Shown: positions 1 to 64,000 of the stretch, one piece after another
Position numbering within the stretch: position 1 is the stretch's first letter
Layout of the letters: every line of letters starts with the position of its first letter
NCBI GenBank assembly: GCA_965602015.1
Contig: OZ271918.1
Location: forward strand, 1,696,001-1,760,000
Length of the DNA: 64,000 nucleotides
Reading direction: 5' to 3'
DNA from: Salinispira sp.
GTDB lineage: Bacteria > Spirochaetota > Spirochaetia > DSM-27196 > Salinispiraceae
The notes under the pieces: generated by a model
Seen by the model: the letters and a program-made list of their open reading frames with translations, nothing else
What the model was told of the DNA's origin: nothing
Databases searched by the model: none
Made by a program: the position numbers and the translations under genes

Positions 1-737
1 GGCAGCGCCGCGGCCCACACATCACCGCCGGGTTCGCTTCCGAGCTCCACAGCACCCACAGCGACGGCAATGGCTAAAATGACAATGGCAAAACCGTCCT
101 GGAGCAATGAAGTACTGACAATGGTTGCCCCCTCGGGGCTGACCATTTGATGCTGTCCATGCAGAATCCTCGCCTGTACCCCCAAGGATGTGGAAACCGA
201 AAGGGCTGCCAGGAAGAATACCCGACGATCCAACAGGGTAAATCCGAAAAACATGGTTCCGATCAACACTCCTGCCAACAAGGCCAGGATGCTGCTTCCC
301 ATAGCCACCGCGAAACCCCTTCTGCGGGTCCGGGAAAAAAGCCCGACGTCGGATTCCAGCCCCACAACGAGTATATGAATTACCGCGCCTACCGCCGCGA
401 ACGCATATAATTGAAGGGGTATTGGAAAAGCCCCCTGGCTGAGGGGAACCAAACCGTCGCTGAATCCGGGGATGGGCAGGCTCCCTAAGGCGTAAGGACC
501 GAGAATTACTCCAACAGTCACCTCCCCCATAAGGGCGGGCAGATGGAGCCAACGTGCGATCCTGCCCGAAACCTTGGCGGCGAGAAGAATTACTCCGAGT
601 TGGAGAAGCAGGCGGGTTACTTCATGGGTTACCACCACGTCCTGTAACCCTTCAACAGCCCCAAGGGGCAGTATCGTAATAAAAAGCCCAATAAAAAGCA
701 GGGGAAACGTCTTATTTTTTGGGTGAAATACGTCCAT
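1..737 (-). CDS. Cation:proton antiporter (CPA2/Kef-type), 3' end outside window
   Basis: Hand translation from ATG at 737: MDVFHPKNK...RLLLQLGVILLAAKVSGRIARWLHLPALMGEVTVGVILGPYALG, a typical CPA2 N-terminus. Absent from the ORF track because it has no stop in the window. Confidence 0.8.
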   Translation of the reverse strand, partial: MDVFHPKNKTFPLLFIGLFITILPLGAVEGLQDVVVTHEVTRLLLQLGVILLAAKVSGRIARWLHLPALMGEVTVGVILGPYALGSLPIPGFSDGLVPLSQGAFPIPLQLYAFAAVGAVIHILVVGLESDVGLFSRTRRRGFAVAMGSSILALLAGVLIGTMFFGFTLLDRRVFFLAALSVSTSLGVQARILHGQHQMVSPEGATIVSTSLLQDGFAIVILAIAVAVGAVELGSEPGGDVWAAAL

Positions 738-803
738 CTCTTAACTGTAATAGCTCGTAGGCTTGGAGACAAGTATCATCAAATCCCCCGCGATGTGGAG
801 AGC

Positions 804-1226
804 TTATGTAGGAGTTACATCGCGTATCAGGGATTTAACCAGGTCTCTCTCTAACGGTCCATAGCGATATCCTTGATTGGTAATCGATGAAGCTGTGCCC
901 TGTGGAAAGAGTTCCGCGGGATTTCTGGTATCACCGGGACATGGATTGATGTGGAGGAAATCGCCCTCTGCAGTTTTTTCGTGGATTATCGCGGGCTTTT
1001 CAAGGGCGAAACAGAGCTCGGAGTACGTGTTGAGCAATGCAGGACGCAGCCCCTTGGTACTCAAATAGCCCTGATTCATGGCCCGCTCCAAATCCCGTCG
1101 CTCGTTTTCCCGTAAGCGGTGCGGAACTGCCCTCGATCCGATACGTCTGCGGCTAGCCTGGCCCCGAGAAAGTTTCATGATATCATCCACGAGTTCTTTG
1201 CTTCTTTTCTGTTCGCGTTTTGACAT
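804..1226 (-). CDS. Hypothetical protein
   Basis: 140 aa ORF, co-oriented and closely spaced with its neighbours; no family recognised. Confidence 0.6.
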   Translation of the reverse strand: MSKREQKRSKELVDDIMKLSRGQASRRRIGSRAVPHRLRENERRDLERAMNQGYLSTKGLRPALLNTYSELCFALEKPAIIHEKTAEGDFLHINPCPGDTRNPAELFPQGTASSITNQGYRYGPLERDLVKSLIRDVTPT

Positions 1227-1240
1227 TGCTTCCGGACCCG

Positions 1241-1894
1241 CTACCAGGCCAATTTCCCGCCCTGATAATCAACAAAGCCAAAATGATCGGTTTTGCGGAT
1301 GGTTTCTATCATGCTCGATACCGAAAACTTTATCTCGAGGGAGGCGTTGGATCCGCCCATATCAGTTTTCACCCATCCGGGATGAATCAGGATAATAGTT
1401 TGACCTTGTAAGCGGTGCTGCAATTTGCGCCCAAGCATATTGAGGGCCGCCTTGCTCACGCTGTAGGCTACAGCATAGTCCCCATCAGCCATGGCTATGC
1501 TGGCAAGGCTTGAAGAAAGCATGACGAACTTTCCGTCGGTTTTTACATGGGGAAGCAGCGCCTTCACGATATTCATTGGTCCTACTACATTTGTGCGGAA
1601 ACTGCTCATCAGATCTTCATCGGTGGGAAAACCATCAACCCGGGCAGCAGGCAAAATTCCCGCATTATTAATACAGATATCCAGCCGCTCATCACCGATA
1701 AGCTGTCGGATTTTCTCACCAAGCAGCGGGTCGGTCACATCTCCTTGAATCAGATTAATACCGGCAGTCTCTAACTCGCCGAGCACGCTGATGTCTCTGG
1801 CGACACCATAGACCTTGTTTCCCGCGCTAGCATACTGCAGCGCAAACTCCCGCCCTATTCCCCGGGATACTCCGGTTATAAGAATATTTTCCAT
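1241..1894 (-). CDS. Short-chain dehydrogenase/reductase (CsgA/C-factor-like)
   Basis: TGVSRGIG, NNAG, YSVSK (YxxxK) and IHPGWVKTDMGG motifs. Confidence 0.9.
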   Translation of the reverse strand: MENILITGVSRGIGREFALQYASAGNKVYGVARDISVLGELETAGINLIQGDVTDPLLGEKIRQLIGDERLDICINNAGILPAARVDGFPTDEDLMSSFRTNVVGPMNIVKALLPHVKTDGKFVMLSSSLASIAMADGDYAVAYSVSKAALNMLGRKLQHRLQGQTIILIHPGWVKTDMGGSNASLEIKFSVSSMIETIRKTDHFGFVDYQGGKLAW

Positions 1895-2005
1895 ACTATC
1901 AATATCGCGTTTTTAGTATGAGGTTCCAATAAAAAGTGCGGTGCATTTAAAATCAATGATTGCTATCCACCGGTCAGCTCCCGGCAAAAAAAACCAAAAT
2001 ACGTC

Positions 2006-2791
2006 TCAGATTCCCTTTGAGGCTATAAAAAGGGCTACATCAGCGCGTATTTTTAGACCGCCCTCCCCCGTCAGCTTCTTGTTAAATCTCGCCTTTATAT
2101 CGCCGTTATTTTTACGTACCAGTTCGGAAATCCTCTCGTCCTTTACCGATAGTAAATAATTCTGTATGGCATCAAAGTCGGTCACCAAAAGGGTATTGCG
2201 GTACCTTTCGATTTGTATCTGTGGAAAGGACTGAGCAAGAGCAGCCTCTCCGGATTCTGCACTAAACGAGGCGGTGATCAGGGTATTAGGCCATAAGCTC
2301 TCACCGGATATACCAATAAAGTCTCGCAACTCCGCAAGATGGAGCATCGAGTTTGTGGTGGCATAGAGAGTTCCCCGGGGCTTTAGCACCCGAAAAATCT
2401 CCGAGACCACTGTGCTCACATCCTCTGCATGGTAGAGATTGTGATTTGAAATGACGATATCGAATCGGGAATCGGGAAATGGAATGTTATGGTAATCGAT
2501 AGTTTTATATATGAATCGCTCGCTGCCCAGCATACTTCGCGATGAGACAAGCATTCCCTCGGATATGTCCGACAAAATGATTTCGGCTCTCGGGAATGAG
2601 CCGAGAAGATCCTTCCACAACATGCCGGTGCCGCATCCCAATTCAAGGATGTGAATATCTTCCTGTGGTGGAAATTTGCTAACGAGCCATTGGGATAGGG
2701 TCTCCTTGCGCAGTGCGTAATCGTAAATACTTATCCTCGCGTCCAGATTTCTCGAATCTTCATATTGCTCGCTTATCCGTTGTGAAACCAT
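2006..2791 (-). CDS. Class I SAM-dependent methyltransferase
   Basis: ILELGCGTG motif I, FDIVISNH, RVLKPRG. Confidence 0.9.
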   Translation of the reverse strand: MVSQRISEQYEDSRNLDARISIYDYALRKETLSQWLVSKFPPQEDIHILELGCGTGMLWKDLLGSFPRAEIILSDISEGMLVSSRSMLGSERFIYKTIDYHNIPFPDSRFDIVISNHNLYHAEDVSTVVSEIFRVLKPRGTLYATTNSMLHLAELRDFIGISGESLWPNTLITASFSAESGEAALAQSFPQIQIERYRNTLLVTDFDAIQNYLLSVKDERISELVRKNNGDIKARFNKKLTGEGGLKIRADVALFIASKGI

Positions 2792-3509
2792 GATGTCGTT
2801 CTCCTGTTTGAATTATGCAATCTGCTCAACTATGCTGGACGTATATACACTATGAAACGAAATTTATTGTATCAGGTCAAGAGAACCATGTCCTTCAGGG
2901 ACGCCAGCCCGACCGAGCTGGAAGATCTCAGTAAATCACTGATGCTGTATATTTTCAGTTTTGTTGGCATAGGCTTGTTTGCCGTGTTTGCTGTGGTTTT
3001 TGCTCTCCGGGGAGAAATCGGACAGGTAATAATTAATGTAAATATCGTTCTAATCCTTGCCTTTATTGTGGTATTCGCCCAAACCGAGCTGATCCAAAAA
3101 ATCAAACTTCAAATCGGAATCATCATCATCATTTTTGCCACCATGTATCTCTTTGTCACTGCGGAGGAAGATGTATCTCGGATGTTCTGGATACTGAGCA
3201 TACCGCCGGCTTTGTACTTCCTCCTGCGTTTGAAGCCGGCGCTGATAATCAACACCCTCCTGTTGCTGTTTATATTCGGTTTTCTTTTTATGCCGTTTTC
3301 ACCCGCCGTTCCAGGCTACAATGTATCCGCAATCTACCGCACCCGCTTTGTCCTTAGTTACGGGGTAATTTCGATTTTATGTCTGGTATATGCAGCCGTG
3401 AGACAAGAGATGCATCGCCGGCTCATGGAAAACCGCGAGGTGTTAGAAAAGCAGAATACAGAACTTAATTCCGCAAATGAACATGTGAAGCTGCTTCATC
3501 GAGAAATGA

Positions 3510-4860
3510 GATCACGTCCAATAATGTTCGCAATTTAGAAAAGTAAAAGGAGCCACAATTCTCTCCGAAGGTTAAGTAGCGATACACAACCAGAAGGAGT
3601 AAGTAATCATGGCCCCAAAAAACTCTACCGCAGATTTCAAGAATCTGCTATCCCAATTCACCGGTGAATCCGATCCCTTGTTTGAGATGCTCAAATGGAC
3701 AACAGAGCAGCTTATGAAAATCGAAGTCGAATCCAAGGTCGGTGCCCCCAAAGGTCAGCACTCCCACAACCGGGCTACTCACTTTTCCGGAACACGGGTT
3801 CGCCGTTTTGATACCCGATTAGGTACCATGTATCTGGTGGTTCCAAAGCTCCGAAAGGGAGGGTATATCCCCTTCTTTGTCACCGAGAAGCGCCGGTCTG
3901 AGCAGGCGCTTCTTCAGGTTGTCCAGGAAGCATTCATTAACGGCGTTTCAACCCGGAAGATTGATCGTCTGGCAAAACAGCTGGGAATCGAGAATATTTC
4001 CGCAAGCCAGGTTTCAGAAATCAACAAAGGTCTTGATGAACAGGTTGATACATTTCGCAATCGCCCCCTTGAAGCGGAGTACCCAGTAATCTGGATAGAC
4101 GCCCTGTATGAAAAGATCCGGGATGACGGGAGAGTCTACAATCATGCGGTTATGGTCGTGTGCGGCCTCAACAGGGCTGGAGAACGGGAAATCCTGGCCA
4201 TAGAGCCCATGGATGCTGAAAATGAAGACAATTACCGGTTCCTGATCCAGAGGTTGAAGGAGCGTGGCCTTCGGTCCGTGTGGCTTGTGGTCTCAGATGC
4301 GCATCTGGGATTGAAGAATGCTATCCAGAAAGAATTCCTTGGTTCCAGCTGGCAACGCTGCAAAGTACATTTCATGCGGAACGTGTTGGCAAAAGTGAGA
4401 GCCAAACACAAAGAGCATGTTGCCGCCCGTATCAAACATATCTGGCTTCAACCGGATGCCGGTACCGCACGGGAATATGCCAAACAGGTGATGGATGATC
4501 TGGAATCGCAATTCCCTGAGGCGGTGGAAATCCTGGATAACGGACTTGAAGACTCACTCCAGTTCTATGAATTTCCAAAGCTCGATCATCGGAAGGTCGC
4601 TTCGACAAACATGCTGGAAAGACTGAACCGGGAGATCCGTCGGCGGTCGAAAGTCGTCGGGATTTTCCCATCTCAGGATTCTTACCTGAGATTGGTGACC
4701 TGTTTCCTGATTGAATACACGGAAGACTGGACAGCCGGCAAGGCCTATATTAAAAAGGAAATACTGGATGAGCAACGAGATCTCATCCCGAAAATAGCCG
4801 CTTAACCCGCTGGAGGAAGCTGGCTCCTACATGAAATTGCGAACTAATTTGGACACCATT
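3510..4860 (+). mobile_element. IS256-family element, copy 1 (1351 bp)
   Basis: Imperfect IRs GATCACGTCCAATAATGTTCGCAATTT / AAATTGCGAACTAATTTGGACACCATT; 9-bp TSD GAGAAATGA (3501-3509, 4861-4869). Confidence 0.95.
3609..4805 (+). CDS. IS256-family transposase
   Basis: GVSTRK, WIDALYEK, SDAHLGL, WQRCKVHFMRN, STNMLERLNREIRRR motifs. Confidence 0.95.
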   Translation: MAPKNSTADFKNLLSQFTGESDPLFEMLKWTTEQLMKIEVESKVGAPKGQHSHNRATHFSGTRVRRFDTRLGTMYLVVPKLRKGGYIPFFVTEKRRSEQALLQVVQEAFINGVSTRKIDRLAKQLGIENISASQVSEINKGLDEQVDTFRNRPLEAEYPVIWIDALYEKIRDDGRVYNHAVMVVCGLNRAGEREILAIEPMDAENEDNYRFLIQRLKERGLRSVWLVVSDAHLGLKNAIQKEFLGSSWQRCKVHFMRNVLAKVRAKHKEHVAARIKHIWLQPDAGTAREYAKQVMDDLESQFPEAVEILDNGLEDSLQFYEFPKLDHRKVASTNMLERLNREIRRRSKVVGIFPSQDSYLRLVTCFLIEYTEDWTAGKAYIKKEILDEQRDLIPKIAA

Positions 4861-5496
4861 GAGAAATGAACCATCGTGTTAAGAACAGCTTGAGCATAAT
4901 CAACAGCATCATCGACCTCGAAACTTCACAGATTGATGATCCACGAGTCCGGGATACCCTCGATACAATTCAATCGAGAATATTCACCGTTGGCTTGGTT
5001 CACGACAAGCTTTCTGCCCGTCCAAGTTCGAACGATGTTAGTCTTTCGGAATACTTACATACCGTCATACACCAGATCATTGATTCTCACAGTACGGTAG
5101 AGATCGATCTTGAACTCGACCTGCAGTCCATCACCCTCGATTCCTCCAGGACAGTCTCAATCGGTCTGGTCGTTTCCGAGCTATTAATCAATGCCATAAA
5201 ATACGCTTTTGCGGAGAATAATTACTGCAATATCAAGGTTTCGATGGAGGAAATATCAGATACCATCAGAATTCGACTGGCCGACAACGGGAAATCCGCT
5301 GACATCAATAAGCTAAAAGCCCGAAGCGGTTCAATCGGAATGGCGCTTATCTGGGGAATTGTCGAGCAGCTCGGCGGGACGATGGAGATTAAAACCACAG
5401 CGGGCACGGAATTCGAAATACGCATTCCGACGCAACGCCCGGTGTAACAAGAAGGTCGTCCTGAAAATCCTGGACAACCTTCTTTATATGCTGGGG

Positions 5497-7695
5497 CTAC
5501 GGGCGAATATCGCCGAAAAAATACAATCGGTGATTGTGCGGGTCAACATAATCATCAAAGGAAAAAATTACCAGCACAGTCCCGTCGCTGTTGGTAGTAA
5601 AAAGTGATTTGTCAGAAGTATTGACCGAATCATCGTAGGGAACAGTACCGACGTGCACATACGAACGATTGAAGATCTTAAGACCATCTCCGTAGGTGTA
5701 AACATAGGTGTCATCGGGGCTGAACGCAGCGTATCTCGGATAAGCACCGGAGTTCCACTCCCCTGCATACGCGGAAATATTCCCCGGATTGATGTCAAAC
5801 ATTGTATATCCCGTGCCGTTGCCGCCGCCCATTGCATAGATGAGGCTCGCCTCATCGGGGCTGGTTACCAAAAATTGTCCATTGCCCCCATAGTCCCGCT
5901 GTACGCTCAATTCCGTAATGGAGCTTCCGGAAATGCCCCAGGACTTCAGCGTGGCGGAGGAGATACCCTCGTCGCCGGTTAGGATATCACCACTTGAGTC
6001 GGTAATAGCCAAAAGCGTTCCGTCCGCCTGACCGCTTGCGATATCATTTCCATTATCCATATCGATGACAAAAAGATCTTCTCCCTCGGTGAGCACATAA
6101 ATTCGGCGGCTAACAGGTGCAATCTCCATCTGCCGGGTTTTCCGGGTCTCAGCTCCTGAATCGAAATCAAACTCAGACAGGAAAGACGATGTTCCCAGAT
6201 TATACCGGCTTATCTGATCATTAAATGCATAGGCTATGTATAAGCTGTTGTCCGGTTGGGAAAATCCGATGGAAATGGGGTTTGTATAGGGTAGATCGAT
6301 GAGTGAATCAATCCTTTCATTATTCACGTCAATTTTCACGAGGTGATGCTGAGTATAATCCACGCCGTAGACCCATTGGGGATCACCGGAAGCGGTCAGC
6401 TCGGTAATTTCCCCCAGCGGTATGTAGGGCACCACTGCCGAAGCAGTAGCTGTATTGCCGTTCCCCACATTGTCCTCAAAGGTATTTTCCACAATTTCAA
6501 TACTGACGTCGCCCTGAAATGATGGAATGACTTGAACAATAAACCGCATACCAGGGGAGTAGTCCATATCTCTGTTGATTCTCTCGACTACCCCATTTAC
6601 AACATTAACATCCGATGAGCTTAACGGAGAAAAGGTATTTTCATCGACAAGCACCTCGAAATCGATCAAAGAATAATAGTAGGGGCTTTCTGACGGTCCG
6701 CTGATCGTTACGCTCGGCGCAGTCCCATCATATTCGATTGTGGATGTCTCTGCTGAGTTTGAAGCCCCATCAATGTTGGTAACCGTGTCGGCCGGAAGGG
6801 ATACGATCACATCCCCGTCGGCAATAGGCGTGACGTGAAGGGAAAAAACAATATTGTCAGCCGTCGTCAGCGAGCTCACTGTTCCGTTGGTAATGTCAAA
6901 GTCCGCATCACTGAGGTCGCTGATTTCACCGTCAAAGGTTAAGAGAAAAAGAATGGGAGATTCGTTGGTGCGTAAGAGATTAGGTTCAGGGCGGATATCG
7001 ACATTGATGCCGCTGGATATGGTAATGGTATAGGTTGCAATAGCCTCTTCGGAATATTCGCCCGAAAGACGGGTAACCGCCCGGACAGTCGTGGTTTCGC
7101 TTAGTAAAATTGGGGAAACATAGACACTGCGAGTCGCGCTGCTTGTCGGATCGCTATTGTCCAAGGTGTAGTAGATTGTCCCGCTGCTCTCGGTGGTACT
7201 TAACTCCACTTCTAACGGGGAACTATAGTTTCCTCCAAGTATATTAAATTCCGGCGAGGCGACTTGTGATTGGGGGGGAGCGTTTACATCAACACCATTG
7301 TGAATAAAGCTGAAGGTATCTTCATTAATAATAAGCTCATAGCTTTCGCCATCCTCAAACAGGAATTCGAAGGTATCACCGGTAAGCGATGAGATCAGGC
7401 GGGTGGTGTAATTCGTATTGCCAAGCACATGGGTGTACCAGATGTTTATAGACTGATCCAGCGGCACCTGGTCAAACATGACATTCGATCCGCTCGCCAC
7501 GGGTTGTGAAACTGCCAGAGCTTCCCGGGTAGAATAATCCCCAAAATTAATAACGATATTTTCATCGCTTGAGTTATTGGTAATCCGCAATTCTGCTGAT
7601 GGCTCGGGGAGATCCGGCCCCAAAATAAAATCACAGCCGGTAAAAAAAAGTATAACTGCGCTTATTACAATAATTGCTTTGCCCGTGTTTTTCAT
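5497..7695 (-). CDS. Surface lipoprotein with Fn3-associated/Ig-like domains and C-terminal beta-propeller
   Basis: Signal peptide ending FFTGC; IYYTLDNSDP; Ig-like segments (LSDADFDITNG, DNVGNGN); propeller-like repeats (AAFSPDD). Confidence 0.75.
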   Translation of the reverse strand: MKNTGKAIIVISAVILFFTGCDFILGPDLPEPSAELRITNNSSDENIVINFGDYSTREALAVSQPVASGSNVMFDQVPLDQSINIWYTHVLGNTNYTTRLISSLTGDTFEFLFEDGESYELIINEDTFSFIHNGVDVNAPPQSQVASPEFNILGGNYSSPLEVELSTTESSGTIYYTLDNSDPTSSATRSVYVSPILLSETTTVRAVTRLSGEYSEEAIATYTITISSGINVDIRPEPNLLRTNESPILFLLTFDGEISDLSDADFDITNGTVSSLTTADNIVFSLHVTPIADGDVIVSLPADTVTNIDGASNSAETSTIEYDGTAPSVTISGPSESPYYYSLIDFEVLVDENTFSPLSSSDVNVVNGVVERINRDMDYSPGMRFIVQVIPSFQGDVSIEIVENTFEDNVGNGNTATASAVVPYIPLGEITELTASGDPQWVYGVDYTQHHLVKIDVNNERIDSLIDLPYTNPISIGFSQPDNSLYIAYAFNDQISRYNLGTSSFLSEFDFDSGAETRKTRQMEIAPVSRRIYVLTEGEDLFVIDMDNGNDIASGQADGTLLAITDSSGDILTGDEGISSATLKSWGISGSSITELSVQRDYGGNGQFLVTSPDEASLIYAMGGGNGTGYTMFDINPGNISAYAGEWNSGAYPRYAAFSPDDTYVYTYGDGLKIFNRSYVHVGTVPYDDSVNTSDKSLFTTNSDGTVLVIFSFDDYVDPHNHRLYFFGDIRP

Positions 7696-7723
7696 AATGT
7701 CTCCAAAAAATGTATAAAGGGGT

Positions 7724-8974
7724 GGGCACCTCTGGAAACTCGATGTTCAGCCGCCTGGATGCGCATAACACCTGGTTTTCCTTTTTACCCGCTTACTTTT
7801 TCACATCGGTAACTGCGGTCACCGATCCATTGCTATCTATTCCGGTGGTTTACCCCACTGGTTGCTTAACCAGGAAGCAGAATCTCTGAAGATTGTACAC
7901 AAGGTTTCCAAGGCCAATCTCAAAATCTGCTCGTTGTAATCCTTTTCTCCGAATTACCCGGAAATTAAGAACATGCTTCTTGTGAGCAAATACATGCTCA
8001 ACCCGGGAGCGTGTTTTAGACCACAAGGCATTTTCTTTGCTCTGCTCCGCAGTAATCGGGGTACCGCGTTTTCCTTTGTGCATTATGCGGGCACAATCTT
8101 TTCCTGCTGTCCGGATTACCGCGGTTAAACATTTCTGTCCCCAGTAGCCCTTGTCCGCGAATACTTCCTGACGAAAATCCTGTTCCCTGTTCAGCACCGG
8201 CGCAAAAGACTCCGAATCATGGACTGACGCATTTGTTGAATGGTAGTCCAGTATTAACTTGGAACCGTTATCTATTTTTGCAGTATTCTTATAGCCAAAA
8301 TAGGACTTACCGTGTTTCACGGTCCAACCGGCATCCATATCAATCTGACTTCGACGAGGGCTGGATTCACTTTCTTCAGTATCCTCACTTTCAGCTTCAA
8401 ATTTCTCTTTTTCACCCTTCTTAAGATGACGTTTCGGCGCTTCAATAACCTCCGCATCAACAATACGTCCATCATTCAGGATAAGTTCGTTGTCGTACAA
8501 AACAGCATCAAATCTCCCGAACAGCTTTTTCATTGCTCCTGTTTTTGTCAGCTTCTCTCGAAACTCCCAGATGGTTTTTTCATCAGGCACCTTGTCACCG
8601 CTGCGAAGGCCAATAAAATCTCTGAAGCTTGTTCTGTCTTCAACCTGAAATTCCAGTTCCCCGTCGCTGAGATTATATATGCGTCCCAGAATCAGCATCT
8701 TAAACTTCATCAGTTCATCGAAAGCCGGGCGTCCACCCGGTCCTTTGGGGATGCTTTTGAGGGCTCTGCGGATAATCGGCCTAAAAATTTCCCAATTAAT
8801 GTGTTCATTCAGCTGCAGTAGCTTGTTACGCTTTCTAAGGCGCTCAAGTCTGGCATTTTCTTCACTGTCTGAAAATGATAATTGGGATCCCATATAAATC
8901 CTCCGGATGCAATCTCCGGTTATTCTAGATTCTTACTCTTCCTTTGTAAATTCTTTGAGTTTCCAGAGGTGCCC
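7724..8974 (-). mobile_element. IS5-family element, copy 1 (1251 bp)
   Basis: Perfect 18-bp IRs GGGCACCTCTGGAAACTC; 4-bp TSD GGGT (7720-7723, 8975-8978). Confidence 0.95.
7850..8893 (-). CDS. IS5-family DDE transposase
   Basis: GGRPAFD, VPDEKTIWEFRE, IVDA, YFGYK, ADKGY, RSRVEHVF motifs. Confidence 0.93.
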   Translation of the reverse strand: MGSQLSFSDSEENARLERLRKRNKLLQLNEHINWEIFRPIIRRALKSIPKGPGGRPAFDELMKFKMLILGRIYNLSDGELEFQVEDRTSFRDFIGLRSGDKVPDEKTIWEFREKLTKTGAMKKLFGRFDAVLYDNELILNDGRIVDAEVIEAPKRHLKKGEKEKFEAESEDTEESESSPRRSQIDMDAGWTVKHGKSYFGYKNTAKIDNGSKLILDYHSTNASVHDSESFAPVLNREQDFRQEVFADKGYWGQKCLTAVIRTAGKDCARIMHKGKRGTPITAEQSKENALWSKTRSRVEHVFAHKKHVLNFRVIRRKGLQRADFEIGLGNLVYNLQRFCFLVKQPVG

Positions 8975-9100
8975 GGGTATTTTTTGAATTATTATAACTA
9001 TATCACGAATTGAGGAATCGCAAAAGACAAAAGCTTTCTTTTTTTACTCGAACGCCTCGGAGATTTATCAAAACTTGTGCGCGCAATAAACGAACTGCAA

Positions 9101-9922
9101 TTACCAGGAGCCTTTACCTGCTTTGATTATTTCCCAGAGAAGAATCGATCCGGCACATGCCACATTCAGAGAGTTCACATTGCCGTCACCGGGAATCTTT
9201 ACCACAAAGTCACATAAATCCTTGATTGACCGGCTCATTCCCTTCGCTTCATTTCCCAACGCAAGCACTATCGGTAAGGGGTACTCCACATTCGAGGCAA
9301 TATTTTCCCCAGTTGAGTCAGATCCAATAAGCAATCCGGAAAATTTACTCCGAAAAAATGCGATCCATTGAACCAGCTCATCCAGCGACTGGATTTGATA
9401 GATCGGAGTATGAAAAACGCCGCCCAATGATGCTCTGATAACCTTGGAATCAAAGGGATCGACCCCATGTCCGAAAATAAGCACCCCGTCGACCCCAAAA
9501 CTATTTGCCGTACGAATGAGGGAGCCCAGATTGCCTTTATCACTCGGTCTGTCAACAAGTAAAAACACAGATTCGGGTCGAGTTATGTTTGTGGAGAATT
9601 CCCTGATGGGGTATAAAAAGGTTGCCAGCAGTTCAGAAGGCTCGCTGCGTTCACTCAGCTCATTGAATAGAAGTGCATCCATCTCAATGACATGCTCGAC
9701 AATCGAGGATTCAAGGATACCTTTTGCCCAATCACTCAAGGTTCTGTCTTTCTGATAAATCATCCGGGTGAACTGACAGCCTGCGGAAACAGCCTGCTTG
9801 AGGCTTTCTGTCCCTTCAATAAAGCCTTGTTTCAGCTTTGTTCTCTTGGATCGATTATTTTTTAACGATTCGATAATCTGAAATTCGGAATTTCTCGTAC
9901 TAATACGCAACAATCTGCTCAT
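9101..9922 (-). CDS. TrmH/SpoU-family RNA methyltransferase
   Basis: DKGNLGSLIRTA, LGNEAKG, SLNVACAG SPOUT motifs. Confidence 0.92.
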   Translation of the reverse strand: MSRLLRISTRNSEFQIIESLKNNRSKRTKLKQGFIEGTESLKQAVSAGCQFTRMIYQKDRTLSDWAKGILESSIVEHVIEMDALLFNELSERSEPSELLATFLYPIREFSTNITRPESVFLLVDRPSDKGNLGSLIRTANSFGVDGVLIFGHGVDPFDSKVIRASLGGVFHTPIYQIQSLDELVQWIAFFRSKFSGLLIGSDSTGENIASNVEYPLPIVLALGNEAKGMSRSIKDLCDFVVKIPGDGNVNSLNVACAGSILLWEIIKAGKGSW

Positions 9923-10161
9923 ATCTCCCCCTCTTATATCATATCATTTCTTTCAAAGTATCTAGGCTCTCCCAAAGATTATGATAAATAGCATGGTTTC
10001 CTTTATTGGGGCTAAATTGGAGTGTTACCATTCCATCACTCAGGAGTAGATGGAAGCTGCGGATTGTGCGACGCTCCCCCAAAAAACACAATTTTTATGA
10101 GCAAAATGATTATACTTATAGATGCAAATCCAAGTTCAGACGAGCTGAATCCGGAGGAAGT

Positions 10162-10869
10162 GTGGAAAATTTAACAGATGCAGTAATTATTGTCGCCGGT
10201 GGCACCGGGTATGTTGGCGAAGGTCTTGTTTCCAGTTTTCTGCGAGAGGGCGCTCGGGTTGTTGTGCCCTATCGCAATGAAAAAAAAGCCGATTCTCTTA
10301 AAGCCCGACTGGGACCTGAGCTTTTACAGAATTTGATTCTTTACCCTGCTGAGGTGAGCAATGAAAAAAGTATGGATAAGCTCGTGGATGACATAGTAAA
10401 GAAGTTTGGAGCAATTGATGGGGCAGTTGCTTCCCTCGGGGGATGGCATTACGGCTTCAGTCTTCATCGAATGCCCATGAAGGATTGGCAGCGTGTTGTT
10501 GAAGACAATCTGACTGCACATTTTGTTTTCATGAGCCCGGTAGTCGAACATTTTTATGCCCGGAACGCCGGTGAGTACATCATGATTAATGGCGGTGCCG
10601 CAGAGGTTCCAGCCCCTGAGGCAGGAGCCAACTCGGTTCTCGCCGCAGCCGAGAAAATGATGGCGCAAGTTCTTCGGGAAGAAGCCCATGGCACCAATGT
10701 GAATATCACCGCGGTAATCGCAACACAACCGATCAAAACCAGGGAACGCAAAATAGACAACATCGAAAATTGGCTCTCCGCAGAGGAAGTTGGGCAGTAT
10801 TGCTGTAGAGTAATGACCGGAACAGCAAATCCCAGGCAAGACGGCCTTCATTATCTGGGAACCCGCTGA
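10162..10869 (+). CDS. SDR-family oxidoreductase
   Basis: AGGTGYVG Rossmann motif; GTG start at 10162 preceded by GGAGG, preferred over the ORF-track start at 10006. Confidence 0.85.
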   Translation: MENLTDAVIIVAGGTGYVGEGLVSSFLREGARVVVPYRNEKKADSLKARLGPELLQNLILYPAEVSNEKSMDKLVDDIVKKFGAIDGAVASLGGWHYGFSLHRMPMKDWQRVVEDNLTAHFVFMSPVVEHFYARNAGEYIMINGGAAEVPAPEAGANSVLAAAEKMMAQVLREEAHGTNVNITAVIATQPIKTRERKIDNIENWLSAEEVGQYCCRVMTGTANPRQDGLHYLGTR

Positions 10870-11080
10870 TAAACACTGTCGTAAGAATAATGTAGTCTGT
10901 CATCGTATTTTCAGGGCTGCAAATTACCGTGCCCTCGCAGCTTTCGGAATAGAAAATCGTGTACTGCGCAAATTTTTCTGAGTGATGGTATGAAAGCGGT
11001 GCCTCCCCCGAGATCCTGCCAGTCAGGGTCTATATTAAATACTGAACCGCCCCGGGAATCCCGGAGAGTGTTTTGTATGA

Positions 11081-11980
11081 CTACAGCCCGCTGGCTGCGT
11101 CTTGCAGTTGATCATAATATGCCTTCTCAAACTCTGCCGGAGGCATATATCCCAGGATTTCATAAATCCGTTTATTGTTGTACCAGCTTACCCATTCCAG
11201 CGTAGCAGCCTCAATAGCATCCAGGTTTTTCCACGGTCCTTTACGGTAGATCATTTCGGATTTGTACAGTCCGTTTATGGTTTCAGCCAGCGCGTTGTCA
11301 TATGAGCTGCCTACACTCCCAACAGATGGGGCAATGCCTTCTTCTGCTAAGCGGTCAGAATACCGGATTGACAGATACTGGCTCCCACGATCACTGTGGT
11401 GGATCAGCCCATTTTCAGGTTGCCTTGCCCACAGGGCTTGTTCCAGAGCATCCAGCGTCAGCTCTGCGCTCATGGACCTCGAGGCACGCCATCCGACGAT
11501 CATTCGTGAAAATACATCGATGATAAATGCCACATATACAAAACCCACCCAAGACGCGCAATAAGTGAAATCCGCCACCCACAGCTGATTCGGACGGTCG
11601 GCACTGAATTCCCTGTGCACCAAATCGAGCGGACGTTCATTTTTCGGGTCCGGTACTGTGGTTCGCACCTTGCGGCCTCGTATGACGCCTTTAAGCCCCA
11701 TGACAGCCATGAGACGGGCCACGGTACATCGTGCGATCTGGAATCCTTCTCGCTTCAGCTGGTGCCAGACCTTGCGAACGCCGTAAACCTCATAATTCTC
11801 ATCCCAAACCCTCTGGATCTCTGGCTTCAGGATTTCATCGCGCTTTACCCTTGCGGGAGCTGTTTCAGGGTGTTTTACTCGCTTTTTCTGTTCGTAGTAC
11901 ACCGAAGGAGCGATTGGCACCTGAGTACAAATCGGCTCGACCCCATAGTCATCGCGGTGTTCATCAATGAAGCAGACTAT
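11081..11980 (-). CDS. IS3 transposase OrfB (DDE), probably expressed by -1 frameshift or coupling
   Basis: WVADFTY, HHSDRGSQY, DNALAE motifs; the frame is open upstream of 11920 (IVCFIDEHRDDYGVEPIC) and overlaps the orfA stop. Confidence 0.9.
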   Translation of the reverse strand: MVCFIDEHRDDYGVEPICTQVPIAPSVYYEQKKRVKHPETAPARVKRDEILKPEIQRVWDENYEVYGVRKVWHQLKREGFQIARCTVARLMAVMGLKGVIRGRKVRTTVPDPKNERPLDLVHREFSADRPNQLWVADFTYCASWVGFVYVAFIIDVFSRMIVGWRASRSMSAELTLDALEQALWARQPENGLIHHSDRGSQYLSIRYSDRLAEEGIAPSVGSVGSSYDNALAETINGLYKSEMIYRKGPWKNLDAIEAATLEWVSWYNNKRIYEILGYMPPAEFEKAYYDQLQDAASGL

Positions 11981-12303
11981 TTCTTGTGTTGGCGGTCGAG
12001 CTCCGCCTTCGCGAAATATGCGGAAGCCAGACGTAGAATCTCATTGGCTTTCTTGAGCTCCCGGTTCTCCCGCTCGAGCTCCTTGATTCGCTTCTTCTCG
12101 TCGGTTGTAAGTCCCTCCCGACTACCATTATCTTTCTCGGCTTGGCGAACCCACCGCCGTAACGTCTCTGCAGTACAGCCTATCTTTTCAGCTATCGACT
12201 CAATTGCGGCCCACTGAGAATCATATTCACCTTTGGCGGCGAATACCATGCGGATTGCCCGCTCCTTAACTTCCTCAGAAAACCTGCTGTTTTTCTTTAC
12301 CAT
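11977..12303 (-). CDS. IS3 transposase OrfA
   Basis: HTH (IAEKIGCTAETLRRWV) plus leucine zipper (ELERENRELKKANEIL). Confidence 0.92.
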   Translation of the reverse strand: MVKKNSRFSEEVKERAIRMVFAAKGEYDSQWAAIESIAEKIGCTAETLRRWVRQAEKDNGSREGLTTDEKKRIKELERENRELKKANEILRLASAYFAKAELDRQHKK

Positions 12304-12353
12304 GACTCCATCCTCTCACAAGATTTTGTCTCCGGTAAAGCCGGGGCGGTTCA

Positions 12354-13103
12354 CTTCAAAAAGCAGGCACACTGCCTACTGTGTGGATTCCACCAGGAGA
12401 ATTGCGTGATAAACGAGAACTCTATCGAACCCGGATGCAGTTCGTTCAGGAGTTGATACGTGAAAAGAACCAAATTCATGCCGGGTTCGAGAAATATGGG
12501 TTTCGATTCAATGATGTGAGCGATCTGTTCGGAAAAGCAGGTACAGAAGCCATGAAGAAGGTAATGCCAAAACTCCCCGAGCATACCCGCACCATGATGA
12601 AACTCAAGCTCGATAATCTCGCGTTTATTAAGCAATCTATCACCGACTGCGAACAACGAATGCATGAAGCGTTTGATGAAAATGCTGAAATGAAGTTGGT
12701 GAAATCCATTCCCGGGATCGGATTTATTCTCAGCGCAGTCATTGTGCATGAAATTGGAGACATACATCGCTTTAAGACCGCTGAACATTTTGCATCATAC
12801 TGTGGTACAACGCCGCGCGTTCACTCGAGCGGAGGTAAAACTCATTATGGTCGAACATCGAAAGCATGTAATCGATACTTGAAGTGGGCACTTACTGAAG
12901 CAGCTAATGTAACCTGTCTTAATCAAAGAAATTGGGCGAACCGACATACGGTAAAACTCTACAAGAGAGTTCGTACTAAACGTAATCATAAGGTTGCAAT
13001 AATCGCCGTGGCACGGCACTTAGCAGAAGCAATATTTTGGATATTGCAGAAAGAACAGCATTACAAAGATCCTGCATTAGCGGGTTTGTCCAGACAGGGG
13101 TAA
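12354..13103 (+). pseudogene. IS110-family transposase, N-terminally truncated by IS3
   Basis: SIPGIG, EIGDIHRF, YCGTTPRVHSSGG, AVARHLA; the RuvC-like N-terminus is missing and the fragment abuts the IS3 end. Confidence 0.85.
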
Positions 13104-13479
13104 GCGCGTTTTTGGGGCTACAGCGCGAATACGAGGCTGTGCAAAGTGATTGCGACACCCCTGGAAGGACATTTTCATGCCACGTGGATGGCGGAGATAT
13201 GACTCGGACAAAACCGATTTGCAGAATTTTTGTAATAGAACATTGAAAACTCTTGCGGGGAGGCACCGCTTTCAGATATGCCCCTAAGCTTGTTGAATTT
13301 ATTAAGAGCTCGCAGGATACCGGGATTGAAACGGGAGTCCCGCACGAGATACGGAATAAAATTGCCTTGTTCAACAAGCTTCCGGGCAAGGTGTATTTAA
13401 CATAATTCTATGTCTCCCTTGACGCATATTTAATATTATCCTATTTATATATAAATTTTTAATTATATATGAGGAATAT

Positions 13480-13719
13480 ATGGCACGAATCATAATCGAC
13501 GTTCGAAGTGCAGCAGAATACAGTAACGGACATGTGGCCAGAAGCAGAAACCTTCCATTAGGACAACTCAGGAGTAAAATCTCAAAGTACGCACAGCGCT
13601 TAGATGAGATTTGGGTATGTTGCGCCAGCGGTAGCAGAAGTGGAACAGCCCGAAAGCAGCTATTAGAGATGGGGTATAAACGGGTCAAGGACATAGGACC
13701 CTGGACAAATCTAAAATAA
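13480..13719 (+). CDS. Rhodanese-like domain protein
   Basis: IDVRSAAEYSNGH, CASGSRS active-site loop; GAGG RBS. Confidence 0.88.
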   Translation: MARIIIDVRSAAEYSNGHVARSRNLPLGQLRSKISKYAQRLDEIWVCCASGSRSGTARKQLLEMGYKRVKDIGPWTNLK

Positions 13720-13748
13720 TTACCATATGGATATATAGCGCCTTCAAG

Positions 13749-14217
13749 ATGAGGAGCAAATCTAAGTCTGATACCAACACCCAGTACAACAATCTACCCA
13801 TTAAAGCGAATCTGCTGCGTGCATCGAATCGAGAAGGGATCGAAGATCGCTTCGAACCCGAAGCAGTTCGACAATCGATTCTCGCGGACAAGTATTTACT
13901 CGATCATTACGACCGAGCAATCCTTGATATTGAGTCGACAGTCATGCGCCAAGCAAAAGCGGATGATGCATACGCGCTCAACCTCCTGCGCTCAATTCCA
14001 GGCATTAGACCAGTACTCGCCCTTACTATTCTCTATGAAGTCGGTGATATAGAACACTTCCCCAAGGTCGGCAATTTCATCTCCTATTCTCGCCTGGTCA
14101 AAGGCGCTCATGAGTCAGCGGGAAAACGATCTAAGGGAGGACATAACAAGATCGGAAATGCACATCTGAAATGGGCATTCAGTGAAGCGGCAGTCTTACT
14201 CATCCGGGAGAGAGATG
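13749..14217 (+). pseudogene. Second IS110-family transposase fragment
   Basis: LLRSIPGI, EVGDIEHF, HESAGK, GNAHLKWAFSEAA; truncated on both sides. Confidence 0.8.
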
Positions 14218-14239
14218 TGAACCGCCCCGGAAATCCCGG
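14218..14239. mobile_element. Isolated 22-bp IS3 terminal inverted repeat remnant
   Basis: TGAACCGCCCCGGAAATCCCGG matches the IS3 end at 11043 with one mismatch. Confidence 0.8.
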
Positions 14240-14442
14240 TGTAGACTGGCACATTAAATTGAGCAAACCGGCAAAGAAAATCTCAGAAACAGTTAAACAA
14301 TCTCTCAATCTGCTTAGGCAATAATTTACCCCTACCGAAATAAAAAAAAAGAGCAATGGGTCGAAAGTTTGGCGACTTCCCCATTGCTCTGACATCTCTC
14401 CCCAAGGGGAAAAACTAAACGTTATTTACTTGTCGGATAGAT

Positions 14443-14940
14443 TTGGAAAAAGTTCAAGAGGAAGGCAAGCAGTACTGCTGGAAAAAGCCAGGAAACTGTC
14501 CCGAATGCGGTAGCTGTAGACTGTGGGGGCATGGATTCGTCTTACGGAATTTCGTCGGGTTTTCTCTGGGTCTGTGGATGAAACGCTATCGATGCCCGGA
14601 CTGTTATGCTGTTCACACCTGCAGGCCAGATACTTTTCTACCGGGAATGCAATATCCTGTTCAAACTCAAATCTCCAGCCTGGAAGCAAAGCTTGCAGGA
14701 AAGCCGTTCCTTCAAACTGTGTCGAGGTAGATCCAGCAGCATTGGTGGAAGACATTTCTCAACCACTGCCGCCGTAGCGGCAACTGGACTGCCCCACATT
14801 CGGTTTTCCTCCGCAGGCAGAGCGATGATCAAATACCAGTAACAACCAGGCGAATATACCGTGAGATCTGGTCAGAAGCCTGTGTACCCTACCTGCCTTT
14901 TGCGCTGACAGTGAAACCGCGTCCATTTAGCCTTGAGTGA
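14443..14940 (+). pseudogene. Zn-finger accessory ORF (CPxC...CPxC) with premature stop
   Basis: TAG at 14728-14730 where copy 2 has CAG; otherwise collinear with 34219-34716. Confidence 0.8.
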
Positions 14941-14969
14941 GAAAACGTATCACTCTCAAGGAGGAGAAA

Positions 14970-16253
14970 ATGGACAGAGAAAAGAAAGAAAAGATCGCAG
15001 TATTCCGCTTCGGGGTCATCTTTCCGCTTGTGGAGAAAGACCTACACCAGTATTGGGGAGAGAAAGAGCGAATCCTGCGGGAGCTGGTCAGCAAGGAATG
15101 GGAGATTCCCTTTTCAAACCGAAACTACATCAGCAAGGCCACCATCCTGACCTGGGTAAAGCGCTACGAAGATGGCGGGCGGAAAATCGAAGCCTTGTTC
15201 CCCGAAAGCCGGGGAGACAAGGGGCGAATGAGAAGCATTACCGATGAGCAAATTGATGCGCTCATGCTGCTTCGAAAAGAGCATCCAAAACTCTCCACCC
15301 CGCGTCTGGTTGAAATTGCTCAAGGAAACGGCGTCTTTCCGTCCGGAAAAGAGGTCTCCATGGCCAGCATTTACCGGCTCATGAAGATCCGCAAAGCCCA
15401 ACGGGTCAAGGTCGAGTCTGACATGAGGAAGTTCGAGGTACAACTACCCAACGACCTGTGGCAGTCAGACTGCATGCACGGTCCGAAAGTTCTGCATGGC
15501 GGGAAACTGAGAAAGACCTATCTGTTTGCAATCATTGACGACCATTCAAGGCTCATTACCCATGGCCAGTTCTACCTGGCTGAAACACTGGAAAATTACC
15601 TGGACTGCTTATGGACGGCGTTACGCAAGCGGGGAGTTCCCCGAAAGCTCTATGTCGATAACGGGGCATCATTTAAGGCGCACAGGCTCCAGTTGGGATG
15701 TGCTTCGCTGGAAATCGGGCTGCGCTATGCACGGCCGTACCGACCCCAGGGAAAGGGCAAGATTGAACGGTTCTTTCGTACCGTACGTAGCCAGTTTATC
15801 CCCGAGCTTCCCGAAGAACTTCCCCTGGATGAGATCAACCGGCTGTTTCACCACTACATTGAAAACGGTTATCACCAGAGGATCCATGGCGGTACGGGGC
15901 AGAAGCCCCTGGAGCGTTACCTGCAGGATGCCCATGCCTTGCGAAAAGCGCCGGAGAACTTGCCTGAATACTTTCGAAAACGCGAGGAGCGAACGGTAAA
16001 CAACGACCGGACAGTGAAACTCGATGGCCGTTTGTATGAAGCTCCTGCAGGTTTGGTGGGCATGAAAGTCGTCCTGCGGTTTGAGAATTACGATCGGATT
16101 GAAGTCTTTCTCGAGAATCAGTCAAAGGGATTCTTAAGAGATCTGGATCAGGGAGTGAACAGCCGCATTAAGCGGGACGGCACGGGTCCGGTCATGCCGT
16201 CGGCTTCGGGGGGAGCTCTTTTTGAAAAGCTGGGCTCAAAGGCAGGTAGCTAA
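14970..16253 (+). CDS. Mu-like DDE transposase/integrase
   Basis: WQSD, YVDNG, GKGKIERFF; Mu-transposase-like C-terminus (RTVNNDRTVKLDG); ATG at 14970 after GGAGGAG. Confidence 0.9.
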   Translation: MDREKKEKIAVFRFGVIFPLVEKDLHQYWGEKERILRELVSKEWEIPFSNRNYISKATILTWVKRYEDGGRKIEALFPESRGDKGRMRSITDEQIDALMLLRKEHPKLSTPRLVEIAQGNGVFPSGKEVSMASIYRLMKIRKAQRVKVESDMRKFEVQLPNDLWQSDCMHGPKVLHGGKLRKTYLFAIIDDHSRLITHGQFYLAETLENYLDCLWTALRKRGVPRKLYVDNGASFKAHRLQLGCASLEIGLRYARPYRPQGKGKIERFFRTVRSQFIPELPEELPLDEINRLFHHYIENGYHQRIHGGTGQKPLERYLQDAHALRKAPENLPEYFRKREERTVNNDRTVKLDGRLYEAPAGLVGMKVVLRFENYDRIEVFLENQSKGFLRDLDQGVNSRIKRDGTGPVMPSASGGALFEKLGSKAGS

Positions 16254-17059
16254 TGGATACGCTGCGCCACCACTTTGGATTCCGGCACAACCCGTTCCCG
16301 CAGAATGTAGCGGTAAAGGACCTGTACCCCTTACCGGCATTGGAACCCCTGCAGAAGCGGGTGTTCTTTGCCCTGGAGCAGAAAGCCATTGCCGTCATCA
16401 CCGGAGATGTGGGGTCGGGAAAGTCTACGTCATTGCGCTATGTCTCAAGCAAATGCCATTCGAGTGAGTATGAACTGATTACCATTGTCGGCGGGAACTT
16501 CTCACCCATGGAACTGTACCGGCAGATCCTGCTCACTTTCGGCATGAGCTATATGTCGTTCCAGGTATCGATCATGATCTCGAAGATCCGGGAGCTTATT
16601 CTGGAAATTGCATCCCGCAATGTCATCCCGGTGCTGGTAATCGATGAGGCTCATCTGCTGAAACGGTCAGTGTTTACCCAGCTGCATACCCTTGCTCAGT
16701 TTGAATTCGATTCCAAACCGGTCATGCCGATGATTCTCTGCGGTCAGGATTTCCTGCTCGATCATCTGATGGCTAACTCAGTTCGGCCTCTGGCGTCCCG
16801 GGTGCTGGGCAAGAATCATCTGGAGTCTATTAAGAAGGAGGTGATGGAAGATTACCTGAATCATCACATCACCCTGGCCGGGGGAACAAAGAAAGCATTC
16901 AGTGATGAGGCGATCTTTGCCATTCATCAGGGATCCGGTGGTCTCTTGCGGAAAGCCAACTCCCTGGCGAAAACGGCTCTCCTTGCCTGCGCCGGAGATG
17001 GTGGACAGACTGTTTCTGCAGAACACGTCCGGGTCGCTTCCACCGAGATTTTTATGTAA
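16253..17059 (+). CDS. ExeA-like AAA+ ATPase (transposition helper)
   Basis: Walker A GDVGSGKS, Walker B VIDEAH; TAATG coupling to the transposase. Confidence 0.9.
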   Translation: MDTLRHHFGFRHNPFPQNVAVKDLYPLPALEPLQKRVFFALEQKAIAVITGDVGSGKSTSLRYVSSKCHSSEYELITIVGGNFSPMELYRQILLTFGMSYMSFQVSIMISKIRELILEIASRNVIPVLVIDEAHLLKRSVFTQLHTLAQFEFDSKPVMPMILCGQDFLLDHLMANSVRPLASRVLGKNHLESIKKEVMEDYLNHHITLAGGTKKAFSDEAIFAIHQGSGGLLRKANSLAKTALLACAGDGGQTVSAEHVRVASTEIFM

Positions 17060-17168
17060 ATGCTGCCCCTGCCGCGAATGCGGCAGGGGGTACCCTTCGT
17101 CAGTTTTACTTGTAAAATTGTTTGTCTGTACGTGCGAGGGTTAGGCTAATTTAATGTGCGAAGCTACA

Positions 17169-18058
17169 CACATTGCGGTAGTAGTGAACAACACACCGTT
17201 GCCAACGGGCTTTCGGAAAAAACTCCTTGATGGATTCTACAAGTCCAATGCATTTATCAGTGATAAATAGCTGACTATCCTTCAATCCACGAGCTTTCAG
17301 ATGGGTCAAGAAATTGCTCCAACCGGCTTTATCTTCCTTTTCACCTTCAACAATGCCCAATACGCTGCGATATCCGCTCTCTGAGACACCGATTGCCACC
17401 AGGATACTGACATTTCGCACTTCACCGGCCCAGGAGCGCTTGAGAATTGTACCGTCCAGGTAGACATAGGGATAGTCTTCGGTTAGCGGCTTATTGCGCC
17501 AGGCATCGATTTTCTCGTAGATCTCTTGATTGAGATTGCTGATTGTTGAGGGACTTACTTTGGTTCCCCAGAGCGCTTCGGTGATATCTTCTACCCGGCG
17601 GACGGAAACCCCGGCAAGATACATTTCTACCAACGCTTCCTCGACAGAAGTTTCCCGGCGCTTGTAGCGCTCGATTATTGCAGTTTCGAAGGGCAAGTTT
17701 CGAAGCTTGGGAACTTTGAGCTCGACTCGACCGGCGGTAGTATCGAGCTTTCGCTTGTAGTGCCCGGCTCGGGTGTCTTTGCGCGCATCTGTGCGCTCGT
17801 ACTTTTCTGCCTGGATCAGCCGATCGGCTTCTGCATCGAGCATGGCATTCAGAGTTTCTTCGACGGTTTCTTTGACCATCTGGGTTACCTGACTCTGTAC
17901 GAGACCCTCATCAATTTGTATGATCCTCCGAGTGGGATCGTTCTTCGGTTCCATTCTGTCCTCCTGGTTGAATGGTCTTGTGGTGATTCCATTTCAGCAT
18001 TGGAGGACATTTTTTTTCAATATCTTTTTTGAATGTGCGAAATTTTTTGGACGCTATC
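17169..18058 (-). mobile_element. Truncated IS256-family element (different member); transposase 17954 to 17169 lacks its C-terminus
   Basis: GVSVRRV, YLDG, WQRCVVHYYRNV then interrupted by the Mu-like element end; IR-like GATAGCGTCCAAAAAATTTCGCACATT read from 18058 on the - strand. Confidence 0.85.
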
Positions 18059-18509
18059 TCGCCATAGCGGGGCGTCGTGTTCTAATGGAAGAAAAACATG
18101 CGGCATTGCGACCGCCGAATATTTCCATTGTAGGATGCCCGTTTCGCTGAATCCCTTGTCCTTGATTGGTGAGCTGTCCTGTGTCCTTTTATAAATACGA
18201 AGTGTGCCGTTGGTCATTTGCTTGTCTGACCGTTTAAGAACCTGCATATGTAACTGAGGCAAGGCATCTGCCTTCGACCTCCTCTTTTGAATCAGGCTGA
18301 AACGGATACTGAATTAATTCTACGGCTGGCAATGACTGCCTGATCGTCTATATGTGTTTGGTGCAGACAAGTTCTGCTACCCAGGGAAGAATAATCCCCT
18401 CAGACAATGAATGACTTTCGGCACAGGTCGTCAGCAATCTGCTGTGGAAACGGAAATTTTTCGGGGCCGGGTTAGAAACGTCCCTTGACGTCGGGGGGCC
18501 TTATATGTG

Positions 18510-19298
18510 TTATATTGCTTGAAATTCTTCTTTATCAAAATGTCTTCTAAAAATGATTACCTGGTTGGCAAGGTAGAAAACTGTCGTAGGAATTAACAGA
18601 AGAGTGAAAATAATGTTCATAGAACTGGAGTGCATTAAATTCTCACCTCGTGTCACTGAAATTATCACAATTGGAACTATCGTTGCAGCGTAGACTACTA
18701 AAAATGGAACTATTCCAAGGATTGTATGTAGAGTATTTTGTTTATAAACTTTAATTCCAATTTTTGTAGCAGACCAAAATTGATATTTTGTTACTGTTGC
18801 AACGGGTAGGATATGCACGACCCGAACCATGCCAAATAACACAAGTACAAAAGTGACAATTATAGATATATTTAAAAAAATATTGCTGTCACTTTGGAAG
18901 GCAATTTGTAATACTGTTGGAATCATCGCACCAATTACTGCTAATAACCAATAAGGTATCAGCCTAATCAATATAAATAATATTGTAACTAAAAGACTTG
19001 GTAGTCTGCGTATAACAAAAAATAGCAAATTACTTGAAGCCCGAGGTGATTCGACCGGCTCTAATAATTTAAGAAAGAAGTATAAATAAACTATGCTGGA
19101 TAGAATCCCAAAAATAGCAATGAAAAGATAATCTCCAATCGACTGCGTTTCAATATCTCCTTGTATACTTCCAGGGCGAACTATCAGCTGTCCGAAGGAT
19201 ATAACCATTGAAAAAACGGCGAAGTGAATCAGGGGTCTTTTATTCAGAAGAATAAAGTCTTTAACTACACTAAAATGTGTTTTAAGATTTTCTATCAT
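18510..19298 (-). CDS. Cassette 19: multi-pass membrane protein
   Basis: 262 aa hydrophobic, AT-rich; stop codon lies within the ATATAAC R'' box (18509-18515). Confidence 0.8.
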   Translation of the reverse strand: MIENLKTHFSVVKDFILLNKRPLIHFAVFSMVISFGQLIVRPGSIQGDIETQSIGDYLFIAIFGILSSIVYLYFFLKLLEPVESPRASSNLLFFVIRRLPSLLVTILFILIRLIPYWLLAVIGAMIPTVLQIAFQSDSNIFLNISIIVTFVLVLFGMVRVVHILPVATVTKYQFWSATKIGIKVYKQNTLHTILGIVPFLVVYAATIVPIVIISVTRGENLMHSSSMNIIFTLLLIPTTVFYLANQVIIFRRHFDKEEFQAI

Positions 19299-19333
19299 AA
19301 AAAAAAATATATCACATTTAGTAAAATATTAGT

Positions 19334-20584
19334 GGGCACCTCTGGAAACTCGATGTTCAGCCGCCTGGATGCGCATAACACCTGGTTTTCCTTTTTACCC
19401 GCTTACTTTTTCACATCGGTAACTGCGGTCACCGATCCATTGCTATCTATTCCGGTGGTTTACCCCACTGGTTGCTTAACCAGGAAGCAGAATCTCTGAA
19501 GATTGTACACAAGGTTTCCAAGGCCAATCTCAAAATCTGCTCGTTGTAATCCTTTTCTCCGAATTACCCGGAAATTAAGAACATGCTTCTTGTGAGCAAA
19601 TACATGCTCAACCCGGGAGCGTGTTTTAGACCACAAGGCATTTTCTTTGCTCTGCTCCGCAGTAATCGGGGTACCGCGTTTTCCTTTGTGCATTATGCGG
19701 GCACAATCTTTTCCTGCTGTCCGGATTACCGCGGTTAAACATTTCTGTCCCCAGTAGCCCTTGTCCGCGAATACTTCCTGACGAAAATCCTGTTCCCTGT
19801 TCAGCACCGGCGCAAAAGACTCCGAATCATGGACTGACGCATTTGTTGAATGGTAGTCCAGTATTAACTTGGAACCGTTATCTATTTTTGCAGTATTCTT
19901 ATAGCCAAAATAGGACTTACCGTGTTTCACGGTCCAACCGGCATCCATATCAATCTGACTTCGACGAGGGCTGGATTCACTTTCTTCAGTATCCTCACTT
20001 TCAGCTTCAAATTTCTCTTTTTCACCCTTCTTAAGATGACGTTTCGGCGCTTCAATAACCTCCGCATCAACAATACGTCCATCATTCAGGATAAGTTCGT
20101 TGTCGTACAAAACAGCATCAAATCTCCCGAACAGCTTTTTCATTGCTCCTGTTTTTGTCAGCTTCTCTCGAAACTCCCAGATGGTTTTTTCATCAGGCAC
20201 CTTGTCACCGCTGCGAAGGCCAATAAAATCTCTGAAGCTTGTTCTGTCTTCAACCTGAAATTCCAGTTCCCCGTCGCTGAGATTATATATGCGTCCCAGA
20301 ATCAGCATCTTAAACTTCATCAGTTCATCGAAAGCCGGGCGTCCACCCGGTCCTTTGGGGATGCTTTTGAGGGCTCTGCGGATAATCGGCCTAAAAATTT
20401 CCCAATTAATGTGTTCATTCAGCTGCAGTAGCTTGTTACGCTTTCTAAGGCGCTCAAGTCTGGCATTTTCTTCACTGTCTGAAAATGATAATTGGGATCC
20501 CATATAAATCCTCCGGATGCAATCTCCGGTTATTCTAGGTTTATTGCCTTCCTTTGTAAATTCTTCGAGTTTCCAGAGGTGCCC
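19334..20584 (-). mobile_element. IS5-family element, copy 2
   Basis: Same IRs as copy 1; TSD TAGT (19330-19333, 20585-20588). Confidence 0.95.
19460..20503 (-). CDS. IS5-family DDE transposase
   Basis: Protein identical to 7850-8893. Confidence 0.93.
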   Translation of the reverse strand: MGSQLSFSDSEENARLERLRKRNKLLQLNEHINWEIFRPIIRRALKSIPKGPGGRPAFDELMKFKMLILGRIYNLSDGELEFQVEDRTSFRDFIGLRSGDKVPDEKTIWEFREKLTKTGAMKKLFGRFDAVLYDNELILNDGRIVDAEVIEAPKRHLKKGEKEKFEAESEDTEESESSPRRSQIDMDAGWTVKHGKSYFGYKNTAKIDNGSKLILDYHSTNASVHDSESFAPVLNREQDFRQEVFADKGYWGQKCLTAVIRTAGKDCARIMHKGKRGTPITAEQSKENALWSKTRSRVEHVFAHKKHVLNFRVIRRKGLQRADFEIGLGNLVYNLQRFCFLVKQPVG

Positions 20585-20590
20585 TAGTCA

Positions 20591-20706
20591 ATATAACAAC
20601 CACTTAACCTGTGAGCCGTAATTGGCGTGGAGTTTGCCCTGCCCTTCAGGGCAGGAATAGCAGACTCCATGACAATAGGCGAATCAGGTTGAAGTGCTTG
20701 TTATAT
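20591..20706 (-). repeat. attC site
   Basis: ATATAACAACCACTTAACCTGTGAGCCG...CGAATCAGGTTGAAGTGCTTGTTATAT. Confidence 0.93.
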
Positions 20707-21099
20707 TGCCCAATTCTCTATCTCTAACTCAGTAATCCGGCCGAAATGCTTTTCATTGTTTGTTACAAGAATCAGGTTATGTGTAATAGCTGTCGAGGCA
20801 ATCAATAAATCCATATCTGCAATAATGTTTCCATCCATTGCAAGTTTTGCTTTGAGTTGGCCAAAAGTTTCCATAACTGAATGAGTAATTGGCAGCAGAG
20901 GAAATATTTCTGCGATTCGATGAATGTTGGCCAGATTTTTTTCTCTATGAGTAGATTTATTAGCACCATATATTAATTCACCATAGGAAATAACAGAGAG
21001 AGATTTAGGTGAGTTTATATTTTTCTCGAAGTTCGATATAACCGTGGAGTGATTTTTGAGGCTATAGACTATTATGTCCGTATCAATCAAATAATTCAT
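20701..21099 (-). CDS. vapC: Cassette 18: VapC PIN-domain toxin
   Basis: YLIDTD, SYGEL, DLLIASTA, LVTNNEKHF. Confidence 0.9.
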   Translation of the reverse strand: MNYLIDTDIIVYSLKNHSTVISNFEKNINSPKSLSVISYGELIYGANKSTHREKNLANIHRIAEIFPLLPITHSVMETFGQLKAKLAMDGNIIADMDLLIASTAITHNLILVTNNEKHFGRITELEIENWAI

Positions 21100-21361
21100 T
21101 CGAGTTCTCAAAGCGATCGGAATTTCCCCTGGACCGTTTTATATCCATTACTATTTCTTCCGCAGATCGATCATCTGTCCAGCTTCCTGCCATTTGAAGA
21201 AATTCTTTTGTCGGATTTTTATGAAACTGTTCCGGTGTAGATAAATACTTTTGGATGATTAATATGACTTCTTGGCTAACCGAGCGCTTCTCCATCGCCG
21301 CCCGTTCTTTCAGCGAGTTATACAATTTATCATCGATGTCTTTCACTTGGAGATTTGCCAT
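21083..21361 (-). CDS. Cassette 18: ribbon-helix-helix (FitA-like) antitoxin
   Basis: MANLQVKDIDDKLYNSLKERAAMEKRSVSQEV; GGGAGG RBS; overlaps the toxin gene. Confidence 0.85.
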   Translation of the reverse strand: MANLQVKDIDDKLYNSLKERAAMEKRSVSQEVILIIQKYLSTPEQFHKNPTKEFLQMAGSWTDDRSAEEIVMDIKRSRGNSDRFENSNELFD

Positions 21362-21455
21362 GAGGTTCCTCCCAAACACGTATTATTCATGAAATATTAG
21401 TATATTTTCATGCAAATGTAATTGTAATCCGGAATCCTTCAGGGGTCAATATAAC

Positions 21456-23231
21456 GAGGCTGTAGAAAAAGTCCCTGCAGCCATCAATAATTCTACCCGG
21501 ACAGGCCTTTATAGGCAAAGCATAAAATGGCCTTCGTTTAATAAAGCGACTACGCCACCCTGTGTTTCCGGATTGCACTGGGAATCTCCAGTATGCCTCT
21601 CTTTCTTTTCTACTGCCAGCACATCTTCAGCTTTTCTATATTGTGCACCATACAAAACAACCGCCACTGGGTATTTACTTTTGTCTTCCCTCGCACCGTG
21701 AATCTGTTCAGCCCCTTGGTTCCGCATAAATCACCGAACACCGGTTCAACCGCCCCCATTCGCCGGGAGTAAATGCTTCGTGCCTCTGAGGTATCAAATC
21801 TGTCCTGACTAATCTTTAGGTAATCGATGGTCTGTGGCGTTTGTGTCCGCTTAAAAAACGTCACCTGCCTGAATGGACTTGCAGGTTTTCGAATACACTT
21901 GCTACGCAACTCACAATTGCTGCACTGTTCTTTGCTTGCCCTGTACCGATCCCCGACGAGCTTTCCGTCGGCGGATTTGAAATTCTTCATGTTTAGCCGC
22001 AATATATGCCCGGCCGGACAGGTAGCTATTTTCTTTTTCCGGTCGTAGTGAAAATCTGAGGGCTGGAAGTAGCGTTTGGTATGTACCGCCCTCCAGTTAT
22101 CAGTTTTCTTTTTATGAACTTCATTGCCAGTGAAGCGGATATCACGCTTGCGAAACTGATTATCCGGGATATATGCTTCAATCCCATGTTCAATGAGATA
22201 CTTCATATTCACAGCGTTATGAAACCCAGAGTCTGCTGTGATCACGGTTTTCCCGTAAATGTCAGATGAGATCCCGGTACTGCGGCATTGTTTCTTAATA
22301 CCAGTCAAGATTTCCGGCAAATGACCGGATTCATTGATATCACCATAGGCTTCGGCCCATACAATGACCTGATGTTTATCATCAACTGCAGCAATTCCAT
22401 TGTAGCCTTGAATGACACCATGGGAACTGACCATTTTTGCACTCTCATTGTCGGTGAGATTACTCTTCACCGGTTTGCCTGAGGCACCAAGCCTGTCATC
22501 ATTATCATCCAGCCAGCGGTTGATTTTATCTGCCTTGGTTTCCAGCTTTTTGATTGCTGCAATTTCCTGAACTTGATTCTCAGCAGGTGATTTCTGACCA
22601 TCCTCATTTTGATGCTTTTCAACCAGGTAGGCGATGGACTTTCTGATACTCCTGACTTTCTTCAGAAGCTCCGCCTTGGTCCCGCTCCATTCCTTGGAAC
22701 AGTTTGATGAAATCTTGCAGCCATCTATGGCAAACATTTCCTTGCCAATCAGGTTCTCTGAATAACAGATGGCAAGCACCTTGGTGAACAAATCGACACA
22801 TTCACTATCCATAGTTGCAATAAAATCGGCGATGGTGGTGTGATGCGGATGTGTATCGGCGGACAGAGCCATACAGATAATATTCTCATCACAAAACCGG
22901 GCAATCTTGCGACTGCTGGTTATCCCCCGTGAATAGGCAAAGAGAATAATCTTCAAAAGCACCGCCGGGTTATAGGCCGGGGCACCGGTAATATCATTCT
23001 GGCACCGCGACTCGAAAATAGAAAGATCAAGTTTTTTGCTGAAGAGGATGTGGAGTGTATGCTCAAATGTTCCAGGCAGAATTTGTTTTGACAGATTGAC
23101 CGGCAGCATTAACTGCTGATCGTAGGAATAGTCTTTGTATCGAGGCATGCCGTCCCTCCCATAGGCTGGCTGATACATGAATTTTACCATGGAACTACAT
23201 TTACTAGAAGCGGGACTTTTTCTACAGCCTC
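21456..23231 (-). mobile_element. IS1182-family element, intact, inserted in attC core site
   Basis: Perfect 20-bp IRs GAGGCTGTAGAAAAAGTCCC; 3-bp duplication AAC (21453-21455, 23232-23234). Confidence 0.92.
21610..23148 (-). CDS. IS1182-family transposase
   Basis: GAPAYNP, SSRKI, PHHTTIADF, IDGCKI, ADSGF, CPAG/CSNCELRSKC, VEPVFG; probable ATG at 23148 after GGGAGG. Confidence 0.9.
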   Translation of the reverse strand: MPRYKDYSYDQQLMLPVNLSKQILPGTFEHTLHILFSKKLDLSIFESRCQNDITGAPAYNPAVLLKIILFAYSRGITSSRKIARFCDENIICMALSADTHPHHTTIADFIATMDSECVDLFTKVLAICYSENLIGKEMFAIDGCKISSNCSKEWSGTKAELLKKVRSIRKSIAYLVEKHQNEDGQKSPAENQVQEIAAIKKLETKADKINRWLDDNDDRLGASGKPVKSNLTDNESAKMVSSHGVIQGYNGIAAVDDKHQVIVWAEAYGDINESGHLPEILTGIKKQCRSTGISSDIYGKTVITADSGFHNAVNMKYLIEHGIEAYIPDNQFRKRDIRFTGNEVHKKKTDNWRAVHTKRYFQPSDFHYDRKKKIATCPAGHILRLNMKNFKSADGKLVGDRYRASKEQCSNCELRSKCIRKPASPFRQVTFFKRTQTPQTIDYLKISQDRFDTSEARSIYSRRMGAVEPVFGDLCGTKGLNRFTVRGKTKVNTQWRLFCMVHNIEKLKMCWQ

Positions 23232-23341
23232 AACAACCACTTGAGCGGCGAGCCGTAATTGGCGTGGAGTTTGCCCGCCGCCAGGCGGAATGCGCAAACT
23301 CCATGACAATAGGCGAGTCCGTCTCGAAGTGCTTGTTATAT
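23232..23341 (-). repeat. attC site (original R' heptamer displaced to 21449-21455 by IS1182)
   Basis: AACAACCACTTGAGCGGCGAGCCG...CGAGTCCGTCTCGAAGTGCTTGTTATAT. Confidence 0.92.
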
Positions 23342-23346
23342 GGCCC

Positions 23347-24027
23347 TCAATATTCTACCAGATAATCTTCCTGGTAACCTTCTATAAATTTCAAAATAGA
23401 TTCATCATATTTCACTCGGATCGATTTGATAATTATCAATGTTGCAATATCAAAAAATTGCTTCGTCCTGGACATCGTGAAATATGAATTATCCAAATTT
23501 GATTTTTCATACGAGCGCGTACGGATATCAGATATCCACAGAGCAATTTCGTTTTTTGTGAGAATACCGGGAATCTCGGTTATCTCAGAGTCTGTAATCG
23601 AATTGAGAATGCCATCAAATTTATCTGGATCACCATGATAAATTGCCGATTCCAAAAAAGAATTTTCCGTTCGGTAGAGCTGTTCCCGAATATTATTACT
23701 CATCTCGGGATTGTATCGAAGTTTAAAATGCCAATTTAGCCAGTACAACATCAGGAAATCAGCTTGGAGATGAGACAACCATCCAAAAAGATAGCTGTGA
23801 TTAATCTGGCCCTCATACTTCTGGTAGAAATTCATCAGATTTTGAAATCGGACTGAAATATCTCTAGGGCCATACATATGGATGGCTCGCTTCTCATCAA
23901 GGGAAGCGTTTTTTCTCATGTGGATGGCATCGGGAGCTATACTCCCAATCAGGAACTGGCTTCGATCAAGATTGATCGTGTTGAGAATTCTGTCTGCAAT
24001 CTCAAGATGCAAAATGGTGTACGGCAT
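23347..24027 (-). CDS. Cassette 17: zinc-dependent phospholipase C-like protein
   Basis: MPxxxxH, GSIAPD, GWLSHLQAD pattern. Confidence 0.65.
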   Translation of the reverse strand: MPYTILHLEIADRILNTINLDRSQFLIGSIAPDAIHMRKNASLDEKRAIHMYGPRDISVRFQNLMNFYQKYEGQINHSYLFGWLSHLQADFLMLYWLNWHFKLRYNPEMSNNIREQLYRTENSFLESAIYHGDPDKFDGILNSITDSEITEIPGILTKNEIALWISDIRTRSYEKSNLDNSYFTMSRTKQFFDIATLIIIKSIRVKYDESILKFIEGYQEDYLVEY

Positions 24028-24081
24028 ATTTATTATTCAGCTTTCCTTATTGCAGATAGATTTCCGTTCTCCGAATAGTCC

Positions 24082-24181
24082 ATATAACAACCACTTAACC
24101 TGTGAGCCGTACATTGGCGCGTGTTTTTGCGAATGCAAAAACCGTGACAATAGGCGAATCAGGTTGAAGTGCTTGTTATAC
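24082..24181 (-). repeat. attC site
   Basis: 100-bp form with apical GTTTTTGCGAATGCAAAAAC. Confidence 0.93.
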
Positions 24182-24221
24182 GGCATTTTATCATCTTTTT
24201 AGTATTTTGATTATTATTTAT

Positions 24222-24626
24222 TTAATTTGAGATCAATTTAAGCCCATCAGTTACATACTGTTGGATTTTCTTGTCGTGTGAAATTAGTGTATATCCAGAT
24301 TCAATCGCCTGCCAGACTAACATTCGATCAAACGGATCTTTATGGTTTTCTTTTTTGGGTAAGCGATAATACGAAGTCAAAATCTCATTGGAGATCTCAG
24401 AAATTTCAAACCCCGATTTTGATATTTGGATCAATAATTGATCAGGATTGAGATCCCCCAAATCGAGTTTACCAAGAGAATATTTAATTGAAATTTCCCA
24501 TAAACTTATTCCCGACACGAATTTCTGATCTGAGGATGATTCCAAAATCTGGAGAATTTCTTTTGATAAGTTTTCGGGGTTGAAAAGTGTCCAGAGTAGG
24601 ATGTGGGTATCAACTAGATACATCAT
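24222..24626 (-). CDS. vapC: Cassette 16: VapC PIN-domain toxin
   Basis: LVDTHILLW, SLWEISIK, HKDPFDRML. Confidence 0.92.
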   Translation of the reverse strand: MMYLVDTHILLWTLFNPENLSKEILQILESSSDQKFVSGISLWEISIKYSLGKLDLGDLNPDQLLIQISKSGFEISEISNEILTSYYRLPKKENHKDPFDRMLVWQAIESGYTLISHDKKIQQYVTDGLKLISN

Positions 24627-24859
24627 TGGCCAATTAATTCTTCTTCAGTCATTTCGAAATCATTTGTGAATGCGATTTCGTGTTCTTTCAAGAGGCCAAT
24701 TTTAACTGAATGATTTTGATTTAATTCAGAGATCGGAATTAACGCTGCAACGCTTTTTTTATTCCGGCCGTATGTGATTATAATTTTTTCTCCAGATTCA
24801 ACTTCTTTAAGAATTTCAGAAAAGTGTGTTTTAAATTCTCCAACGGCAAAGGTTTTCAT
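24623..24859 (-). CDS. Cassette 16: Phd/YefM-family antitoxin
   Basis: EFKTHFSEILKEVESGEKIIIT; ATGA overlap with the toxin gene. Confidence 0.9.
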   Translation of the reverse strand: MKTFAVGEFKTHFSEILKEVESGEKIIITYGRNKKSVAALIPISELNQNHSVKIGLLKEHEIAFTNDFEMTEEELIGQ

Positions 24860-24929
24860 AGATTAATAATCTAATTATTTTGTCAACTTGTCAAGATCGT
24901 TTTCTGAGAGTGAATCAAATTTTATGTCC

Positions 24930-25044
24930 GTATAACAACCACTTGAGCGGCGAGCCGTCAATTGGCGTGGAGTGTGCCCGCCGCCAGGCGGAACAAGCAA
25001 ACTCCATGACAATAGGCGAGTCCGTCTCGAAGTGCTTGTTATAT
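24930..25044 (-). repeat. attC site
   Basis: GTATAAC...GTTATAT with conserved arms. Confidence 0.93.
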
Positions 25045-25051
25045 TCCGCTT

Positions 25052-26206
25052 CTATTCAACCTTCGTGAAGTACACTACATACTTCAATGATGTCTCTGCT
25101 GTGACTTCGCGATCGTCATTAAATTCAACTCCATTTTCTTCGAAGGTTAATGCGATTCCTCCTTTATAGAAGAATAGTCGTACTTCCCGAAATCCGACGC
25201 CTTCTCCGAATGTCCAATGGAATGGGGTATCTGCTTGAGTTTCGACAAAATATAAATCGAAATCACCTACACGAGAATTTTCTGCATAAATTCTATGGAG
25301 AGCCCTGATTGGTACGACTAGACTTTTCATTTCACTGGAAAATGTTAGCTCAATTTCAGAATTTTGAATCTGTTCAATATCAAACTCTAAATTTTCATGT
25401 TCCATAATACTGTGTGATTCATAAACATATCTACCTGCGAAATTTGTAAGGTAATCTGATGTAAATTGCTGAACGATTAGTTGAAGGGGAGCATCTATCG
25501 AACCGGCAAAAATATAAGGTTGTCTATATTCCCAAGTTCCAAGCCATTTCCTATCGGGTACATTTTCTTGATAATAGATATAAATCTGATCTCCGTCGGT
25601 CTTTAAATAGTTATTCCCATTAGAAAACGTTCGTCCATCAAATTCGAGTGTTATTTGATTGCGGATTATCTTGTTACCATTAAAAATATCGATTTCACTG
25701 ATAACAACCATCGAGTTTGAGATTGAAAGTTCCAATATTTCTGGTGCATGACCAGAACCTTGGAATCTACGAGGTAATTGCTGGACGTAGAAACCTTCAA
25801 ACTCAGTTATTTCCTGTACGGACTCAATGTTTGTGGTCTCCGGGAGTTGGAATCTGGGATAAGTCCCCGGAACTCGATTTGCGATTCTTGATGAGATTTC
25901 ATTAGCAATATTCGTTTCTATTTGCTCAATATAGCCGGAGAAGCACCAGCCGGAAAAACCTGTTTGGCTCTGCACTCTTACCCAGGGGGCAGTTATCGAA
26001 TTAATCGTTTCCACCTCCCCCGTTTCCAAAATCGTCACGGCGGTAAACTGTGGTAGCGTGGTGATTATTTCTGAATTAAGCGATTGATTTTCTCTAATCC
26101 TTAGGTTGTAGGTGACATAGTGCGTTGGAATAAATTGTTGCGCAAAAATATTTGCCGATATAATCATGAGCAAAATACATAAGAAGCGTTTCATCATCTC
26201 TCCCAT
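25052..26206 (-). CDS. Cassette 15: exported SH3-domain protein
   Basis: Signal peptide (MKRFLCILLMIISANIFA); LRIRE...WVRVQ...GWCFSGYI bacterial SH3 signature. Confidence 0.8.
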   Translation of the reverse strand: MGEMMKRFLCILLMIISANIFAQQFIPTHYVTYNLRIRENQSLNSEIITTLPQFTAVTILETGEVETINSITAPWVRVQSQTGFSGWCFSGYIEQIETNIANEISSRIANRVPGTYPRFQLPETTNIESVQEITEFEGFYVQQLPRRFQGSGHAPEILELSISNSMVVISEIDIFNGNKIIRNQITLEFDGRTFSNGNNYLKTDGDQIYIYYQENVPDRKWLGTWEYRQPYIFAGSIDAPLQLIVQQFTSDYLTNFAGRYVYESHSIMEHENLEFDIEQIQNSEIELTFSSEMKSLVVPIRALHRIYAENSRVGDFDLYFVETQADTPFHWTFGEGVGFREVRLFFYKGGIALTFEENGVEFNDDREVTAETSLKYVVYFTKVE

Positions 26207-26261
26207 CTAGATTGGAGCTATCTATCGATTCCATTAAACAACACACAGATATCATGCGTGA

Positions 26262-26376
26262 ATATAACAACCGCTTGAGCGGCGAGCCGTCAATTGGCGT
26301 GGAGTTTGCCCGCCGCCAGGCGGAATTCGCAAACTCCATGACAATAGGCGTGTCCGTCTCGAAGCGCTTGTTAAAT
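26262..26376 (-). repeat. attC site
   Basis: ATATAAC...GTTAAAT with conserved arms. Confidence 0.93.
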
Positions 26377-26395
26377 GGCGCTCCATCATCAACGA

Positions 26396-26671
26396 CTATT
26401 CGATCACGATTTTAATTTTTCGATCCAGAGCCCTCGCATATTTCTCGATCGTGGAAAGCCGGATATCTTCTGCATGATTCTCGATTCGGGAGATCGCAGG
26501 TTTCTTGGTATGTAGCTTCTCGGCCAGTTCTTCTTGAGTCATTCCTTTTTCAATTCTAGCTTGTTTCAGTAGGGCACCGATTTTGAAGTTCTCATATTCA
26601 GAATCATAATTAAGAGAAAATTCTGGATCCTTCTGCTTGCGATCATTAATATATTTTTGGAGATCACTCAT
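26396..26671 (-). CDS. Cassette 14: HigA-like XRE antitoxin
   Basis: ARIEKGMTQEELAEKL...ISRIEN HTH. Confidence 0.88.
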   Translation of the reverse strand: MSDLQKYINDRKQKDPEFSLNYDSEYENFKIGALLKQARIEKGMTQEELAEKLHTKKPAISRIENHAEDIRLSTIEKYARALDRKIKIVIE

Positions 26672-27015
26672 GTGTTCCTCCTCAGCCAATCTGCTTTGCG
26701 CCTCTCGGCCAAATTAATTTCTTTGGCTGGAGTCTTCTGTGATTTCTTGGAAAATCCATTCGTTAATACCACGAACTTGTTCCCATTTTGAAATCCCAGA
26801 ATACGATATGCGTTCCCTGAGCTTGGGGCCCGAACTTCCCAAATGTCGTCCGTGTTTTTCAATTTCTTGAAATATGAACTTGGAACCACATCCAGGTCTT
26901 CTATCAATTGAAGGACCCAAGTTACTTTCTCGGCATCTTTAGCTTTTAGATTATCCAAGAATTCAGCAATGGGCGATTCGCCGTTTTCTGTTTTGTAAAA
27001 GACAATCTGCCGCAT
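26668..27015 (-). CDS. Cassette 14: HigB/RelE-like (Gp49-like) toxin
   Basis: SPIAEFL, IWEVR, YRI, LTNGFSKKSQKTP; toxin-first order. Confidence 0.88.
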   Translation of the reverse strand: MRQIVFYKTENGESPIAEFLDNLKAKDAEKVTWVLQLIEDLDVVPSSYFKKLKNTDDIWEVRAPSSGNAYRILGFQNGNKFVVLTNGFSKKSQKTPAKEINLAERRKADWLRRNT

Positions 27016-27020
27016 AGATA

Positions 27021-27049
27021 ATGTTAACTTAAATGTTAACAGTTTGCAA
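27021..27049 (-). promoter_or_regulatory. Putative higBA promoter and operator
   Basis: TTGCAA-N17-TAACAT ending 5 nt before ATG; overlaps palindrome TGTTAAC-N6-GTTAACA (27022-27041). Confidence 0.6.
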
Positions 27050-27222
27050 CCCAAAGAATTCATTCAAATAACATTCGAATTTTAATAACTGATAGAGCAA
27101 AAAGAAGACGCTTCATTGTGATATAGGTTCGATTCTTTGAACTCAGCTCACAAGACCAGATCACAATAACGCGCCAACCCATATTTCTGAGATCACGCAA
27201 CTGATTGCGATCTCTTCGCTTA

Positions 27223-28573
27223 AATGGTGTCCAAATTAGTTCGCAATTTCATGTAGGAGCCAGCTTCCTCCAGCGGGTTAAGCGGCTATTTTCGGGATGA
27301 GATCTCGTTGCTCATCCAGTATTTCCTTTTTAATATAGGCCTTGCCGGCTGTCCAGTCTTCCGTGTATTCAATCAGGAAACAGGTCACCAATCTCAGGTA
27401 AGAATCCTGAGATGGGAAAATCCCGACGACTTTCGACCGCCGACGGATCTCCCGGTTCAGTCTTTCCAGCATGTTTGTCGAAGCGACCTTCCGATGATCG
27501 AGCTTTGGAAATTCATAGAACTGGAGTGAGTCTTCAAGTCCGTTATCCAGGATTTCCACCGCCTCAGGGAATTGCGATTCCAGATCATCCATCACCTGTT
27601 TGGCATATTCCCGTGCGGTACCGGCATCCGGTTGAAGCCAGATATGTTTGATACGGGCGGCAACATGCTCTTTGTGTTTGGCTCTCACTTTTGCCAACAC
27701 GTTCCGCATGAAATGTACTTTGCAGCGTTGCCAGCTGGAACCAAGGAATTCTTTCTGGATAGCATTCTTCAATCCCAGATGCGCATCTGAGACCACAAGC
27801 CACACGGACCGAAGGCCACGCTCCTTCAACCTCTGGATCAGGAACCGGTAATTGTCTTCATTTTCAGCATCCATGGGCTCTATGGCCAGGATTTCCCGTT
27901 CTCCAGCCCTGTTGAGGCCGCACACGACCATAACCGCATGATTGTAGACTCTCCCGTCATCCCGGATCTTTTCATACAGGGCGTCTATCCAGATTACTGG
28001 GTACTCCGCTTCAAGGGGGCGATTGCGAAATGTATCAACCTGTTCATCAAGACCTTTGTTGATTTCTGAAACCTGGCTTGCGGAAATATTCTCGATTCCC
28101 AGCTGTTTTGCCAGACGATCAATCTTCCGGGTTGAAACGCCGTTAATGAATGCTTCCTGGACAACCTGAAGAAGCGCCTGCTCAGACCGGCGCTTCTCGG
28201 TGACAAAGAAGGGGATATACCCTCCCTTTCGGAGCTTTGGAACCACCAGATACATGGTACCTAATCGGGTATCAAAACGGCGAACCCGTGTTCCGGAAAA
28301 GTGAGTAGCCCGGTTGTGGGAGTGCTGACCTTTGGGGGCACCGACCTTGGATTCGACTTCGATTTTCATAAGCTGCTCTGTTGTCCATTTGAGCATCTCA
28401 AACAAGGGATCGGATTCACCGGTGAATTGGGATAGCAGATTCTTGAAATCTGCGGTAGAGTTTTTTGGGGCCATGATTACTTACTCCTTCTGGTTGTGTA
28501 TCGCTACTTAACCTTCGGAGAGAATTGTGGCTCCTTTTACTTTTCTAAATTGCGAACATTATTGGACGTGATC
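27223..28573 (-). mobile_element. IS256-family element, copy 2
   Basis: Reverse complement of 3510-4860; 8-bp TSD TTCGCTTA. Confidence 0.95.
27278..28474 (-). CDS. IS256-family transposase
   Basis: Protein identical to 3609-4805. Confidence 0.95.
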   Translation of the reverse strand: MAPKNSTADFKNLLSQFTGESDPLFEMLKWTTEQLMKIEVESKVGAPKGQHSHNRATHFSGTRVRRFDTRLGTMYLVVPKLRKGGYIPFFVTEKRRSEQALLQVVQEAFINGVSTRKIDRLAKQLGIENISASQVSEINKGLDEQVDTFRNRPLEAEYPVIWIDALYEKIRDDGRVYNHAVMVVCGLNRAGEREILAIEPMDAENEDNYRFLIQRLKERGLRSVWLVVSDAHLGLKNAIQKEFLGSSWQRCKVHFMRNVLAKVRAKHKEHVAARIKHIWLQPDAGTAREYAKQVMDDLESQFPEAVEILDNGLEDSLQFYEFPKLDHRKVASTNMLERLNREIRRRSKVVGIFPSQDSYLRLVTCFLIEYTEDWTAGKAYIKKEILDEQRDLIPKIAA

Positions 28574-28934
28574 TTCGCTTATTGTCACGAAATTTCTTTT
28601 GCCAATAGTTCCGATTATTACTAATTGATTTTCTTCTTTTGCATTTGTGATTATGCCAAAAGCAACCGTTGATCAATATCACTGTCTTAAATCGGGGAAG
28701 AACAATATCTGGGGTACCGGGCAATTTCTTATTGTGGATAGTAAATCTATATCCATTTCTATGAAGAATGGATCTTATTAAAACCTCGGGCTTTGTGTTT
28801 TTCGAATGGATTTGCGACATTATGTAGCTTCGCTGGCGTGGCGAAAAAATATCCATGAACAACCCGGGTTATCTGTTTCCTATTACACTCCTGGAAATGA
28901 CTGTCTGATTTCTGATTGAAAATTTTTTACGTCC

Positions 28935-29051
28935 ATTTAACAACCACTTAACCTGTGAGCCGTACATTGGCATGGAGTTTGCCCTGCCCTTCAGGGCAGG
29001 ACCAGCGGACTCCATGACAATAGGCGAATCAGGTTGAAGTGCTTGTTATGA
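28935..29051 (-). repeat. attC site
   Basis: ATTTAAC...GTTATGA with conserved arms. Confidence 0.93.
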
Positions 29052-29732
29052 CGCGCCTTTATTTTTATGGCAGTTCATCTGATGAAGGTAAATTTCAATA
29101 TCCTTTTCATCTATACCCTGATTTTCAATCAGTTGCCATCTATCGCTGTTCTTTAGTAATTGAATTATTTCTTTTGCCGACATTGATAAATCTTCGCCAT
29201 AATGTTTCCCAGTGATTTCATAGATATGTTGTGAGATAGTAAAAGTCTTCGGAATCTCTTGCTTCAAGGTAGCGTTATAACATAGGTGTCCACCCGCAGC
29301 ATAAATTAGGAAACCTTTCTCGGTAAGATGATTTTCTTCATCGATAAAATGCTTTTCTTTCAAAATCTTATAATTTTTATTTTCTACATCGGGTTCTTTC
29401 TTGAAATAGCATTGTTGTAATAATTTCCAATTTGCCTTTTCTGAAAGAAGAGAGAAGAAATCAGAAACAGTAGAAAAATCCTCGAGATAATTTCCGATCG
29501 CATATGTCGGAAGATTTGTTGTGTACCAACCATTTTCCAAATCATATGCCAGCAATTGCGATAATCCTTGATGGGAATTTTCATGGACTACTTTCTTTAG
29601 GTTTTCTAATGCAACATCGTGACCACAAACTACACTCGTCGGTTCGGAATCTGAGTCTATTTCCGAAAGCTTTGCTTTTAATCGTGTGATTTCTTTTTTC
29701 AAGAAGGCTCGGTTATTTTCAAACTGATTCAT
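29046..29732 (-). CDS. Cassette 13: hypothetical protein
   Basis: 228 aa ORF filling the cassette; stop within R''. Confidence 0.75.
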   Translation of the reverse strand: MNQFENNRAFLKKEITRLKAKLSEIDSDSEPTSVVCGHDVALENLKKVVHENSHQGLSQLLAYDLENGWYTTNLPTYAIGNYLEDFSTVSDFFSLLSEKANWKLLQQCYFKKEPDVENKNYKILKEKHFIDEENHLTEKGFLIYAAGGHLCYNATLKQEIPKTFTISQHIYEITGKHYGEDLSMSAKEIIQLLKNSDRWQLIENQGIDEKDIEIYLHQMNCHKNKGAS

Positions 29733-29813
29733 GGAGCATCCCGATAATTTTAGAGATTACAAACATAGTATCATAAATACCATTAATTAACAGTAAGAAA
29801 ATCTTCTACGTCG

Positions 29814-29924
29814 TCATAACAACCTGTTGAGCGGCGAGCCGTACATGGCGCAAAACTTGCCTGGCGAAGCCAGAAAAGCAAGTTTTGTGACATAGGCGAG
29901 TCCGTCTCGAACAGCTTGTTATGT
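29814..29924 (-). repeat. attC site (divergent, with compensatory arm changes)
   Basis: TCATAACAACCTGTTGAGCGG...CCGTCTCGAACAGCTTGTTATGT. Confidence 0.9.
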
Positions 29925-29932
29925 ACTGTATT

Positions 29933-30352
29933 TCAATTTATTGATCGTCTCTCGCCAAGTTTTTCCACAATATCATCAACTACTGCAGATAAATTTTTCT
30001 TAATATCTGATTGCCAATAGCGTAGAACTTTCCAACCATCATGTTCTAAACTGGATGTAACTTCCCGGTCTCTCTCTTTATTTCGCGAAATCTTTTGTGT
30101 CCAGTAATCCACGTTTGTTTTTGGCATACTAAAATTTTCTGGGTGCATATGCCAAAAATCTGAATCAATGAATACAATAACCTTTCCATTTCTAAAGACA
30201 ATATCCGGCTTTCCAATTATTTTTTTTACATGCTTTGTAAAATATATTTTCCTTTTACGTAATTCCTTAAAAACCATTTTCTCCGGCTGAGTATTAATAG
30301 ATTTTATATTTTTCATATTTAGATGTCTTTCTTCAGGAGTTAGATTATCCAT
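29933..30352 (-). CDS. vsr: Cassette 12: Vsr endonuclease
   Basis: MKNIKSINTQPE, GKPDIV, FIDSDFWH, GWKVLRYW. Confidence 0.92.
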   Translation of the reverse strand: MDNLTPEERHLNMKNIKSINTQPEKMVFKELRKRKIYFTKHVKKIIGKPDIVFRNGKVIVFIDSDFWHMHPENFSMPKTNVDYWTQKISRNKERDREVTSSLEHDGWKVLRYWQSDIKKNLSAVVDDIVEKLGERRSIN

Positions 30353-31347
30353 TAGAAATAATTATCTGTTTTAGAAAAGTCCATCAAATAGTTTTCATCA
30401 TCGATTTTATAAAAAGTAACGTGGACTCTTCCATATCGCTCTAGATCCGATCTACTTACGTAAGCCCCATTTGCCAAACCTAATCGGTGACGAAAATATT
30501 CACCTAATAAACTATTATTATGTGGTGTTTCTATTGCTTGACCATTTTCATCTTTTTGTGCACGTGCACAATTAAATACTTTAGAATCGTCAGTTACGAC
30601 TGTAAAATGCTGAGGCTTTGGTGGAAAGAAATCGCTTCTATAAACATCCGGTGTCAATTGAATATATGCTTGATTTGGTTCTCGCCCTGGTCTTTGCCCC
30701 CAATTTAAACCACCTTTACTTTGCACTTCACCATCACGAGAAGAAATTAAAGGAATTCGTACAGATTCAACGTTAGTTAAATTGGATTGAGAAGCAGTGC
30801 CGGAGTGCTCTTCCGTTGTATGTTTACGATAATATCTGTAATCGCTATATACAGTTATATAATTTTCGACTTCCGAATGATTACAATAAACGGAGTCTTT
30901 TTCGATCTCATTATAATAATCTATCACATCCAGATCACTGATCTGAGACAGAATTTCCCTCTGTTTAGTTCTTTCATTCTTTAAAAATGCATTCTGTGTG
31001 TAATTCGCAGAGCCAATAAATGATTTATACAATTCATTCTTTTTTTTCCAAATATATAATTTGCTATGAACTGCAGGAGCTTCAGAAACATAACCACATG
31101 AAAACCGATTTTGAAAATCAGTGCCCATTATTGATTGAAAACCTTTATGATTGCTAATGGAAATACCATCTGAAGGTACCATGCCAACTAGTAGTGATAC
31201 CTTGATGTCAGAATTAATCTCAGAAATTTCTGATAAGTGGTGAAAAGCCATAGCAGACGTAGCATAACCAGATATGATTAATAATTCATCTGCCCCTTCT
31301 CGAGCTGGTACAATTAACGATTCATGGTAAAGTTTTTTTGTTAACAT
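30352..31347 (-). CDS. Cassette 12: PLD-superfamily restriction endonuclease (NgoFVII-like)
   Basis: HSKLYIW...GSANYT (HxK/GSxN) motif, SGYAT, GLNWGQR; located between Dcm and Vsr. Confidence 0.8.
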   Translation of the reverse strand: MLTKKLYHESLIVPAREGADELLIISGYATSAMAFHHLSEISEINSDIKVSLLVGMVPSDGISISNHKGFQSIMGTDFQNRFSCGYVSEAPAVHSKLYIWKKKNELYKSFIGSANYTQNAFLKNERTKQREILSQISDLDVIDYYNEIEKDSVYCNHSEVENYITVYSDYRYYRKHTTEEHSGTASQSNLTNVESVRIPLISSRDGEVQSKGGLNWGQRPGREPNQAYIQLTPDVYRSDFFPPKPQHFTVVTDDSKVFNCARAQKDENGQAIETPHNNSLLGEYFRHRLGLANGAYVSRSDLERYGRVHVTFYKIDDENYLMDFSKTDNYF

Positions 31348-32495
31348 TAGTTCGTTATGTATACATCCTCTTTTTCAAGTATGTACAACTGCTCCTTCGA
31401 TGTTTCATTATATAATTCTAAATGCTCTGGAAGAATGATAGATTCAAAATTTGGTTTTATCGACTCATATTGTTCACCGGAAAAACTTTTCAAAACAGCT
31501 TCAAAAATAATTCTTGCGCCATCAACAGGAACAGCCATTCCGATTTGCTTTCTCACGCTTTCTTTGGAACCTATAAAAGTAAATGAATCGGGAAATGTTT
31601 GAAGCCGTGCTCGTTCACGATTAGTCAAAGCTCTGTTTTCACTCCAATGGTAGACATGTGTTCCTCCACCGCCACTTCCTGTCACTGTATATGACGGTTT
31701 TGTAGGGTCTAACCTACGATAAATTTGACTAATTTTTGCACCTTTAACATTTAACTGTAAATGCTCTGGAATAACCGCTGTAAATGCATTTTGTCCGGGT
31801 TTTATATATTTTAATCTTTCAACCACAGTTGGGGACTGCTTAGTAAACTCATTATTACTAGCATTCTCAGGGATAGGTGGATTTTCTATAGCATCCTTAC
31901 AGGTTCTTAACTTTGTCTGATATGGATTGGGTGATGGAATTTGAAAAGTTACATTTTGACTCTTATGAATTCCAATAATAATAATTCGATGCCTAGCTTG
32001 CGGAATTCCATATTCATTGAATTTGTATAGATGCGGATATAGAGAATAACCAGCATCCGCCATTTCTTGAAGGATTTTGGAAAAAGCTTTTCCATCATTT
32101 GAATTTCGGAGGCCACCAACATTTTCGGCTAAAAACCATTTAGGAGAAAATTCCTTTAGCGCTTTTACCCCATATGAATACAGGGGACCAAAAACACCAT
32201 CTATTCCTTTTTGCTCTCCAACTACACTAAAATCATTACAAGGGAAACCAAAAGCTAAGGCATCGATTTCAGATAAATCACGAAGGATGGTATAATCTAA
32301 TTTTCGTATATCTTTACAAACAACCGTATTTTTATCAGAAGCAACATTTTCTGCATAAGTAGAACATGTATCCTTGTCATAATCGCTTGCCCATGCATGC
32401 TCTATATAATAATTTGGATCATTAACCAATGCTGTTTTTGCCGCATAACCAATACCACCTGGTCCGCAGAACAGTTCACCAAGACGAAATTTCAT
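31347..32495 (-). CDS. dcm: Cassette 12: DNA (cytosine-5) methyltransferase
   Basis: LFCGPGG, GFPCNDFS, ENV, QARHR, RERARLQTFP, QIGMAV motifs. Confidence 0.95.
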   Translation of the reverse strand: MKFRLGELFCGPGGIGYAAKTALVNDPNYYIEHAWASDYDKDTCSTYAENVASDKNTVVCKDIRKLDYTILRDLSEIDALAFGFPCNDFSVVGEQKGIDGVFGPLYSYGVKALKEFSPKWFLAENVGGLRNSNDGKAFSKILQEMADAGYSLYPHLYKFNEYGIPQARHRIIIIGIHKSQNVTFQIPSPNPYQTKLRTCKDAIENPPIPENASNNEFTKQSPTVVERLKYIKPGQNAFTAVIPEHLQLNVKGAKISQIYRRLDPTKPSYTVTGSGGGGTHVYHWSENRALTNRERARLQTFPDSFTFIGSKESVRKQIGMAVPVDGARIIFEAVLKSFSGEQYESIKPNFESIILPEHLELYNETSKEQLYILEKEDVYITN

Positions 32496-32585
32496 AGCGC
32501 CCCCCCCCGATGGAAATTATTTTAGCACAATATTTAGTTGCGCTCCACTCAACAATTGTTAAGTTTTAGATTTTTTTATACATGT

Positions 32586-32685
32586 ACATAACAACCACTT
32601 AACCTGTGAGCCGTACATTGGCGCGTGTTTTTGCGAATGCAAAAACCGTGACAATAGGCGAATCAGGTTGAAGTGCCTGTTATAT
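32586..32685 (-). repeat. attC site
   Basis: 100-bp form; shares the variant GTGCCTGTT with 46070-46169. Confidence 0.93.
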
Positions 32686-33084
32686 GGCCAAATCTCTCAA
32701 CAACCAAGATCAGTTCCCTACACCTTGTTTCCAACCTTCGACCCGCTTTCAATTATGATCCACTAAACTACGCAGATTTTCAATAATCTCACCGAAGTAG
32801 CTGCAGGAGTGAGGGAAAATCAGATTAACCCCCGGTCTACTTCTCGAATCCCCTAACCCAAACGAGAATCCAATTTCAAAACTTTTCAGGATTCGATTTC
32901 CACCCCGATGTTACTTGCCGAGGGAATCATTCACATAATTCCAATTTTCATAGTATGCCCAAGCAAAACCACCAAAATTTTTTAATAAGATTCGAGTAAT
33001 AAAATGAGGAGCGAATGATCTTTAAAGCCCGAAGAAACCCGGAATTCAAGAAATTATGAGAACATGAAACTTCGTCCATATAAC
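32686..33084 (-). other. Cassette 11: ORF-less cassette (diverged copy of cassette 1)
   Basis: No ORF of 60 aa or more; matching ends GTTATAT/ATATAAC; collinear with 46170-46570. Confidence 0.85.
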
Positions 33085-34218
33085 GAGGCTGTAGAAAAAG
33101 TCCCTGCAGCCATCAATAATTCTACCCGGACAGGCCTTTATAGGCAAAGCATAAAATGGCCTTCGTTTAATAAAGCGACTACGCCACCCTGTGTTTCCGG
33201 ATTGCACTGGGAATCTCCAGTATGCCTCTCTTTCTTTTCTACTGCCAGCACATCTTCAGCTTTTCTATATTGTGCACCATACAAAACAACCGCCACTGGG
33301 TATTTACTTTTGTCTTCCCTCGCACCGTGAATCTGTTCAGCCCCTTGGTTCCGCATAAATCACCGAACACCGGTTCAACCGCCCCCATTCGCCGGGAGTA
33401 AATGCTTCGTGCCTCTGAGGTATCAAATCTGTCCTGACTAATCTTTAGGTAATCGATGGTCTGTGGCGTTTGTGTCCGCTTAAAAAACGTCACCTGCCTG
33501 AATGGACTTGCAGGTTTTCGAATACACTTGCTACGCAACTCACAATTGCTGCACTGTTCTTTGCTTGCCCTGTACCGATCCCCGACGAGCTTTCCGTCGG
33601 CGGATTTGAAATTCTTCATGTTTAGCCGCAATATATGCCCGGCCGGACAGGTAGCTATTTTCTTTTTCCGGTCGTAGTGAAAATCTGAGGGCTGGAAGTA
33701 GCGTTTGGTATGTACCGCCCTCCAGTTATCAGTTTTCTTTTTATGAACTTCATTGCCAGTGAAGCGGATATCACGCTTGCGAAACTGATTATCCGGGATA
33801 TATGCTTCAATCCCATGTTCAATGAGATACTTCATATTCACAGCGTTATGAAACCCAGAGTCTGCTGTGATCACGGTTTTCCCGTAAATGTCAGATGAGA
33901 TCCCGGTACTGCGGCATTGTTTCTTAATACCAGTCAAGATTTCCGGCAAATGACCGGATTCATTGATATCACCATAGGCTTCGGCCCATACAATGACCTG
34001 ATGTTTATCATCAACTGCTGTAGCCTCTCAAATTAAATTGATCAAACCAGCATAGAAAATCTCACAAACAGTTAAACAATCTCTCATTCCACTTAGACCG
34101 GAAATTTTATCTGCCGACAAAAAAAGAGCAATGGTGTTGAAGTTTGCCGACTCCCCATTGCTCTTAAAACCTCACCCCCAAAGGGGGCAAATAAACGTTA
34201 CTTATTTGTCGGATAGTT

Positions 34219-34716
34219 TTGGAAAAACTTCAAGCGCTTGGGAAACAGTTCCACTGGAAAAAACCTGAATGTTGTCCCGAGTGTGGAAGCATACGGCTAT
34301 GGGGGCACGGCTTCGTTCTTCGGCAGTTTGTCGGGTTTGCCCAAGGACTGTGGATGAAGCGGTATCGATGTCCGGACTGCCATGGGGTTCATACCTGTAG
34401 GCCACAGCAGTTCTTGCCGGGGATGCAATATCCTGTTCAAACTCAAATCTCCAGCCTGGAAGCAAAGCTTGCAGGAAAGCCGTTCCTTCAAACTGTGTCG
34501 AGGCAGATCCAGCAGCATTGGTGGAAGACATTTCTCAACCACTGCCGCCGTAGCGGCAACTGGACTGCCCCACATTCGGTTTTCCTCCGCAGGCAGAGCG
34601 ATGATCAAATACCAGTAACAACCAGGCGAATATACCGTGAGATCTGGTCAGAAGCCTGCGTACCCTACCTGCCTTTTGCGCTGACAGTGAAACCGCGTCC
34701 ATTTAGCCTTGAGTGA
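34219..34716 (+). CDS. Zn-finger accessory protein of Mu-like element (DUF6431-like)
   Basis: CPECGS..LWGHG..RYRCPDC..HT pattern; TTG start. Confidence 0.7.
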   Translation: MEKLQALGKQFHWKKPECCPECGSIRLWGHGFVLRQFVGFAQGLWMKRYRCPDCHGVHTCRPQQFLPGMQYPVQTQISSLEAKLAGKPFLQTVSRQIQQHWWKTFLNHCRRSGNWTAPHSVFLRRQSDDQIPVTTRRIYREIWSEACVPYLPFALTVKPRPFSLE

Positions 34717-34745
34717 GAAAACGTATCACTCTCAAGGAGGAGAAA

Positions 34746-36029
34746 ATGGACAGAGAAAAGAAAGAAAAGATCGCAGTATTCCGCTTCGGGGTCATCTTTC
34801 CGCTTGTGGAGAAAGACCTACACCAGTATTGGGGAGAGAAAGAGCGAATCCTGCGGGAGCTGGTCAGCAAGGAATGGGAGATTCCCTTTTCAAACCGAAA
34901 CTACATCAGCAAGGCCACCATCCTGACCTGGGTAAAGCGCTACGAAGATGGCGGGCGGAAGATTGAAGCCTTGTTTCCTGAGAATCGCGGCGACAAGGGC
35001 CGGATGAGAAGCATTTCCGATGAACAAATCGATGCGCTCATGCTGCTTCGAAAAGAGCATCCAAAACTCTCCACCCCGCGTCTGGTTGAAATTGCTCAAG
35101 GAAACGGCGTCTTTCCGTCCGGAAAAGAGGTCTCCATGGCCAGCATTTACCGGCTCATGAAGATCCGCAAAGCCCAACGGGTCAAAGTCGAGTCTGACAT
35201 GAGGAAGTTCGAGGTACAATTGCCCAACGACCTGTGGCAGTCAGACTGCATGCACGGTCCGAAAGTTCTGCATGGCGGGAAACTGAGAAAGACCTATCTG
35301 TTTGCAATCATTGACGACCATTCAAGGCTCATTACCCATGGCCAGTTCTACCTGGCTGAAACACTGGAAAATTACCTGGACTGCTTATGGACGGCGTTAC
35401 GCAAGCGGGGAGTTCCCCGAAAGCTCTATGTCGATAACGGGGCATCATTTAAGGCGCACAGGCTCCAGTTGGGATGTGCTTCGCTGGAAATCGGGCTGCG
35501 CTATGCACGGCCGTACCGACCCCAGGGAAAGGGCAAGATTGAACGGTTCTTTCGTACCGTACGTAGCCAGTTTATCCCCGAGCTGCCTGATGAACTTCCT
35601 CTGGATGAGATCAACCGGCTGTTTCACCACTACATTGAAAACGGTTATCACCAGAGGATCCATGGCGGTACGGGGCAGAAGCCCCTGGAGCGTTACCTGC
35701 AGGATGCCCATGCCTTGCGAAAAGCGCCGGAGAACTTGCCTGAATACTTTCGAAAACGCGAGGAGCGAACGGTAAACAACGACCGGACGGTGAAACTCGA
35801 TGGCCGTTTGTATGAAGCCCCTGCGGGATTGGTTGGCATGAAAGTCGTCCTGCGTTTTGAGAATTACGACCGGATTGAAGTCTTTCTCGAGAATCAGTCA
35901 AAGGGATTCTTAAGGGATCTGGATCAGGGAGTGAACAGCCGCATTAAGCGGGACGGCACGGGTCCGGTCATGCCGTCGGCTTCGGGGGGAGCTCTTTTTG
36001 AAAAGCTGGGCTCAAAGGCAGGTAGCTAA
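34746..36029 (+). CDS. Mu-like DDE transposase/integrase
   Basis: Near-identical to 14970-16253. Confidence 0.9.
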   Translation: MDREKKEKIAVFRFGVIFPLVEKDLHQYWGEKERILRELVSKEWEIPFSNRNYISKATILTWVKRYEDGGRKIEALFPENRGDKGRMRSISDEQIDALMLLRKEHPKLSTPRLVEIAQGNGVFPSGKEVSMASIYRLMKIRKAQRVKVESDMRKFEVQLPNDLWQSDCMHGPKVLHGGKLRKTYLFAIIDDHSRLITHGQFYLAETLENYLDCLWTALRKRGVPRKLYVDNGASFKAHRLQLGCASLEIGLRYARPYRPQGKGKIERFFRTVRSQFIPELPDELPLDEINRLFHHYIENGYHQRIHGGTGQKPLERYLQDAHALRKAPENLPEYFRKREERTVNNDRTVKLDGRLYEAPAGLVGMKVVLRFENYDRIEVFLENQSKGFLRDLDQGVNSRIKRDGTGPVMPSASGGALFEKLGSKAGS

Positions 36030-36835
36030 TGGATACGCTGCGCCACCACTTTGGATTCCGGCACAACCCGTTCCCGCAGAATGTAGCGGTAAAGGACCTG
36101 TACCCCTTACCGGCATTGGAACCCCTGCGGCAGCGGGTGTTCTTTGCCCTGGAGCAGAAAGCCATTGCCGTCATCACCGGAGATGTGGGGTCGGGAAAGT
36201 CTACGTCATTGCGCTATGTCTCAAGCAAATGCCATTCGAGTGAGTATGAACTGATTACCATTGTCGGCGGGAACTTCTCACCCATGGAACTGTACCGGCA
36301 GATCCTGCTCACTTTCGGCATGAGCTATATGTCGTTCCAGGTATCGATCATGATCTCGAAGATCCGGGAGCTTATTCTGGAAATTGCATCCCGCAATGTC
36401 ATCCCGGTGCTGGTAATCGATGAGGCTCATCTGCTGAAACGGTCAGTGTTTACCCAGCTGCATACCCTTGCTCAGTTTGAATTCGATTCCAAACCGGTCA
36501 TGCCGATGATTCTCTGCGGTCAGGATTTCCTGCTCGATCATCTGATGGCTAACTCAGTTCGGCCTCTGGCGTCCCGGGTGCTGGGCAAGAATCATCTGGA
36601 GTCTATTAAGAAGGAGGTGATGGAAGATTACCTGAATCATCACATCACCCTGGCCGGGGGAACAAAGAAAGCATTCAGTGATGAGGCGATCTTTGCCATT
36701 CATCAGGGATCCGGTGGTCTCTTGCGGAAAGCCAACTCCCTGGCGAAAACGGCTCTCCTTGCCTGCGCCGGAGATGGTGGACAGACTGTTTCTGCAGAAC
36801 ACGTCCGGGTCGCTTCCACCGAGATTTTTATGTAA
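36029..36835 (+). CDS. ExeA-like AAA+ ATPase
   Basis: Near-identical to 16253-17059. Confidence 0.9.
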   Translation: MDTLRHHFGFRHNPFPQNVAVKDLYPLPALEPLRQRVFFALEQKAIAVITGDVGSGKSTSLRYVSSKCHSSEYELITIVGGNFSPMELYRQILLTFGMSYMSFQVSIMISKIRELILEIASRNVIPVLVIDEAHLLKRSVFTQLHTLAQFEFDSKPVMPMILCGQDFLLDHLMANSVRPLASRVLGKNHLESIKKEVMEDYLNHHITLAGGTKKAFSDEAIFAIHQGSGGLLRKANSLAKTALLACAGDGGQTVSAEHVRVASTEIFM

Positions 36836-37790
36836 ATGCTGCCCCTGCCGCGAATGCGGCAGGGGGTACCCTTCGTCAGTTTTACTTGTAAAATTGTTTG
36901 TCTGTACGTGCGAGGGTTAGGCTAATTTAATGTGCGAAGCTACACTGCAGCAATTCCATTGTAGCCTTGAATGACACCATGGGAACTGACCATTTTTGCA
37001 CTCTCATTGTCGGTGAGATTACTCTTCACCGGTTTGCCTGAGGCACCAAGCCTGTCATCATTATCATCCAGCCAGCGGTTGATTTTATCTGCCTTGGTTT
37101 CCAGCTTTTTGATTGCTGCAATTTCCTGAACTTGATTCTCAGCAGGTGATTTCTGACCATCCTCATTTTGATGCTTTTCAACCAGGTAGGCGATGGACTT
37201 TCTGATACTCCTGACTTTCTTCAGAAGCTCCGCCTTGGTCCCGCTCCATTCCTTGGAACAGTTTGATGAAATCTTGCAGCCATCTATGGCAAACATTTCC
37301 TTGCCAATCAGGTTCTCTGAATAACAGATGGCAAGCACCTTGGTGAACAAATCGACACATTCACTATCCATAGTTGCAATAAAATCGGCGATGGTGGTGT
37401 GATGCGGATGTGTATCGGCGGACAGAGCCATACAGATAATATTCTCATCACAAAACCGGGCAATCTTGCGACTGCTGGTTATCCCCCGTGAATAGGCAAA
37501 GAGAATAATCTTCAAAAGCACCGCCGGGTTATAGGCCGGGGCACCGGTAATATCATTCTGGCACCGCGACTCGAAAATAGAAAGATCAAGTTTTTTGCTG
37601 AAGAGGATGTGGAGTGTATGCTCAAATGTTCCAGGCAGAATTTGTTTTGACAGATTGACCGGCAGCATTAACTGCTGATCGTAGGAATAGTCTTTGTATC
37701 GAGGCATGCCGTCCCTCCCATAGGCTGGCTGATACATGAATTTTACCATGGAACTACATTTACTAGAAGCGGGACTTTTTCTACAGCCTC

Positions 37791-37903
37791 AACAACCACT
37801 TAACCTGTGAGCCGTACATTGGCGTGGAGTTTGCCCTGCCCTTCAGGGCAGGAACAGCAAAATCCATGACAATAGGCGAATCAGGTTGAAGTGCTTGTTA
37901 AAT
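37791..37903 (-). repeat. attC site (original R' heptamer displaced to 33078-33084 by IS1182)
   Basis: AACAACCACTTAACCTGTGAGCCG...GTGCTTGTTAAAT. Confidence 0.92.
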
Positions 37904-37910
37904 GCCCATT

Positions 37911-38339
37911 TCATTTCCCAATTATATTTTCAATCTCTTCAAGAAATTGATTTGTTAAGGATGGAATCTTCTTAATAATCGATTCGATCGAATCTTTTTT
38001 GAGTTCAAACGCATATGCATGCCTGACAAAATGACGGAAGCTGAGAAAAGATTTAAGTTCGTCAAAGATCTTATCAGATATGATCTGATTGTCTTTAGAT
38101 GATTTCAATAAGTTCAGATGCCAAGAATCGTCTTTGGCAATCAGAATCTGTTTGGATTCCAATACAAATCGAAGAATTTTCTCTATTCCGTTATAGATTG
38201 CAGTTGTTGTAAGAGCCAATCCGCGAATTTCAATTTCATCTAGTTCTTTATTTTCTATTTTCTTTGCATACAACTCGATAAATGACTTTTCTTCATCGAT
38301 ATTCTGAATTTCAATCTGTATTTTTTGGATAGGATCCAT
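37911..38339 (-). CDS. Cassette 10: HEPN-domain (HepT-like) RNase toxin
   Basis: YNGIEKI, SWHLNLL, FRHFVRHAY (Rx4H). Confidence 0.88.
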   Translation of the reverse strand: MDPIQKIQIEIQNIDEEKSFIELYAKKIENKELDEIEIRGLALTTTAIYNGIEKILRFVLESKQILIAKDDSWHLNLLKSSKDNQIISDKIFDELKSFLSFRHFVRHAYAFELKKDSIESIIKKIPSLTNQFLEEIENIIGK

Positions 38340-38636
38340 CTATGCCACCCGGAGAATTTCATCGGATTGTAGCAATATTCTGCCGAATTTTTCCTGAAGT
38401 TGCAGATCGACAAGATCGATTTGATGTTCGAGCAAGAACATCAATTCTCCATAAACTTCAAAAATTTTTTCAGCGGGTATTCCCTTCACGGCTATATCGA
38501 GATCTGATTTTTCGTTTGCTTTTCCAGTTACGGCAGATCCAAAAATATAAATTTCTGAGCAACCGATGTCTTTTAAATAGGAAATTGCTTTTTCAACATC
38601 AGTTGCATATCTGGAATCCAATTTTAATTCGGTCAT
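38340..38636 (-). CDS. Cassette 10: minimal nucleotidyltransferase (MntA-like) antitoxin
   Basis: IFGS...SDLDIAV...IDLVDL. Confidence 0.9.
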   Translation of the reverse strand: MTELKLDSRYATDVEKAISYLKDIGCSEIYIFGSAVTGKANEKSDLDIAVKGIPAEKIFEVYGELMFLLEHQIDLVDLQLQEKFGRILLQSDEILRVA

Positions 38637-38644
38637 ATAATGAT

Positions 38645-38673
38645 ATTATATATTGTAGAGATTCAGTACTCAA
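38645..38673 (-). promoter_or_regulatory. Putative MNT-HEPN promoter
   Basis: TTGAGT-N17-TATAAT, 8 nt before ATG, no RBS. Confidence 0.6.
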
Positions 38674-38734
38674 CGAGTTTTTCTGTTACTCATTCCAGGA
38701 ACATGAAAAAGACGGTTATTTTCTTTTTTGGTGC

Positions 38735-38834
38735 ATTTAACAACCACTTAACCTGTGAGCCGTACATTGGCGCGCGTTCTTGCGGATGCAAGAACCGTGA
38801 CAATAGGCGAATCAGGTTGAAGTGCTTGTTATGT
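38735..38834 (-). repeat. attC site
   Basis: 100-bp form, apical GTTCTTGCGGATGCAAGAAC (compensatory change). Confidence 0.93.
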
Positions 38835-38862
38835 GGCTCATTCCTAAACCCCACCGCTCGAA

Positions 38863-39444
38863 TTATCCTTCATAAATAAATTCAAGATCACAGCCCATTT
38901 TATTTTCAAAGTAATCTCGCAATTTCAATTTATAGTTTATCGCAGAAATGAATGCCTTATTTGGATTTGTCACACGTGAGAGTACGTCCTCAATTCGATC
39001 CTCCACTCGGCATAGTCGATCAGGCAGCCCAAGAAAATCACAAAGTTGTATTAGACGATCATAATCATCATACTCGGTATTCTTCAGGAATTTTAAGATG
39101 AAAACTCGTTCAGGACTGGTATAGTCATCCATATTTTCATAGATCGCCATATTTTTATGTGTATAGGAATGTGTGATACAAATTCGAGCATGCACATGAT
39201 AGCCAAGACCTGCTAAAAATTTAAAGCCATCATATGAGTGTCTTACTTTAAAGATTCCAAACCGACGCCCAATGTCGTGAAGTAGTCCTATCTGATATGC
39301 AAAATCGGAATCCATGGATAATTTATGGGCGATTCTAAACGCGGCAAGTGCGACATTCTTTGAGTGCCCAATCCATAACCCTGGATTTAGGGTGCTGGCA
39401 TCTTCAAGAAGTTGTTCTGCTACAGAATTATCTAGTTTTTTCAT
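38863..39444 (-). CDS. Cassette 9: HD-domain protein
   Basis: HSKNVA, LLHDIGR, H, THS, LCD metal-binding pattern. Confidence 0.88.
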   Translation of the reverse strand: MKKLDNSVAEQLLEDASTLNPGLWIGHSKNVALAAFRIAHKLSMDSDFAYQIGLLHDIGRRFGIFKVRHSYDGFKFLAGLGYHVHARICITHSYTHKNMAIYENMDDYTSPERVFILKFLKNTEYDDYDRLIQLCDFLGLPDRLCRVEDRIEDVLSRVTNPNKAFISAINYKLKLRDYFENKMGCDLEFIYEG

Positions 39445-39560
39445 TTATGTAAAAAATTAGCATTGCCATAGTTCCTTATTTAGTATCGATGCCTATCAAA
39501 CTTCACAAAGTTTGGTGAAATTGAAGTAAATCGTCCCTTAAATATCTACCTATATGTTAT

Positions 39561-40142
39561 CTATTTTTTCTGCATCTTCAGAAAAAACAGTGAAGAATCA
39601 TCAGTAAGGTGAACAGAAATTACAAATCCTATCTCTCTGGCCATTCGAATAAGCTGGGTATCGGATATCTCAAAATCATATTGGTAGGGAATACCATAGC
39701 CAGTTGAAATCATTTGCTTGTTTGGCAGTTCAATTTCTAAGTTGACAATAACTGCATCATACTTCAAGTTTTCTTCTGCTATCATTATATTTGAATTCCA
39801 AATCAGTAGCTCTCCACTCTGCTTTAGAACACGAAATATTTCCTTGAGCGCAGACATTTTTTTCTCTGCCGGCAAATACATAAAAGTAAAAAATGAAGTA
39901 GCAACATTGATAGTTTCAGCAAGAAATTTCATGTCAGTTGCGTCCATGACTATTTTAATTCCATCCGAACCTGACTCTTCAAGTTCACTCCGACGATTGT
40001 CCATTGAAATGACACTGTTTTGAGTAAATGCTCTTGAAATGATTGCTTCTCCGCCACCTCCGATATCCAAGATCACATCTCTCTTATCGATTAGCTGAGG
40101 AGCAAGTTTTATGCGTTGTACATCGAGATTTAAAAAGTTCAT
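39561..40142 (-). CDS. Cassette 9: class I SAM-dependent methyltransferase
   Basis: ILDIGGGGE, MDATDMKF, RVLKQSG; start taken at ATG 40142 because the ORF-track extension crosses the attC. Confidence 0.85.
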   Translation of the reverse strand: MNFLNLDVQRIKLAPQLIDKRDVILDIGGGGEAIISRAFTQNSVISMDNRRSELEESGSDGIKIVMDATDMKFLAETINVATSFFTFMYLPAEKKMSALKEIFRVLKQSGELLIWNSNIMIAEENLKYDAVIVNLEIELPNKQMISTGYGIPYQYDFEISDTQLIRMAREIGFVISVHLTDDSSLFFLKMQKK

Positions 40143-40160
40143 TGTTCCTAAATTATGTCC

Positions 40161-40315
40161 ACATAACAACCACTTGAGCCGCGAGCCGTAATTGGCGCGT
40201 GTTCTTGCGCCGTACCTCCCTGCAGGCTTCTTCTTTTGATTGTACCCGTAGTTCCCCTCACCGCTCAAGCAAGAACCGTGACAATAGGCGAGTCGGCTCA
40301 AAGTGCTTGTTATAT
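40161..40315 (-). repeat. attC site, unusually long (155 bp) with about 60-nt apical insert
   Basis: Normal arms; GTTCTTGC...GCAAGAAC closes a long non-palindromic loop. Confidence 0.88.
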
Positions 40316-40856
40316 TGCGCACATCTTTAGGCAATCTTTTTGGTTTTTGGCTTTCAGGATATAGCAGTTTTTCGATATGATCGCAGTCAGTGAATACAAG
40401 CAGATAGGTTTAGTATCCCACGAGCCAAATACCAAAGCGCGGATGAATTTGCCGGATGCGGCAATCTGCTATGCTTTGATTTCGGTTTTTCATATCATTT
40501 CAATTTGCGCAGGGTACAAAATAGCACCTGGCTTTCAAATCGATGTTCGATCTGAATCAGAAAAAATAGATCACTGGCAAGAGATGCGAGGACAATGACC
40601 GAAAATCACTGATTACTTTGTAATAAAGCCACGCGGCAATTTCGAGCCTTTCAGAGACCATAGATTGGTGCACTATTTGCCGATCGGATCACACAGTTCA
40701 GTGCGCCAAAAATGACTTGAGCTGTGAACCTCGGCAGAATACGAATCAGGCGTTATAGCCGTTGACTCAGCAGTCACAGAATTCCAGAACCAAAATAAAT
40801 GAAGCGGCTAAATTCGACTGCAACTTCGGTTTATGCATTTCCTGAGTCAATATAAC
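40316..40856 (-). other. Cassette 8: ORF-less cassette
   Basis: About 540 bp, no - strand ORF of 60 aa or more; matching ends GTTATAT/ATATAAC. Confidence 0.75.
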
Positions 40857-40960
40857 AACCGCTTGAGCGGCACGCCGTCAATTGGCGTGAAAAATGCCGA
40901 GCGCAGCGACAAGCATTTTTCATGACAATAGGCGTGTCCGTCTCAAAGCGCTTGTTATGT
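40850..40960 (-). repeat. attC site
   Basis: ATATAACAACCGCTTGAGCGG...AGCGCTTGTTATGT. Confidence 0.92.
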
Positions 40961-40969
40961 CGCCCCTTT

Positions 40970-41266
40970 TTATCTCATACATATTATTTTGTTGAGAAAT
41001 TTTCCTTCAATATTACCTTTCAATTTCAGATAATAGGATAACCAAAGAATAATCACCAATAAAACAAAAATAAACTGAGGAATCCCCTGAAGATATCGAA
41101 ATATATTATCCAGTTGTTCGATTTGGAAATTAAGATCTCCATCTTGCCTTACCTCAAATCTTCCGACATACCATCCTCGAAGAAAATCATGCGAAAATGA
41201 AATTAAGAGGTGCAATATGTATGCAATTCCTCCAGAGAAAAGTACAATTCTTCCAGCATTATTCAT
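40970..41266 (-). CDS. Cassette 7: small two-TM membrane protein
   Basis: Two hydrophobic segments; AAGGAG RBS. Confidence 0.7.
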   Translation of the reverse strand: MNNAGRIVLFSGGIAYILHLLISFSHDFLRGWYVGRFEVRQDGDLNFQIEQLDNIFRYLQGIPQFIFVLLVIILWLSYYLKLKGNIEGKFLNKIICMR

Positions 41267-41335
41267 TTCATAAATCTCCTTTCTTCAACCTGCATTATCG
41301 AAATTTATTTCTCGCAATAATTTAAGTTGTCTGGT

Positions 41336-41944
41336 TTAAAATCCTATTTCATTTTCTAGGTGATGTAAGATCATTTCGATTTGATACATTAAATATTGCT
41401 CAGGATGATCCAATGCTATCTCAATATAGTTTTCATCAAAGTTTTCCCTAGTTAAAATTACCTCGCTCATCATTGAATTTGTTCTAATATCCAATAAATC
41501 ATTTTTCAGCTTTAGCAATTTATTTTTGTCATACCTGATGAGATATTGAACTGCAAACTTATTTGCGTCTAACTCCATTTCATATGGTGATAATTCCCAT
41601 ATATCATTCTGCACTTGAATGTAATGACCAAATTCATGAGCAATAAAAAACCAATTAAAGAGATCATGAAATATCTCGGGATCGGTTAGATTTGATGAAA
41701 TAAATTGCTTCTGCTCAGTGTTCAGTTCATTATATTTGGGTACCACAATAGTATTACTTGCTCTGTCATAGAATATTAGGAGATCTGTCGTTCGAAATTC
41801 TATTTTTGGAATGTCGCTGTACCCAATTTCGGATAAATCTTCGTTCAGTGAATTATATAGCCTTTTTGACTCGCTTAAATATGTGCATGACGTGATTGAA
41901 ATGATAATGATCAATAATCCCATGATAATTTTTATCCATTTCAT
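41336..41944 (-). CDS. Cassette 7: lipoprotein with HExxH metallopeptidase motif
   Basis: MKWIKIIMGLLIIIISITSC lipoprotein signal; AHEFGH...ELDANKFA. Confidence 0.7.
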   Translation of the reverse strand: MKWIKIIMGLLIIIISITSCTYLSESKRLYNSLNEDLSEIGYSDIPKIEFRTTDLLIFYDRASNTIVVPKYNELNTEQKQFISSNLTDPEIFHDLFNWFFIAHEFGHYIQVQNDIWELSPYEMELDANKFAVQYLIRYDKNKLLKLKNDLLDIRTNSMMSEVILTRENFDENYIEIALDHPEQYLMYQIEMILHHLENEIGF

Positions 41945-41988
41945 TAAAAAAATCATATCAGTTTGGTCCAATACTTAATCTTTTGTCG

Positions 41989-42105
41989 ACATAACAACCA
42001 CTTAACCTGTGAGCCGTACGTTGGCATGGAGTTTGCCCTGCCCTTCAGGGCAGGACAAGCAAACTCCATGCCAATAGGCGAATCAGGCTGAAGTGCTTGT
42101 TATGT
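41989..42105 (-). repeat. attC site
   Basis: ACATAAC...GTTATGT with conserved arms. Confidence 0.93.
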
Positions 42106-42168
42106 AGCTCCTTTTTCATCAGCGCAACCTGTACTACTGACTTTTTTTATTTCTGCTAATGGCAGCGC

Positions 42169-42723
42169 TTATAAGTTAGTCAAATAATTCTCATTTTGGT
42201 TCTTAATTAAGTAATTGAGTACACTAGTTTCCCTTATGATCCAAGGGAAGTTTCGATTTGCCCCCGGTTTCATTAGGGTTTTATTTTTCTGAAATGCATA
42301 GTTTGGTGATACCCATACAGGCACGATTTGGTACTCTTGTTCCATCTTTGTCAGATTAACTTCATCGAATTTATCCATATATACTGTGCTCACATAGAAG
42401 TAAGAAATCATATGAAAATAATCATACTCCGGCAGAAACGATGTTCTAAATTCCTCGGTGATTAACGCTAAATCGCGAATTTCCTCTATCCTATATCCCG
42501 TCTCTTCATTTATTTCACGAATCAATGTCATTTCATTTGTTTCGCCTGATTCTTGGCCGCCACCAGGGAAACTGTATTCGCCAAATTTATTTGACTTGAT
42601 TAAAAGCAATTTTGAATCAGATTTATCGAATATGATTCCACGGATGCTTTTGTATGATGCTATTTTAATTTTCGAGTCATTCGGATCAGGGAAATCTACT
42701 TCCAAAAATGATAGTTTTTCCAC
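42169..42723 (-). CDS. Cassette 6: NUDIX hydrolase
   Basis: PGGGQESGETNEMTLIREINEETGY Nudix box. Confidence 0.92.
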   Translation of the reverse strand: MEKLSFLEVDFPDPNDSKIKIASYKSIRGIIFDKSDSKLLLIKSNKFGEYSFPGGGQESGETNEMTLIREINEETGYRIEEIRDLALITEEFRTSFLPEYDYFHMISYFYVSTVYMDKFDEVNLTKMEQEYQIVPVWVSPNYAFQKNKTLMKPGANRNFPWIIRETSVLNYLIKNQNENYLTNL

Positions 42724-42740
42724 TAAGTCTCCCTGAGTCT

Positions 42741-42840
42741 ACATAACAACCACTTAACCTGTGAGCCGTATATTGGCGCGCGTTTTTGCGAATGCAAAAA
42801 CCGTGACAATAGGCGAATCAGGTTGAAGTGCTTGTTATGT
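42741..42840 (-). repeat. attC site
   Basis: 100-bp form. Confidence 0.93.
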
Positions 42841-43266
42841 AGTCCTTCCTTTTTCACTTATAATCTCAATCGCTTCACGAGCAGTATAGATTTGAGTCTG
42901 AGATTTCGAAAAATCCTTAAAATTCCTGGTAATAATCCAATCCAGTTCTTCCCTCTTCGACAATTCATCGATTACTGCATCTTCATAGTCTTTGATATCT
43001 GAATCCAATGCTCTTCGTAGGGTCGATTCATTTGGAGAAAGTACTGAGAGGTTGTCCAGCAGATTATTTATAATTTTATTTCTTTTATTTATCGTTGCTT
43101 TGTCTTTGTCAAGGAAATATGACAACGTGGTGATTTCATGCGCTGCGATATATCCCTTAATTATTTTCCTGCTACATAAGTCATAGATCATTAATGCTGC
43201 TTGATGATCCATTCTCTTATTGAGCATATCTATAATTATATTTAAATCAATTAATACTCTTTTCAT
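42835..43266 (-). CDS. Cassette 5: PIN-domain toxin
   Basis: LIDLNIIID, DYEDAV, IITRNFKDF. Confidence 0.9.
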   Translation of the reverse strand: MKRVLIDLNIIIDMLNKRMDHQAALMIYDLCSRKIIKGYIAAHEITTLSYFLDKDKATINKRNKIINNLLDNLSVLSPNESTLRRALDSDIKDYEDAVIDELSKREELDWIITRNFKDFSKSQTQIYTAREAIEIISEKGRTT

Positions 43267-43489
43267 GGAATTCCTTTCTCATTTCATCTTTGTCTGGGAC
43301 TTGATTTGATTCAAGAATTCCATAAATTTCTTTTGCTGATGAGGATATTTTTGAGGTGTCAATTTCTCTTTTCAAATTTAAAAAATATTTTTCGACGATA
43401 TTGGAAATCGATTGATGTGTTTTCTTAGAATATTCATGTGCAAAATCTATTAACGATTCGTCCACGTTTAGTGTAAGTTTTTTATTCAT
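43247..43489 (-). CDS. Cassette 5: RHH antitoxin (DUF6364-like)
   Basis: MNKKLTLNVDESLI...SISNIVEKY. Confidence 0.85.
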   Translation of the reverse strand: MNKKLTLNVDESLIDFAHEYSKKTHQSISNIVEKYFLNLKREIDTSKISSSAKEIYGILESNQVPDKDEMRKEFHEKSIN

Positions 43490-43496
43490 GGTAACC

Positions 43497-43534
43497 TCAC
43501 GTACAAATATATATTAATATTACGTGATTTTCAA
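43497..43534 (-). promoter_or_regulatory. Putative promoter and operator of cassette 5 TA
   Basis: TTGAAA-N17-TATATT; inverted repeat TCACGTA (43497) / TACGTGA (43521). Confidence 0.6.
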
Positions 43535-43613
43535 TATGGAAAAACTAATGGCCATTTCGTCCGACATACTTCTCTTGTTGCATGGGTTTTTCCAAGAGCA
43601 GATTTTTGGATCT

Positions 43614-43726
43614 ACATAACAACCACTTGAGCGGCGAGCCGTTATTGGCGTGGAGTTTGCCCGCCGCAAGGCGGATCAGCAAACTCCATGACAATAGGCG
43701 AGTCCGTCTCGAAGTGCTTGTTATAT
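43614..43726 (-). repeat. attC site
   Basis: ACATAAC...GTTATAT with conserved arms. Confidence 0.93.
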
Positions 43727-43750
43727 GCCGCCTCGACTACTCATACATAA

Positions 43751-44245
43751 TTACATTACTAAATCATCCAAATCAATTTCAAAATAGCTCATATCTAATT
43801 CATCATACATATATTTAAATCCAACTTTTTCGAGAACTCTTTTGCTAGGCAAATTCCTCGATGTTGTATCCGCAAAAATTTTCGAAAGTCCAAGGCTAAT
43901 TTTTGCAAAACCCAAAATTAACCGTTCAGCTTGAGTTCCAATTCCAAGATTTTTGTATTTATCATTTGCCAAAATAATGCTTAGGGTTGCTGTTTGTTTT
44001 TGGTAGTTAATTTTTTTTAGTTGGATTTCGCCTACAACTTCAGAATAGAGAAAGACACCAAAGACTCTCCGATTTGGGTCTGAAATTTTTGATTTATAAT
44101 ACGAGTCAACACTTTCAGAATCATAATGAAAGACTTGATTCGTCATTAACGGATCTGCCACGTATCTTAAATAAAAGTCATGACAATTCTCCAGGGTATA
44201 TGGTTGAATAGAGATATCCTGAATTTGCCATCTTGAATCAATCAT
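43751..44245 (-). CDS. Cassette 4: GNAT (RimJ/RimL-like) acetyltransferase
   Basis: YKNLGIGT, NLPSKRVLEKVGF. Confidence 0.88.
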   Translation of the reverse strand: MIDSRWQIQDISIQPYTLENCHDFYLRYVADPLMTNQVFHYDSESVDSYYKSKISDPNRRVFGVFLYSEVVGEIQLKKINYQKQTATLSIILANDKYKNLGIGTQAERLILGFAKISLGLSKIFADTTSRNLPSKRVLEKVGFKYMYDELDMSYFEIDLDDLVM

Positions 44246-44286
44246 AGTTTGACAGCAGTTTCCTGAATGATATTTCTGGAGTGTGC

Positions 44287-44386
44287 ATATAACAACCACT
44301 TAACCTGTGAGCCGTACATTGGCGCGTGTTTTTGCGAATGCAAAAACCGTGACAATAGGCGAATCAGGTTGAAGTGCTTGTTATAC
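44287..44386 (-). repeat. attC site
   Basis: Same as 24082-24181. Confidence 0.93.
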
Positions 44387-44426
44387 GGCATTTTATCATC
44401 TTTTTAGTATTTTGATTATTATTTAT

Positions 44427-44831
44427 TTAATTTGAGATCAATTTAAGCCCATCAGTTACATACTGTTGGATTTTCTTGTCGTGTGAAATTAGTGTATATC
44501 CAGATTCAATCGCCTGCCAGACTAACATTCGATCAAACGGATCTTTATGGTTTTCTTTTTTGGGTAAGCGATAATACGAAGTCAAAATCTCATTGGAGAT
44601 CTCAGAAATTTCAAACCCCGATTTTGATATTTGGATCAATAATTGATCAGGATTGAGATCCCCCAAATCGAGTTTACCAAGAGAATATTTAATTGAAATT
44701 TCCCATAAACTTATTCCCGACACGAATTTCTGATCTGAGGATGATTCCAAAATCTGGAGAATTTCTTTTGATAAGTTTTCGGGGTTGAAAAGTGTCCAGA
44801 GTAGGATGTGGGTATCAACTAGATACATCAT
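44427..44831 (-). CDS. vapC: Cassette 3: VapC PIN-domain toxin
   Basis: Protein identical to 24222-24626. Confidence 0.92.
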   Translation of the reverse strand: MMYLVDTHILLWTLFNPENLSKEILQILESSSDQKFVSGISLWEISIKYSLGKLDLGDLNPDQLLIQISKSGFEISEISNEILTSYYRLPKKENHKDPFDRMLVWQAIESGYTLISHDKKIQQYVTDGLKLISN

Positions 44832-45064
44832 TGGCCAATTAATTCTTCTTCAGTCATTTCGAAATCATTTGTGAATGCGATTTCGTGTTCTTTCAAGAGG
44901 CCAATTTTAACTGAATGATTTTGATTTAATTCAGAGATCGGAATTAACGCTGCAACGCTTTTTTTATTCCGGCCGTATGTGATTATAATTTTTTCTCCAG
45001 ATTCAACTTCTTTAAGAATTTCAGAAAAGTGTGTTTTAAATTCTCCAACGGCAAAGGTTTTCAT
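44828..45064 (-). CDS. Cassette 3: Phd/YefM antitoxin
   Basis: Protein identical to 24623-24859. Confidence 0.9.
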   Translation of the reverse strand: MKTFAVGEFKTHFSEILKEVESGEKIIITYGRNKKSVAALIPISELNQNHSVKIGLLKEHEIAFTNDFEMTEEELIGQ

Positions 45065-45134
45065 AGATTAATAATCTAATTATTTTGTCAACTTGTCAAG
45101 ATCGTTTTCTGAGAGTGAATCAAATTTTATGTCC

Positions 45135-45247
45135 GTATAACAACGCCTTGAGCGGCACGCCGTCAATTGGCGTGGAGTTTGCCCCGCGCAGCGGGAAAAG
45201 CAAACTCCATGACAATAGGCGTGTCCGTCTCGAAGCGCTTGTTATGC
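45135..45247 (-). repeat. attC site
   Basis: GTATAAC...GTTATGC with conserved arms. Confidence 0.92.
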
Positions 45248-46036
45248 AGCGACCTCTTTCCTCATGGTACTGCTGTTGCCCTTTATCATGAATCGAGTCA
45301 ACAAAAGCAAGATTCCAAGCAAAAAGATTGTGACTATCCATCGCATCATCGATGGAAAATCCAATGTATTTAAAAACAGGTCCCCAATATATCGAGAAGA
45401 TAAATTTACGATTCCATGAATTAGAATTGCGAAGTGAATTGAATAACCTTGAATAATAATCCAACCAAGAAAAAATCCTAATACAAGAGTAAATGAAATA
45501 AGGAGGATGGTGCCATGAATAAGTGCAAAACAGATTGTGGATACAATAAGCGATGTATATTTATAATTTTCGGTAAACGGCAGGACATCCCGAAAGATTA
45601 GCTCTTCAATAATTGGTGATAGGATCCCAATTGAGATCAGAGTGAATATTTTTCTTGTATTGTCTCCTGTGTCATACATTTGAATTATCTGGGATATTTC
45701 AATTTCAGCTTGTCCGGGAAAAAATATGTGTCCGATATTCCATGAAAATGAGATGAAGCTTATTCCCCAAAATAGCATAATCAATACCTGAAAGGGATCC
45801 ATCTCCGGTTTTTGAAATACATTCGAAAATAATCTTTTGCTTGGGAGCAATAGCATAAGAATTAGAAAGATAAATTTTCCAATAGCTACCCGTTCGGGAA
45901 ACTGTGAAGATGGATTGATGCTTATATTATATCCAGTATCATTTTGGGTAATTGTTGTGGATGCAAATACGAGAGTAAGAAAATATAAGAATACCAGGAG
46001 AAGCATGAATAGTAAGGGTTTTCCTGGAAATTTCAT
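45242..46036 (-). CDS. Cassette 2: CPBP (CAAX/Abi) intramembrane protease
   Basis: PIIEELIFR, FALIH, ILIHGIVN motifs. Confidence 0.9.
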   Translation of the reverse strand: MKFPGKPLLFMLLLVFLYFLTLVFASTTITQNDTGYNISINPSSQFPERVAIGKFIFLILMLLLPSKRLFSNVFQKPEMDPFQVLIMLFWGISFISFSWNIGHIFFPGQAEIEISQIIQMYDTGDNTRKIFTLISIGILSPIIEELIFRDVLPFTENYKYTSLIVSTICFALIHGTILLISFTLVLGFFLGWIIIQGYSIHFAILIHGIVNLSSRYIGDLFLNTLDFPSMMRWIVTIFLLGILLLLTRFMIKGNSSTMRKEVAA

Positions 46037-46069
46037 ACTCGGTGTATCCTATAAATCATTCTTGCGTCT

Positions 46070-46169
46070 GCATAACAACCACTTAACCTGTGAGCCGTAC
46101 ATTGGCGCGCGTTTTTGCGAATGCAAAAACCGTGACAATAGGCGAATCAGGTTGAAGTGCCTGTTATAT
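46070..46169 (-). repeat. attC site
   Basis: 100-bp form. Confidence 0.93.
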
Positions 46170-46570
46170 GGCCAAATCTTTCAACAACCAAGATCAGTTC
46201 CCTACACCTTGTTTCCAACCTTCGACCCGCTTTCAATTATGATCCACTAAACTACGCAGATTTTCAATAATCTCACCGAAGTAGCTGCGGGAGTGAGGGA
46301 AAAACCAGATTAACCCCCGGTCTACTTCTCGAATCCCCTAATCCAAACGAGAATCCAATTTCAAAACATTTCAGGATTCAACCTCCACCCCGATGTTACT
46401 TGCCGAGGGAATCACTTACATAATTCCAATCTTCCAGGGAAGCCCAAGCAAAAACACCAAAAATTTTCCAATCAGATTCGAGTAATAAAATGAAGAGCGA
46501 ATGATCTTTAAAGCCCGAAGAAGCCCGGTATTCAAGAAATTGTGAGAACATGAAACTTCGTCCATATAAC
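46170..46570 (-). other. Cassette 1: ORF-less cassette at attI
   Basis: No self-contained ORF; homologous to 32686-33084. Confidence 0.85.
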
Positions 46571-46620
46571 AACCCACTTATGCTGAAAACCCTTGCATGC
46601 TGAATTGTAGCATAACTCCG
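46564..46620 (-). other. Putative attI
   Basis: GTTATAT core at the boundary of homology with cassette 11, without attC arms; direct repeats ATGCTGAA at 46580 and 46597; lies upstream of intI. Confidence 0.75.
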
Positions 46621-46631
46621 AAAGCTGTGAA
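46604..46631 (-). promoter_or_regulatory. Candidate cassette promoter Pc
   Basis: TTCACA-N16-TACAAT with extended -10 TGn, pointing into the array. Confidence 0.5.
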
Positions 46632-46713
46632 AAGGTAGATAAGTCATTGCAGATATCTGGTTTTCTGCTTAAGTGCATTTTGAATCAAATCAGGAAAAAA
46701 ATCGGTTGGTTAG

Positions 46714-47973
46714 TTGATGAATAACCCAAAAGCAACCAAAAAAACAACTGCGCGCAGTTTCTCTGAGTATTTGCTTCGCGATCTGGGCCTTCAGGAGAAG
46801 GAAATACCACATTACATCAGGTGGGTCAAAATGTTCCGTCGCCATTGTGCCGATCACAAGCCTACAACTGAGCTTATCCAGGAATTCCTGCAACGGAAAA
46901 TGTCGGGCTTTGAAGGCTGGCAGATACAGCAAGCGAACAGGGCAATCCGCATTTATCTGCGACAGACTATGCCGGAAGTGTTTCGTTTTGCATTGGATGA
47001 ACCACAAGAAGCATGGCGAGAATTTATCGGGAAGACCAGAGACGAATTGCGCTTCCAGAACAAAGCATACCAAACGGAAAAATCATACCTCCGCTGGTTG
47101 GCCTCTTTCGGAGATTTTGTGAATAGAAAGCCTGTGAACGATCTTTGTGAGGGTGATGTAAAACGCTATCTAACATACTTGGCGGATAAAAAACGGGTGG
47201 CAAAGGCTACCCAAAATCAGGCGTTTAACGCCCTGCTTTTTGCCTTTCGGCATGTTTTAGGAATTTCAATTTCTAATCTTCAACACGTTATTCGCGCCCG
47301 GCACAGTTTGAGGCTGCCGGTTGTTCTGAGTAAGGATGAAATCTTATTGATCCTCGGCCAACTGAAAGAAAAACATCGACTCATGTGTCAGTTGATATAC
47401 AGCAGCGGCTTGCGAATTACCGAATTACTGTCCCTGAGAGTCAAAGATTTGGATTTTGATAATCAGCTGATTAATGTGCGTTCGGGAAAGGGTGATAAAG
47501 ACCGGCAGACCCTGCTTTCGGCCAGGCTCATTCCACAGCTCCAAAATCATCTACGGGAAGTTCGTTACTGGTATGAGTTGGACAGAAAAGAAGACCGAAA
47601 TGGAGTTGAGCTGCCAAAATCTCTTGAACGGAAATATAAAAATGCGGGAAAGGAATGGGGATGGTTTTGGCTTTTTCCTGCAAACAGATTGTCCATAGAT
47701 CCAAGAAGCGCCGTTGTCCGCCGATATCATGTGCTTCCCGGGGCCCTGCAAAAGGATTTTAAAACAGCGGTATTGCGCGCAAAAATCCCGAAGCAGGCCA
47801 GCGTTCATACCCTGCGGCACAGTTTTGCCACCCATCTTATCGAGACGGGGTATGATGTGAGGACAGTACAGGAGCTGCTTGGCCATTCCAATCTCAACAC
47901 AACAATGGTGTACACACATGTCGCGGCAAAAAACAAGTTAGGAGTAATTAGCCCGCTTGATAGCTTGTCATAA
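46714..47973 (+). CDS. intI: Integron integrase
   Basis: Tyrosine recombinase motifs SGLR, KGDKDR, HTLRHSFATHL, LGH...TMVYTH plus the IntI-specific insertion LPKSLERKYKNAGKEWGWFWLFP. Confidence 0.96.
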   Translation: MMNNPKATKKTTARSFSEYLLRDLGLQEKEIPHYIRWVKMFRRHCADHKPTTELIQEFLQRKMSGFEGWQIQQANRAIRIYLRQTMPEVFRFALDEPQEAWREFIGKTRDELRFQNKAYQTEKSYLRWLASFGDFVNRKPVNDLCEGDVKRYLTYLADKKRVAKATQNQAFNALLFAFRHVLGISISNLQHVIRARHSLRLPVVLSKDEILLILGQLKEKHRLMCQLIYSSGLRITELLSLRVKDLDFDNQLINVRSGKGDKDRQTLLSARLIPQLQNHLREVRYWYELDRKEDRNGVELPKSLERKYKNAGKEWGWFWLFPANRLSIDPRSAVVRRYHVLPGALQKDFKTAVLRAKIPKQASVHTLRHSFATHLIETGYDVRTVQELLGHSNLNTTMVYTHVAAKNKLGVISPLDSLS

Positions 47974-48081
47974 AAATCTGGCGCTGATTCGAAAATATTG
48001 GACAAATAGTCAGGGATTAACTAATTTTTAATATAGAAAAAATCACAAATCGTGTACCGAAAAAACTATTAGGATGTAAAA

Positions 48082-49902
48082 ATGAAAAAGAAGCGGTCAG
48101 TAGATATTAACACAAAAATCATCATTGGATTTAGCGGAATCCTTGTTTTAATGGTGGGTCTGGCGCTATTTGGGATAACCCGGGTCCTTCAGATAAACCG
48201 GGACCTCACAAGGATTAACGACGTTAATGCAGTAAAACAGCGCTATGCTATTAATTTTCGAGGCAGCGTTCACGATCGGTCCATCGACATCAGGGATGTA
48301 ATCCTCATCGAAAACGACCGAGCGCTTCTTGAATCGGTGTATGAAAATATTGACCGGCTCAAGGTCTTTTACGAGGACTCAGAAGATCCCCTCGACAGAA
48401 TTTTTGCTGAGGATCAAACAATTCTCGAAGTGGAAAGAAACGCCTTAACGAATATAAAACAGATAGAATCCAGGACAGAGCCGGTTGTGGAGGAGATTAT
48501 CCGCTTGCGCGAGAGCGGAGACATCGAGACAGCTCGGGAGCTGCTCCTGGAATCTGCAAGGCCTCTGTTTACGTCATGGTTGGACGCAATCAATGTGTTC
48601 ATCGATTATCAGGAGGAGCAGAATAATTTTATCGCGACCCGAACAAGGGAAATAGCCGACGGTTATGCTCGAATCATCCTTATTGCAACCGGTGCCGCCC
48701 TACTCGCCGGCGCTCTCCTGGCTTTATGGTCAATCCGCTCCATTATCCCTCTTAGAAATATTAACAGCGCTATTAGGGATATTTCCGAAGGGGATGGGGA
48801 TCTCACAAAACAGCTCGATGTACGATCTGATGATGAGGTCGGCCGGCTTTCCGATGAATTTAATCAGTTCATCGCTAATCTTCGGGGCATTATCTCTCAG
48901 GTAAAGGAGGGAAGTGAAAGTCTCGACAGCGTGAGTAGCGAATTAAAAAACCAGATGAGAGAAACCTCAGAGGCAGTGAGTGAAATATCCCGGGTAATGG
49001 ATCAACTCGAAAATGAAGTCACCAATACCCAGGCCGGCCAAGTATCCGAAGTATCGGCTACCGTAGAGGAAATCGCACAAAATACCGCTGCGTTATCCCA
49101 AGCGATTGAAAAACAGGCAAATACCATAGCAGACAGTACTGCCGCGGTACAGCAAATGATTGCGAACATTGCCTCAATTACCGACTTGCTTAGCAAAAGC
49201 TCTGAGCGCTTTGATTATCTCAAGGTGGTTGCCGATAAGGGGGCGGAGATTATCCAGCAGGTTAACAGAATGGTCGATGGCATCAGCAGTCAATCCGATG
49301 GTGTTTTAGAAACGAACAAGCTGATTAGCAACATCTCTGCTCAGACAAACCTTCTTGCAATGAACGCTGCAATCGAAGCGGCCCACGCCGGCGAGGCAGG
49401 CCGCGGTTTTGCCGTCGTCGCAGCGGAAATCAGGAATCTCGCCGAGAACTCAGCCCAGCAGTCCCGTTCGATTTCAGAAGTGTTGAAGACCCTGCAAACT
49501 TCGATTCACGACGTCGTCGACAAATCAGATGAAGCCGGAGAAGCCTTCGCCTCGGTTCAGGGTGCCATTGGGACTGTTGTAGACCTGCAGAAACAGGTAG
49601 AAGTGGCGATGCAGGAGCAAAGCGCGGGGAACAAGCAGGTCTTGGATTCTTTTCAGGTAATAACTGAGCTCACCGGCCAGGTACAGAATGGCAGCCGGGT
49701 CATGACAGAAGGCAGCGCAAAGATCCAAACAACCATGGGTAAACTGGTTGAAGGCTCCCGCCAGGTGGAGAGTCGCATAGACACCATCAATGGAAAAACG
49801 CGAAATATCGAACAGACCGTCAAAAATGTCGATCAGCTTTCTGAGAATGCCTTCGAACGGGCTAAGCAAGTGTCAAGTTCGGTGGGTCGCTTCATTCTGT
49901 AG
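48082..49902 (+). CDS. Methyl-accepting chemotaxis protein
   Basis: Two TM segments, four-helix sensor, HAMP (GDGDLT...DEVG), [27 protein letters not shown]. Confidence 0.95.
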
Positions 49903-50260
49903 CGATCTGGCTCTCATTATATCTCATATACCAGATGCAGTGATGCGGGATTGCACCTATATAGCGCCGAGTTCATCAGGTTGGTGATCATAGAGTAGTA
50001 TCCGACGTATCGATTGAAACCACTTTGATCATCATCTTTGAGAAGTTCGGGATAGTACCCGGTTTTCCTCACCGGAATAAGGTCCCTTCGTTCCATTCCT
50101 TTATACATGAACCGCAGCGGCATTGCGATAAACAACGGCGTAGTGTCCCAAAGAAGAAAGGCAAACACCGGTAAAAAATATGATTGCGGGAAAATCAATG
50201 CGGGATATACTGATGTGTCTTCTGCGAACGTAACCAATATCTGCATGTCGGAGGGGCTAG

Positions 50261-51397
50261 GTGAGAACGGTTAAGGCTTACTCGTGGACCACTGTAGCGT
50301 TGCTGCTGCTGATGACCGGATTTCTGCTGTTGTTTTCATTCACCATGGGAGTGGCAAACTTCTTTTCCACCTTAATGAGCACCGCCCATGACCTGTTATT
50401 AAATACCGTCTTTTTTATCATGTCCATAACGGTTCTCGCCGGAGCACTTGGCGCGTTTCTCAGTGAGTTCGGCATCATCGCATTGCTCAATGCCGTATTG
50501 GCACCCTTGGTCAGATTGCTGTGGAGGCTCCCCGGCAGTGCGGCAATCGGCGCTCTTTCCACGTATATCTCCGACAATCCGGCTATAATTGCTCTTTCCA
50601 AGGAAAAGCAGTTTATCGAGTACTTCGAAGAGTGGCAAAAACCCGCATTGACAAATTTCGGAACGAGTTTTGGCATGGGCTTGGTGGTAACGGCATTCAT
50701 GATGGCCCAGGGCTTCCTGCAGGAAGCCCTCATAGGAAATGTCGGGGCGATTATCGGATCAGTTTTCTCAACGAGAATTATGACCTATCTCACCCGCCGC
50801 CACCTCGGAGTCACAGCGGATTCGATGAAGCACACAATTCGCAACAAGACGGAGATCCGCCTGCCCCGCACCCGGGAGATAAGTGACGGGTCCCTCTTTC
50901 AGCGGGTTCTTACCTGTCTGCTTGAGGGAGGCAAAAACGGCCTGGAAATCGGGCTGCAGATAGTACCCGGGGTTCTCGTTATTTGCACCATGGTTTTGAT
51001 GCTCACCTTCGGTCCCGGTGAAGGCGGGTATAACGGCGCTGCATATCAGGGCATTCCCGTAATTCCATTTATCGGTCGGATATTTTGGGTGCCCGTGAGA
51101 TTCGTCTTTGGGTTCACCAGTCCGGACGCCATTGCCTTTCCGGTCACCGCATTGGGAGCCGTCGGGGCCGCCCTTGCCCTGGTGCCCAACTTCCTTGAGC
51201 AAGGGCTTATCGGCGGAACTGATATCGCCGTCTTTACCGCGATCGGGATGTGCTTGTCGGGCTATTTATCAACACATGTGGCAATGATGGATTCCTTGGG
51301 TTTCCGCGAGCTTACCGGGAAGGCCATTGCGGCGCATAGCGTCGGAGGAGTCGTTGCCGGGGCCAGCGCCCATATAATGGTGCGTTTTCTGTTGTGA
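50261..51397 (+). CDS. Integral membrane protein (nucleoside-recognition Gate-like)
   Basis: Multi-TM with internal duplication (LAPLVRLLWRLPG / WVPVRFVFGFT); GGAGG RBS. Confidence 0.7.
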   Translation: MRTVKAYSWTTVALLLLMTGFLLLFSFTMGVANFFSTLMSTAHDLLLNTVFFIMSITVLAGALGAFLSEFGIIALLNAVLAPLVRLLWRLPGSAAIGALSTYISDNPAIIALSKEKQFIEYFEEWQKPALTNFGTSFGMGLVVTAFMMAQGFLQEALIGNVGAIIGSVFSTRIMTYLTRRHLGVTADSMKHTIRNKTEIRLPRTREISDGSLFQRVLTCLLEGGKNGLEIGLQIVPGVLVICTMVLMLTFGPGEGGYNGAAYQGIPVIPFIGRIFWVPVRFVFGFTSPDAIAFPVTALGAVGAALALVPNFLEQGLIGGTDIAVFTAIGMCLSGYLSTHVAMMDSLGFRELTGKAIAAHSVGGVVAGASAHIMVRFLL

Positions 51398-51422
51398 GCC
51401 GCGAAACACTGCGGAACTAAAC

Positions 51423-54400
51423 CTAATTCTCGTAACTTCTGATTTCCCGGTGAAGAAATGCAAGATTTCGCAGCTTGTCCAGGACACTAAAACCCGACTG
51501 GTGAACCGCTATCAGCGCTTCCTGAAGGGGGATATCATTTGAAGATCCCTGGGCGTATAAAACGCGTTCCTGTTGCCAAGCGTCGAGGGCAAGATCGTAT
51601 TCGTCGAACGCCGTGGTAATTTCAAAGAGAAGCTCAGCCCGCCCTGTCTGCCAGCGCTTAACCCTATCTTCCACTGCCCGTTCGGCGCTTATTATCTCAA
51701 GGGATGCCTGGGTAAGCCGCTCGTCGTGGATGCGTTTTTGAAGGGCAAAACTCCGTCGGAACGGGTCCGAAATATCGAGGCTGACCGATACGCTGAGGTT
51801 CCCCTGCCTGTCTTCCTGAAGTGCGTCAGCCAGATTGTCGTTTCCCGAGGTACCGGGAGTGTCGATAAATGATGCCAAAATGTTCAACCGTGGCGCATCG
51901 ATGTTTCCCGCCTCCTGCAATGCGGAACGAGCGCTTGTTTGAGCCCTCTGGGCTGCCAGAATGTCAGGGTCGTGTTCTATTAGACTACGAATCAGGGATT
52001 CCCAGTCAGGGCTGTAGTTTATTGATGCGCTGTCCGGCAGCATGTAGGGGCTTGCCAGTTCATCGATTTCACGCGCAGTAATTGAGAGCGTAGACGCCAG
52101 GCTCAGCTCGAGATCGTCGATTTGCCCGGCCAGGGCGCGAAAACCGTTTTCCTGGAGTCTGAGAGTTGTTTCTCTTGCCTCAAGCTGGCTGCTTGAAATC
52201 AAACCGAGATCAAATTCCTGTCTGGCCTGCTGGATCAAAATATTCTGAAGCTCCAGGCGTTCGCCGAGCAGGAAATACTGCTCCCGCAGCGACGCCCGGC
52301 GGCCCAAAAGATTTACCATTTGCAGGGAAATGCTCCGGCTTGTGTTTTCGAGGGTCTCGGCTGCTGCATCGCGTTCATGTACCGCTGCAGCCAGACCGGT
52401 ACGAAACACGTCGGCGGCGATAAAGCGACCGTCGAGAAACAGGGGCTGATTTACTCCAAGGGTAAGTGACGGGGTAATCTGATAAGCTCCCCAGCTGTTA
52501 TTGTCCGCTGGCCTGCTGGCATTGACTCTCGCCCCTGCCCCGCCGAAAACCACGCCGCCGGTGGGCAAAGCCTGTTCTATTCCAAGATTGAGGCCGTATT
52601 CAATTGATTCATCTCCCGGATCGCCGAATCCGCTGAATCCCGGACCGCGGCTGTAGGCAAGCAATGCTCCCGAACCCTGACCGCTGTTGATTGACAGGAC
52701 CGGCAGGCGCTTGGACAAGGTATTATCCAGTCCGGCCTGCGCCAACCGCGCAACCGAGGCCAAAATGCGGCCGTCGGATCCCTCTGCAATTCTTTCGACC
52801 AGGGAACCGTAGAGCTCCTGGTAATCGGTGCGGGTTACGCCTTCAAACAGCTCGACAAACAACTCACCACTCCTGAGTTCAATCTCATTCAACAGATCCC
52901 CATCAGTCCGGGTGGTAAAACTTTCTGTTTCGATAGTCCGGGATTCCGGGAGAGCGTCGTGAAACCCCGCGAGCGAAAGGCTGGACTCCTGTGCGCCTAC
53001 AGGCGCCGCGGATTGGGCTGAGAGACCGGAGGGGGCAGCAACAATTAAAATAATCGCCGCAAGCGCGATTAGTCCTGCACCTTTCTTGGGCATTGCAAGC
53101 GCGCTGGCAATGCCCGCCACGCCTGCAGAAGCGCTTTCTGCCGGTAGCGATTGATCATCGGCCTGCCCGCTGTGCGAACCCGAATTCGATGAACTCCCGG
53201 CATTCTTTTTCTTGCGGTCATATAATACGCCGTAGAGCGAAGGTATGATGATCAAGGCAGTTATGGTCGAAAACAGTAAGCCAAAAATTATTGTGCTGGC
53301 CATGGGTCCCCACACCACCGACTCCCCTCCGATTCCCAATGCGGTCGGCAGGAGACCGACAATGGTGGTGAGGCTGGTCAGAAGTATTGGCCGCAGCCTG
53401 GTGCCGGCGGCGGTTTTGATGGCATCGGAAATAGGTACTCCATCGCTGCGAAGTTCATTGATAAAACTGATGAGCACAATAGCATCGTTCACCGCAATTC
53501 CCGCCAGCGCCACTCCGGCATAAAGTACCGTTGTGGAAAACGGTGTGCCGCTTATTGCCAGATACAGTATTACCCCTACAAAGGCAAAGGGAACCGACAG
53601 GAGAATAATGAGGGGTTGGGAATAGCTTTTAAACTGTGCTCCGAGGATGAGATAAATAAGAAATATTCCGAGGACAAACACCCGCAGAATTTCGATGAGC
53701 AGGTCCTGGAATTCGCTGAACTCCCCCCCGACGCCGAATACCGCATCGGGAAAGCGCTCGGAAAGGTTGTTTGTAAAAAAGCCACGCGCCTGATCATTCA
53801 CCAGACCTAAATCGAGGCCCTCGACCGCGTCGGCAGTGATGGTTATCTGTCTCTTGCCTTCTACCCGCCGAATGCTGCCCGCCGAGGTGCCGTACTCAAC
53901 GCTGGCGACCGAACTGAAGGGAATAAGGCGCCCGTCGGCACTGGGGATAAATGATTGTACCAAATCGTCGTAGTCGTTGGCCTGACCGGCATCGTAGCGC
54001 ATGACGATATCGATTTCCTCGTTATCCTGAAAATAGCGCCCGACCAAGAGTCCGTCGAACTTAGCCCGAACAAAGTTGCCGATGGTGCCGACGGAAAGAC
54101 CGAGAGCGGTCGCCCGTTCGGGATTCACCCGTATTCGAAGTTCGGGATTACCCGATTGAAAATCACTCTCGACGTTAAAAACTCCTGGCCGGCTTCGCAT
54201 AAACTCGGTGAGCGAGTCGGTGGCGGATATCAGCTGACCATAATCATCCCCGCTGAGGGTAAAAGTGATCGGCGCCGATGTGGGAGGACCATTGGTTGCC
54301 TTGCGGAATATCAGCTCCTCGGGCCCTGCGATATTTGATAGATCTTGCCTCACATCTTCGATAATTTCATCGATAGACCGGGTACGGCCTTCATTTATTT

Positions 54401-56297
54401 CCGTAAGATCCACATTGATCTGCGCCAGATTTGAGCTGTTGCTTACGGATGTCTGGCCCGTCAGGCTGCCCCCGGTACTTAGAATGGAGAGCACCTCTCC
54501 GTCTCCCACCCTCGTGAGAAGCCGGTCTTCGAATCTCCGCAAAATCTCATCGGTGCGGGAAAGGCTGGTTCCCCGGGGCATGGTTATGTCGATGGTGAAA
54601 AAGGTAAAATCCTCGGCGGCGAATAAATCCTGTCCGAGAAACGGTATCAGAGCGAAACTGCCAATGGCGATAAGCAGGGCGGCGACGAGGACAATGGCTC
54701 GCCGGGGATATAGTCTTGAAAAGAGGCGATCGAATCGCAGTCTGATGACTGAAAACCATGCCCCGGGTTCTTTCTTGCGCTTTTTATCCTTTCCCCAGTC
54801 GGCGAAGTGGCTTGGAAGAAAGTACAGGGCTTCCCCGGTACTGGCGATCAGCGCGATTGCCACAGTGAGAGGGATAACCCTGAGGAAACGGCCAATGGTT
54901 CCGGGGATGATCATCAGGGGGAGAAAGGCTGCGACGGTGGTGCCGGTGGCTGCGATAACCGGCCAGACTACCTGATTTGTGCCGATGATGGCTGCGTCGT
55001 GGCGGCTGAGCCCCTGCTGCTGCAGGCGGTATGAGTTTTCGATAATGACGATAGCGTGATCCACAATGAGTCCGAGGACCAGAACGAGGCCAAAGAGGGT
55101 GTTTGTGTTAAGGGTTTCACCAAAGAATTCAAGGGCGATGAATGTCAGGGCGAAGGTAACCGGAATGCCAAGGGCGGTCATCAGCGCGTTCCTTACTCCG
55201 ATGAACAGCGCAAGGATGATGACGAGAAGTAGCAGACCGATGACAGCATTGCTGGTGAGAACCGAAAGGCTGTCGGTAATCTGGACCGTGGAATCGTTGA
55301 GCAGGGTAACCACCAGGCCGTCGGGGATATCATTTTCCACTTCCGCCAGGAAGCTGCGGATACCGTTGACCACATCGATGGAGCTGCCGCCGGGGACTTT
55401 TGTGACCCTGAGAGCTACCGATGTTTCGCCATTCAGCCTGTTTATGCTGGAGTCCGGATCGAAGCCGTCGATAACGGTGGCCACATCACGGAGCCTGATT
55501 ATTCCCTCGCCGTTGCCCGAACGCCTGATTATCACATCGTTAAAGGATTCGATGCTCTCGATAGTGGACATTGTGCGAAGTAAAAATTCACTGCTTTCGG
55601 TATTTAGCCGGCCGCCGGGAATGCTGGAGTTGCGGTCCTGTACGGCCTGAAGCAGTTCTATGGTGCTCAGGCCAAGGGCGGCCATGCGTTCGGGGCTCAG
55701 GTCGAGGATAATCTCCCGCTCTCTCAAGCCGACAATATCCGCCGATGACACATCCCTAATACCGAGAATGGCGTCCTGAAAGTCCAGTGCGCTGTTGCGC
55801 AGCTGGGGATAGGGAATGTCTCCCGAAAGTACCACTTCGATAACCGGAGCAAAATCCGCTGAGGAGAAATCATCTACCACGGGATCCAGTACACCATCCG
55901 GCAGCCGAACGCGGTTGAAGCGGGTCTGGGCCTCCTGAAACAGGTTATCAAACTTCTGCTGCGAGATGCCGTCATCAAACTCCACCCGGATTATGGCAAG
56001 GCCTTCACTGGTGGTCGAGTTTATTGAGCTCAGGCTGTCGATGCCCTGAAACTCGTTTTCAACAGGAATGGTGACGCTGGATTCAAGATCCTCGGCAGAA
56101 ACCCCGGGATACGGAACGATGATGTTCACCCAATAAAAGGGCACTTCGGCAAACTGCTCCTGCGGCAGGCGAAGCATGCTGAAAGCACCGAGGGCGATAA
56201 CCGTAACCATAAGGATATTGACCAGTACGGGGTTTTTGACACTAAGCGACCCTATACCCCGAAACTGTTCGGGCTTCAGGTTTTCGAGTTTTTTCAT
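51423..56297 (-). CDS. RND efflux permease (AcrB-like) fused to TolC-like outer-membrane factor
   Basis: Residues about 1-1030: YPGVSAED, GLIVDHAIVIIEN, RLRPILLT. Then a linker, a signal-like segment and a helical/beta C-domain resembling OEP. Confidence 0.85.
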   Translation of the reverse strand: MKKLENLKPEQFRGIGSLSVKNPVLVNILMVTVIALGAFSMLRLPQEQFAEVPFYWVNIIVPYPGVSAEDLESSVTIPVENEFQGIDSLSSINSTTSEGLAIIRVEFDDGISQQKFDNLFQEAQTRFNRVRLPDGVLDPVVDDFSSADFAPVIEVVLSGDIPYPQLRNSALDFQDAILGIRDVSSADIVGLREREIILDLSPERMAALGLSTIELLQAVQDRNSSIPGGRLNTESSEFLLRTMSTIESIESFNDVIIRRSGNGEGIIRLRDVATVIDGFDPDSSINRLNGETSVALRVTKVPGGSSIDVVNGIRSFLAEVENDIPDGLVVTLLNDSTVQITDSLSVLTSNAVIGLLLLVIILALFIGVRNALMTALGIPVTFALTFIALEFFGETLNTNTLFGLVLVLGLIVDHAIVIIENSYRLQQQGLSRHDAAIIGTNQVVWPVIAATGTTVAAFLPLMIIPGTIGRFLRVIPLTVAIALIASTGEALYFLPSHFADWGKDKKRKKEPGAWFSVIRLRFDRLFSRLYPRRAIVLVAALLIAIGSFALIPFLGQDLFAAEDFTFFTIDITMPRGTSLSRTDEILRRFEDRLLTRVGDGEVLSILSTGGSLTGQTSVSNSSNLAQINVDLTEINEGRTRSIDEIIEDVRQDLSNIAGPEELIFRKATNGPPTSAPITFTLSGDDYGQLISATDSLTEFMRSRPGVFNVESDFQSGNPELRIRVNPERATALGLSVGTIGNFVRAKFDGLLVGRYFQDNEEIDIVMRYDAGQANDYDDLVQSFIPSADGRLIPFSSVASVEYGTSAGSIRRVEGKRQITITADAVEGLDLGLVNDQARGFFTNNLSERFPDAVFGVGGEFSEFQDLLIEILRVFVLGIFLIYLILGAQFKSYSQPLIILLSVPFAFVGVILYLAISGTPFSTTVLYAGVALAGIAVNDAIVLISFINELRSDGVPISDAIKTAAGTRLRPILLTSLTTIVGLLPTALGIGGESVVWGPMASTIIFGLLFSTITALIIIPSLYGVLYDRKKKNAGSSSNSGSHSGQADDQSLPAESASAGVAGIASALAMPKKGAGLIALAAIILIVAAPSGLSAQSAAPVGAQESSLSLAGFHDALPESRTIETESFTTRTDGDLLNEIELRSGELFVELFEGVTRTDYQELYGSLVERIAEGSDGRILASVARLAQAGLDNTLSKRLPVLSINSGQGSGALLAYSRGPGFSGFGDPGDESIEYGLNLGIEQALPTGGVVFGGAGARVNASRPADNNSWGAYQITPSLTLGVNQPLFLDGRFIAADVFRTGLAAAVHERDAAAETLENTSRSISLQMVNLLGRRASLREQYFLLGERLELQNILIQQARQEFDLGLISSSQLEARETTLRLQENGFRALAGQIDDLELSLASTLSITAREIDELASPYMLPDSASINYSPDWESLIRSLIEHDPDILAAQRAQTSARSALQEAGNIDAPRLNILASFIDTPGTSGNDNLADALQEDRQGNLSVSVSLDISDPFRRSFALQKRIHDERLTQASLEIISAERAVEDRVKRWQTGRAELLFEITTAFDEYDLALDAWQQERVLYAQGSSNDIPLQEALIAVHQSGFSVLDKLRNLAFLHREIRSYEN

Positions 56298-56313
56298 GTA
56301 ACTATCCTGATTC

Positions 56314-57459
56314 CTAATTCTGCGCGATATCCCGAAGGTCGGACACTATGCGGTCTCCGTCTTCTATCCGGCTGAGGCCACTAACGAGAACCCTGCTGCC
56401 GAGCAGCGTGGTTTCTTCATCAAGGACACGAACAGCGGCCAGTTCGCCATAGCTGTCAAGCAGCTCGACGGAAACCATGCGGGCCACCCCGTCCTCGGCA
56501 ACGTACAGTGTAGCGGTATCATCATCGATAACCAAGGAGGAAAGGGGCACAAGATTCCGTACCGGCTCCATATCGCTCTGTATGCTGACCTGACCGCTCA
56601 TTCCGGCCTTTAACAGCTCAGGGTCGGGATTGTCGAAGGAAACCACAACTCTCCAACTGCCGGTGCGCTGGTCACTGCCGGCGGCGACCGCCGATACTTG
56701 ACCGCTGGCGCCGATGCTGCCTTGGGGGCTTGGGATGACAATGCTGGCGGGCAGGCCTTCCCGGACGAGGAAGATCTGATCCTGACCGAGGGAAAGCTGA
56801 ATGCGGAGCCTTGAGAGATCGACGACCCGGGCGATTTGCTGTCCGCTGGCTAAAAGGTCGCCGGGAATCAGGCTATCGGACTTTTCTGCGATGCGCCCCG
56901 AGATGGGGCTGCTGATTGCCGTGAAATTGAGGGCATCCCGGGCCCGCTCGAGCCGGGCTGCCAATCCGTCTACCCGGGCCTGAACCTGATTTAGCTGATT
57001 AAGAGAAATCGAACCCCGGTTATACAGATTGCGCTGGCTTTCGAGGTCTGCAACGGCACTTTGATACTCGCCGCTGAGCTGCTGCCAGGTCAGCCGGGCT
57101 ATCCGGCTATCAAGTTGTACAAGGGTATCGTTTGCGGATATTTGGTCCCCGAGCTCAAAGTCCACTGACTGGATTACGCCATTGGTGAACGGCCGGAGAA
57201 TGACTTCCTGAATGCCTTGGATGGTTCCGCTGGCCTCAATGCTATCCCGAAGCCTGCCCTGGCGGACCGCAACGGTTTCGACGGCCAGTGCTTCGGTGTC
57301 GTTTGTGAGCCCTTGAGTCTCCTCGGCCGGTAGCGCCTGCACATCTTCGGCGGGAGCACAGGCGTTAATAACCACGCTCATCAATAGAGCAATCGCAGCT
57401 ATTCCTCTTGTGTATTTCTGTTTCTGCGGGCTTTTTGTATCACTCGCCGATATAGTCAT
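56314..57459 (-). CDS. RND periplasmic adaptor (membrane fusion protein)
   Basis: Lipoyl-like halves (GVIQSVDFELGD, ISSPISGRI), LKAGMSG. Confidence 0.9.
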   Translation of the reverse strand: MTISASDTKSPQKQKYTRGIAAIALLMSVVINACAPAEDVQALPAEETQGLTNDTEALAVETVAVRQGRLRDSIEASGTIQGIQEVILRPFTNGVIQSVDFELGDQISANDTLVQLDSRIARLTWQQLSGEYQSAVADLESQRNLYNRGSISLNQLNQVQARVDGLAARLERARDALNFTAISSPISGRIAEKSDSLIPGDLLASGQQIARVVDLSRLRIQLSLGQDQIFLVREGLPASIVIPSPQGSIGASGQVSAVAAGSDQRTGSWRVVVSFDNPDPELLKAGMSGQVSIQSDMEPVRNLVPLSSLVIDDDTATLYVAEDGVARMVSVELLDSYGELAAVRVLDEETTLLGSRVLVSGLSRIEDGDRIVSDLRDIAQN

Positions 57460-57625
57460 GCGCTTTATCCTTTACTTCTTGTCTCTGTGAAAAAATACGA
57501 ATATCACATAATGAAATCAATCAGTATTTTATTGCTTGTGCAAAATATCTATCACTCAGTGTGATCACAGTAAAGGAATACAGAGAGCTTCGTTTGAAGG
57601 AAATCCATAGTGAGGGCATTGCGAG

Positions 57626-57654
57626 TTGACACGGTTAAGAAGATGAGGTAGCAT
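57626..57654 (+). promoter_or_regulatory. Putative csp promoter
   Basis: TTGACA-N17-TAGCAT about 150 bp upstream of the cold-shock gene. Confidence 0.55.
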
Positions 57655-57802
57655 GTTGACTGATACAGAAGTATAGGTATCGCGATATCGGTAGTACACA
57701 GTCACATCTGCCCTTTGACGTTCGTTAAAGCCGCACTGTCCTTGTAGTTTCCATATCAGCAAAACCCTATCCTTGTATTAATACTCTATAAGGAGGCATT
57801 TT

Positions 57803-58003
57803 ATGGAAAAAGGTACCGTAAAATGGTTTAACGAAAGCAAAGGCTTTGGATTTATCAGCAAGGAAGACGGTGAGGACATTTTTGTTCATCACACCGGCAT
57901 TGTAGCCGACGGATTCCGTACCCTTCGCGAAGGCGCAGCAGTGGAGTTCACTGTAGAGCAGAGCGACAAGGGTCCCCGGGCAGTATCTGTCCGCGAACTG
58001 TAA
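57803..58003 (+). CDS. cspA: Cold-shock protein
   Basis: [15 protein letters not shown] (RNP1), DIFVHH (RNP2); AAGGAGG RBS. Confidence 0.95.
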
Positions 58004-58036
58004 GCCGATACGCTGACGTTCGAACCTTAAACAGAC

Positions 58037-58072
58037 AAGCGGTGAATCATCATGATTCACCGCTTTTTTTTT
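58037..58072 (+). terminator. Rho-independent terminator
   Basis: AAGCGGTGAATCA-TCA-TGATTCACCGCTT followed by a T run; overlaps the convergent MFS stop. Confidence 0.85.
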
Positions 58073-59258
58073 GTCCCTGGCTGCGGGGATGGGAAAAGGC
58101 GAAACTGAGAAACAGGAGCAGCAGGGCTATCAGCAGGTACACCGGAATGACCTCGAGCCCGTAGATTCCCGCCAGAACACCGGCAATTGAAGGAATGACC
58201 GCGGCACCAAGTCCCGCGGCGGAAATCTGCATTCCGATCGTATTCGCCTGGTGCTTCAGTCCCACACGGTTATGAGTGTCGGAAACCAGGCCGGGGAAGA
58301 TGGGCGCGATGGAGAAGCCCGTCAGGGCGATTCCCGCAACGCTGACTGCGGGCCCCAGATTCAGCAGCAGGAGCCCGGCTCCCAGGGATGCGAAGCCGAT
58401 ACTGAAAAAAAGCATCGGTTTGACGGGTATGCGAAGGGCATAAATTCCGGCGATAATGCGGCCGAGAGTGAACATTCCCCAATAGCCCCCGGTGACCACG
58501 CCGGCAAGCGTCGGATCAACTCCCCTCGATTCGGTCAATAGGGAGTACGCCCACAGTCCGAGCCCGAGCTCCACTCCGGTATAAATAAAAAACATCAGCA
58601 TGCTCAGCAGCGCGGGGATTTGCCTGAGGGTCTGCCCAAGGCTGGCCTGGTTCTCCGGCCGTTGTTCAGCGTGCAGTTCGGTTGTTCCGCCCTGCCACTT
58701 GCGCCTGCTGAAAAAAAACAGGAGGGCAAGCAAGGCCTGAAACGAAGCAACCACGAGGTAACCTGGTTGCCAGCGTCCGCCCAGGGCGATGGACAGGGTC
58801 ATAATAAACGGTCCAAGGGTTATTCCCACCCCGAAACTTGCGTGGAGCCACTGCATAAGGGTTTCGCTGTGGTTCTGCGCAATGTAGGTGTTCAAACCGG
58901 CATCGATGGCACCGGCCCCCAGGCCTCCCAGGGCTGCGAAGCCCGCAAAGAGTCCCCACCAGGGAGTGAGGGCGTACACCAACAGGGTGATCGCGGTGGC
59001 TCCCACCGACAAGGCAAGCAAGCCTCCGATTCCGAACCGGCGCACCAGGGCACCGCTGAAAAAACTGCTGGTCATATATCCGGCAGTCGCAAAAACCAGC
59101 AGAAGGCCAAGAGCGTCTATGGGCAGGCCGAAGCTGCTGCGGATACCCGGCCAGGCGACTCCCAGCAACCCGTCGGGCATTCCCAGAGAAATAAACGCGA
59201 TAAATGCCAGGACAATAAGACCGGCGCCCCCTGCTCCAGGGTGAATTTTTTTATTCAT
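58050..59258 (-). CDS. MFS transporter
   Basis: About 12 TM; LGMPDGLLGVAWP, GAGAIDAGLN, LHASFGVG. Confidence 0.9.
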   Translation of the reverse strand: MNKKIHPGAGGAGLIVLAFIAFISLGMPDGLLGVAWPGIRSSFGLPIDALGLLLVFATAGYMTSSFFSGALVRRFGIGGLLALSVGATAITLLVYALTPWWGLFAGFAALGGLGAGAIDAGLNTYIAQNHSETLMQWLHASFGVGITLGPFIMTLSIALGGRWQPGYLVVASFQALLALLFFFSRRKWQGGTTELHAEQRPENQASLGQTLRQIPALLSMLMFFIYTGVELGLGLWAYSLLTESRGVDPTLAGVVTGGYWGMFTLGRIIAGIYALRIPVKPMLFFSIGFASLGAGLLLLNLGPAVSVAGIALTGFSIAPIFPGLVSDTHNRVGLKHQANTIGMQISAAGLGAAVIPSIAGVLAGIYGLEVIPVYLLIALLLLFLSFAFSHPRSQGQKKSGES

Positions 59259-61023
59259 GAGATAGTACCTGACCGCTTCGTCGCCAAATTTTATACAATT
59301 CATCCCAGGATTGAATGGCGATATTCACCAGGTCCGGGTCAAAAATTGTACCGCTGTGCTTGAGGATGTACGCTTTTACCTCATCGGGCTCCCAAGCCCG
59401 TTTATAATTTCGCTCGGATAGCAGGGCATCAATAACGTCGCTTATGGTCACCAGACGGGCAAGGATGCTTATGTCCCGGCCTGAAAGGCCACGCGGGTAC
59501 CCGCTGCCGTCCCAACTCTCATGGTGCTGATGGACCACAATGGCAGCCTTGCGAATTAGCTCGTTATTGCTGCTTCCCAGAATTTCCCAGCCGATTTCCG
59601 GGTGCCGGCGAATCACCGCCAGTTCTTTCGCCGATAGCTTTCCGCTTTTTTTCAGGATTTCATCGGGAATCCCGACTTTTCCCACATCGTGCAGGGCTGC
59701 CCCGAAGCTGAGAATTTGGAGATCCTGTTTACTTATCCCGATTTTCTTTGCCAGGAAGCGGGACATAAAACTTATTCGCTTCAAATGGTCTGAAGTTTCC
59801 CGGGATCTTCGCTCAATGACGTTTCCCAGGTTAAACATTATCTCCCTCTGGGTATCCAGTAGGTTCTGATTGAAACGGTTGATCGCCTGCTGCCGGCGGA
59901 GATTAAGCTGGATCAGCACTATGATCACCACCAGCGAGGCAATAACCCCGGCGGATATGCTCAGAACAAGGGCGTTGCGGCGAAGGAAGCTTTCCGGGCG
60001 GCGGAGGAATTCCAGGTCAGAAGGAAAATCCGGTATATCGAGGCCAAAACGGCGGGCGGTGGGATAATCAATAACGCCTCGTGTAAGGGGTTCCTCGATG
60101 TAGAGCCCGGATACATCACCCGCCTGGAAATGCTCGAGGATTTGCTCCGCACTTATCCTGCCCAGGGTGAAACCGTCATACACGTATCCGCCCATTGCCC
60201 CGTCAGGCACGGCAAAGGACCAAAAAGCGTAGGTCGGCACCTGAGCTTGGCGACAGACCGCCGAGAGCAGGGCCGCGTTATCAATTGGAAGGCCTCGGTC
60301 CGAGAAATATAAAATGTACATAAGAATGTCGCCCGCGGGTATTTCGGCTATACGGGGAAGAATCTCGTCATTGCCCCCGCTGTCAATCCAGACCGGGGGC
60401 GGATACTCACCGGAGGAAAAAATTTCCTCCAGCTGACCCCGTATGATTCGGCCGGTAACAGTTTGATCGAGAATTATATGGATATTGCGGGCATCCGGAT
60501 GCATTGACGTGGCCAGATCGAGATTCCGCCGATAGTCATTATTTTCGATGATGTAGCCGGTGTTCGGCACTCGGTTTTGTACTGAGGCATTCAGCCCGAC
60601 GGCCAGGGCCGGCACCGAGGAGAACACTTCATCTCGCAACTGGATAAAAAAGTCATAGGCGATATTATCGACGCTGATAATCAGATCGAGACTCTGATTT
60701 TGATACTTAGAGCGAATGACATTACCCATCAGCTCGAGATGAGAAGCGTGGGGATACCGTTTAGCATCCAGGTATTCGAAAAACAGCTCGAACTGTCCAC
60801 CGTCAAGCAAAGAAAACAGACCCTGATTTATGCTCTCTGTCCAGGCAAAATCCTGACTATAAGAATGAATGATAAGAATGCGCCGGCTTGCACTTCGAGA
60901 ACCCGACAGCCCCTGCCCCGGGGAATCCTGGGGCCAGACGGTTCCGGCAATACAGAGGAGAATAAGCATGGGGAGTCTCAGGCAGTACTGAAGCACAGAA
61001 GCCCAGCATATGCTTCTTTTCAT
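59251..61023 (-). CDS. Periplasmic-sensor HD-GYP phosphodiesterase
   Basis: ILIIHSY ABC-binding-like sensor, TM, LHDVGK, HHESWDGSGYP. Confidence 0.9.
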   Translation of the reverse strand: MKRSICWASVLQYCLRLPMLILLCIAGTVWPQDSPGQGLSGSRSASRRILIIHSYSQDFAWTESINQGLFSLLDGGQFELFFEYLDAKRYPHASHLELMGNVIRSKYQNQSLDLIISVDNIAYDFFIQLRDEVFSSVPALAVGLNASVQNRVPNTGYIIENNDYRRNLDLATSMHPDARNIHIILDQTVTGRIIRGQLEEIFSSGEYPPPVWIDSGGNDEILPRIAEIPAGDILMYILYFSDRGLPIDNAALLSAVCRQAQVPTYAFWSFAVPDGAMGGYVYDGFTLGRISAEQILEHFQAGDVSGLYIEEPLTRGVIDYPTARRFGLDIPDFPSDLEFLRRPESFLRRNALVLSISAGVIASLVVIIVLIQLNLRRQQAINRFNQNLLDTQREIMFNLGNVIERRSRETSDHLKRISFMSRFLAKKIGISKQDLQILSFGAALHDVGKVGIPDEILKKSGKLSAKELAVIRRHPEIGWEILGSSNNELIRKAAIVVHQHHESWDGSGYPRGLSGRDISILARLVTISDVIDALLSERNYKRAWEPDEVKAYILKHSGTIFDPDLVNIAIQSWDELYKIWRRSGQVLSHE

Positions 61024-61077
61024 CCTTCATCAACTGATAGTTCCGGTCGAACTTCTGACCGGATCTCCAGCATGCGC

Positions 61078-62748
61078 TTATGAATCCGGCTTTTCCCGGC
61101 TGCCGCCGCCGAGAAGCTCCCTGGCGATGGCACGAAGTTCTCCGCGAAGGGCAATTTTTTCAGTTTCGGCCTGTCTATAGCGCCTAAAACTTTCAACGAG
61201 ATCATTTTTCTCGTCGATGAGCCTGGCGGTTTCCCGGCTGTCGGTCTGAGTTCGGATGCGACGGTTGAGACTGTGGATGCGATTGTACACATCTCCGAGG
61301 TTCTGTTTTGCCAGCACATCGTCAAGACGCCGCAGGGCATCATCGATTTCCCCAATCCGATCACGGGTCGCAAGAAGCTCGGGACTGTTCCATTGCTCTG
61401 AACTGAGGGCACCCATGAGCCGCAACTGCAGATCGACGGCTTCCCGGTGAGAATCCGGGAGGCCGGAAGCCATAGTCCCCTCTTGGGAGGAATGCACTGC
61501 TGAACTGGTATTGTGCGATGAGCTCATGAGCTGCCTGGCTTGAGCGAGCAGCTCGTCACTCATGGCGCTCATTCTCAAATCAGGAAGGAGAATTCCGTTT
61601 TTAAATTTTGTGCGCTTTGGGGACGGGTAGCGCACCAGATGAACCTCCGATTTCTTGTCTGCCTCGAGCCCGGAAATAAGCTCGGTGACCGCCTTTTCAT
61701 CCAGTCGGTCGGCTACAATTACCGGCAGCTGGAAGCCCCTGCTTTTTTCATCCTTACTGTACATACGCAGATCCCCGGTAAGAATATTTGCAGTGTAATG
61801 GGGATCACCTGAAAGGGCGGCAAGCCGTCGAAGGAAGGGAGTGATGATCTCCTCCCGTTCACTTAATTGCTTGAGCACCAAAATCTCACCCTCATCGGGA
61901 TGCTCAAACCTGTTAAAAACCGGGGGGGCTTTGCCGCAGGCGGGGCACAGGGGAAGGGTCGGTGAATACTCCTCGAGGCAATAAAAGCAGGGCAGTCCGG
62001 GGTCCGCCTGTACGCTGCTCTCGCGGATGAGCAGATCCAAAACCTCAGCAGCGCTTTGCGGCCGCTTCGCGTATGACCCGAAGAGGGCATTGAGAAGGTC
62101 GAGAAACCAGCGCGGCGCGGGAATTCCCGGTTCGCCGGATATCAGACTCTTCACCACCATGCCGAGAGAGAAAAGATCCGACCTGGGATCGCAGTTATCG
62201 CCGAAGAGCACTTCCGGCGCCAGGTATTCTGCCGCTGAGCTGATCATGGTGGTGGTACTCAAAGCCAATACGTCACGGATACGCCCCCGAGGACCGTCAG
62301 GTATGACCGCTGTGCCATCATCCCGTATAGCTATGGTTGACGGGTTGAGGTCCCGGAACACATAGCCCTGGGTATGAGCATAATCGAGAATTCCCGACAG
62401 CGAACGGGTAAACTCGAGGATTTCCGCAAAACTTTGAAAAGATGCCTCATGTAATCGACGCCATCTTCCGCTTTCAACAATTGCTGCCGGCGGCTGTTGG
62501 CACACCTCCACTACCCTCGGCAGTCCGGGATGAACCATTCGCATATAATCTCGATACTCATAGAGAAAGCTGTTGAGAATTACCGGGTCCTGTTCCAGAT
62601 GCCGGTGGAGAAGATGGATGTGGAAAACCTGTCCTTCCGGACTCTCTGCTTCCACGGTGGTAGTAAGGGAGTCTGAACCCAGTTCGGCTCCCAGTCGGTA
62701 CGTTGCCGCGAAGTCCGGTTTCCCCGATCGCAGATTAGATAAGTCCAC
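61078..62748 (-). CDS. Ser/Thr kinase-like protein, probable pseudokinase, with Zn ribbon and coiled coil
   Basis: FRDLNPS, YLAPE, SDLFSLG; CFYC...CPAC; GTG at 62748 after AGGAGA. Confidence 0.75.
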   Translation of the reverse strand: MDLSNLRSGKPDFAATYRLGAELGSDSLTTTVEAESPEGQVFHIHLLHRHLEQDPVILNSFLYEYRDYMRMVHPGLPRVVEVCQQPPAAIVESGRWRRLHEASFQSFAEILEFTRSLSGILDYAHTQGYVFRDLNPSTIAIRDDGTAVIPDGPRGRIRDVLALSTTTMISSAAEYLAPEVLFGDNCDPRSDLFSLGMVVKSLISGEPGIPAPRWFLDLLNALFGSYAKRPQSAAEVLDLLIRESSVQADPGLPCFYCLEEYSPTLPLCPACGKAPPVFNRFEHPDEGEILVLKQLSEREEIITPFLRRLAALSGDPHYTANILTGDLRMYSKDEKSRGFQLPVIVADRLDEKAVTELISGLEADKKSEVHLVRYPSPKRTKFKNGILLPDLRMSAMSDELLAQARQLMSSSHNTSSAVHSSQEGTMASGLPDSHREAVDLQLRLMGALSSEQWNSPELLATRDRIGEIDDALRRLDDVLAKQNLGDVYNRIHSLNRRIRTQTDSRETARLIDEKNDLVESFRRYRQAETEKIALRGELRAIARELLGGGSREKPDS

Positions 62749-64000
62749 CGATTTTCTCCTTTTTTGGCAAGCCAAGGGCACGGCGGCCCTCGTGCTCTTT
62801 TTCCACATCCGCCTGTCCAAGCCGGTAGCGGTCGATCATTACACTGTATCGCAGCATCCGGTCCAGGTATCGCTGGAAGGTAGTCTCGCTGGCGCCGCGG
62901 ATCTCGGGGCTGACGCCGGACATCAACGACAGCTGCCGGTCGAGTTCCCGGGCTTGGGAAATTAACTCTAAAAAACCGTTGTAGAACTCAACGGCTTTTT
63001 TCTCCTGGCCCGGCATGGCGTCAAGCATAATCAGGGAAAGCGCAATGCGCTGAATTATGGACCGTGCCTGGGGCTGATGGAAATCCGCCGCCATCCGGGC
63101 GAGGGCTTCAGAGCTGATTCGTTGGTTTTTTCCGCCGGCTTTAGCCTCGCCGCGGGAAAAATCAGCCAAAATATAGCTAGGGGCGCCTACCAGCAAAACG
63201 CCGAGGATGGCCGGAATAAAAAACTGGGGGGCATTAAAAATTTGAGACCAAAACCCGCCTGAAAAGCCAAGCCCAACCAGGAGGATCCGGGGGTACAGAG
63301 CGGTGAATTTCTTAAAGATTGCGCGACGAGCGAACCGCTTTTCCTCCCGGTTACTCCGTCGAATCACCCGGCTAAGGATGCCCAGTTCCGAAAGGGAAGC
63401 TCCGAGCTCCCGGGCGTTCTCAGCCTCCAGGCCCTTAAACAGATAAAAAGGCAGGCGGGGAATCTGTTTTTCCAATCGCCGGGCATCGCTTCCAAGCCTC
63501 TTGAGGTAATCTACGAGCCGGTGGCGATGTTCGAGATCAAGCCGGTCACCGGCTTCGCCCGGGCCGACGATGAGGATGTCGGCGGTTCCCGCCGTGGTCT
63601 TTTTTGCTCCTGAATGTGACATCGCCGGGGCAATCCGGGCTTCCAGATAGCCGCAGCGCACGCACAGGGGAAAATCCCGATACATCAATGTACCGCATGA
63701 CGGGCAGTTTTCTGTCTCGGAATGCCCGGGAACCTGAGCCGCCCTGCCTTTTGCAAGCGCGTCGGCAAACTCTGCTGCGGTCTGAAACCGGTCGCCCGGC
63801 AGCTTGGCCATGGCCCGGTCTATCAGGCCCTGCAATTCCCCCGGCAGCCCGGACCGGAAATCTTGTAGTTGCGGTATGGGACTTACCAGATGTTTATGAA
63901 GGGTTTGCTGGGGGCTGCTTGAAAGAAAGGGTAGCCGTCCAGTGAGCATTTGAAAGAGCGAAACACCGAGTGAGTAGATATCCGCCCGGGGATCTGGCAG
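62735..64000 (-). CDS. Ser/Thr protein kinase (5' part outside window) with Zn ribbon and TM segments
   Basis: DPRADIYSLGVSLFQMLTGRLPF, AMAKLPGDRFQ; CPSC...CVRC. Confidence 0.85.
   Translation of the reverse strand: MPDPRADIYSLGVSLFQMLTGRLPFLSSSPQQTLHKHLVSPIPQLQDFRSGLPGELQGLIDRAMAKLPGDRFQTAAEFADALAKGRAAQVPGHSETENCPSCGTLMYRDFPLCVRCGYLEARIAPAMSHSGAKKTTAGTADILIVGPGEAGDRLDLEHRHRLVDYLKRLGSDARRLEKQIPRLPFYLFKGLEAENARELGASLSELGILSRVIRRSNREEKRFARRAIFKKFTALYPRILLVGLGFSGGFWSQIFNAPQFFIPAILGVLLVGAPSYILADFSRGEAKAGGKNQRISSEALARMAADFHQPQARSIIQRIALSLIMLDAMPGQEKKAVEFYNGFLELISQARELDRQLSLMSGVSPEIRGASETTFQRYLDRMLRYSVMIDRYRLGQADVEKEHEGRRALGLPKKEKIGGLI

Follow-up and report, generated by a model that had tools for sequence, protein, structure and literature searches.

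The window, by which is meant the whole 64,000-nucleotide stretch of Salinispira sp. DNA that was analysed (contig OZ271918.1, positions 1,696,001 to 1,760,000), harbours a sedentary chromosomal integron. An integron integrase gene, an attI site between intI and the cassette first in line, and a co-oriented array are all present. The integrase, IntI, scores 380 bits against TIGR02249 (cut-off 265); its best solved relative is VchIntIA (2A3V; E 2.6e-72), with which it aligns across residues 104-417, including the region of W219, P232 and H241 (the IntI-specific insert). The R box of attI (46562-46570) matches the end of cassette 19, and no attC core follows it. A sequence detector that made 2 false calls per Mb of control DNA, both strands counted, found 18 complete attC sites, all on one strand. 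In four contig sets from one sample, the contigs agree with the window letters and are joined at repeated elements, at ordinary depth. In the list below, each cassette is given with the number of base pairs formed between its two ends, the unpaired T, and the number of pairs beyond it.

46714..47973, + strand: intI, integron integrase (419 aa; TIGR02249 and 2A3V match)
46557..46590, - strand: attI; R box end at 46570, T10 at 46561 (part of cassette 19), L arm from 46577 with A at outward position 10
46163..46570, - strand: cassette 19, no ORF of at least 60 aa, near copy of cassette 9; 9 bp, T46561, 1 bp
45241..46076, - strand: cassette 18, CAAX protease, stop within R''; 9, T46067, 2
44380..45141, - strand: cassette 17, Phd/PIN pair, copy of cassette 4; 9, T45132, 3
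43720..44293, - strand: cassette 16, GNAT; 9, T44284, 1
42834..43620, - strand: cassette 15, DUF6364/PIN, stop within R''; 9, T43611, 3
42099..42747, - strand: cassette 14, NUDIX; 9, T42738, 3
40954..41995, - strand: cassette 13; 9, T41986, 1
40309..40856, - strand: cassette 12, top strand without ORF of at least 60 aa; 9, T40847, 1
38828..40167, - strand: cassette 11, methyltransferase and HD; 9, T40158, 1
37897..38741, - strand: cassette 10, nucleotidyltransferase/HepT-like; 9, T38732, 3
33085..37790, - strand: IS1182-like element split by an IS21-like element, immediately after R' AAC of cassette 9
32679..33084, - strand: cassette 9; 9, T33075, 1
29918..32592, - strand: cassette 8, C5 methylase, NgoFVII-type nuclease and Vsr; 9, T32583, 5
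29045..29820, - strand: cassette 7, stop within R''; 9, T29811, 2
26370..28941, - strand: cassette 6, Vsr, IS256-like and Gp49/HTH; 9, T28932, 2
25038..26268, - strand: cassette 5, SH3 protein; 9, T26259, 3
24175..24936, - strand: cassette 4, Phd/PIN pair; 9, T24927, 3
23335..24088, - strand: cassette 3; 9, T24079, 1
21456..23231, - strand: IS1182-like element, immediately after R' AAC of cassette 2
20700..21455, - strand: cassette 2, FitA-like/PIN, stop within R'', conserved Trp codon at R'' positions 11-12; 9, T21446, 3
18509..20597, - strand: cassette 1, carries an IS, attC reduced to R'', stop within R''; 9, T20588, 2
20595..46165, - strand: the 18 complete attC cores, whose AAC-to-GTT length is 92-147 bp

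By convention, an attC site has an R box of 7 bp and three features that stay unpaired. The sites in the window conform to this description: the spacer is 5+5 in 18/18 sites, the first extrahelical base is G in 16 and A in two, and on every L arm (18/18) the canonical extrahelical T comes after 9 bp. The attC of cassette 1 is truncated at 18509, and cassette 19 starts at attI. Cassettes 4 and 17 are duplicates, as, nearly, are 9 and 19, so that 17 of the 19 are distinct. The genome has a second array, and the same cassettes recur in changed order within and between the two; the system has therefore shuffled.

The first-pass annotation had proposed that the two ends of every cassette pair well beyond the R box, in a stem of 9 bp, a bulged T and a further 1-5 bp. 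This pattern is present in 19/19 cassettes, including the three that had been singled out (32578-32592 with 29918-29931, 43608-43620 with 42834-42845, and 38729-38741 with 37897-37908), and five ORFs do end within R'' (cassettes 1, 2, 7, 15 and 18). When the cognate ends of each cassette are compared, positions 1-9 match in all 19, and position 10 is A on the top strand and T on the bottom (+) strand. One pair follows the bulge in seven cassettes, where it is mostly consensus; two follow in four, three in seven and five in one. Cassettes 2 and 9 show the pairing only once the IS1182-like elements inserted at 21456 and 33085 are removed.

Permutation of the ends rules out a chance origin of the match and confirms the covariation that had been claimed for it; shuffled ends reach the full pattern in 3% of pairings. 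Among the 17 distinct cassettes, positions 5-9 give 85 matches against 49.9 in permuted ends (p 1e-5), and '9 bp plus at least one' occurs in 17/17 against 1.5 (p 1e-5). The first pair past the bulge, mostly a constant C:G, gives 17 against 13.5 (p 0.007), and the second and third together give 21 against 10.8 (p 1.3e-4). The genome's second array agrees with that of the window on stem and bulge. When both arrays are taken together (33 pairs, 24 distinct), the second position past the bulge matches in 17/24 (expected 6.3) and the third in 15/24 (7.7), with no significant excess at the fourth (8/24 against 7.0) and none in an unbulged register. The true signal is thus 9 bp, a bulge and about three further pairs, i.e. 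about 12 bp; the '4-5 bp' extensions are chance. In 24/24 distinct pairs the unbroken run is exactly nine and resumes past one skipped base, and none of the 24 has on its R'' side a base complementary to position 10. An equivalent of this R-side T is never found on the top strand.

The extension had also been suggested to form in the excised circle, and folding bears this out: it exists in this cognate form only. Crossover at G|TT brings the start of a cassette to its own end in the circle alone, and there the stem closes completely. The average R stem in the array is 5.7 bp, and the circle fold is the more stable by 4.7 kcal/mol on average (17/18 sites). The R-side T is unpaired with a probability of 0.81-1.0 in the folded bottom strand. 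The first pair past it has a probability above 0.8 in 11/18 folded circles, and of 0.12-0.58 in the other seven. Excised cassette circles are not visible in the four contig sets, in which contigs drop rare forms. The bulge costs about 2.5 kcal/mol, which the fold would regain without the T. Since position 10 is never paired although removal of the T would stabilise the fold by this amount, stability is ruled out as the reason why the T is kept.

Counted from the central spacer, the R-side T comes after 9 bp, on the strand that leads to the spacer; T23/24 has exactly this place on the L arm, and this dyad-symmetric register is found in 30/30 detected sites of the genome. The idea that the R-side T could be an extra recognition element is plausible, because it mirrors a base already known as such. 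In VchIntIA-VCR, T12''/T24 is contacted in cis by P232, H240 and H241 (PMC3053210); the IntI of the window has the pocket as P330, Y338 and H339. A link between the bulge and the change from H240 to Y338 is ruled out, as two bulge-carrying relatives have H and W there. The symmetry with T23/24, the cost and the invariably unpaired state of the R-side T make it probable that the R-box integrase monomer reads it, and likely that it is an extra, lineage-specific docking point of the enzyme. T20/T24 placed on the other strand increase recombination of that strand (PMC2727003), and binding begins at the R box, with mismatches in the attI1 R box lowering it (PMC4792948).

Stem and bulge differ in their distribution. 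The long stem is a general and partly published property: pairing beyond 7 bp is described in PMC2727003 and also occurs across Pseudomonadota and other spirochaetes. For the stem, this amounts to a refutation that the first-pass annotation had itself named, a documented general attC property, but not for the bulge. The bulge is lineage-specific, and the survey counts rule it out as a property of all attC sites. It is found in 17/24 cassettes here versus 4/243 in Pseudomonadota, where the stem is unbroken and stops at 12, in 0/43 of Treponema-like arrays, in 0/10 of a same-order genome and in 1/20 from mixed other phyla; a per-array scan of 27 arrays showed no other bulge position that stood out. 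The 12-bp limit recurs in several lineages, whether or not they have the bulge. Two relatives share the bulge, one a same-genus and one a same-family genome, with A10 in 14/15 cassettes and 28 post-bulge matches against 13.9; in the same-genus genome 2/8 cassettes have A10 without the bulge, and one of these is paired. Scans of viral and of metagenome sequences each yielded a single locus, and stretches from Actinomycetota and Planctomycetota yielded few sites. Treponema-like arrays have A10 in 42/43 cassettes and a stem that stops at 8, so there the base is kept even without outer pairs. We found no publication describing the position-10 bulge in the literature covered, outside which Rowe-Magnus 2003 falls.

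In principle, the end match could instead be a footprint of how cassettes are made: some 12 bases at one end would derive from the other end by copying over the folded attC, through fold-back synthesis or a template switch that in this lineage adds or skips one fixed base, followed by neutral decay. Such copying would account for the sharp limit of 12 in some arrays (in one of them, 12 bp in most cassettes) and for the differences between homologous copies, which are one-sided and uncompensated. It would also account for cassette 2, whose Trp codon, conserved in 120/120 homologues listed, is matched by the non-coding start; copying would then run from gene end to cassette start. However, selection would lead one equally to expect a start adapted to the gene end, and the match fades gradually from position 8 to 12. 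A footprint would also require a non-templated base after exactly nine copied ones, coinciding with the mirror position of T23/24, and does not sit well with the A10 that Treponema-like arrays retain without outer pairing. In 150 well-paired stems from Pseudomonadota, isolated mismatches are biased, with G.T on the bottom strand in 16 and on the top in three (p 0.03). This bias and the fixed unpaired base after nine fit selection better than copying, and we consider a footprint unlikely.

The L-side T24 bound in cis is reported to disorganise the catalytic site of the monomer that binds it and to be non-essential for attI x attC recombination (PMC2727003), and to pull the catalytic tyrosine away (PMC2727003, PMC4792948); this speaks against a docking aid and makes a brake possible, as a cleaving monomer that made such a contact could be inhibited. 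The R-side T would then dock in the T24 pocket, partly disable the cleaving monomer, lower mobility and stabilise the array. The T is indeed on every R' arm, in circle and array alike, because it travels with the downstream cassette, but the system has clearly shuffled and the cognate-only covariation of the outer pairs is left unexplained; a brake is quite improbable. We give just as little credence to an idle bulge, in which A10 is read as a sequence determinant of attI in its double-stranded form, where the start of the first cassette always makes up the right arm, while R'', under separate selection for pairing, simply lacks a partner. A10 without outer pairing in Treponema-like arrays agrees with this, as does the A that is likewise found at outward position 10 on the L arm of class 1 attI1, of attI in the same-genus genome and of the two attI sites here, but A10 is not general among inferred attI L arms. 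A by-product would also leave it odd that 24/24 ends skip the A when pairing it would be more stable, and every insertion alters the R box of attI (PMC4792948). Xer/dif ancestry of A10 was set aside, as the genome yielded no convincing dif site. Its presumed resemblance to Xer/dif is given no weight in the argument.

In the reading we prefer, for which we put the chances at about even, the predicted circle-only stem of about 12 bp gives the R-box monomer its complete landing site, and the T is a twin of T23/24 that aids docking on the bottom strand. The sequence itself provides three elements: completion of the stem when a cassette's own start and end meet at G|TT, the 12-bp limit across several lineages irrespective of the bulge, and the mirror position of the T. 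Selection would keep the stem because a fully paired R arm would bind IntI better, favouring reinsertion of the circle over excision from the array; the T would enter the Pro/His/His pocket of the R-box monomer and add affinity as well as strand choice, given that the top strand never has its equivalent. Several observations weigh against docking. The pair past the T is predicted to be unstable in 7/18 sites, where the T would be frayed rather than bulged; most integrons work without it (Pseudomonadota and the same-order genome), and two same-genus cassettes have A10 without the bulge. No compensatory change is seen in 33 homologous cassette pairs among 422 cassettes, a comparison of low power with few, one-sided differences, and the wobble bias could stem from C deamination on the exposed strand.

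A broader claim can be put forward tentatively, with the balance somewhat against it. In this spirochaete family, attC would have a fourth structural feature: a flipped-out R-arm T, the dyad counterpart of T23/24, which the cleaving monomer reads. In combination with a cognate stem that is universally 12 bp long, this would make the excised circle a better substrate than the in-array site, i.e. an insertion ratchet, and the functional attC 12 bp longer on each side than annotated. If IntI reads the R-side T, the model of one monomer switched off and the other active would need revision, since both would then meet one and the same signal. The 12-bp limit offers a precise boundary for the integrase footprint or for a cassette-making step, and the end match a practical check of cassette boundaries and of insertion sequences hidden at attC sites.

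Three known systems are close to this one. Self-pairing of R' and R'' over 9-11 consecutive nucleotides is described by Bouvier et al. 2009 (PMC2727003), citing Rowe-Magnus 2003 and Sundstrom 1991. There, as here, cognate ends pair past the 7-bp R box, with nine consecutive pairs in all cassettes of the window; unlike that pairing, the stem here has an invariant unpaired T after pair nine and resumes to about pair 12, which is also the limit in the present survey. The T resembles T23/T24 (T12'' in VchIntIA-VCR, PDB 2A3V) in being unpaired, 9 bp from the central spacer and on the strand running towards it, but differs in its place on the R arm, beyond the usual limits of attC, in coming from the downstream cassette, in facing the cleaving monomer and in being lineage-specific. 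Finally, the sedentary chromosomal integrons of Treponema (Wu et al. 2013, PMC3607928) share a chromosomal intI, an array of related attC sites and a conserved G9-A10 at cassette starts; in the Treponema-like arrays examined, the cognate stem ends at 8 bp with no pairing past position 10, and, in contrast to the Treponema integrons, intI here is divergent from its array.

The window carries a chromosomal integron, with attI directly upstream of the integrase gene intI and 19 minus-strand cassettes delimited by 18 complete attC sites and a truncated one (at 18509). The plus strand of the window is the bottom strand, the one that is recombined. The host genome measures 3.87 Mb and contains a second array; contigs of one sample match the sequence letters of the window. 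Named relatives of its IntI suggest that the host is a spirochaete.

Features of the integron and its surroundings.
Window 46714-47973: intI (TIGR02249, 380 bits against a cut-off of 265); nearest solved protein VchIntIA
Contig G000:C1 of the same genome, ~3439700-3456750: second array, ~15 related attC sites, attI-like site at 3456701
Window 21456-23231 and 33085-37790: IS1182-like insertions
L215 (same-genus genome) 1230, 4628 and 12930: IS1182-like insertions
Window 11906-12022: ALIL pseudoknot (RF01497, 107 bits), among insertion sequences upstream of the array

The second array lacks intI, and the whole genome has a single TIGR02249 match above the cut-off. Several cassettes are common to both arrays, in different order. 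Two lone attC-like sites lie outside them (G000:C1 3339522-3339634 and 3619306-3619388, the latter truncated). In five cases from two genomes, an IS1182-like element sits directly after the R' AAC of an attC, with AAC repeated on both sides; because of this insertion, the cassette start is cut off from the upstream attC core. The cargo (window 20700-45141) is rich in toxin-antitoxin pairs, with four PIN cassettes, HepT/nucleotidyltransferase and Gp49/HTH, and includes one restriction-modification-Vsr cassette.

Each cassette start matches its own R'' end, with one base skipped. As the first-pass annotation had claimed, all 19 cassettes have nine matches, an A at position 10 (A10; T10 on the bottom strand) and then one to five more; cassettes 2 and 9 pair in this way only after in silico removal of the IS1182-like element. 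The further claim that the ends are cognate-specific, covarying between cassettes, holds when ends are permuted: among the 17 distinct cassettes (there are two duplicates), the pattern of nine plus at least one pair occurs in 17/17 versus 1.5 expected. At the first pair past the bulge an unvarying C:G predominates (it also forms in 78% of non-cognate pairings); the second and third are cassette-specific (21 matches versus 10.8 expected with permuted ends, p = 1.3e-4). Another 14 pairs come from the second array; A10 is present in each of them, and position 8 is mismatched in one. Its fifteenth pair, split by an insertion sequence, was excluded. Across the 24 distinct cassettes of both arrays, the match excess reaches the third post-bulge pair and is absent at the fourth; in a bulge-free register it is absent at positions 10-13. 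Since the excess ends at the third post-bulge pair, the feature comprises nine pairs, one skipped base and about three more, i.e. a stem of ~12 bp. The end match with its skipped T is real and clean.

Folding cassettes circularised in silico and comparing cognate with shuffled-end forms, the check proposed in the annotation, also favoured cognate ends, as did a comparison with in-array forms. In these predicted folds, cognate sites are more stable than in-array forms by a mean of 4.7 kcal/mol (17/18 sites), and than shuffled-end forms by 4.8 kcal/mol (18/18). The unbroken R stem of the array form averages 5.7 bp. T10 is predicted to be unpaired with a probability of 0.81-1.0, and its deletion would gain 2.5 kcal/mol. 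The pair just beyond it has a predicted probability above 0.8 in 11/18 sites and of 0.12-0.58 in the other seven, where T10 is better termed frayed.

T10 mirrors the canonical extrahelical T23/24. Read outward from the central spacer with inner unpaired bases omitted, the L arm has nine pairs and then the extrahelical T in 30/30 sites detected in the genome. The R-side T lies at the same distance from the spacer with the same strand polarity, so one T maps onto the other through the same two-fold axis as the two IntI monomers. An A at outward position 10 also occurs in the attI left arms of the window (46577-46590), L215 and class 1 attI1 (L172 7805, L173 8805); among other inferred attI left arms it is not general. 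IntI residue 338 (window 47725-47727 region) is Tyr where VchIntIA has the His that stacks on T12''. Tyr occurs in 7/113 aligned IntIs and does not track the bulge, and a link between this pocket change and the bulge was rejected.

How general the feature is was surveyed with an attC detector that relied solely on the inner fold, the L box and the AAC/GTT triplets extended by a single neighbouring base (18/18 window sites; two false sites per 1 Mb of control DNA), applied to stretches flanking intI genes. After exclusion of near-duplicates, of arrays with under three sites and of adjacent pairs spaced <150 or >1500 bp, 243 of 292 Pseudomonadota pairs remained. Here, cognate matching exceeds the within-array null up to position 12 (0.35 vs 0.25; 0.48 vs 0.34), whereas at position 13 the two are level (0.21 vs 0.23; 0.21 vs 0.19); unbroken runs are 12 long in 48 cases and longer in four. 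Nine pairs, a bulge and at least two more are found in 4/243, versus 17/24 in the Salinispira genome. A same-order genome has the bulge in 0/10, with unbroken stems of 8-16 bp. Five arrays of one family, taken as Treponema-like by inference, have A10 in 42/43 and G9 in 39/43, the cognate stem ending at 8. In 20 pairs from other phyla, A10 occurs in seven and the bulge in one. The same-genus (eight cassettes, three resolved by removing the IS1182-like insertion sequence) and same-family (seven) genomes have A10 in 14/15 and 28 post-bulge matches versus 13.9 expected, survey genomes being samples and related genomes not independent. Two of the eight same-genus cassettes lack a post-bulge pair; one of these pairs A10 within an unbroken stem. 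From these counts, the long stem is therefore general, A10 occurs widely within this class and the bulge proper is a family-level trait; the question of a general attC property is answered positively for the stem and negatively for the bulge.

Two further patterns were seen. In L194 (G915:C1:3101300-3121299, 30 sites), the cognate pairing of most cassettes runs unbroken for exactly 12 pairs and then stops. Treponema-like starts (L111, L114, L115, L117, L119) share an invariant G9-A10-C/T11, and in many of them a small GC-rich hairpin comes next.

The leading proposal, in our judgement about as likely as not, is that the R-box monomer covers the whole 12-bp stem, which would be fully formed in the excised circle alone, and that T10 would offer this monomer's pocket an extra base, adding affinity and choice of the bottom strand. 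The pocket is named as P232/H240/H241 in Larouche and Roy 2011 (PMC3053210), and passages of Bouvier 2009 (PMC2727003) report that T20/T24 inversion moves activity between strands and that cis-bound T24 disorganises the catalytic site without being essential. By analogy with T24, T10 might instead act as a brake on cleavage, which we consider improbable. Equally improbable is the reading that the bulge is incidental to a sequence rule acting in double-stranded attI; the attI left arms favour this reading weakly.

That the match is a footprint of cassette creation by copying is unlikely, if slightly less so. The hard stop at 12 speaks for it, as do 33 homologous cassette pairs, in which six differ one-sidedly (one a detector artefact) and none shows compensatory change. 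Selection acting on the bottom strand when folded, rather than copying, is favoured by the isolated mismatches of 150 well-paired stems from Pseudomonadota: 16 are bottom-strand G.T, three top-strand G.T and 23 others (p = 0.03 against composition), a bias that strand-biased deamination would also produce. The gradual fading over positions 8-12 and the position of the unpaired base at a known protein-contact register likewise count for selection. In cassette 2, whose last codons lie within R'', a Trp codon occupies positions 11-12 and is matched by the non-coding start; all of the 120 top-ranking homologues, out of 726, have this Trp. The start thus follows the gene end in this one case, as selection and copying would both allow. 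Most of these VapC homologues (P0001-P0120) end two residues past this Trp, and their tails, frequently of Ala/Ser-Thr type, would be compatible with an overlapping R'' box, a hint that many may be cassette-borne.

An R-side unpaired base is unmentioned in the accessible portions of PMC5027507, PMC2095811, PMC7439510, PMC5371416, PMC7790495, PMC2761259, PMC3607928, PMC12614218 and PMC2811028. No description of the bulge was found in the mainly open-access literature searched, and an earlier mention may exist. The long stem is already documented, and the lineage-specific, fixed T at the mirror position appears undescribed in that literature. Simple-site arms are given as 9-13 bp in part of PMC2095811. 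In the passages of Bouvier 2009 (PMC2727003), the self-pairing of most cassettes reaches 9-11 consecutive nucleotides, whereas here nine pairs are followed by one skipped T and then about three more.

Follow-up and report, generated by a model that had tools for sequence, protein, structure and literature searches.

The 64,000-nt window analysed here carries an integron cassette array in which two copies of one insertion sequence (IS) occupy the same position of two different attC sites, which raises the question of whether this element is specialised on attC and by what means it finds its target. The first copy (21456-23231, minus strand) is intact and 1,776 bp long, while the second (33085-37790, minus strand) is interrupted by a nested IS. 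When the nested element was skipped, the two copies proved to be 100% identical over 1,776 bp, each with perfect 20-bp terminal inverted repeats (IRs), and no further copy was found in the whole 3.87-Mb genome. Three FlaA matches above cut-off suggest that this genome is probably that of a spirochaete. On the plus strand both copies show the junction ATAT-AAC[IS]AAC-AACCACTT, which reads attC...GTT[IS]GTTATAT on the cassette (minus) strand, i.e., the IS is inserted at R′ and the GTT is duplicated (3 bp). The genome-wide comparison thus agreed with the initial annotation, which had described two insertions at the same nucleotide and in the same orientation with a 3-bp duplication. The duplicated GTT beyond the right end of the IS lies at 21453-21455 in copy 1, where it forms an orphan core without a hairpin, and at 33082-33084 in copy 2 (both minus strand). 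Both junctions of copy 1 were spanned by contigs from a public run, possibly of the source sample, with 30 letters past the right-hand junction. The break in copy 2, absent from the initial annotation, is due to an IS481-like/ATPase element (34019-36944, plus strand) flanked by a CTGC duplication and containing a DUF6431 ORF, an rve/Mu-C transposase gene (34713-36029) and an AAA ATPase gene (36029-36835).

The transposase ORF of the intact copy (21610-23190, minus strand) encodes 526 aa from the first ATG; the alignment with relatives begins at the second Met, which gives 512 aa. This single protein contains the domain pair expected for the IS1182 family, DUF772 (PF05598, E=3.7e-13) and DDE_Tnp_1_6 (PF13751, E=6.2e-24), and the 20-bp terminal IRs and the short (3 bp) target duplication also conform to this family. 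NF033551 was by far the top NCBIfam model (E=1.2e-78), with 265.2 bits against a cut-off of 270, and several close homologues bear the NCBI name "IS1182 family transposase". In the transposase alignment D142 and E468 are invariant and D306 is nearly so (alignment numbering); judged by known motifs, these residues are assigned to the DDE catalytic triad that, together with an RNase H-like fold, is expected for the IS1182 family. The AlphaFold model (pLDDT 77.8) found Tn5 transposase as its best PDB matches, which were weak (E=1.5e-3, TM 0.34), and gave no pointer to the part responsible for targeting.

The two target attC sites measure 106 bp (23232-23337) and 109 bp (37791-37899) from AAC to GTT, both on the minus strand, and their R′ GTTs (23232-23234 and 37791-37793) adjoin the left end of the IS. 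Both sequence subtypes named at first reading were recovered, and the cassettes on both sides differ between the two insertion sites. Downstream of copy 1 lies a cassette (20595-21455, minus strand) with a FitA-like RHH antitoxin and PIN toxin pair and its own attC, and downstream of copy 2 a cassette (32590-33084, minus strand) that has an IS-free paralogue at the attI position (46074-46570; 93% identity for 46174-46570). The cassette upstream of copy 2 occurs a second time in the same genome (G000:3454068-3454906, 99.8%), where the second target attC was found empty (G000:3453959-3454067). The array (20595-46570, minus strand) has 16 detected attC sites, two of them occupied, and 12 further sites elsewhere bring the genome total to 28. 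The integrase gene intI (46714-47973, plus strand; TIGR02249, 379.5 bits, cut-off 265) is divergent from the array, and the GTT at 46568-46570 (minus strand), which lies between intI and the first cassette, was for that reason assigned as the probable attI core. When the bottom strands were folded with DNA parameters, the occupied attCs kept AAC/GTT and all arms paired, with energies of -32.2 and -29.6 kcal/mol versus -34.4 and -31.5 kcal/mol for the empty sites, which bears out the earlier proposal that the conserved GTT and all arms survive insertion. The chance of both copies falling at an attC R′ is p=2.6e-6 among YGTTR sites (28 attCs), 1.2e-4 among TGTTA sites and 8e-3 among TTGTTAT sites.

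To see how the junctions behave beyond two insertions, homologues were collected from a GTDB scan (28 loci), a metagenome scan (the best 80 of 538), genome searches and three plasmid records. The end-finder called 394 ends, of which 331 had an inverted repeat; these were collapsed into 166 records, but not all of these are independent because the halves of broken elements count twice. The junction triplet was GTT or AAC in 151 records and another one in 15. Identical 3-bp flanks were present in 102/103 two-ended records, the duplication being GTT in 77, AAC (reverse orientation) in 17 and another triplet in eight, so that GTT/AAC accounted for 94/103. GTT was followed by R (GTTR) in 125/126 cases and preceded by Y in 99/102, and positions further out vary. 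The GTT records are spread over 50 transposase clusters (70% identity); named hosts include Marinobacter, Zhongshania, Reinekea, Neptunomonas, Motiliproteus, Sterolibacteriaceae, Sulfurirhabdus and Pseudoalteromonas, with about 38-56% identity, and one GTT record (L211) comes from an unpublished genome (G695). Among the matches listed from the plasmid collection only three records, from Alteromonadales, exceeded 40% identity, the others having 25-27%, and no relative was found in the viral contigs scanned. Two runs from a single microbialite metagenome study contained a 96%-identical element on a 1,784-bp contig, which ends 5 and 3 bases past the element; such ends would fit several copies that share only the GTT/GTTAT flanks.

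Elements with other junctions served as controls. On the FastTree tree, from which three short outgroup rows were left out and whose base was left open, 12 metagenomic rows with other triplets group together (99) beside the GTT group, and one stray ACC row falls inside it. A distant IS1182 element in another genome had TAA/TTA/TAG-type junctions in the nine copies compared. The non-attC relatives have the same element layout.

GTT is a short motif, and attC-likeness in the relatives was therefore scored by our own spacing-plus-L-box rule on those 86 GTT records whose hairpin-side flank extended to 170 nt, against 500 random GTT and 500 random YGTTR sites from the same flanks, genuine attCs included. 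At an L-box score of >=6.5, 38/86 targets passed versus 15/500 GTT and 46/500 YGTTR sites; at >=6 the counts were 54/86 versus 60/500 and 95/500. On visual inspection most of the 32/86 targets below 6 resembled attC, some with a degenerate R″ and others long or of the spirochaete type, and about a dozen of the 32 did not on the hairpin side. Two other measures separated targets less well: an arm-alignment score did so modestly (median 6 for targets versus 4 for null sites), and the MFE "foot" score was a weak discriminator. Among this dozen, the insertions L081 and L170 lie inside ORFs, and the off-target L081, like L189, resembles attC ends in its linear sequence; L165, L189, L219 and L233 are ambiguous as attC, and the second record of L004 adjoins another transposase. 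In multi-copy genomes the full copies sat at hairpin feet in 5/5 (G055), 4/5 (G182) and 4/6 (G240) cases, as did 3/3 two-ended copies of G002, whose fourth copy has no left end. The relatives' junctions and the L-box rule thus agree with the initial view of a DDE element that is attC-specific at the core GTT and leaves the hairpin intact, and most relatives were found at attC-like sites rather than at non-attC positions or a bare short motif. Judged from its insertion sites, attC targeting is a lineage-wide property that extends across phyla.

Which foot of the hairpin is used, and in which orientation, was scored for the 31 records in which gene direction is consistent with the extra-helical base (three others conflict). 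Twenty were inserted at R′ and oriented as in the window, five at R′ but reversed, and six at R″. Reverse orientation was seen in 17/94 GTT/AAC records and clusters on the tree, with five changes. Foot and orientation were uniform among the attC-located copies within a given genome. The G055, G182 and G240 lineages use R″, the gene-proximal foot, between a cassette gene and its attC; in G055 this is supported by gene stops at the junction, by an attC of this family that carries no insertion and by the position of intI, and in G182 and G240 the polarity was derived mostly from gene direction, the integrase-like genes there being below the TIGR02249 cut-off. The window element and most relatives fit the idea that the IS forms the 5′ part of the downstream cassette, and these three lineages do not. 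Stacks separated by GTT were found in L073 (IS, MITE, MITE) and L080 (MITE, IS, MITE), and solo MITEs stand at GTT in L016, L175 and L212, which suggests that an occupied attC stays a target.

Two groups of attC specialists were found in the literature. The IS1111-attC group (ISPa21, ISPst6, ISKpn4; IS1111 family) is an attC-specific IS lineage with a DEDD transposase and a seekRNA, which inserts near the attC 5′-end, antisense to the array (PMC3001079, PMC11187229). The group IIC-attC introns (S.ma.I2) are a monophyletic set, specialised on attC, within a family whose other members insert after palindromes (PMC3001079). The window element works like IS1111-attC, with which its lineage shares specific insertion at cassette attC sites, but it is an IS1182-like DDE element: it matched DDE families alone, has terminal IRs and a 3-bp GTT duplication, lies mostly at R′ in its lineage and shows no guide signal. 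With the introns it shares being an attC-specialist subset of a wider family; unlike those retro-elements, which enter the bottom strand between gene and attC, it is a DNA transposon. Within the IS1182 family itself, IS1272 and TnSha1 of staphylococci target stem-loop structures (PMC5678879, PMC4923244); both papers cite Siguier et al. for palindrome-targeting members. According to these papers, IS1272 strikes terminator-like hairpins with no specificity for sequence, and the stem is deleted with no target duplication. The window lineage resembles these elements in family and in its hairpin-located targets, but it leaves the hairpin in place, and what it duplicates is an invariable GTT. A literature search covering the main text of open-access papers found no link between IS1182 and attC, so this targeting is apparently undescribed in print, as had been supposed.

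These observations are probably explained by a cross-phylum IS1182-like DDE lineage that is specialised on attC, duplicates the GTT/AAC triplet of the hairpin foot, keeps the site and reads it by protein without an RNA guide. The evidence is comparative throughout, and it shows that the transposase inserts with a 3-bp stagger at the foot, R′ here and in most relatives, where the triplet is that of the IntI crossover, and R″ in some spirochaete lineages. The attC retains its triplet and arms, no cassette gene is broken and, as the stacks suggest, the site can be struck again; the element would thereby gain a harbour between genes that is safe and recurs many times. In view of the missing guide signal we infer that the protein alone recognises YGTTR, placed at a constant distance (5-7 nt) from the L-box stem. 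The short conserved core (Y-GTT-R) with the fixed L-box distance favours a readout of structure plus sequence, probably flanking sequence mixed with an extruded stem (the foot of a hairpin or cruciform), for instance a stem that is extruded in part, the GTT itself lying in neighbouring duplex DNA; such structure reading would be akin to the hairpin targeting of IS1272. A lagging-strand-template hypothesis was compared with GC skew, which is weak throughout: it fits G000, G002 and 4/5 G055 copies and misfits the four plus-strand G182 copies and 2/6 G240 copies with a nearby skew sample. The more elaborate scheme, in which the protein reads the extruded stem and GTT foot on its own, whatever the variable sequence of the attC, sublineages choose R′ or R″, and R′ inserts are IntI-mobile at the head of the next cassette so that the IS is spread by both machineries, is put forward tentatively and is less likely than not.

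The strongest competitor, somewhat less probable than not but a serious one, is that the transposase reads a linear motif of ~10-14 bp, present mainly at one foot of the host's attC family, with the hairpin dispensable. Such a motif would be rare enough, as the 9-11-bp sequence around the insertion site occurs only 8-38 times in G000, and the choice of one foot per genome, though YGTTR is present on both, would follow from it; the off-targets L081 and L189, which mimic attC ends linearly, keep pure sequence readout alive. Against it, only YGTTR is strongly conserved across the lineage, yet it occurs 17,079 times in G000, and attCs of different subtypes are struck by one element both in the window genome and in G240. 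Moreover, another member of this family, IS1272, finds its targets by their structure and not by their sequence (PMC5678879, PMC4923244).

Entry dependent on IntI, by integration of an excised IS circle or recruitment of the transposase at G/TT, is unlikely. The insertion triplet is indeed the crossover triplet, and IntI or IntI-like genes were present in 6/6 hosts or records checked (G459 and W01 above the TIGR02249 cut-off, G240 and G182 below it, G002 and G055 strongly matching the window IntI). However, a 3-bp duplication is usual in the non-attC relatives too, so the stagger is the transposase's own and the junction can be accounted for without IntI; R″ insertions, insertions in either orientation and those inside ORFs are not IntI products, and the catalytic D, D and E residues of the transposase are conserved. 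Still less credit is due to a mere short-motif preference combined with selection, by which the IS would enter any YGTTR and survive mainly in dispensable cassette arrays: some off-targets exist and the window array has gathered other ISs (IS256, IS5-like, IS481-like), but none of these lies on an R′ GTT, and arrays are rich in other YGTTR sites, yet it is the hairpin foot that is struck, as the excess over YGTTR sites at the stricter score indicates. Guidance by RNA as in IS1111-attC is the most improbable, for although about 150-200 bp of non-coding DNA follow the transposase gene, the enzyme is DDE and not DEDD, the layout is the same in non-attC relatives, and the longest word shared by non-coding region and own target averaged 6.34 nt, as against 6.35 nt when the pairs were shuffled (n=76); this is a coarse comparison, which would overlook guides that are split and very short. 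No RNA run was among the sequencing runs listed for the element.

IntI crosses over at G/TT, and an R′ insert would accordingly head the next cassette and could be cut out with it as its 5′ part. The element itself lacks an attC; on folding, the recombinant attC would keep AAC/GTT and lose about 6 kcal/mol of outer pairing. Mobilisation of the IS-bearing cassette by IntI is thus plausible on the arrangement of the sites but gained no support from the relatives: no moved [IS+cassette] unit was found among downstream flanks of >=150 nt, where no downstream cassette was shared by two elements. Repeated upstream flanks in G002 were considered as moved units and rejected, as they come from paralogous cassettes.

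Next to IS1111-attC and the group IIC-attC introns, this lineage would make up a third class of attC parasites, mechanistically independent of the other two. Among those found in the literature, it would be the first to use a DDE transposase. Given its size (6,831 protein clusters at E<=1e-100 among 8,000 scored, non-attC sisters included), it probably often shapes cassette arrays in the environment, which it may split and supply with homology for rearrangements. The attC and non-attC sister clades have much the same layout and therefore offer a tractable comparison of how a structured, sequence-variable target is chosen without a guide, and insertions of the lineage could mark divergent attC sites. 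A consensus scan also revealed a single outward-facing promoter match (9/12) in the right end of the IS, at 21518-21490.

The attC-targeting IS1182-like lineage is accompanied by MITEs of 98–166 bp that carry the same ends, are flanked by GTT or AAC and occur solo or in stacks. Among the loci with relatives of the window's element, they were found at L073:3493-3735, L080:2313-2410 and 4186-4332, L016:2287-2452, L175:4391-4499, and L212:241-399. A sister clade (L085, L092, L094, L127, and L133) duplicates GCT rather than GTT; its insertions share a flanking context, roughly AACT-GCT-AT, and its target sites have a low hairpin-foot score.

In the window array, toxin–antitoxin and defence cassettes are abundant between 20701 and 44831, including PIN/RHH, Gp49-like/HTH and HepT/nucleotidyltransferase cassettes, and an NgoFVII-like restriction enzyme with a C5 methylase and Vsr. 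One cassette is present in two 93%-identical versions (32690-33084 and 46174-46570), one of them in first position; no ORF of at least 80 aa was found inside it, and it is possibly non-coding. The probable attI core region (46568-46580) bears no insertion, despite matching the R' foot of attC nearly letter for letter.

The IS481-like/AAA-ATPase element, which is nested in the second IS1182-like copy at 34019-36944 of the window, has six copies across the source genome (G000), including G000:C1:3441497-3444423 and a 95% variant at approximately 14240-17169 of the window. One copy interrupts the L'' box of an attC in the second array of this genome, while the remaining copies are located elsewhere.

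Among the relatives' genomes, integrase-like recombinases at G240:C2:46723-47529 and G182:C1:1226612-1227424 scored below the TIGR02249 cut-off. The G240 gene adjoins a cassette-like array and lies on the strand of the array genes, an arrangement like that of Treponema-type integrons. The G002 array (G002:C1:2219000-2234000) contains several 85–95% paralogues of an approximately 880-bp cassette, and one of its attC sites is interrupted by a different IS. In the window, a single ORF of 1,624 aa (51423-56297) encodes both an AcrB-type transporter and an outer-membrane efflux (OEP) domain.
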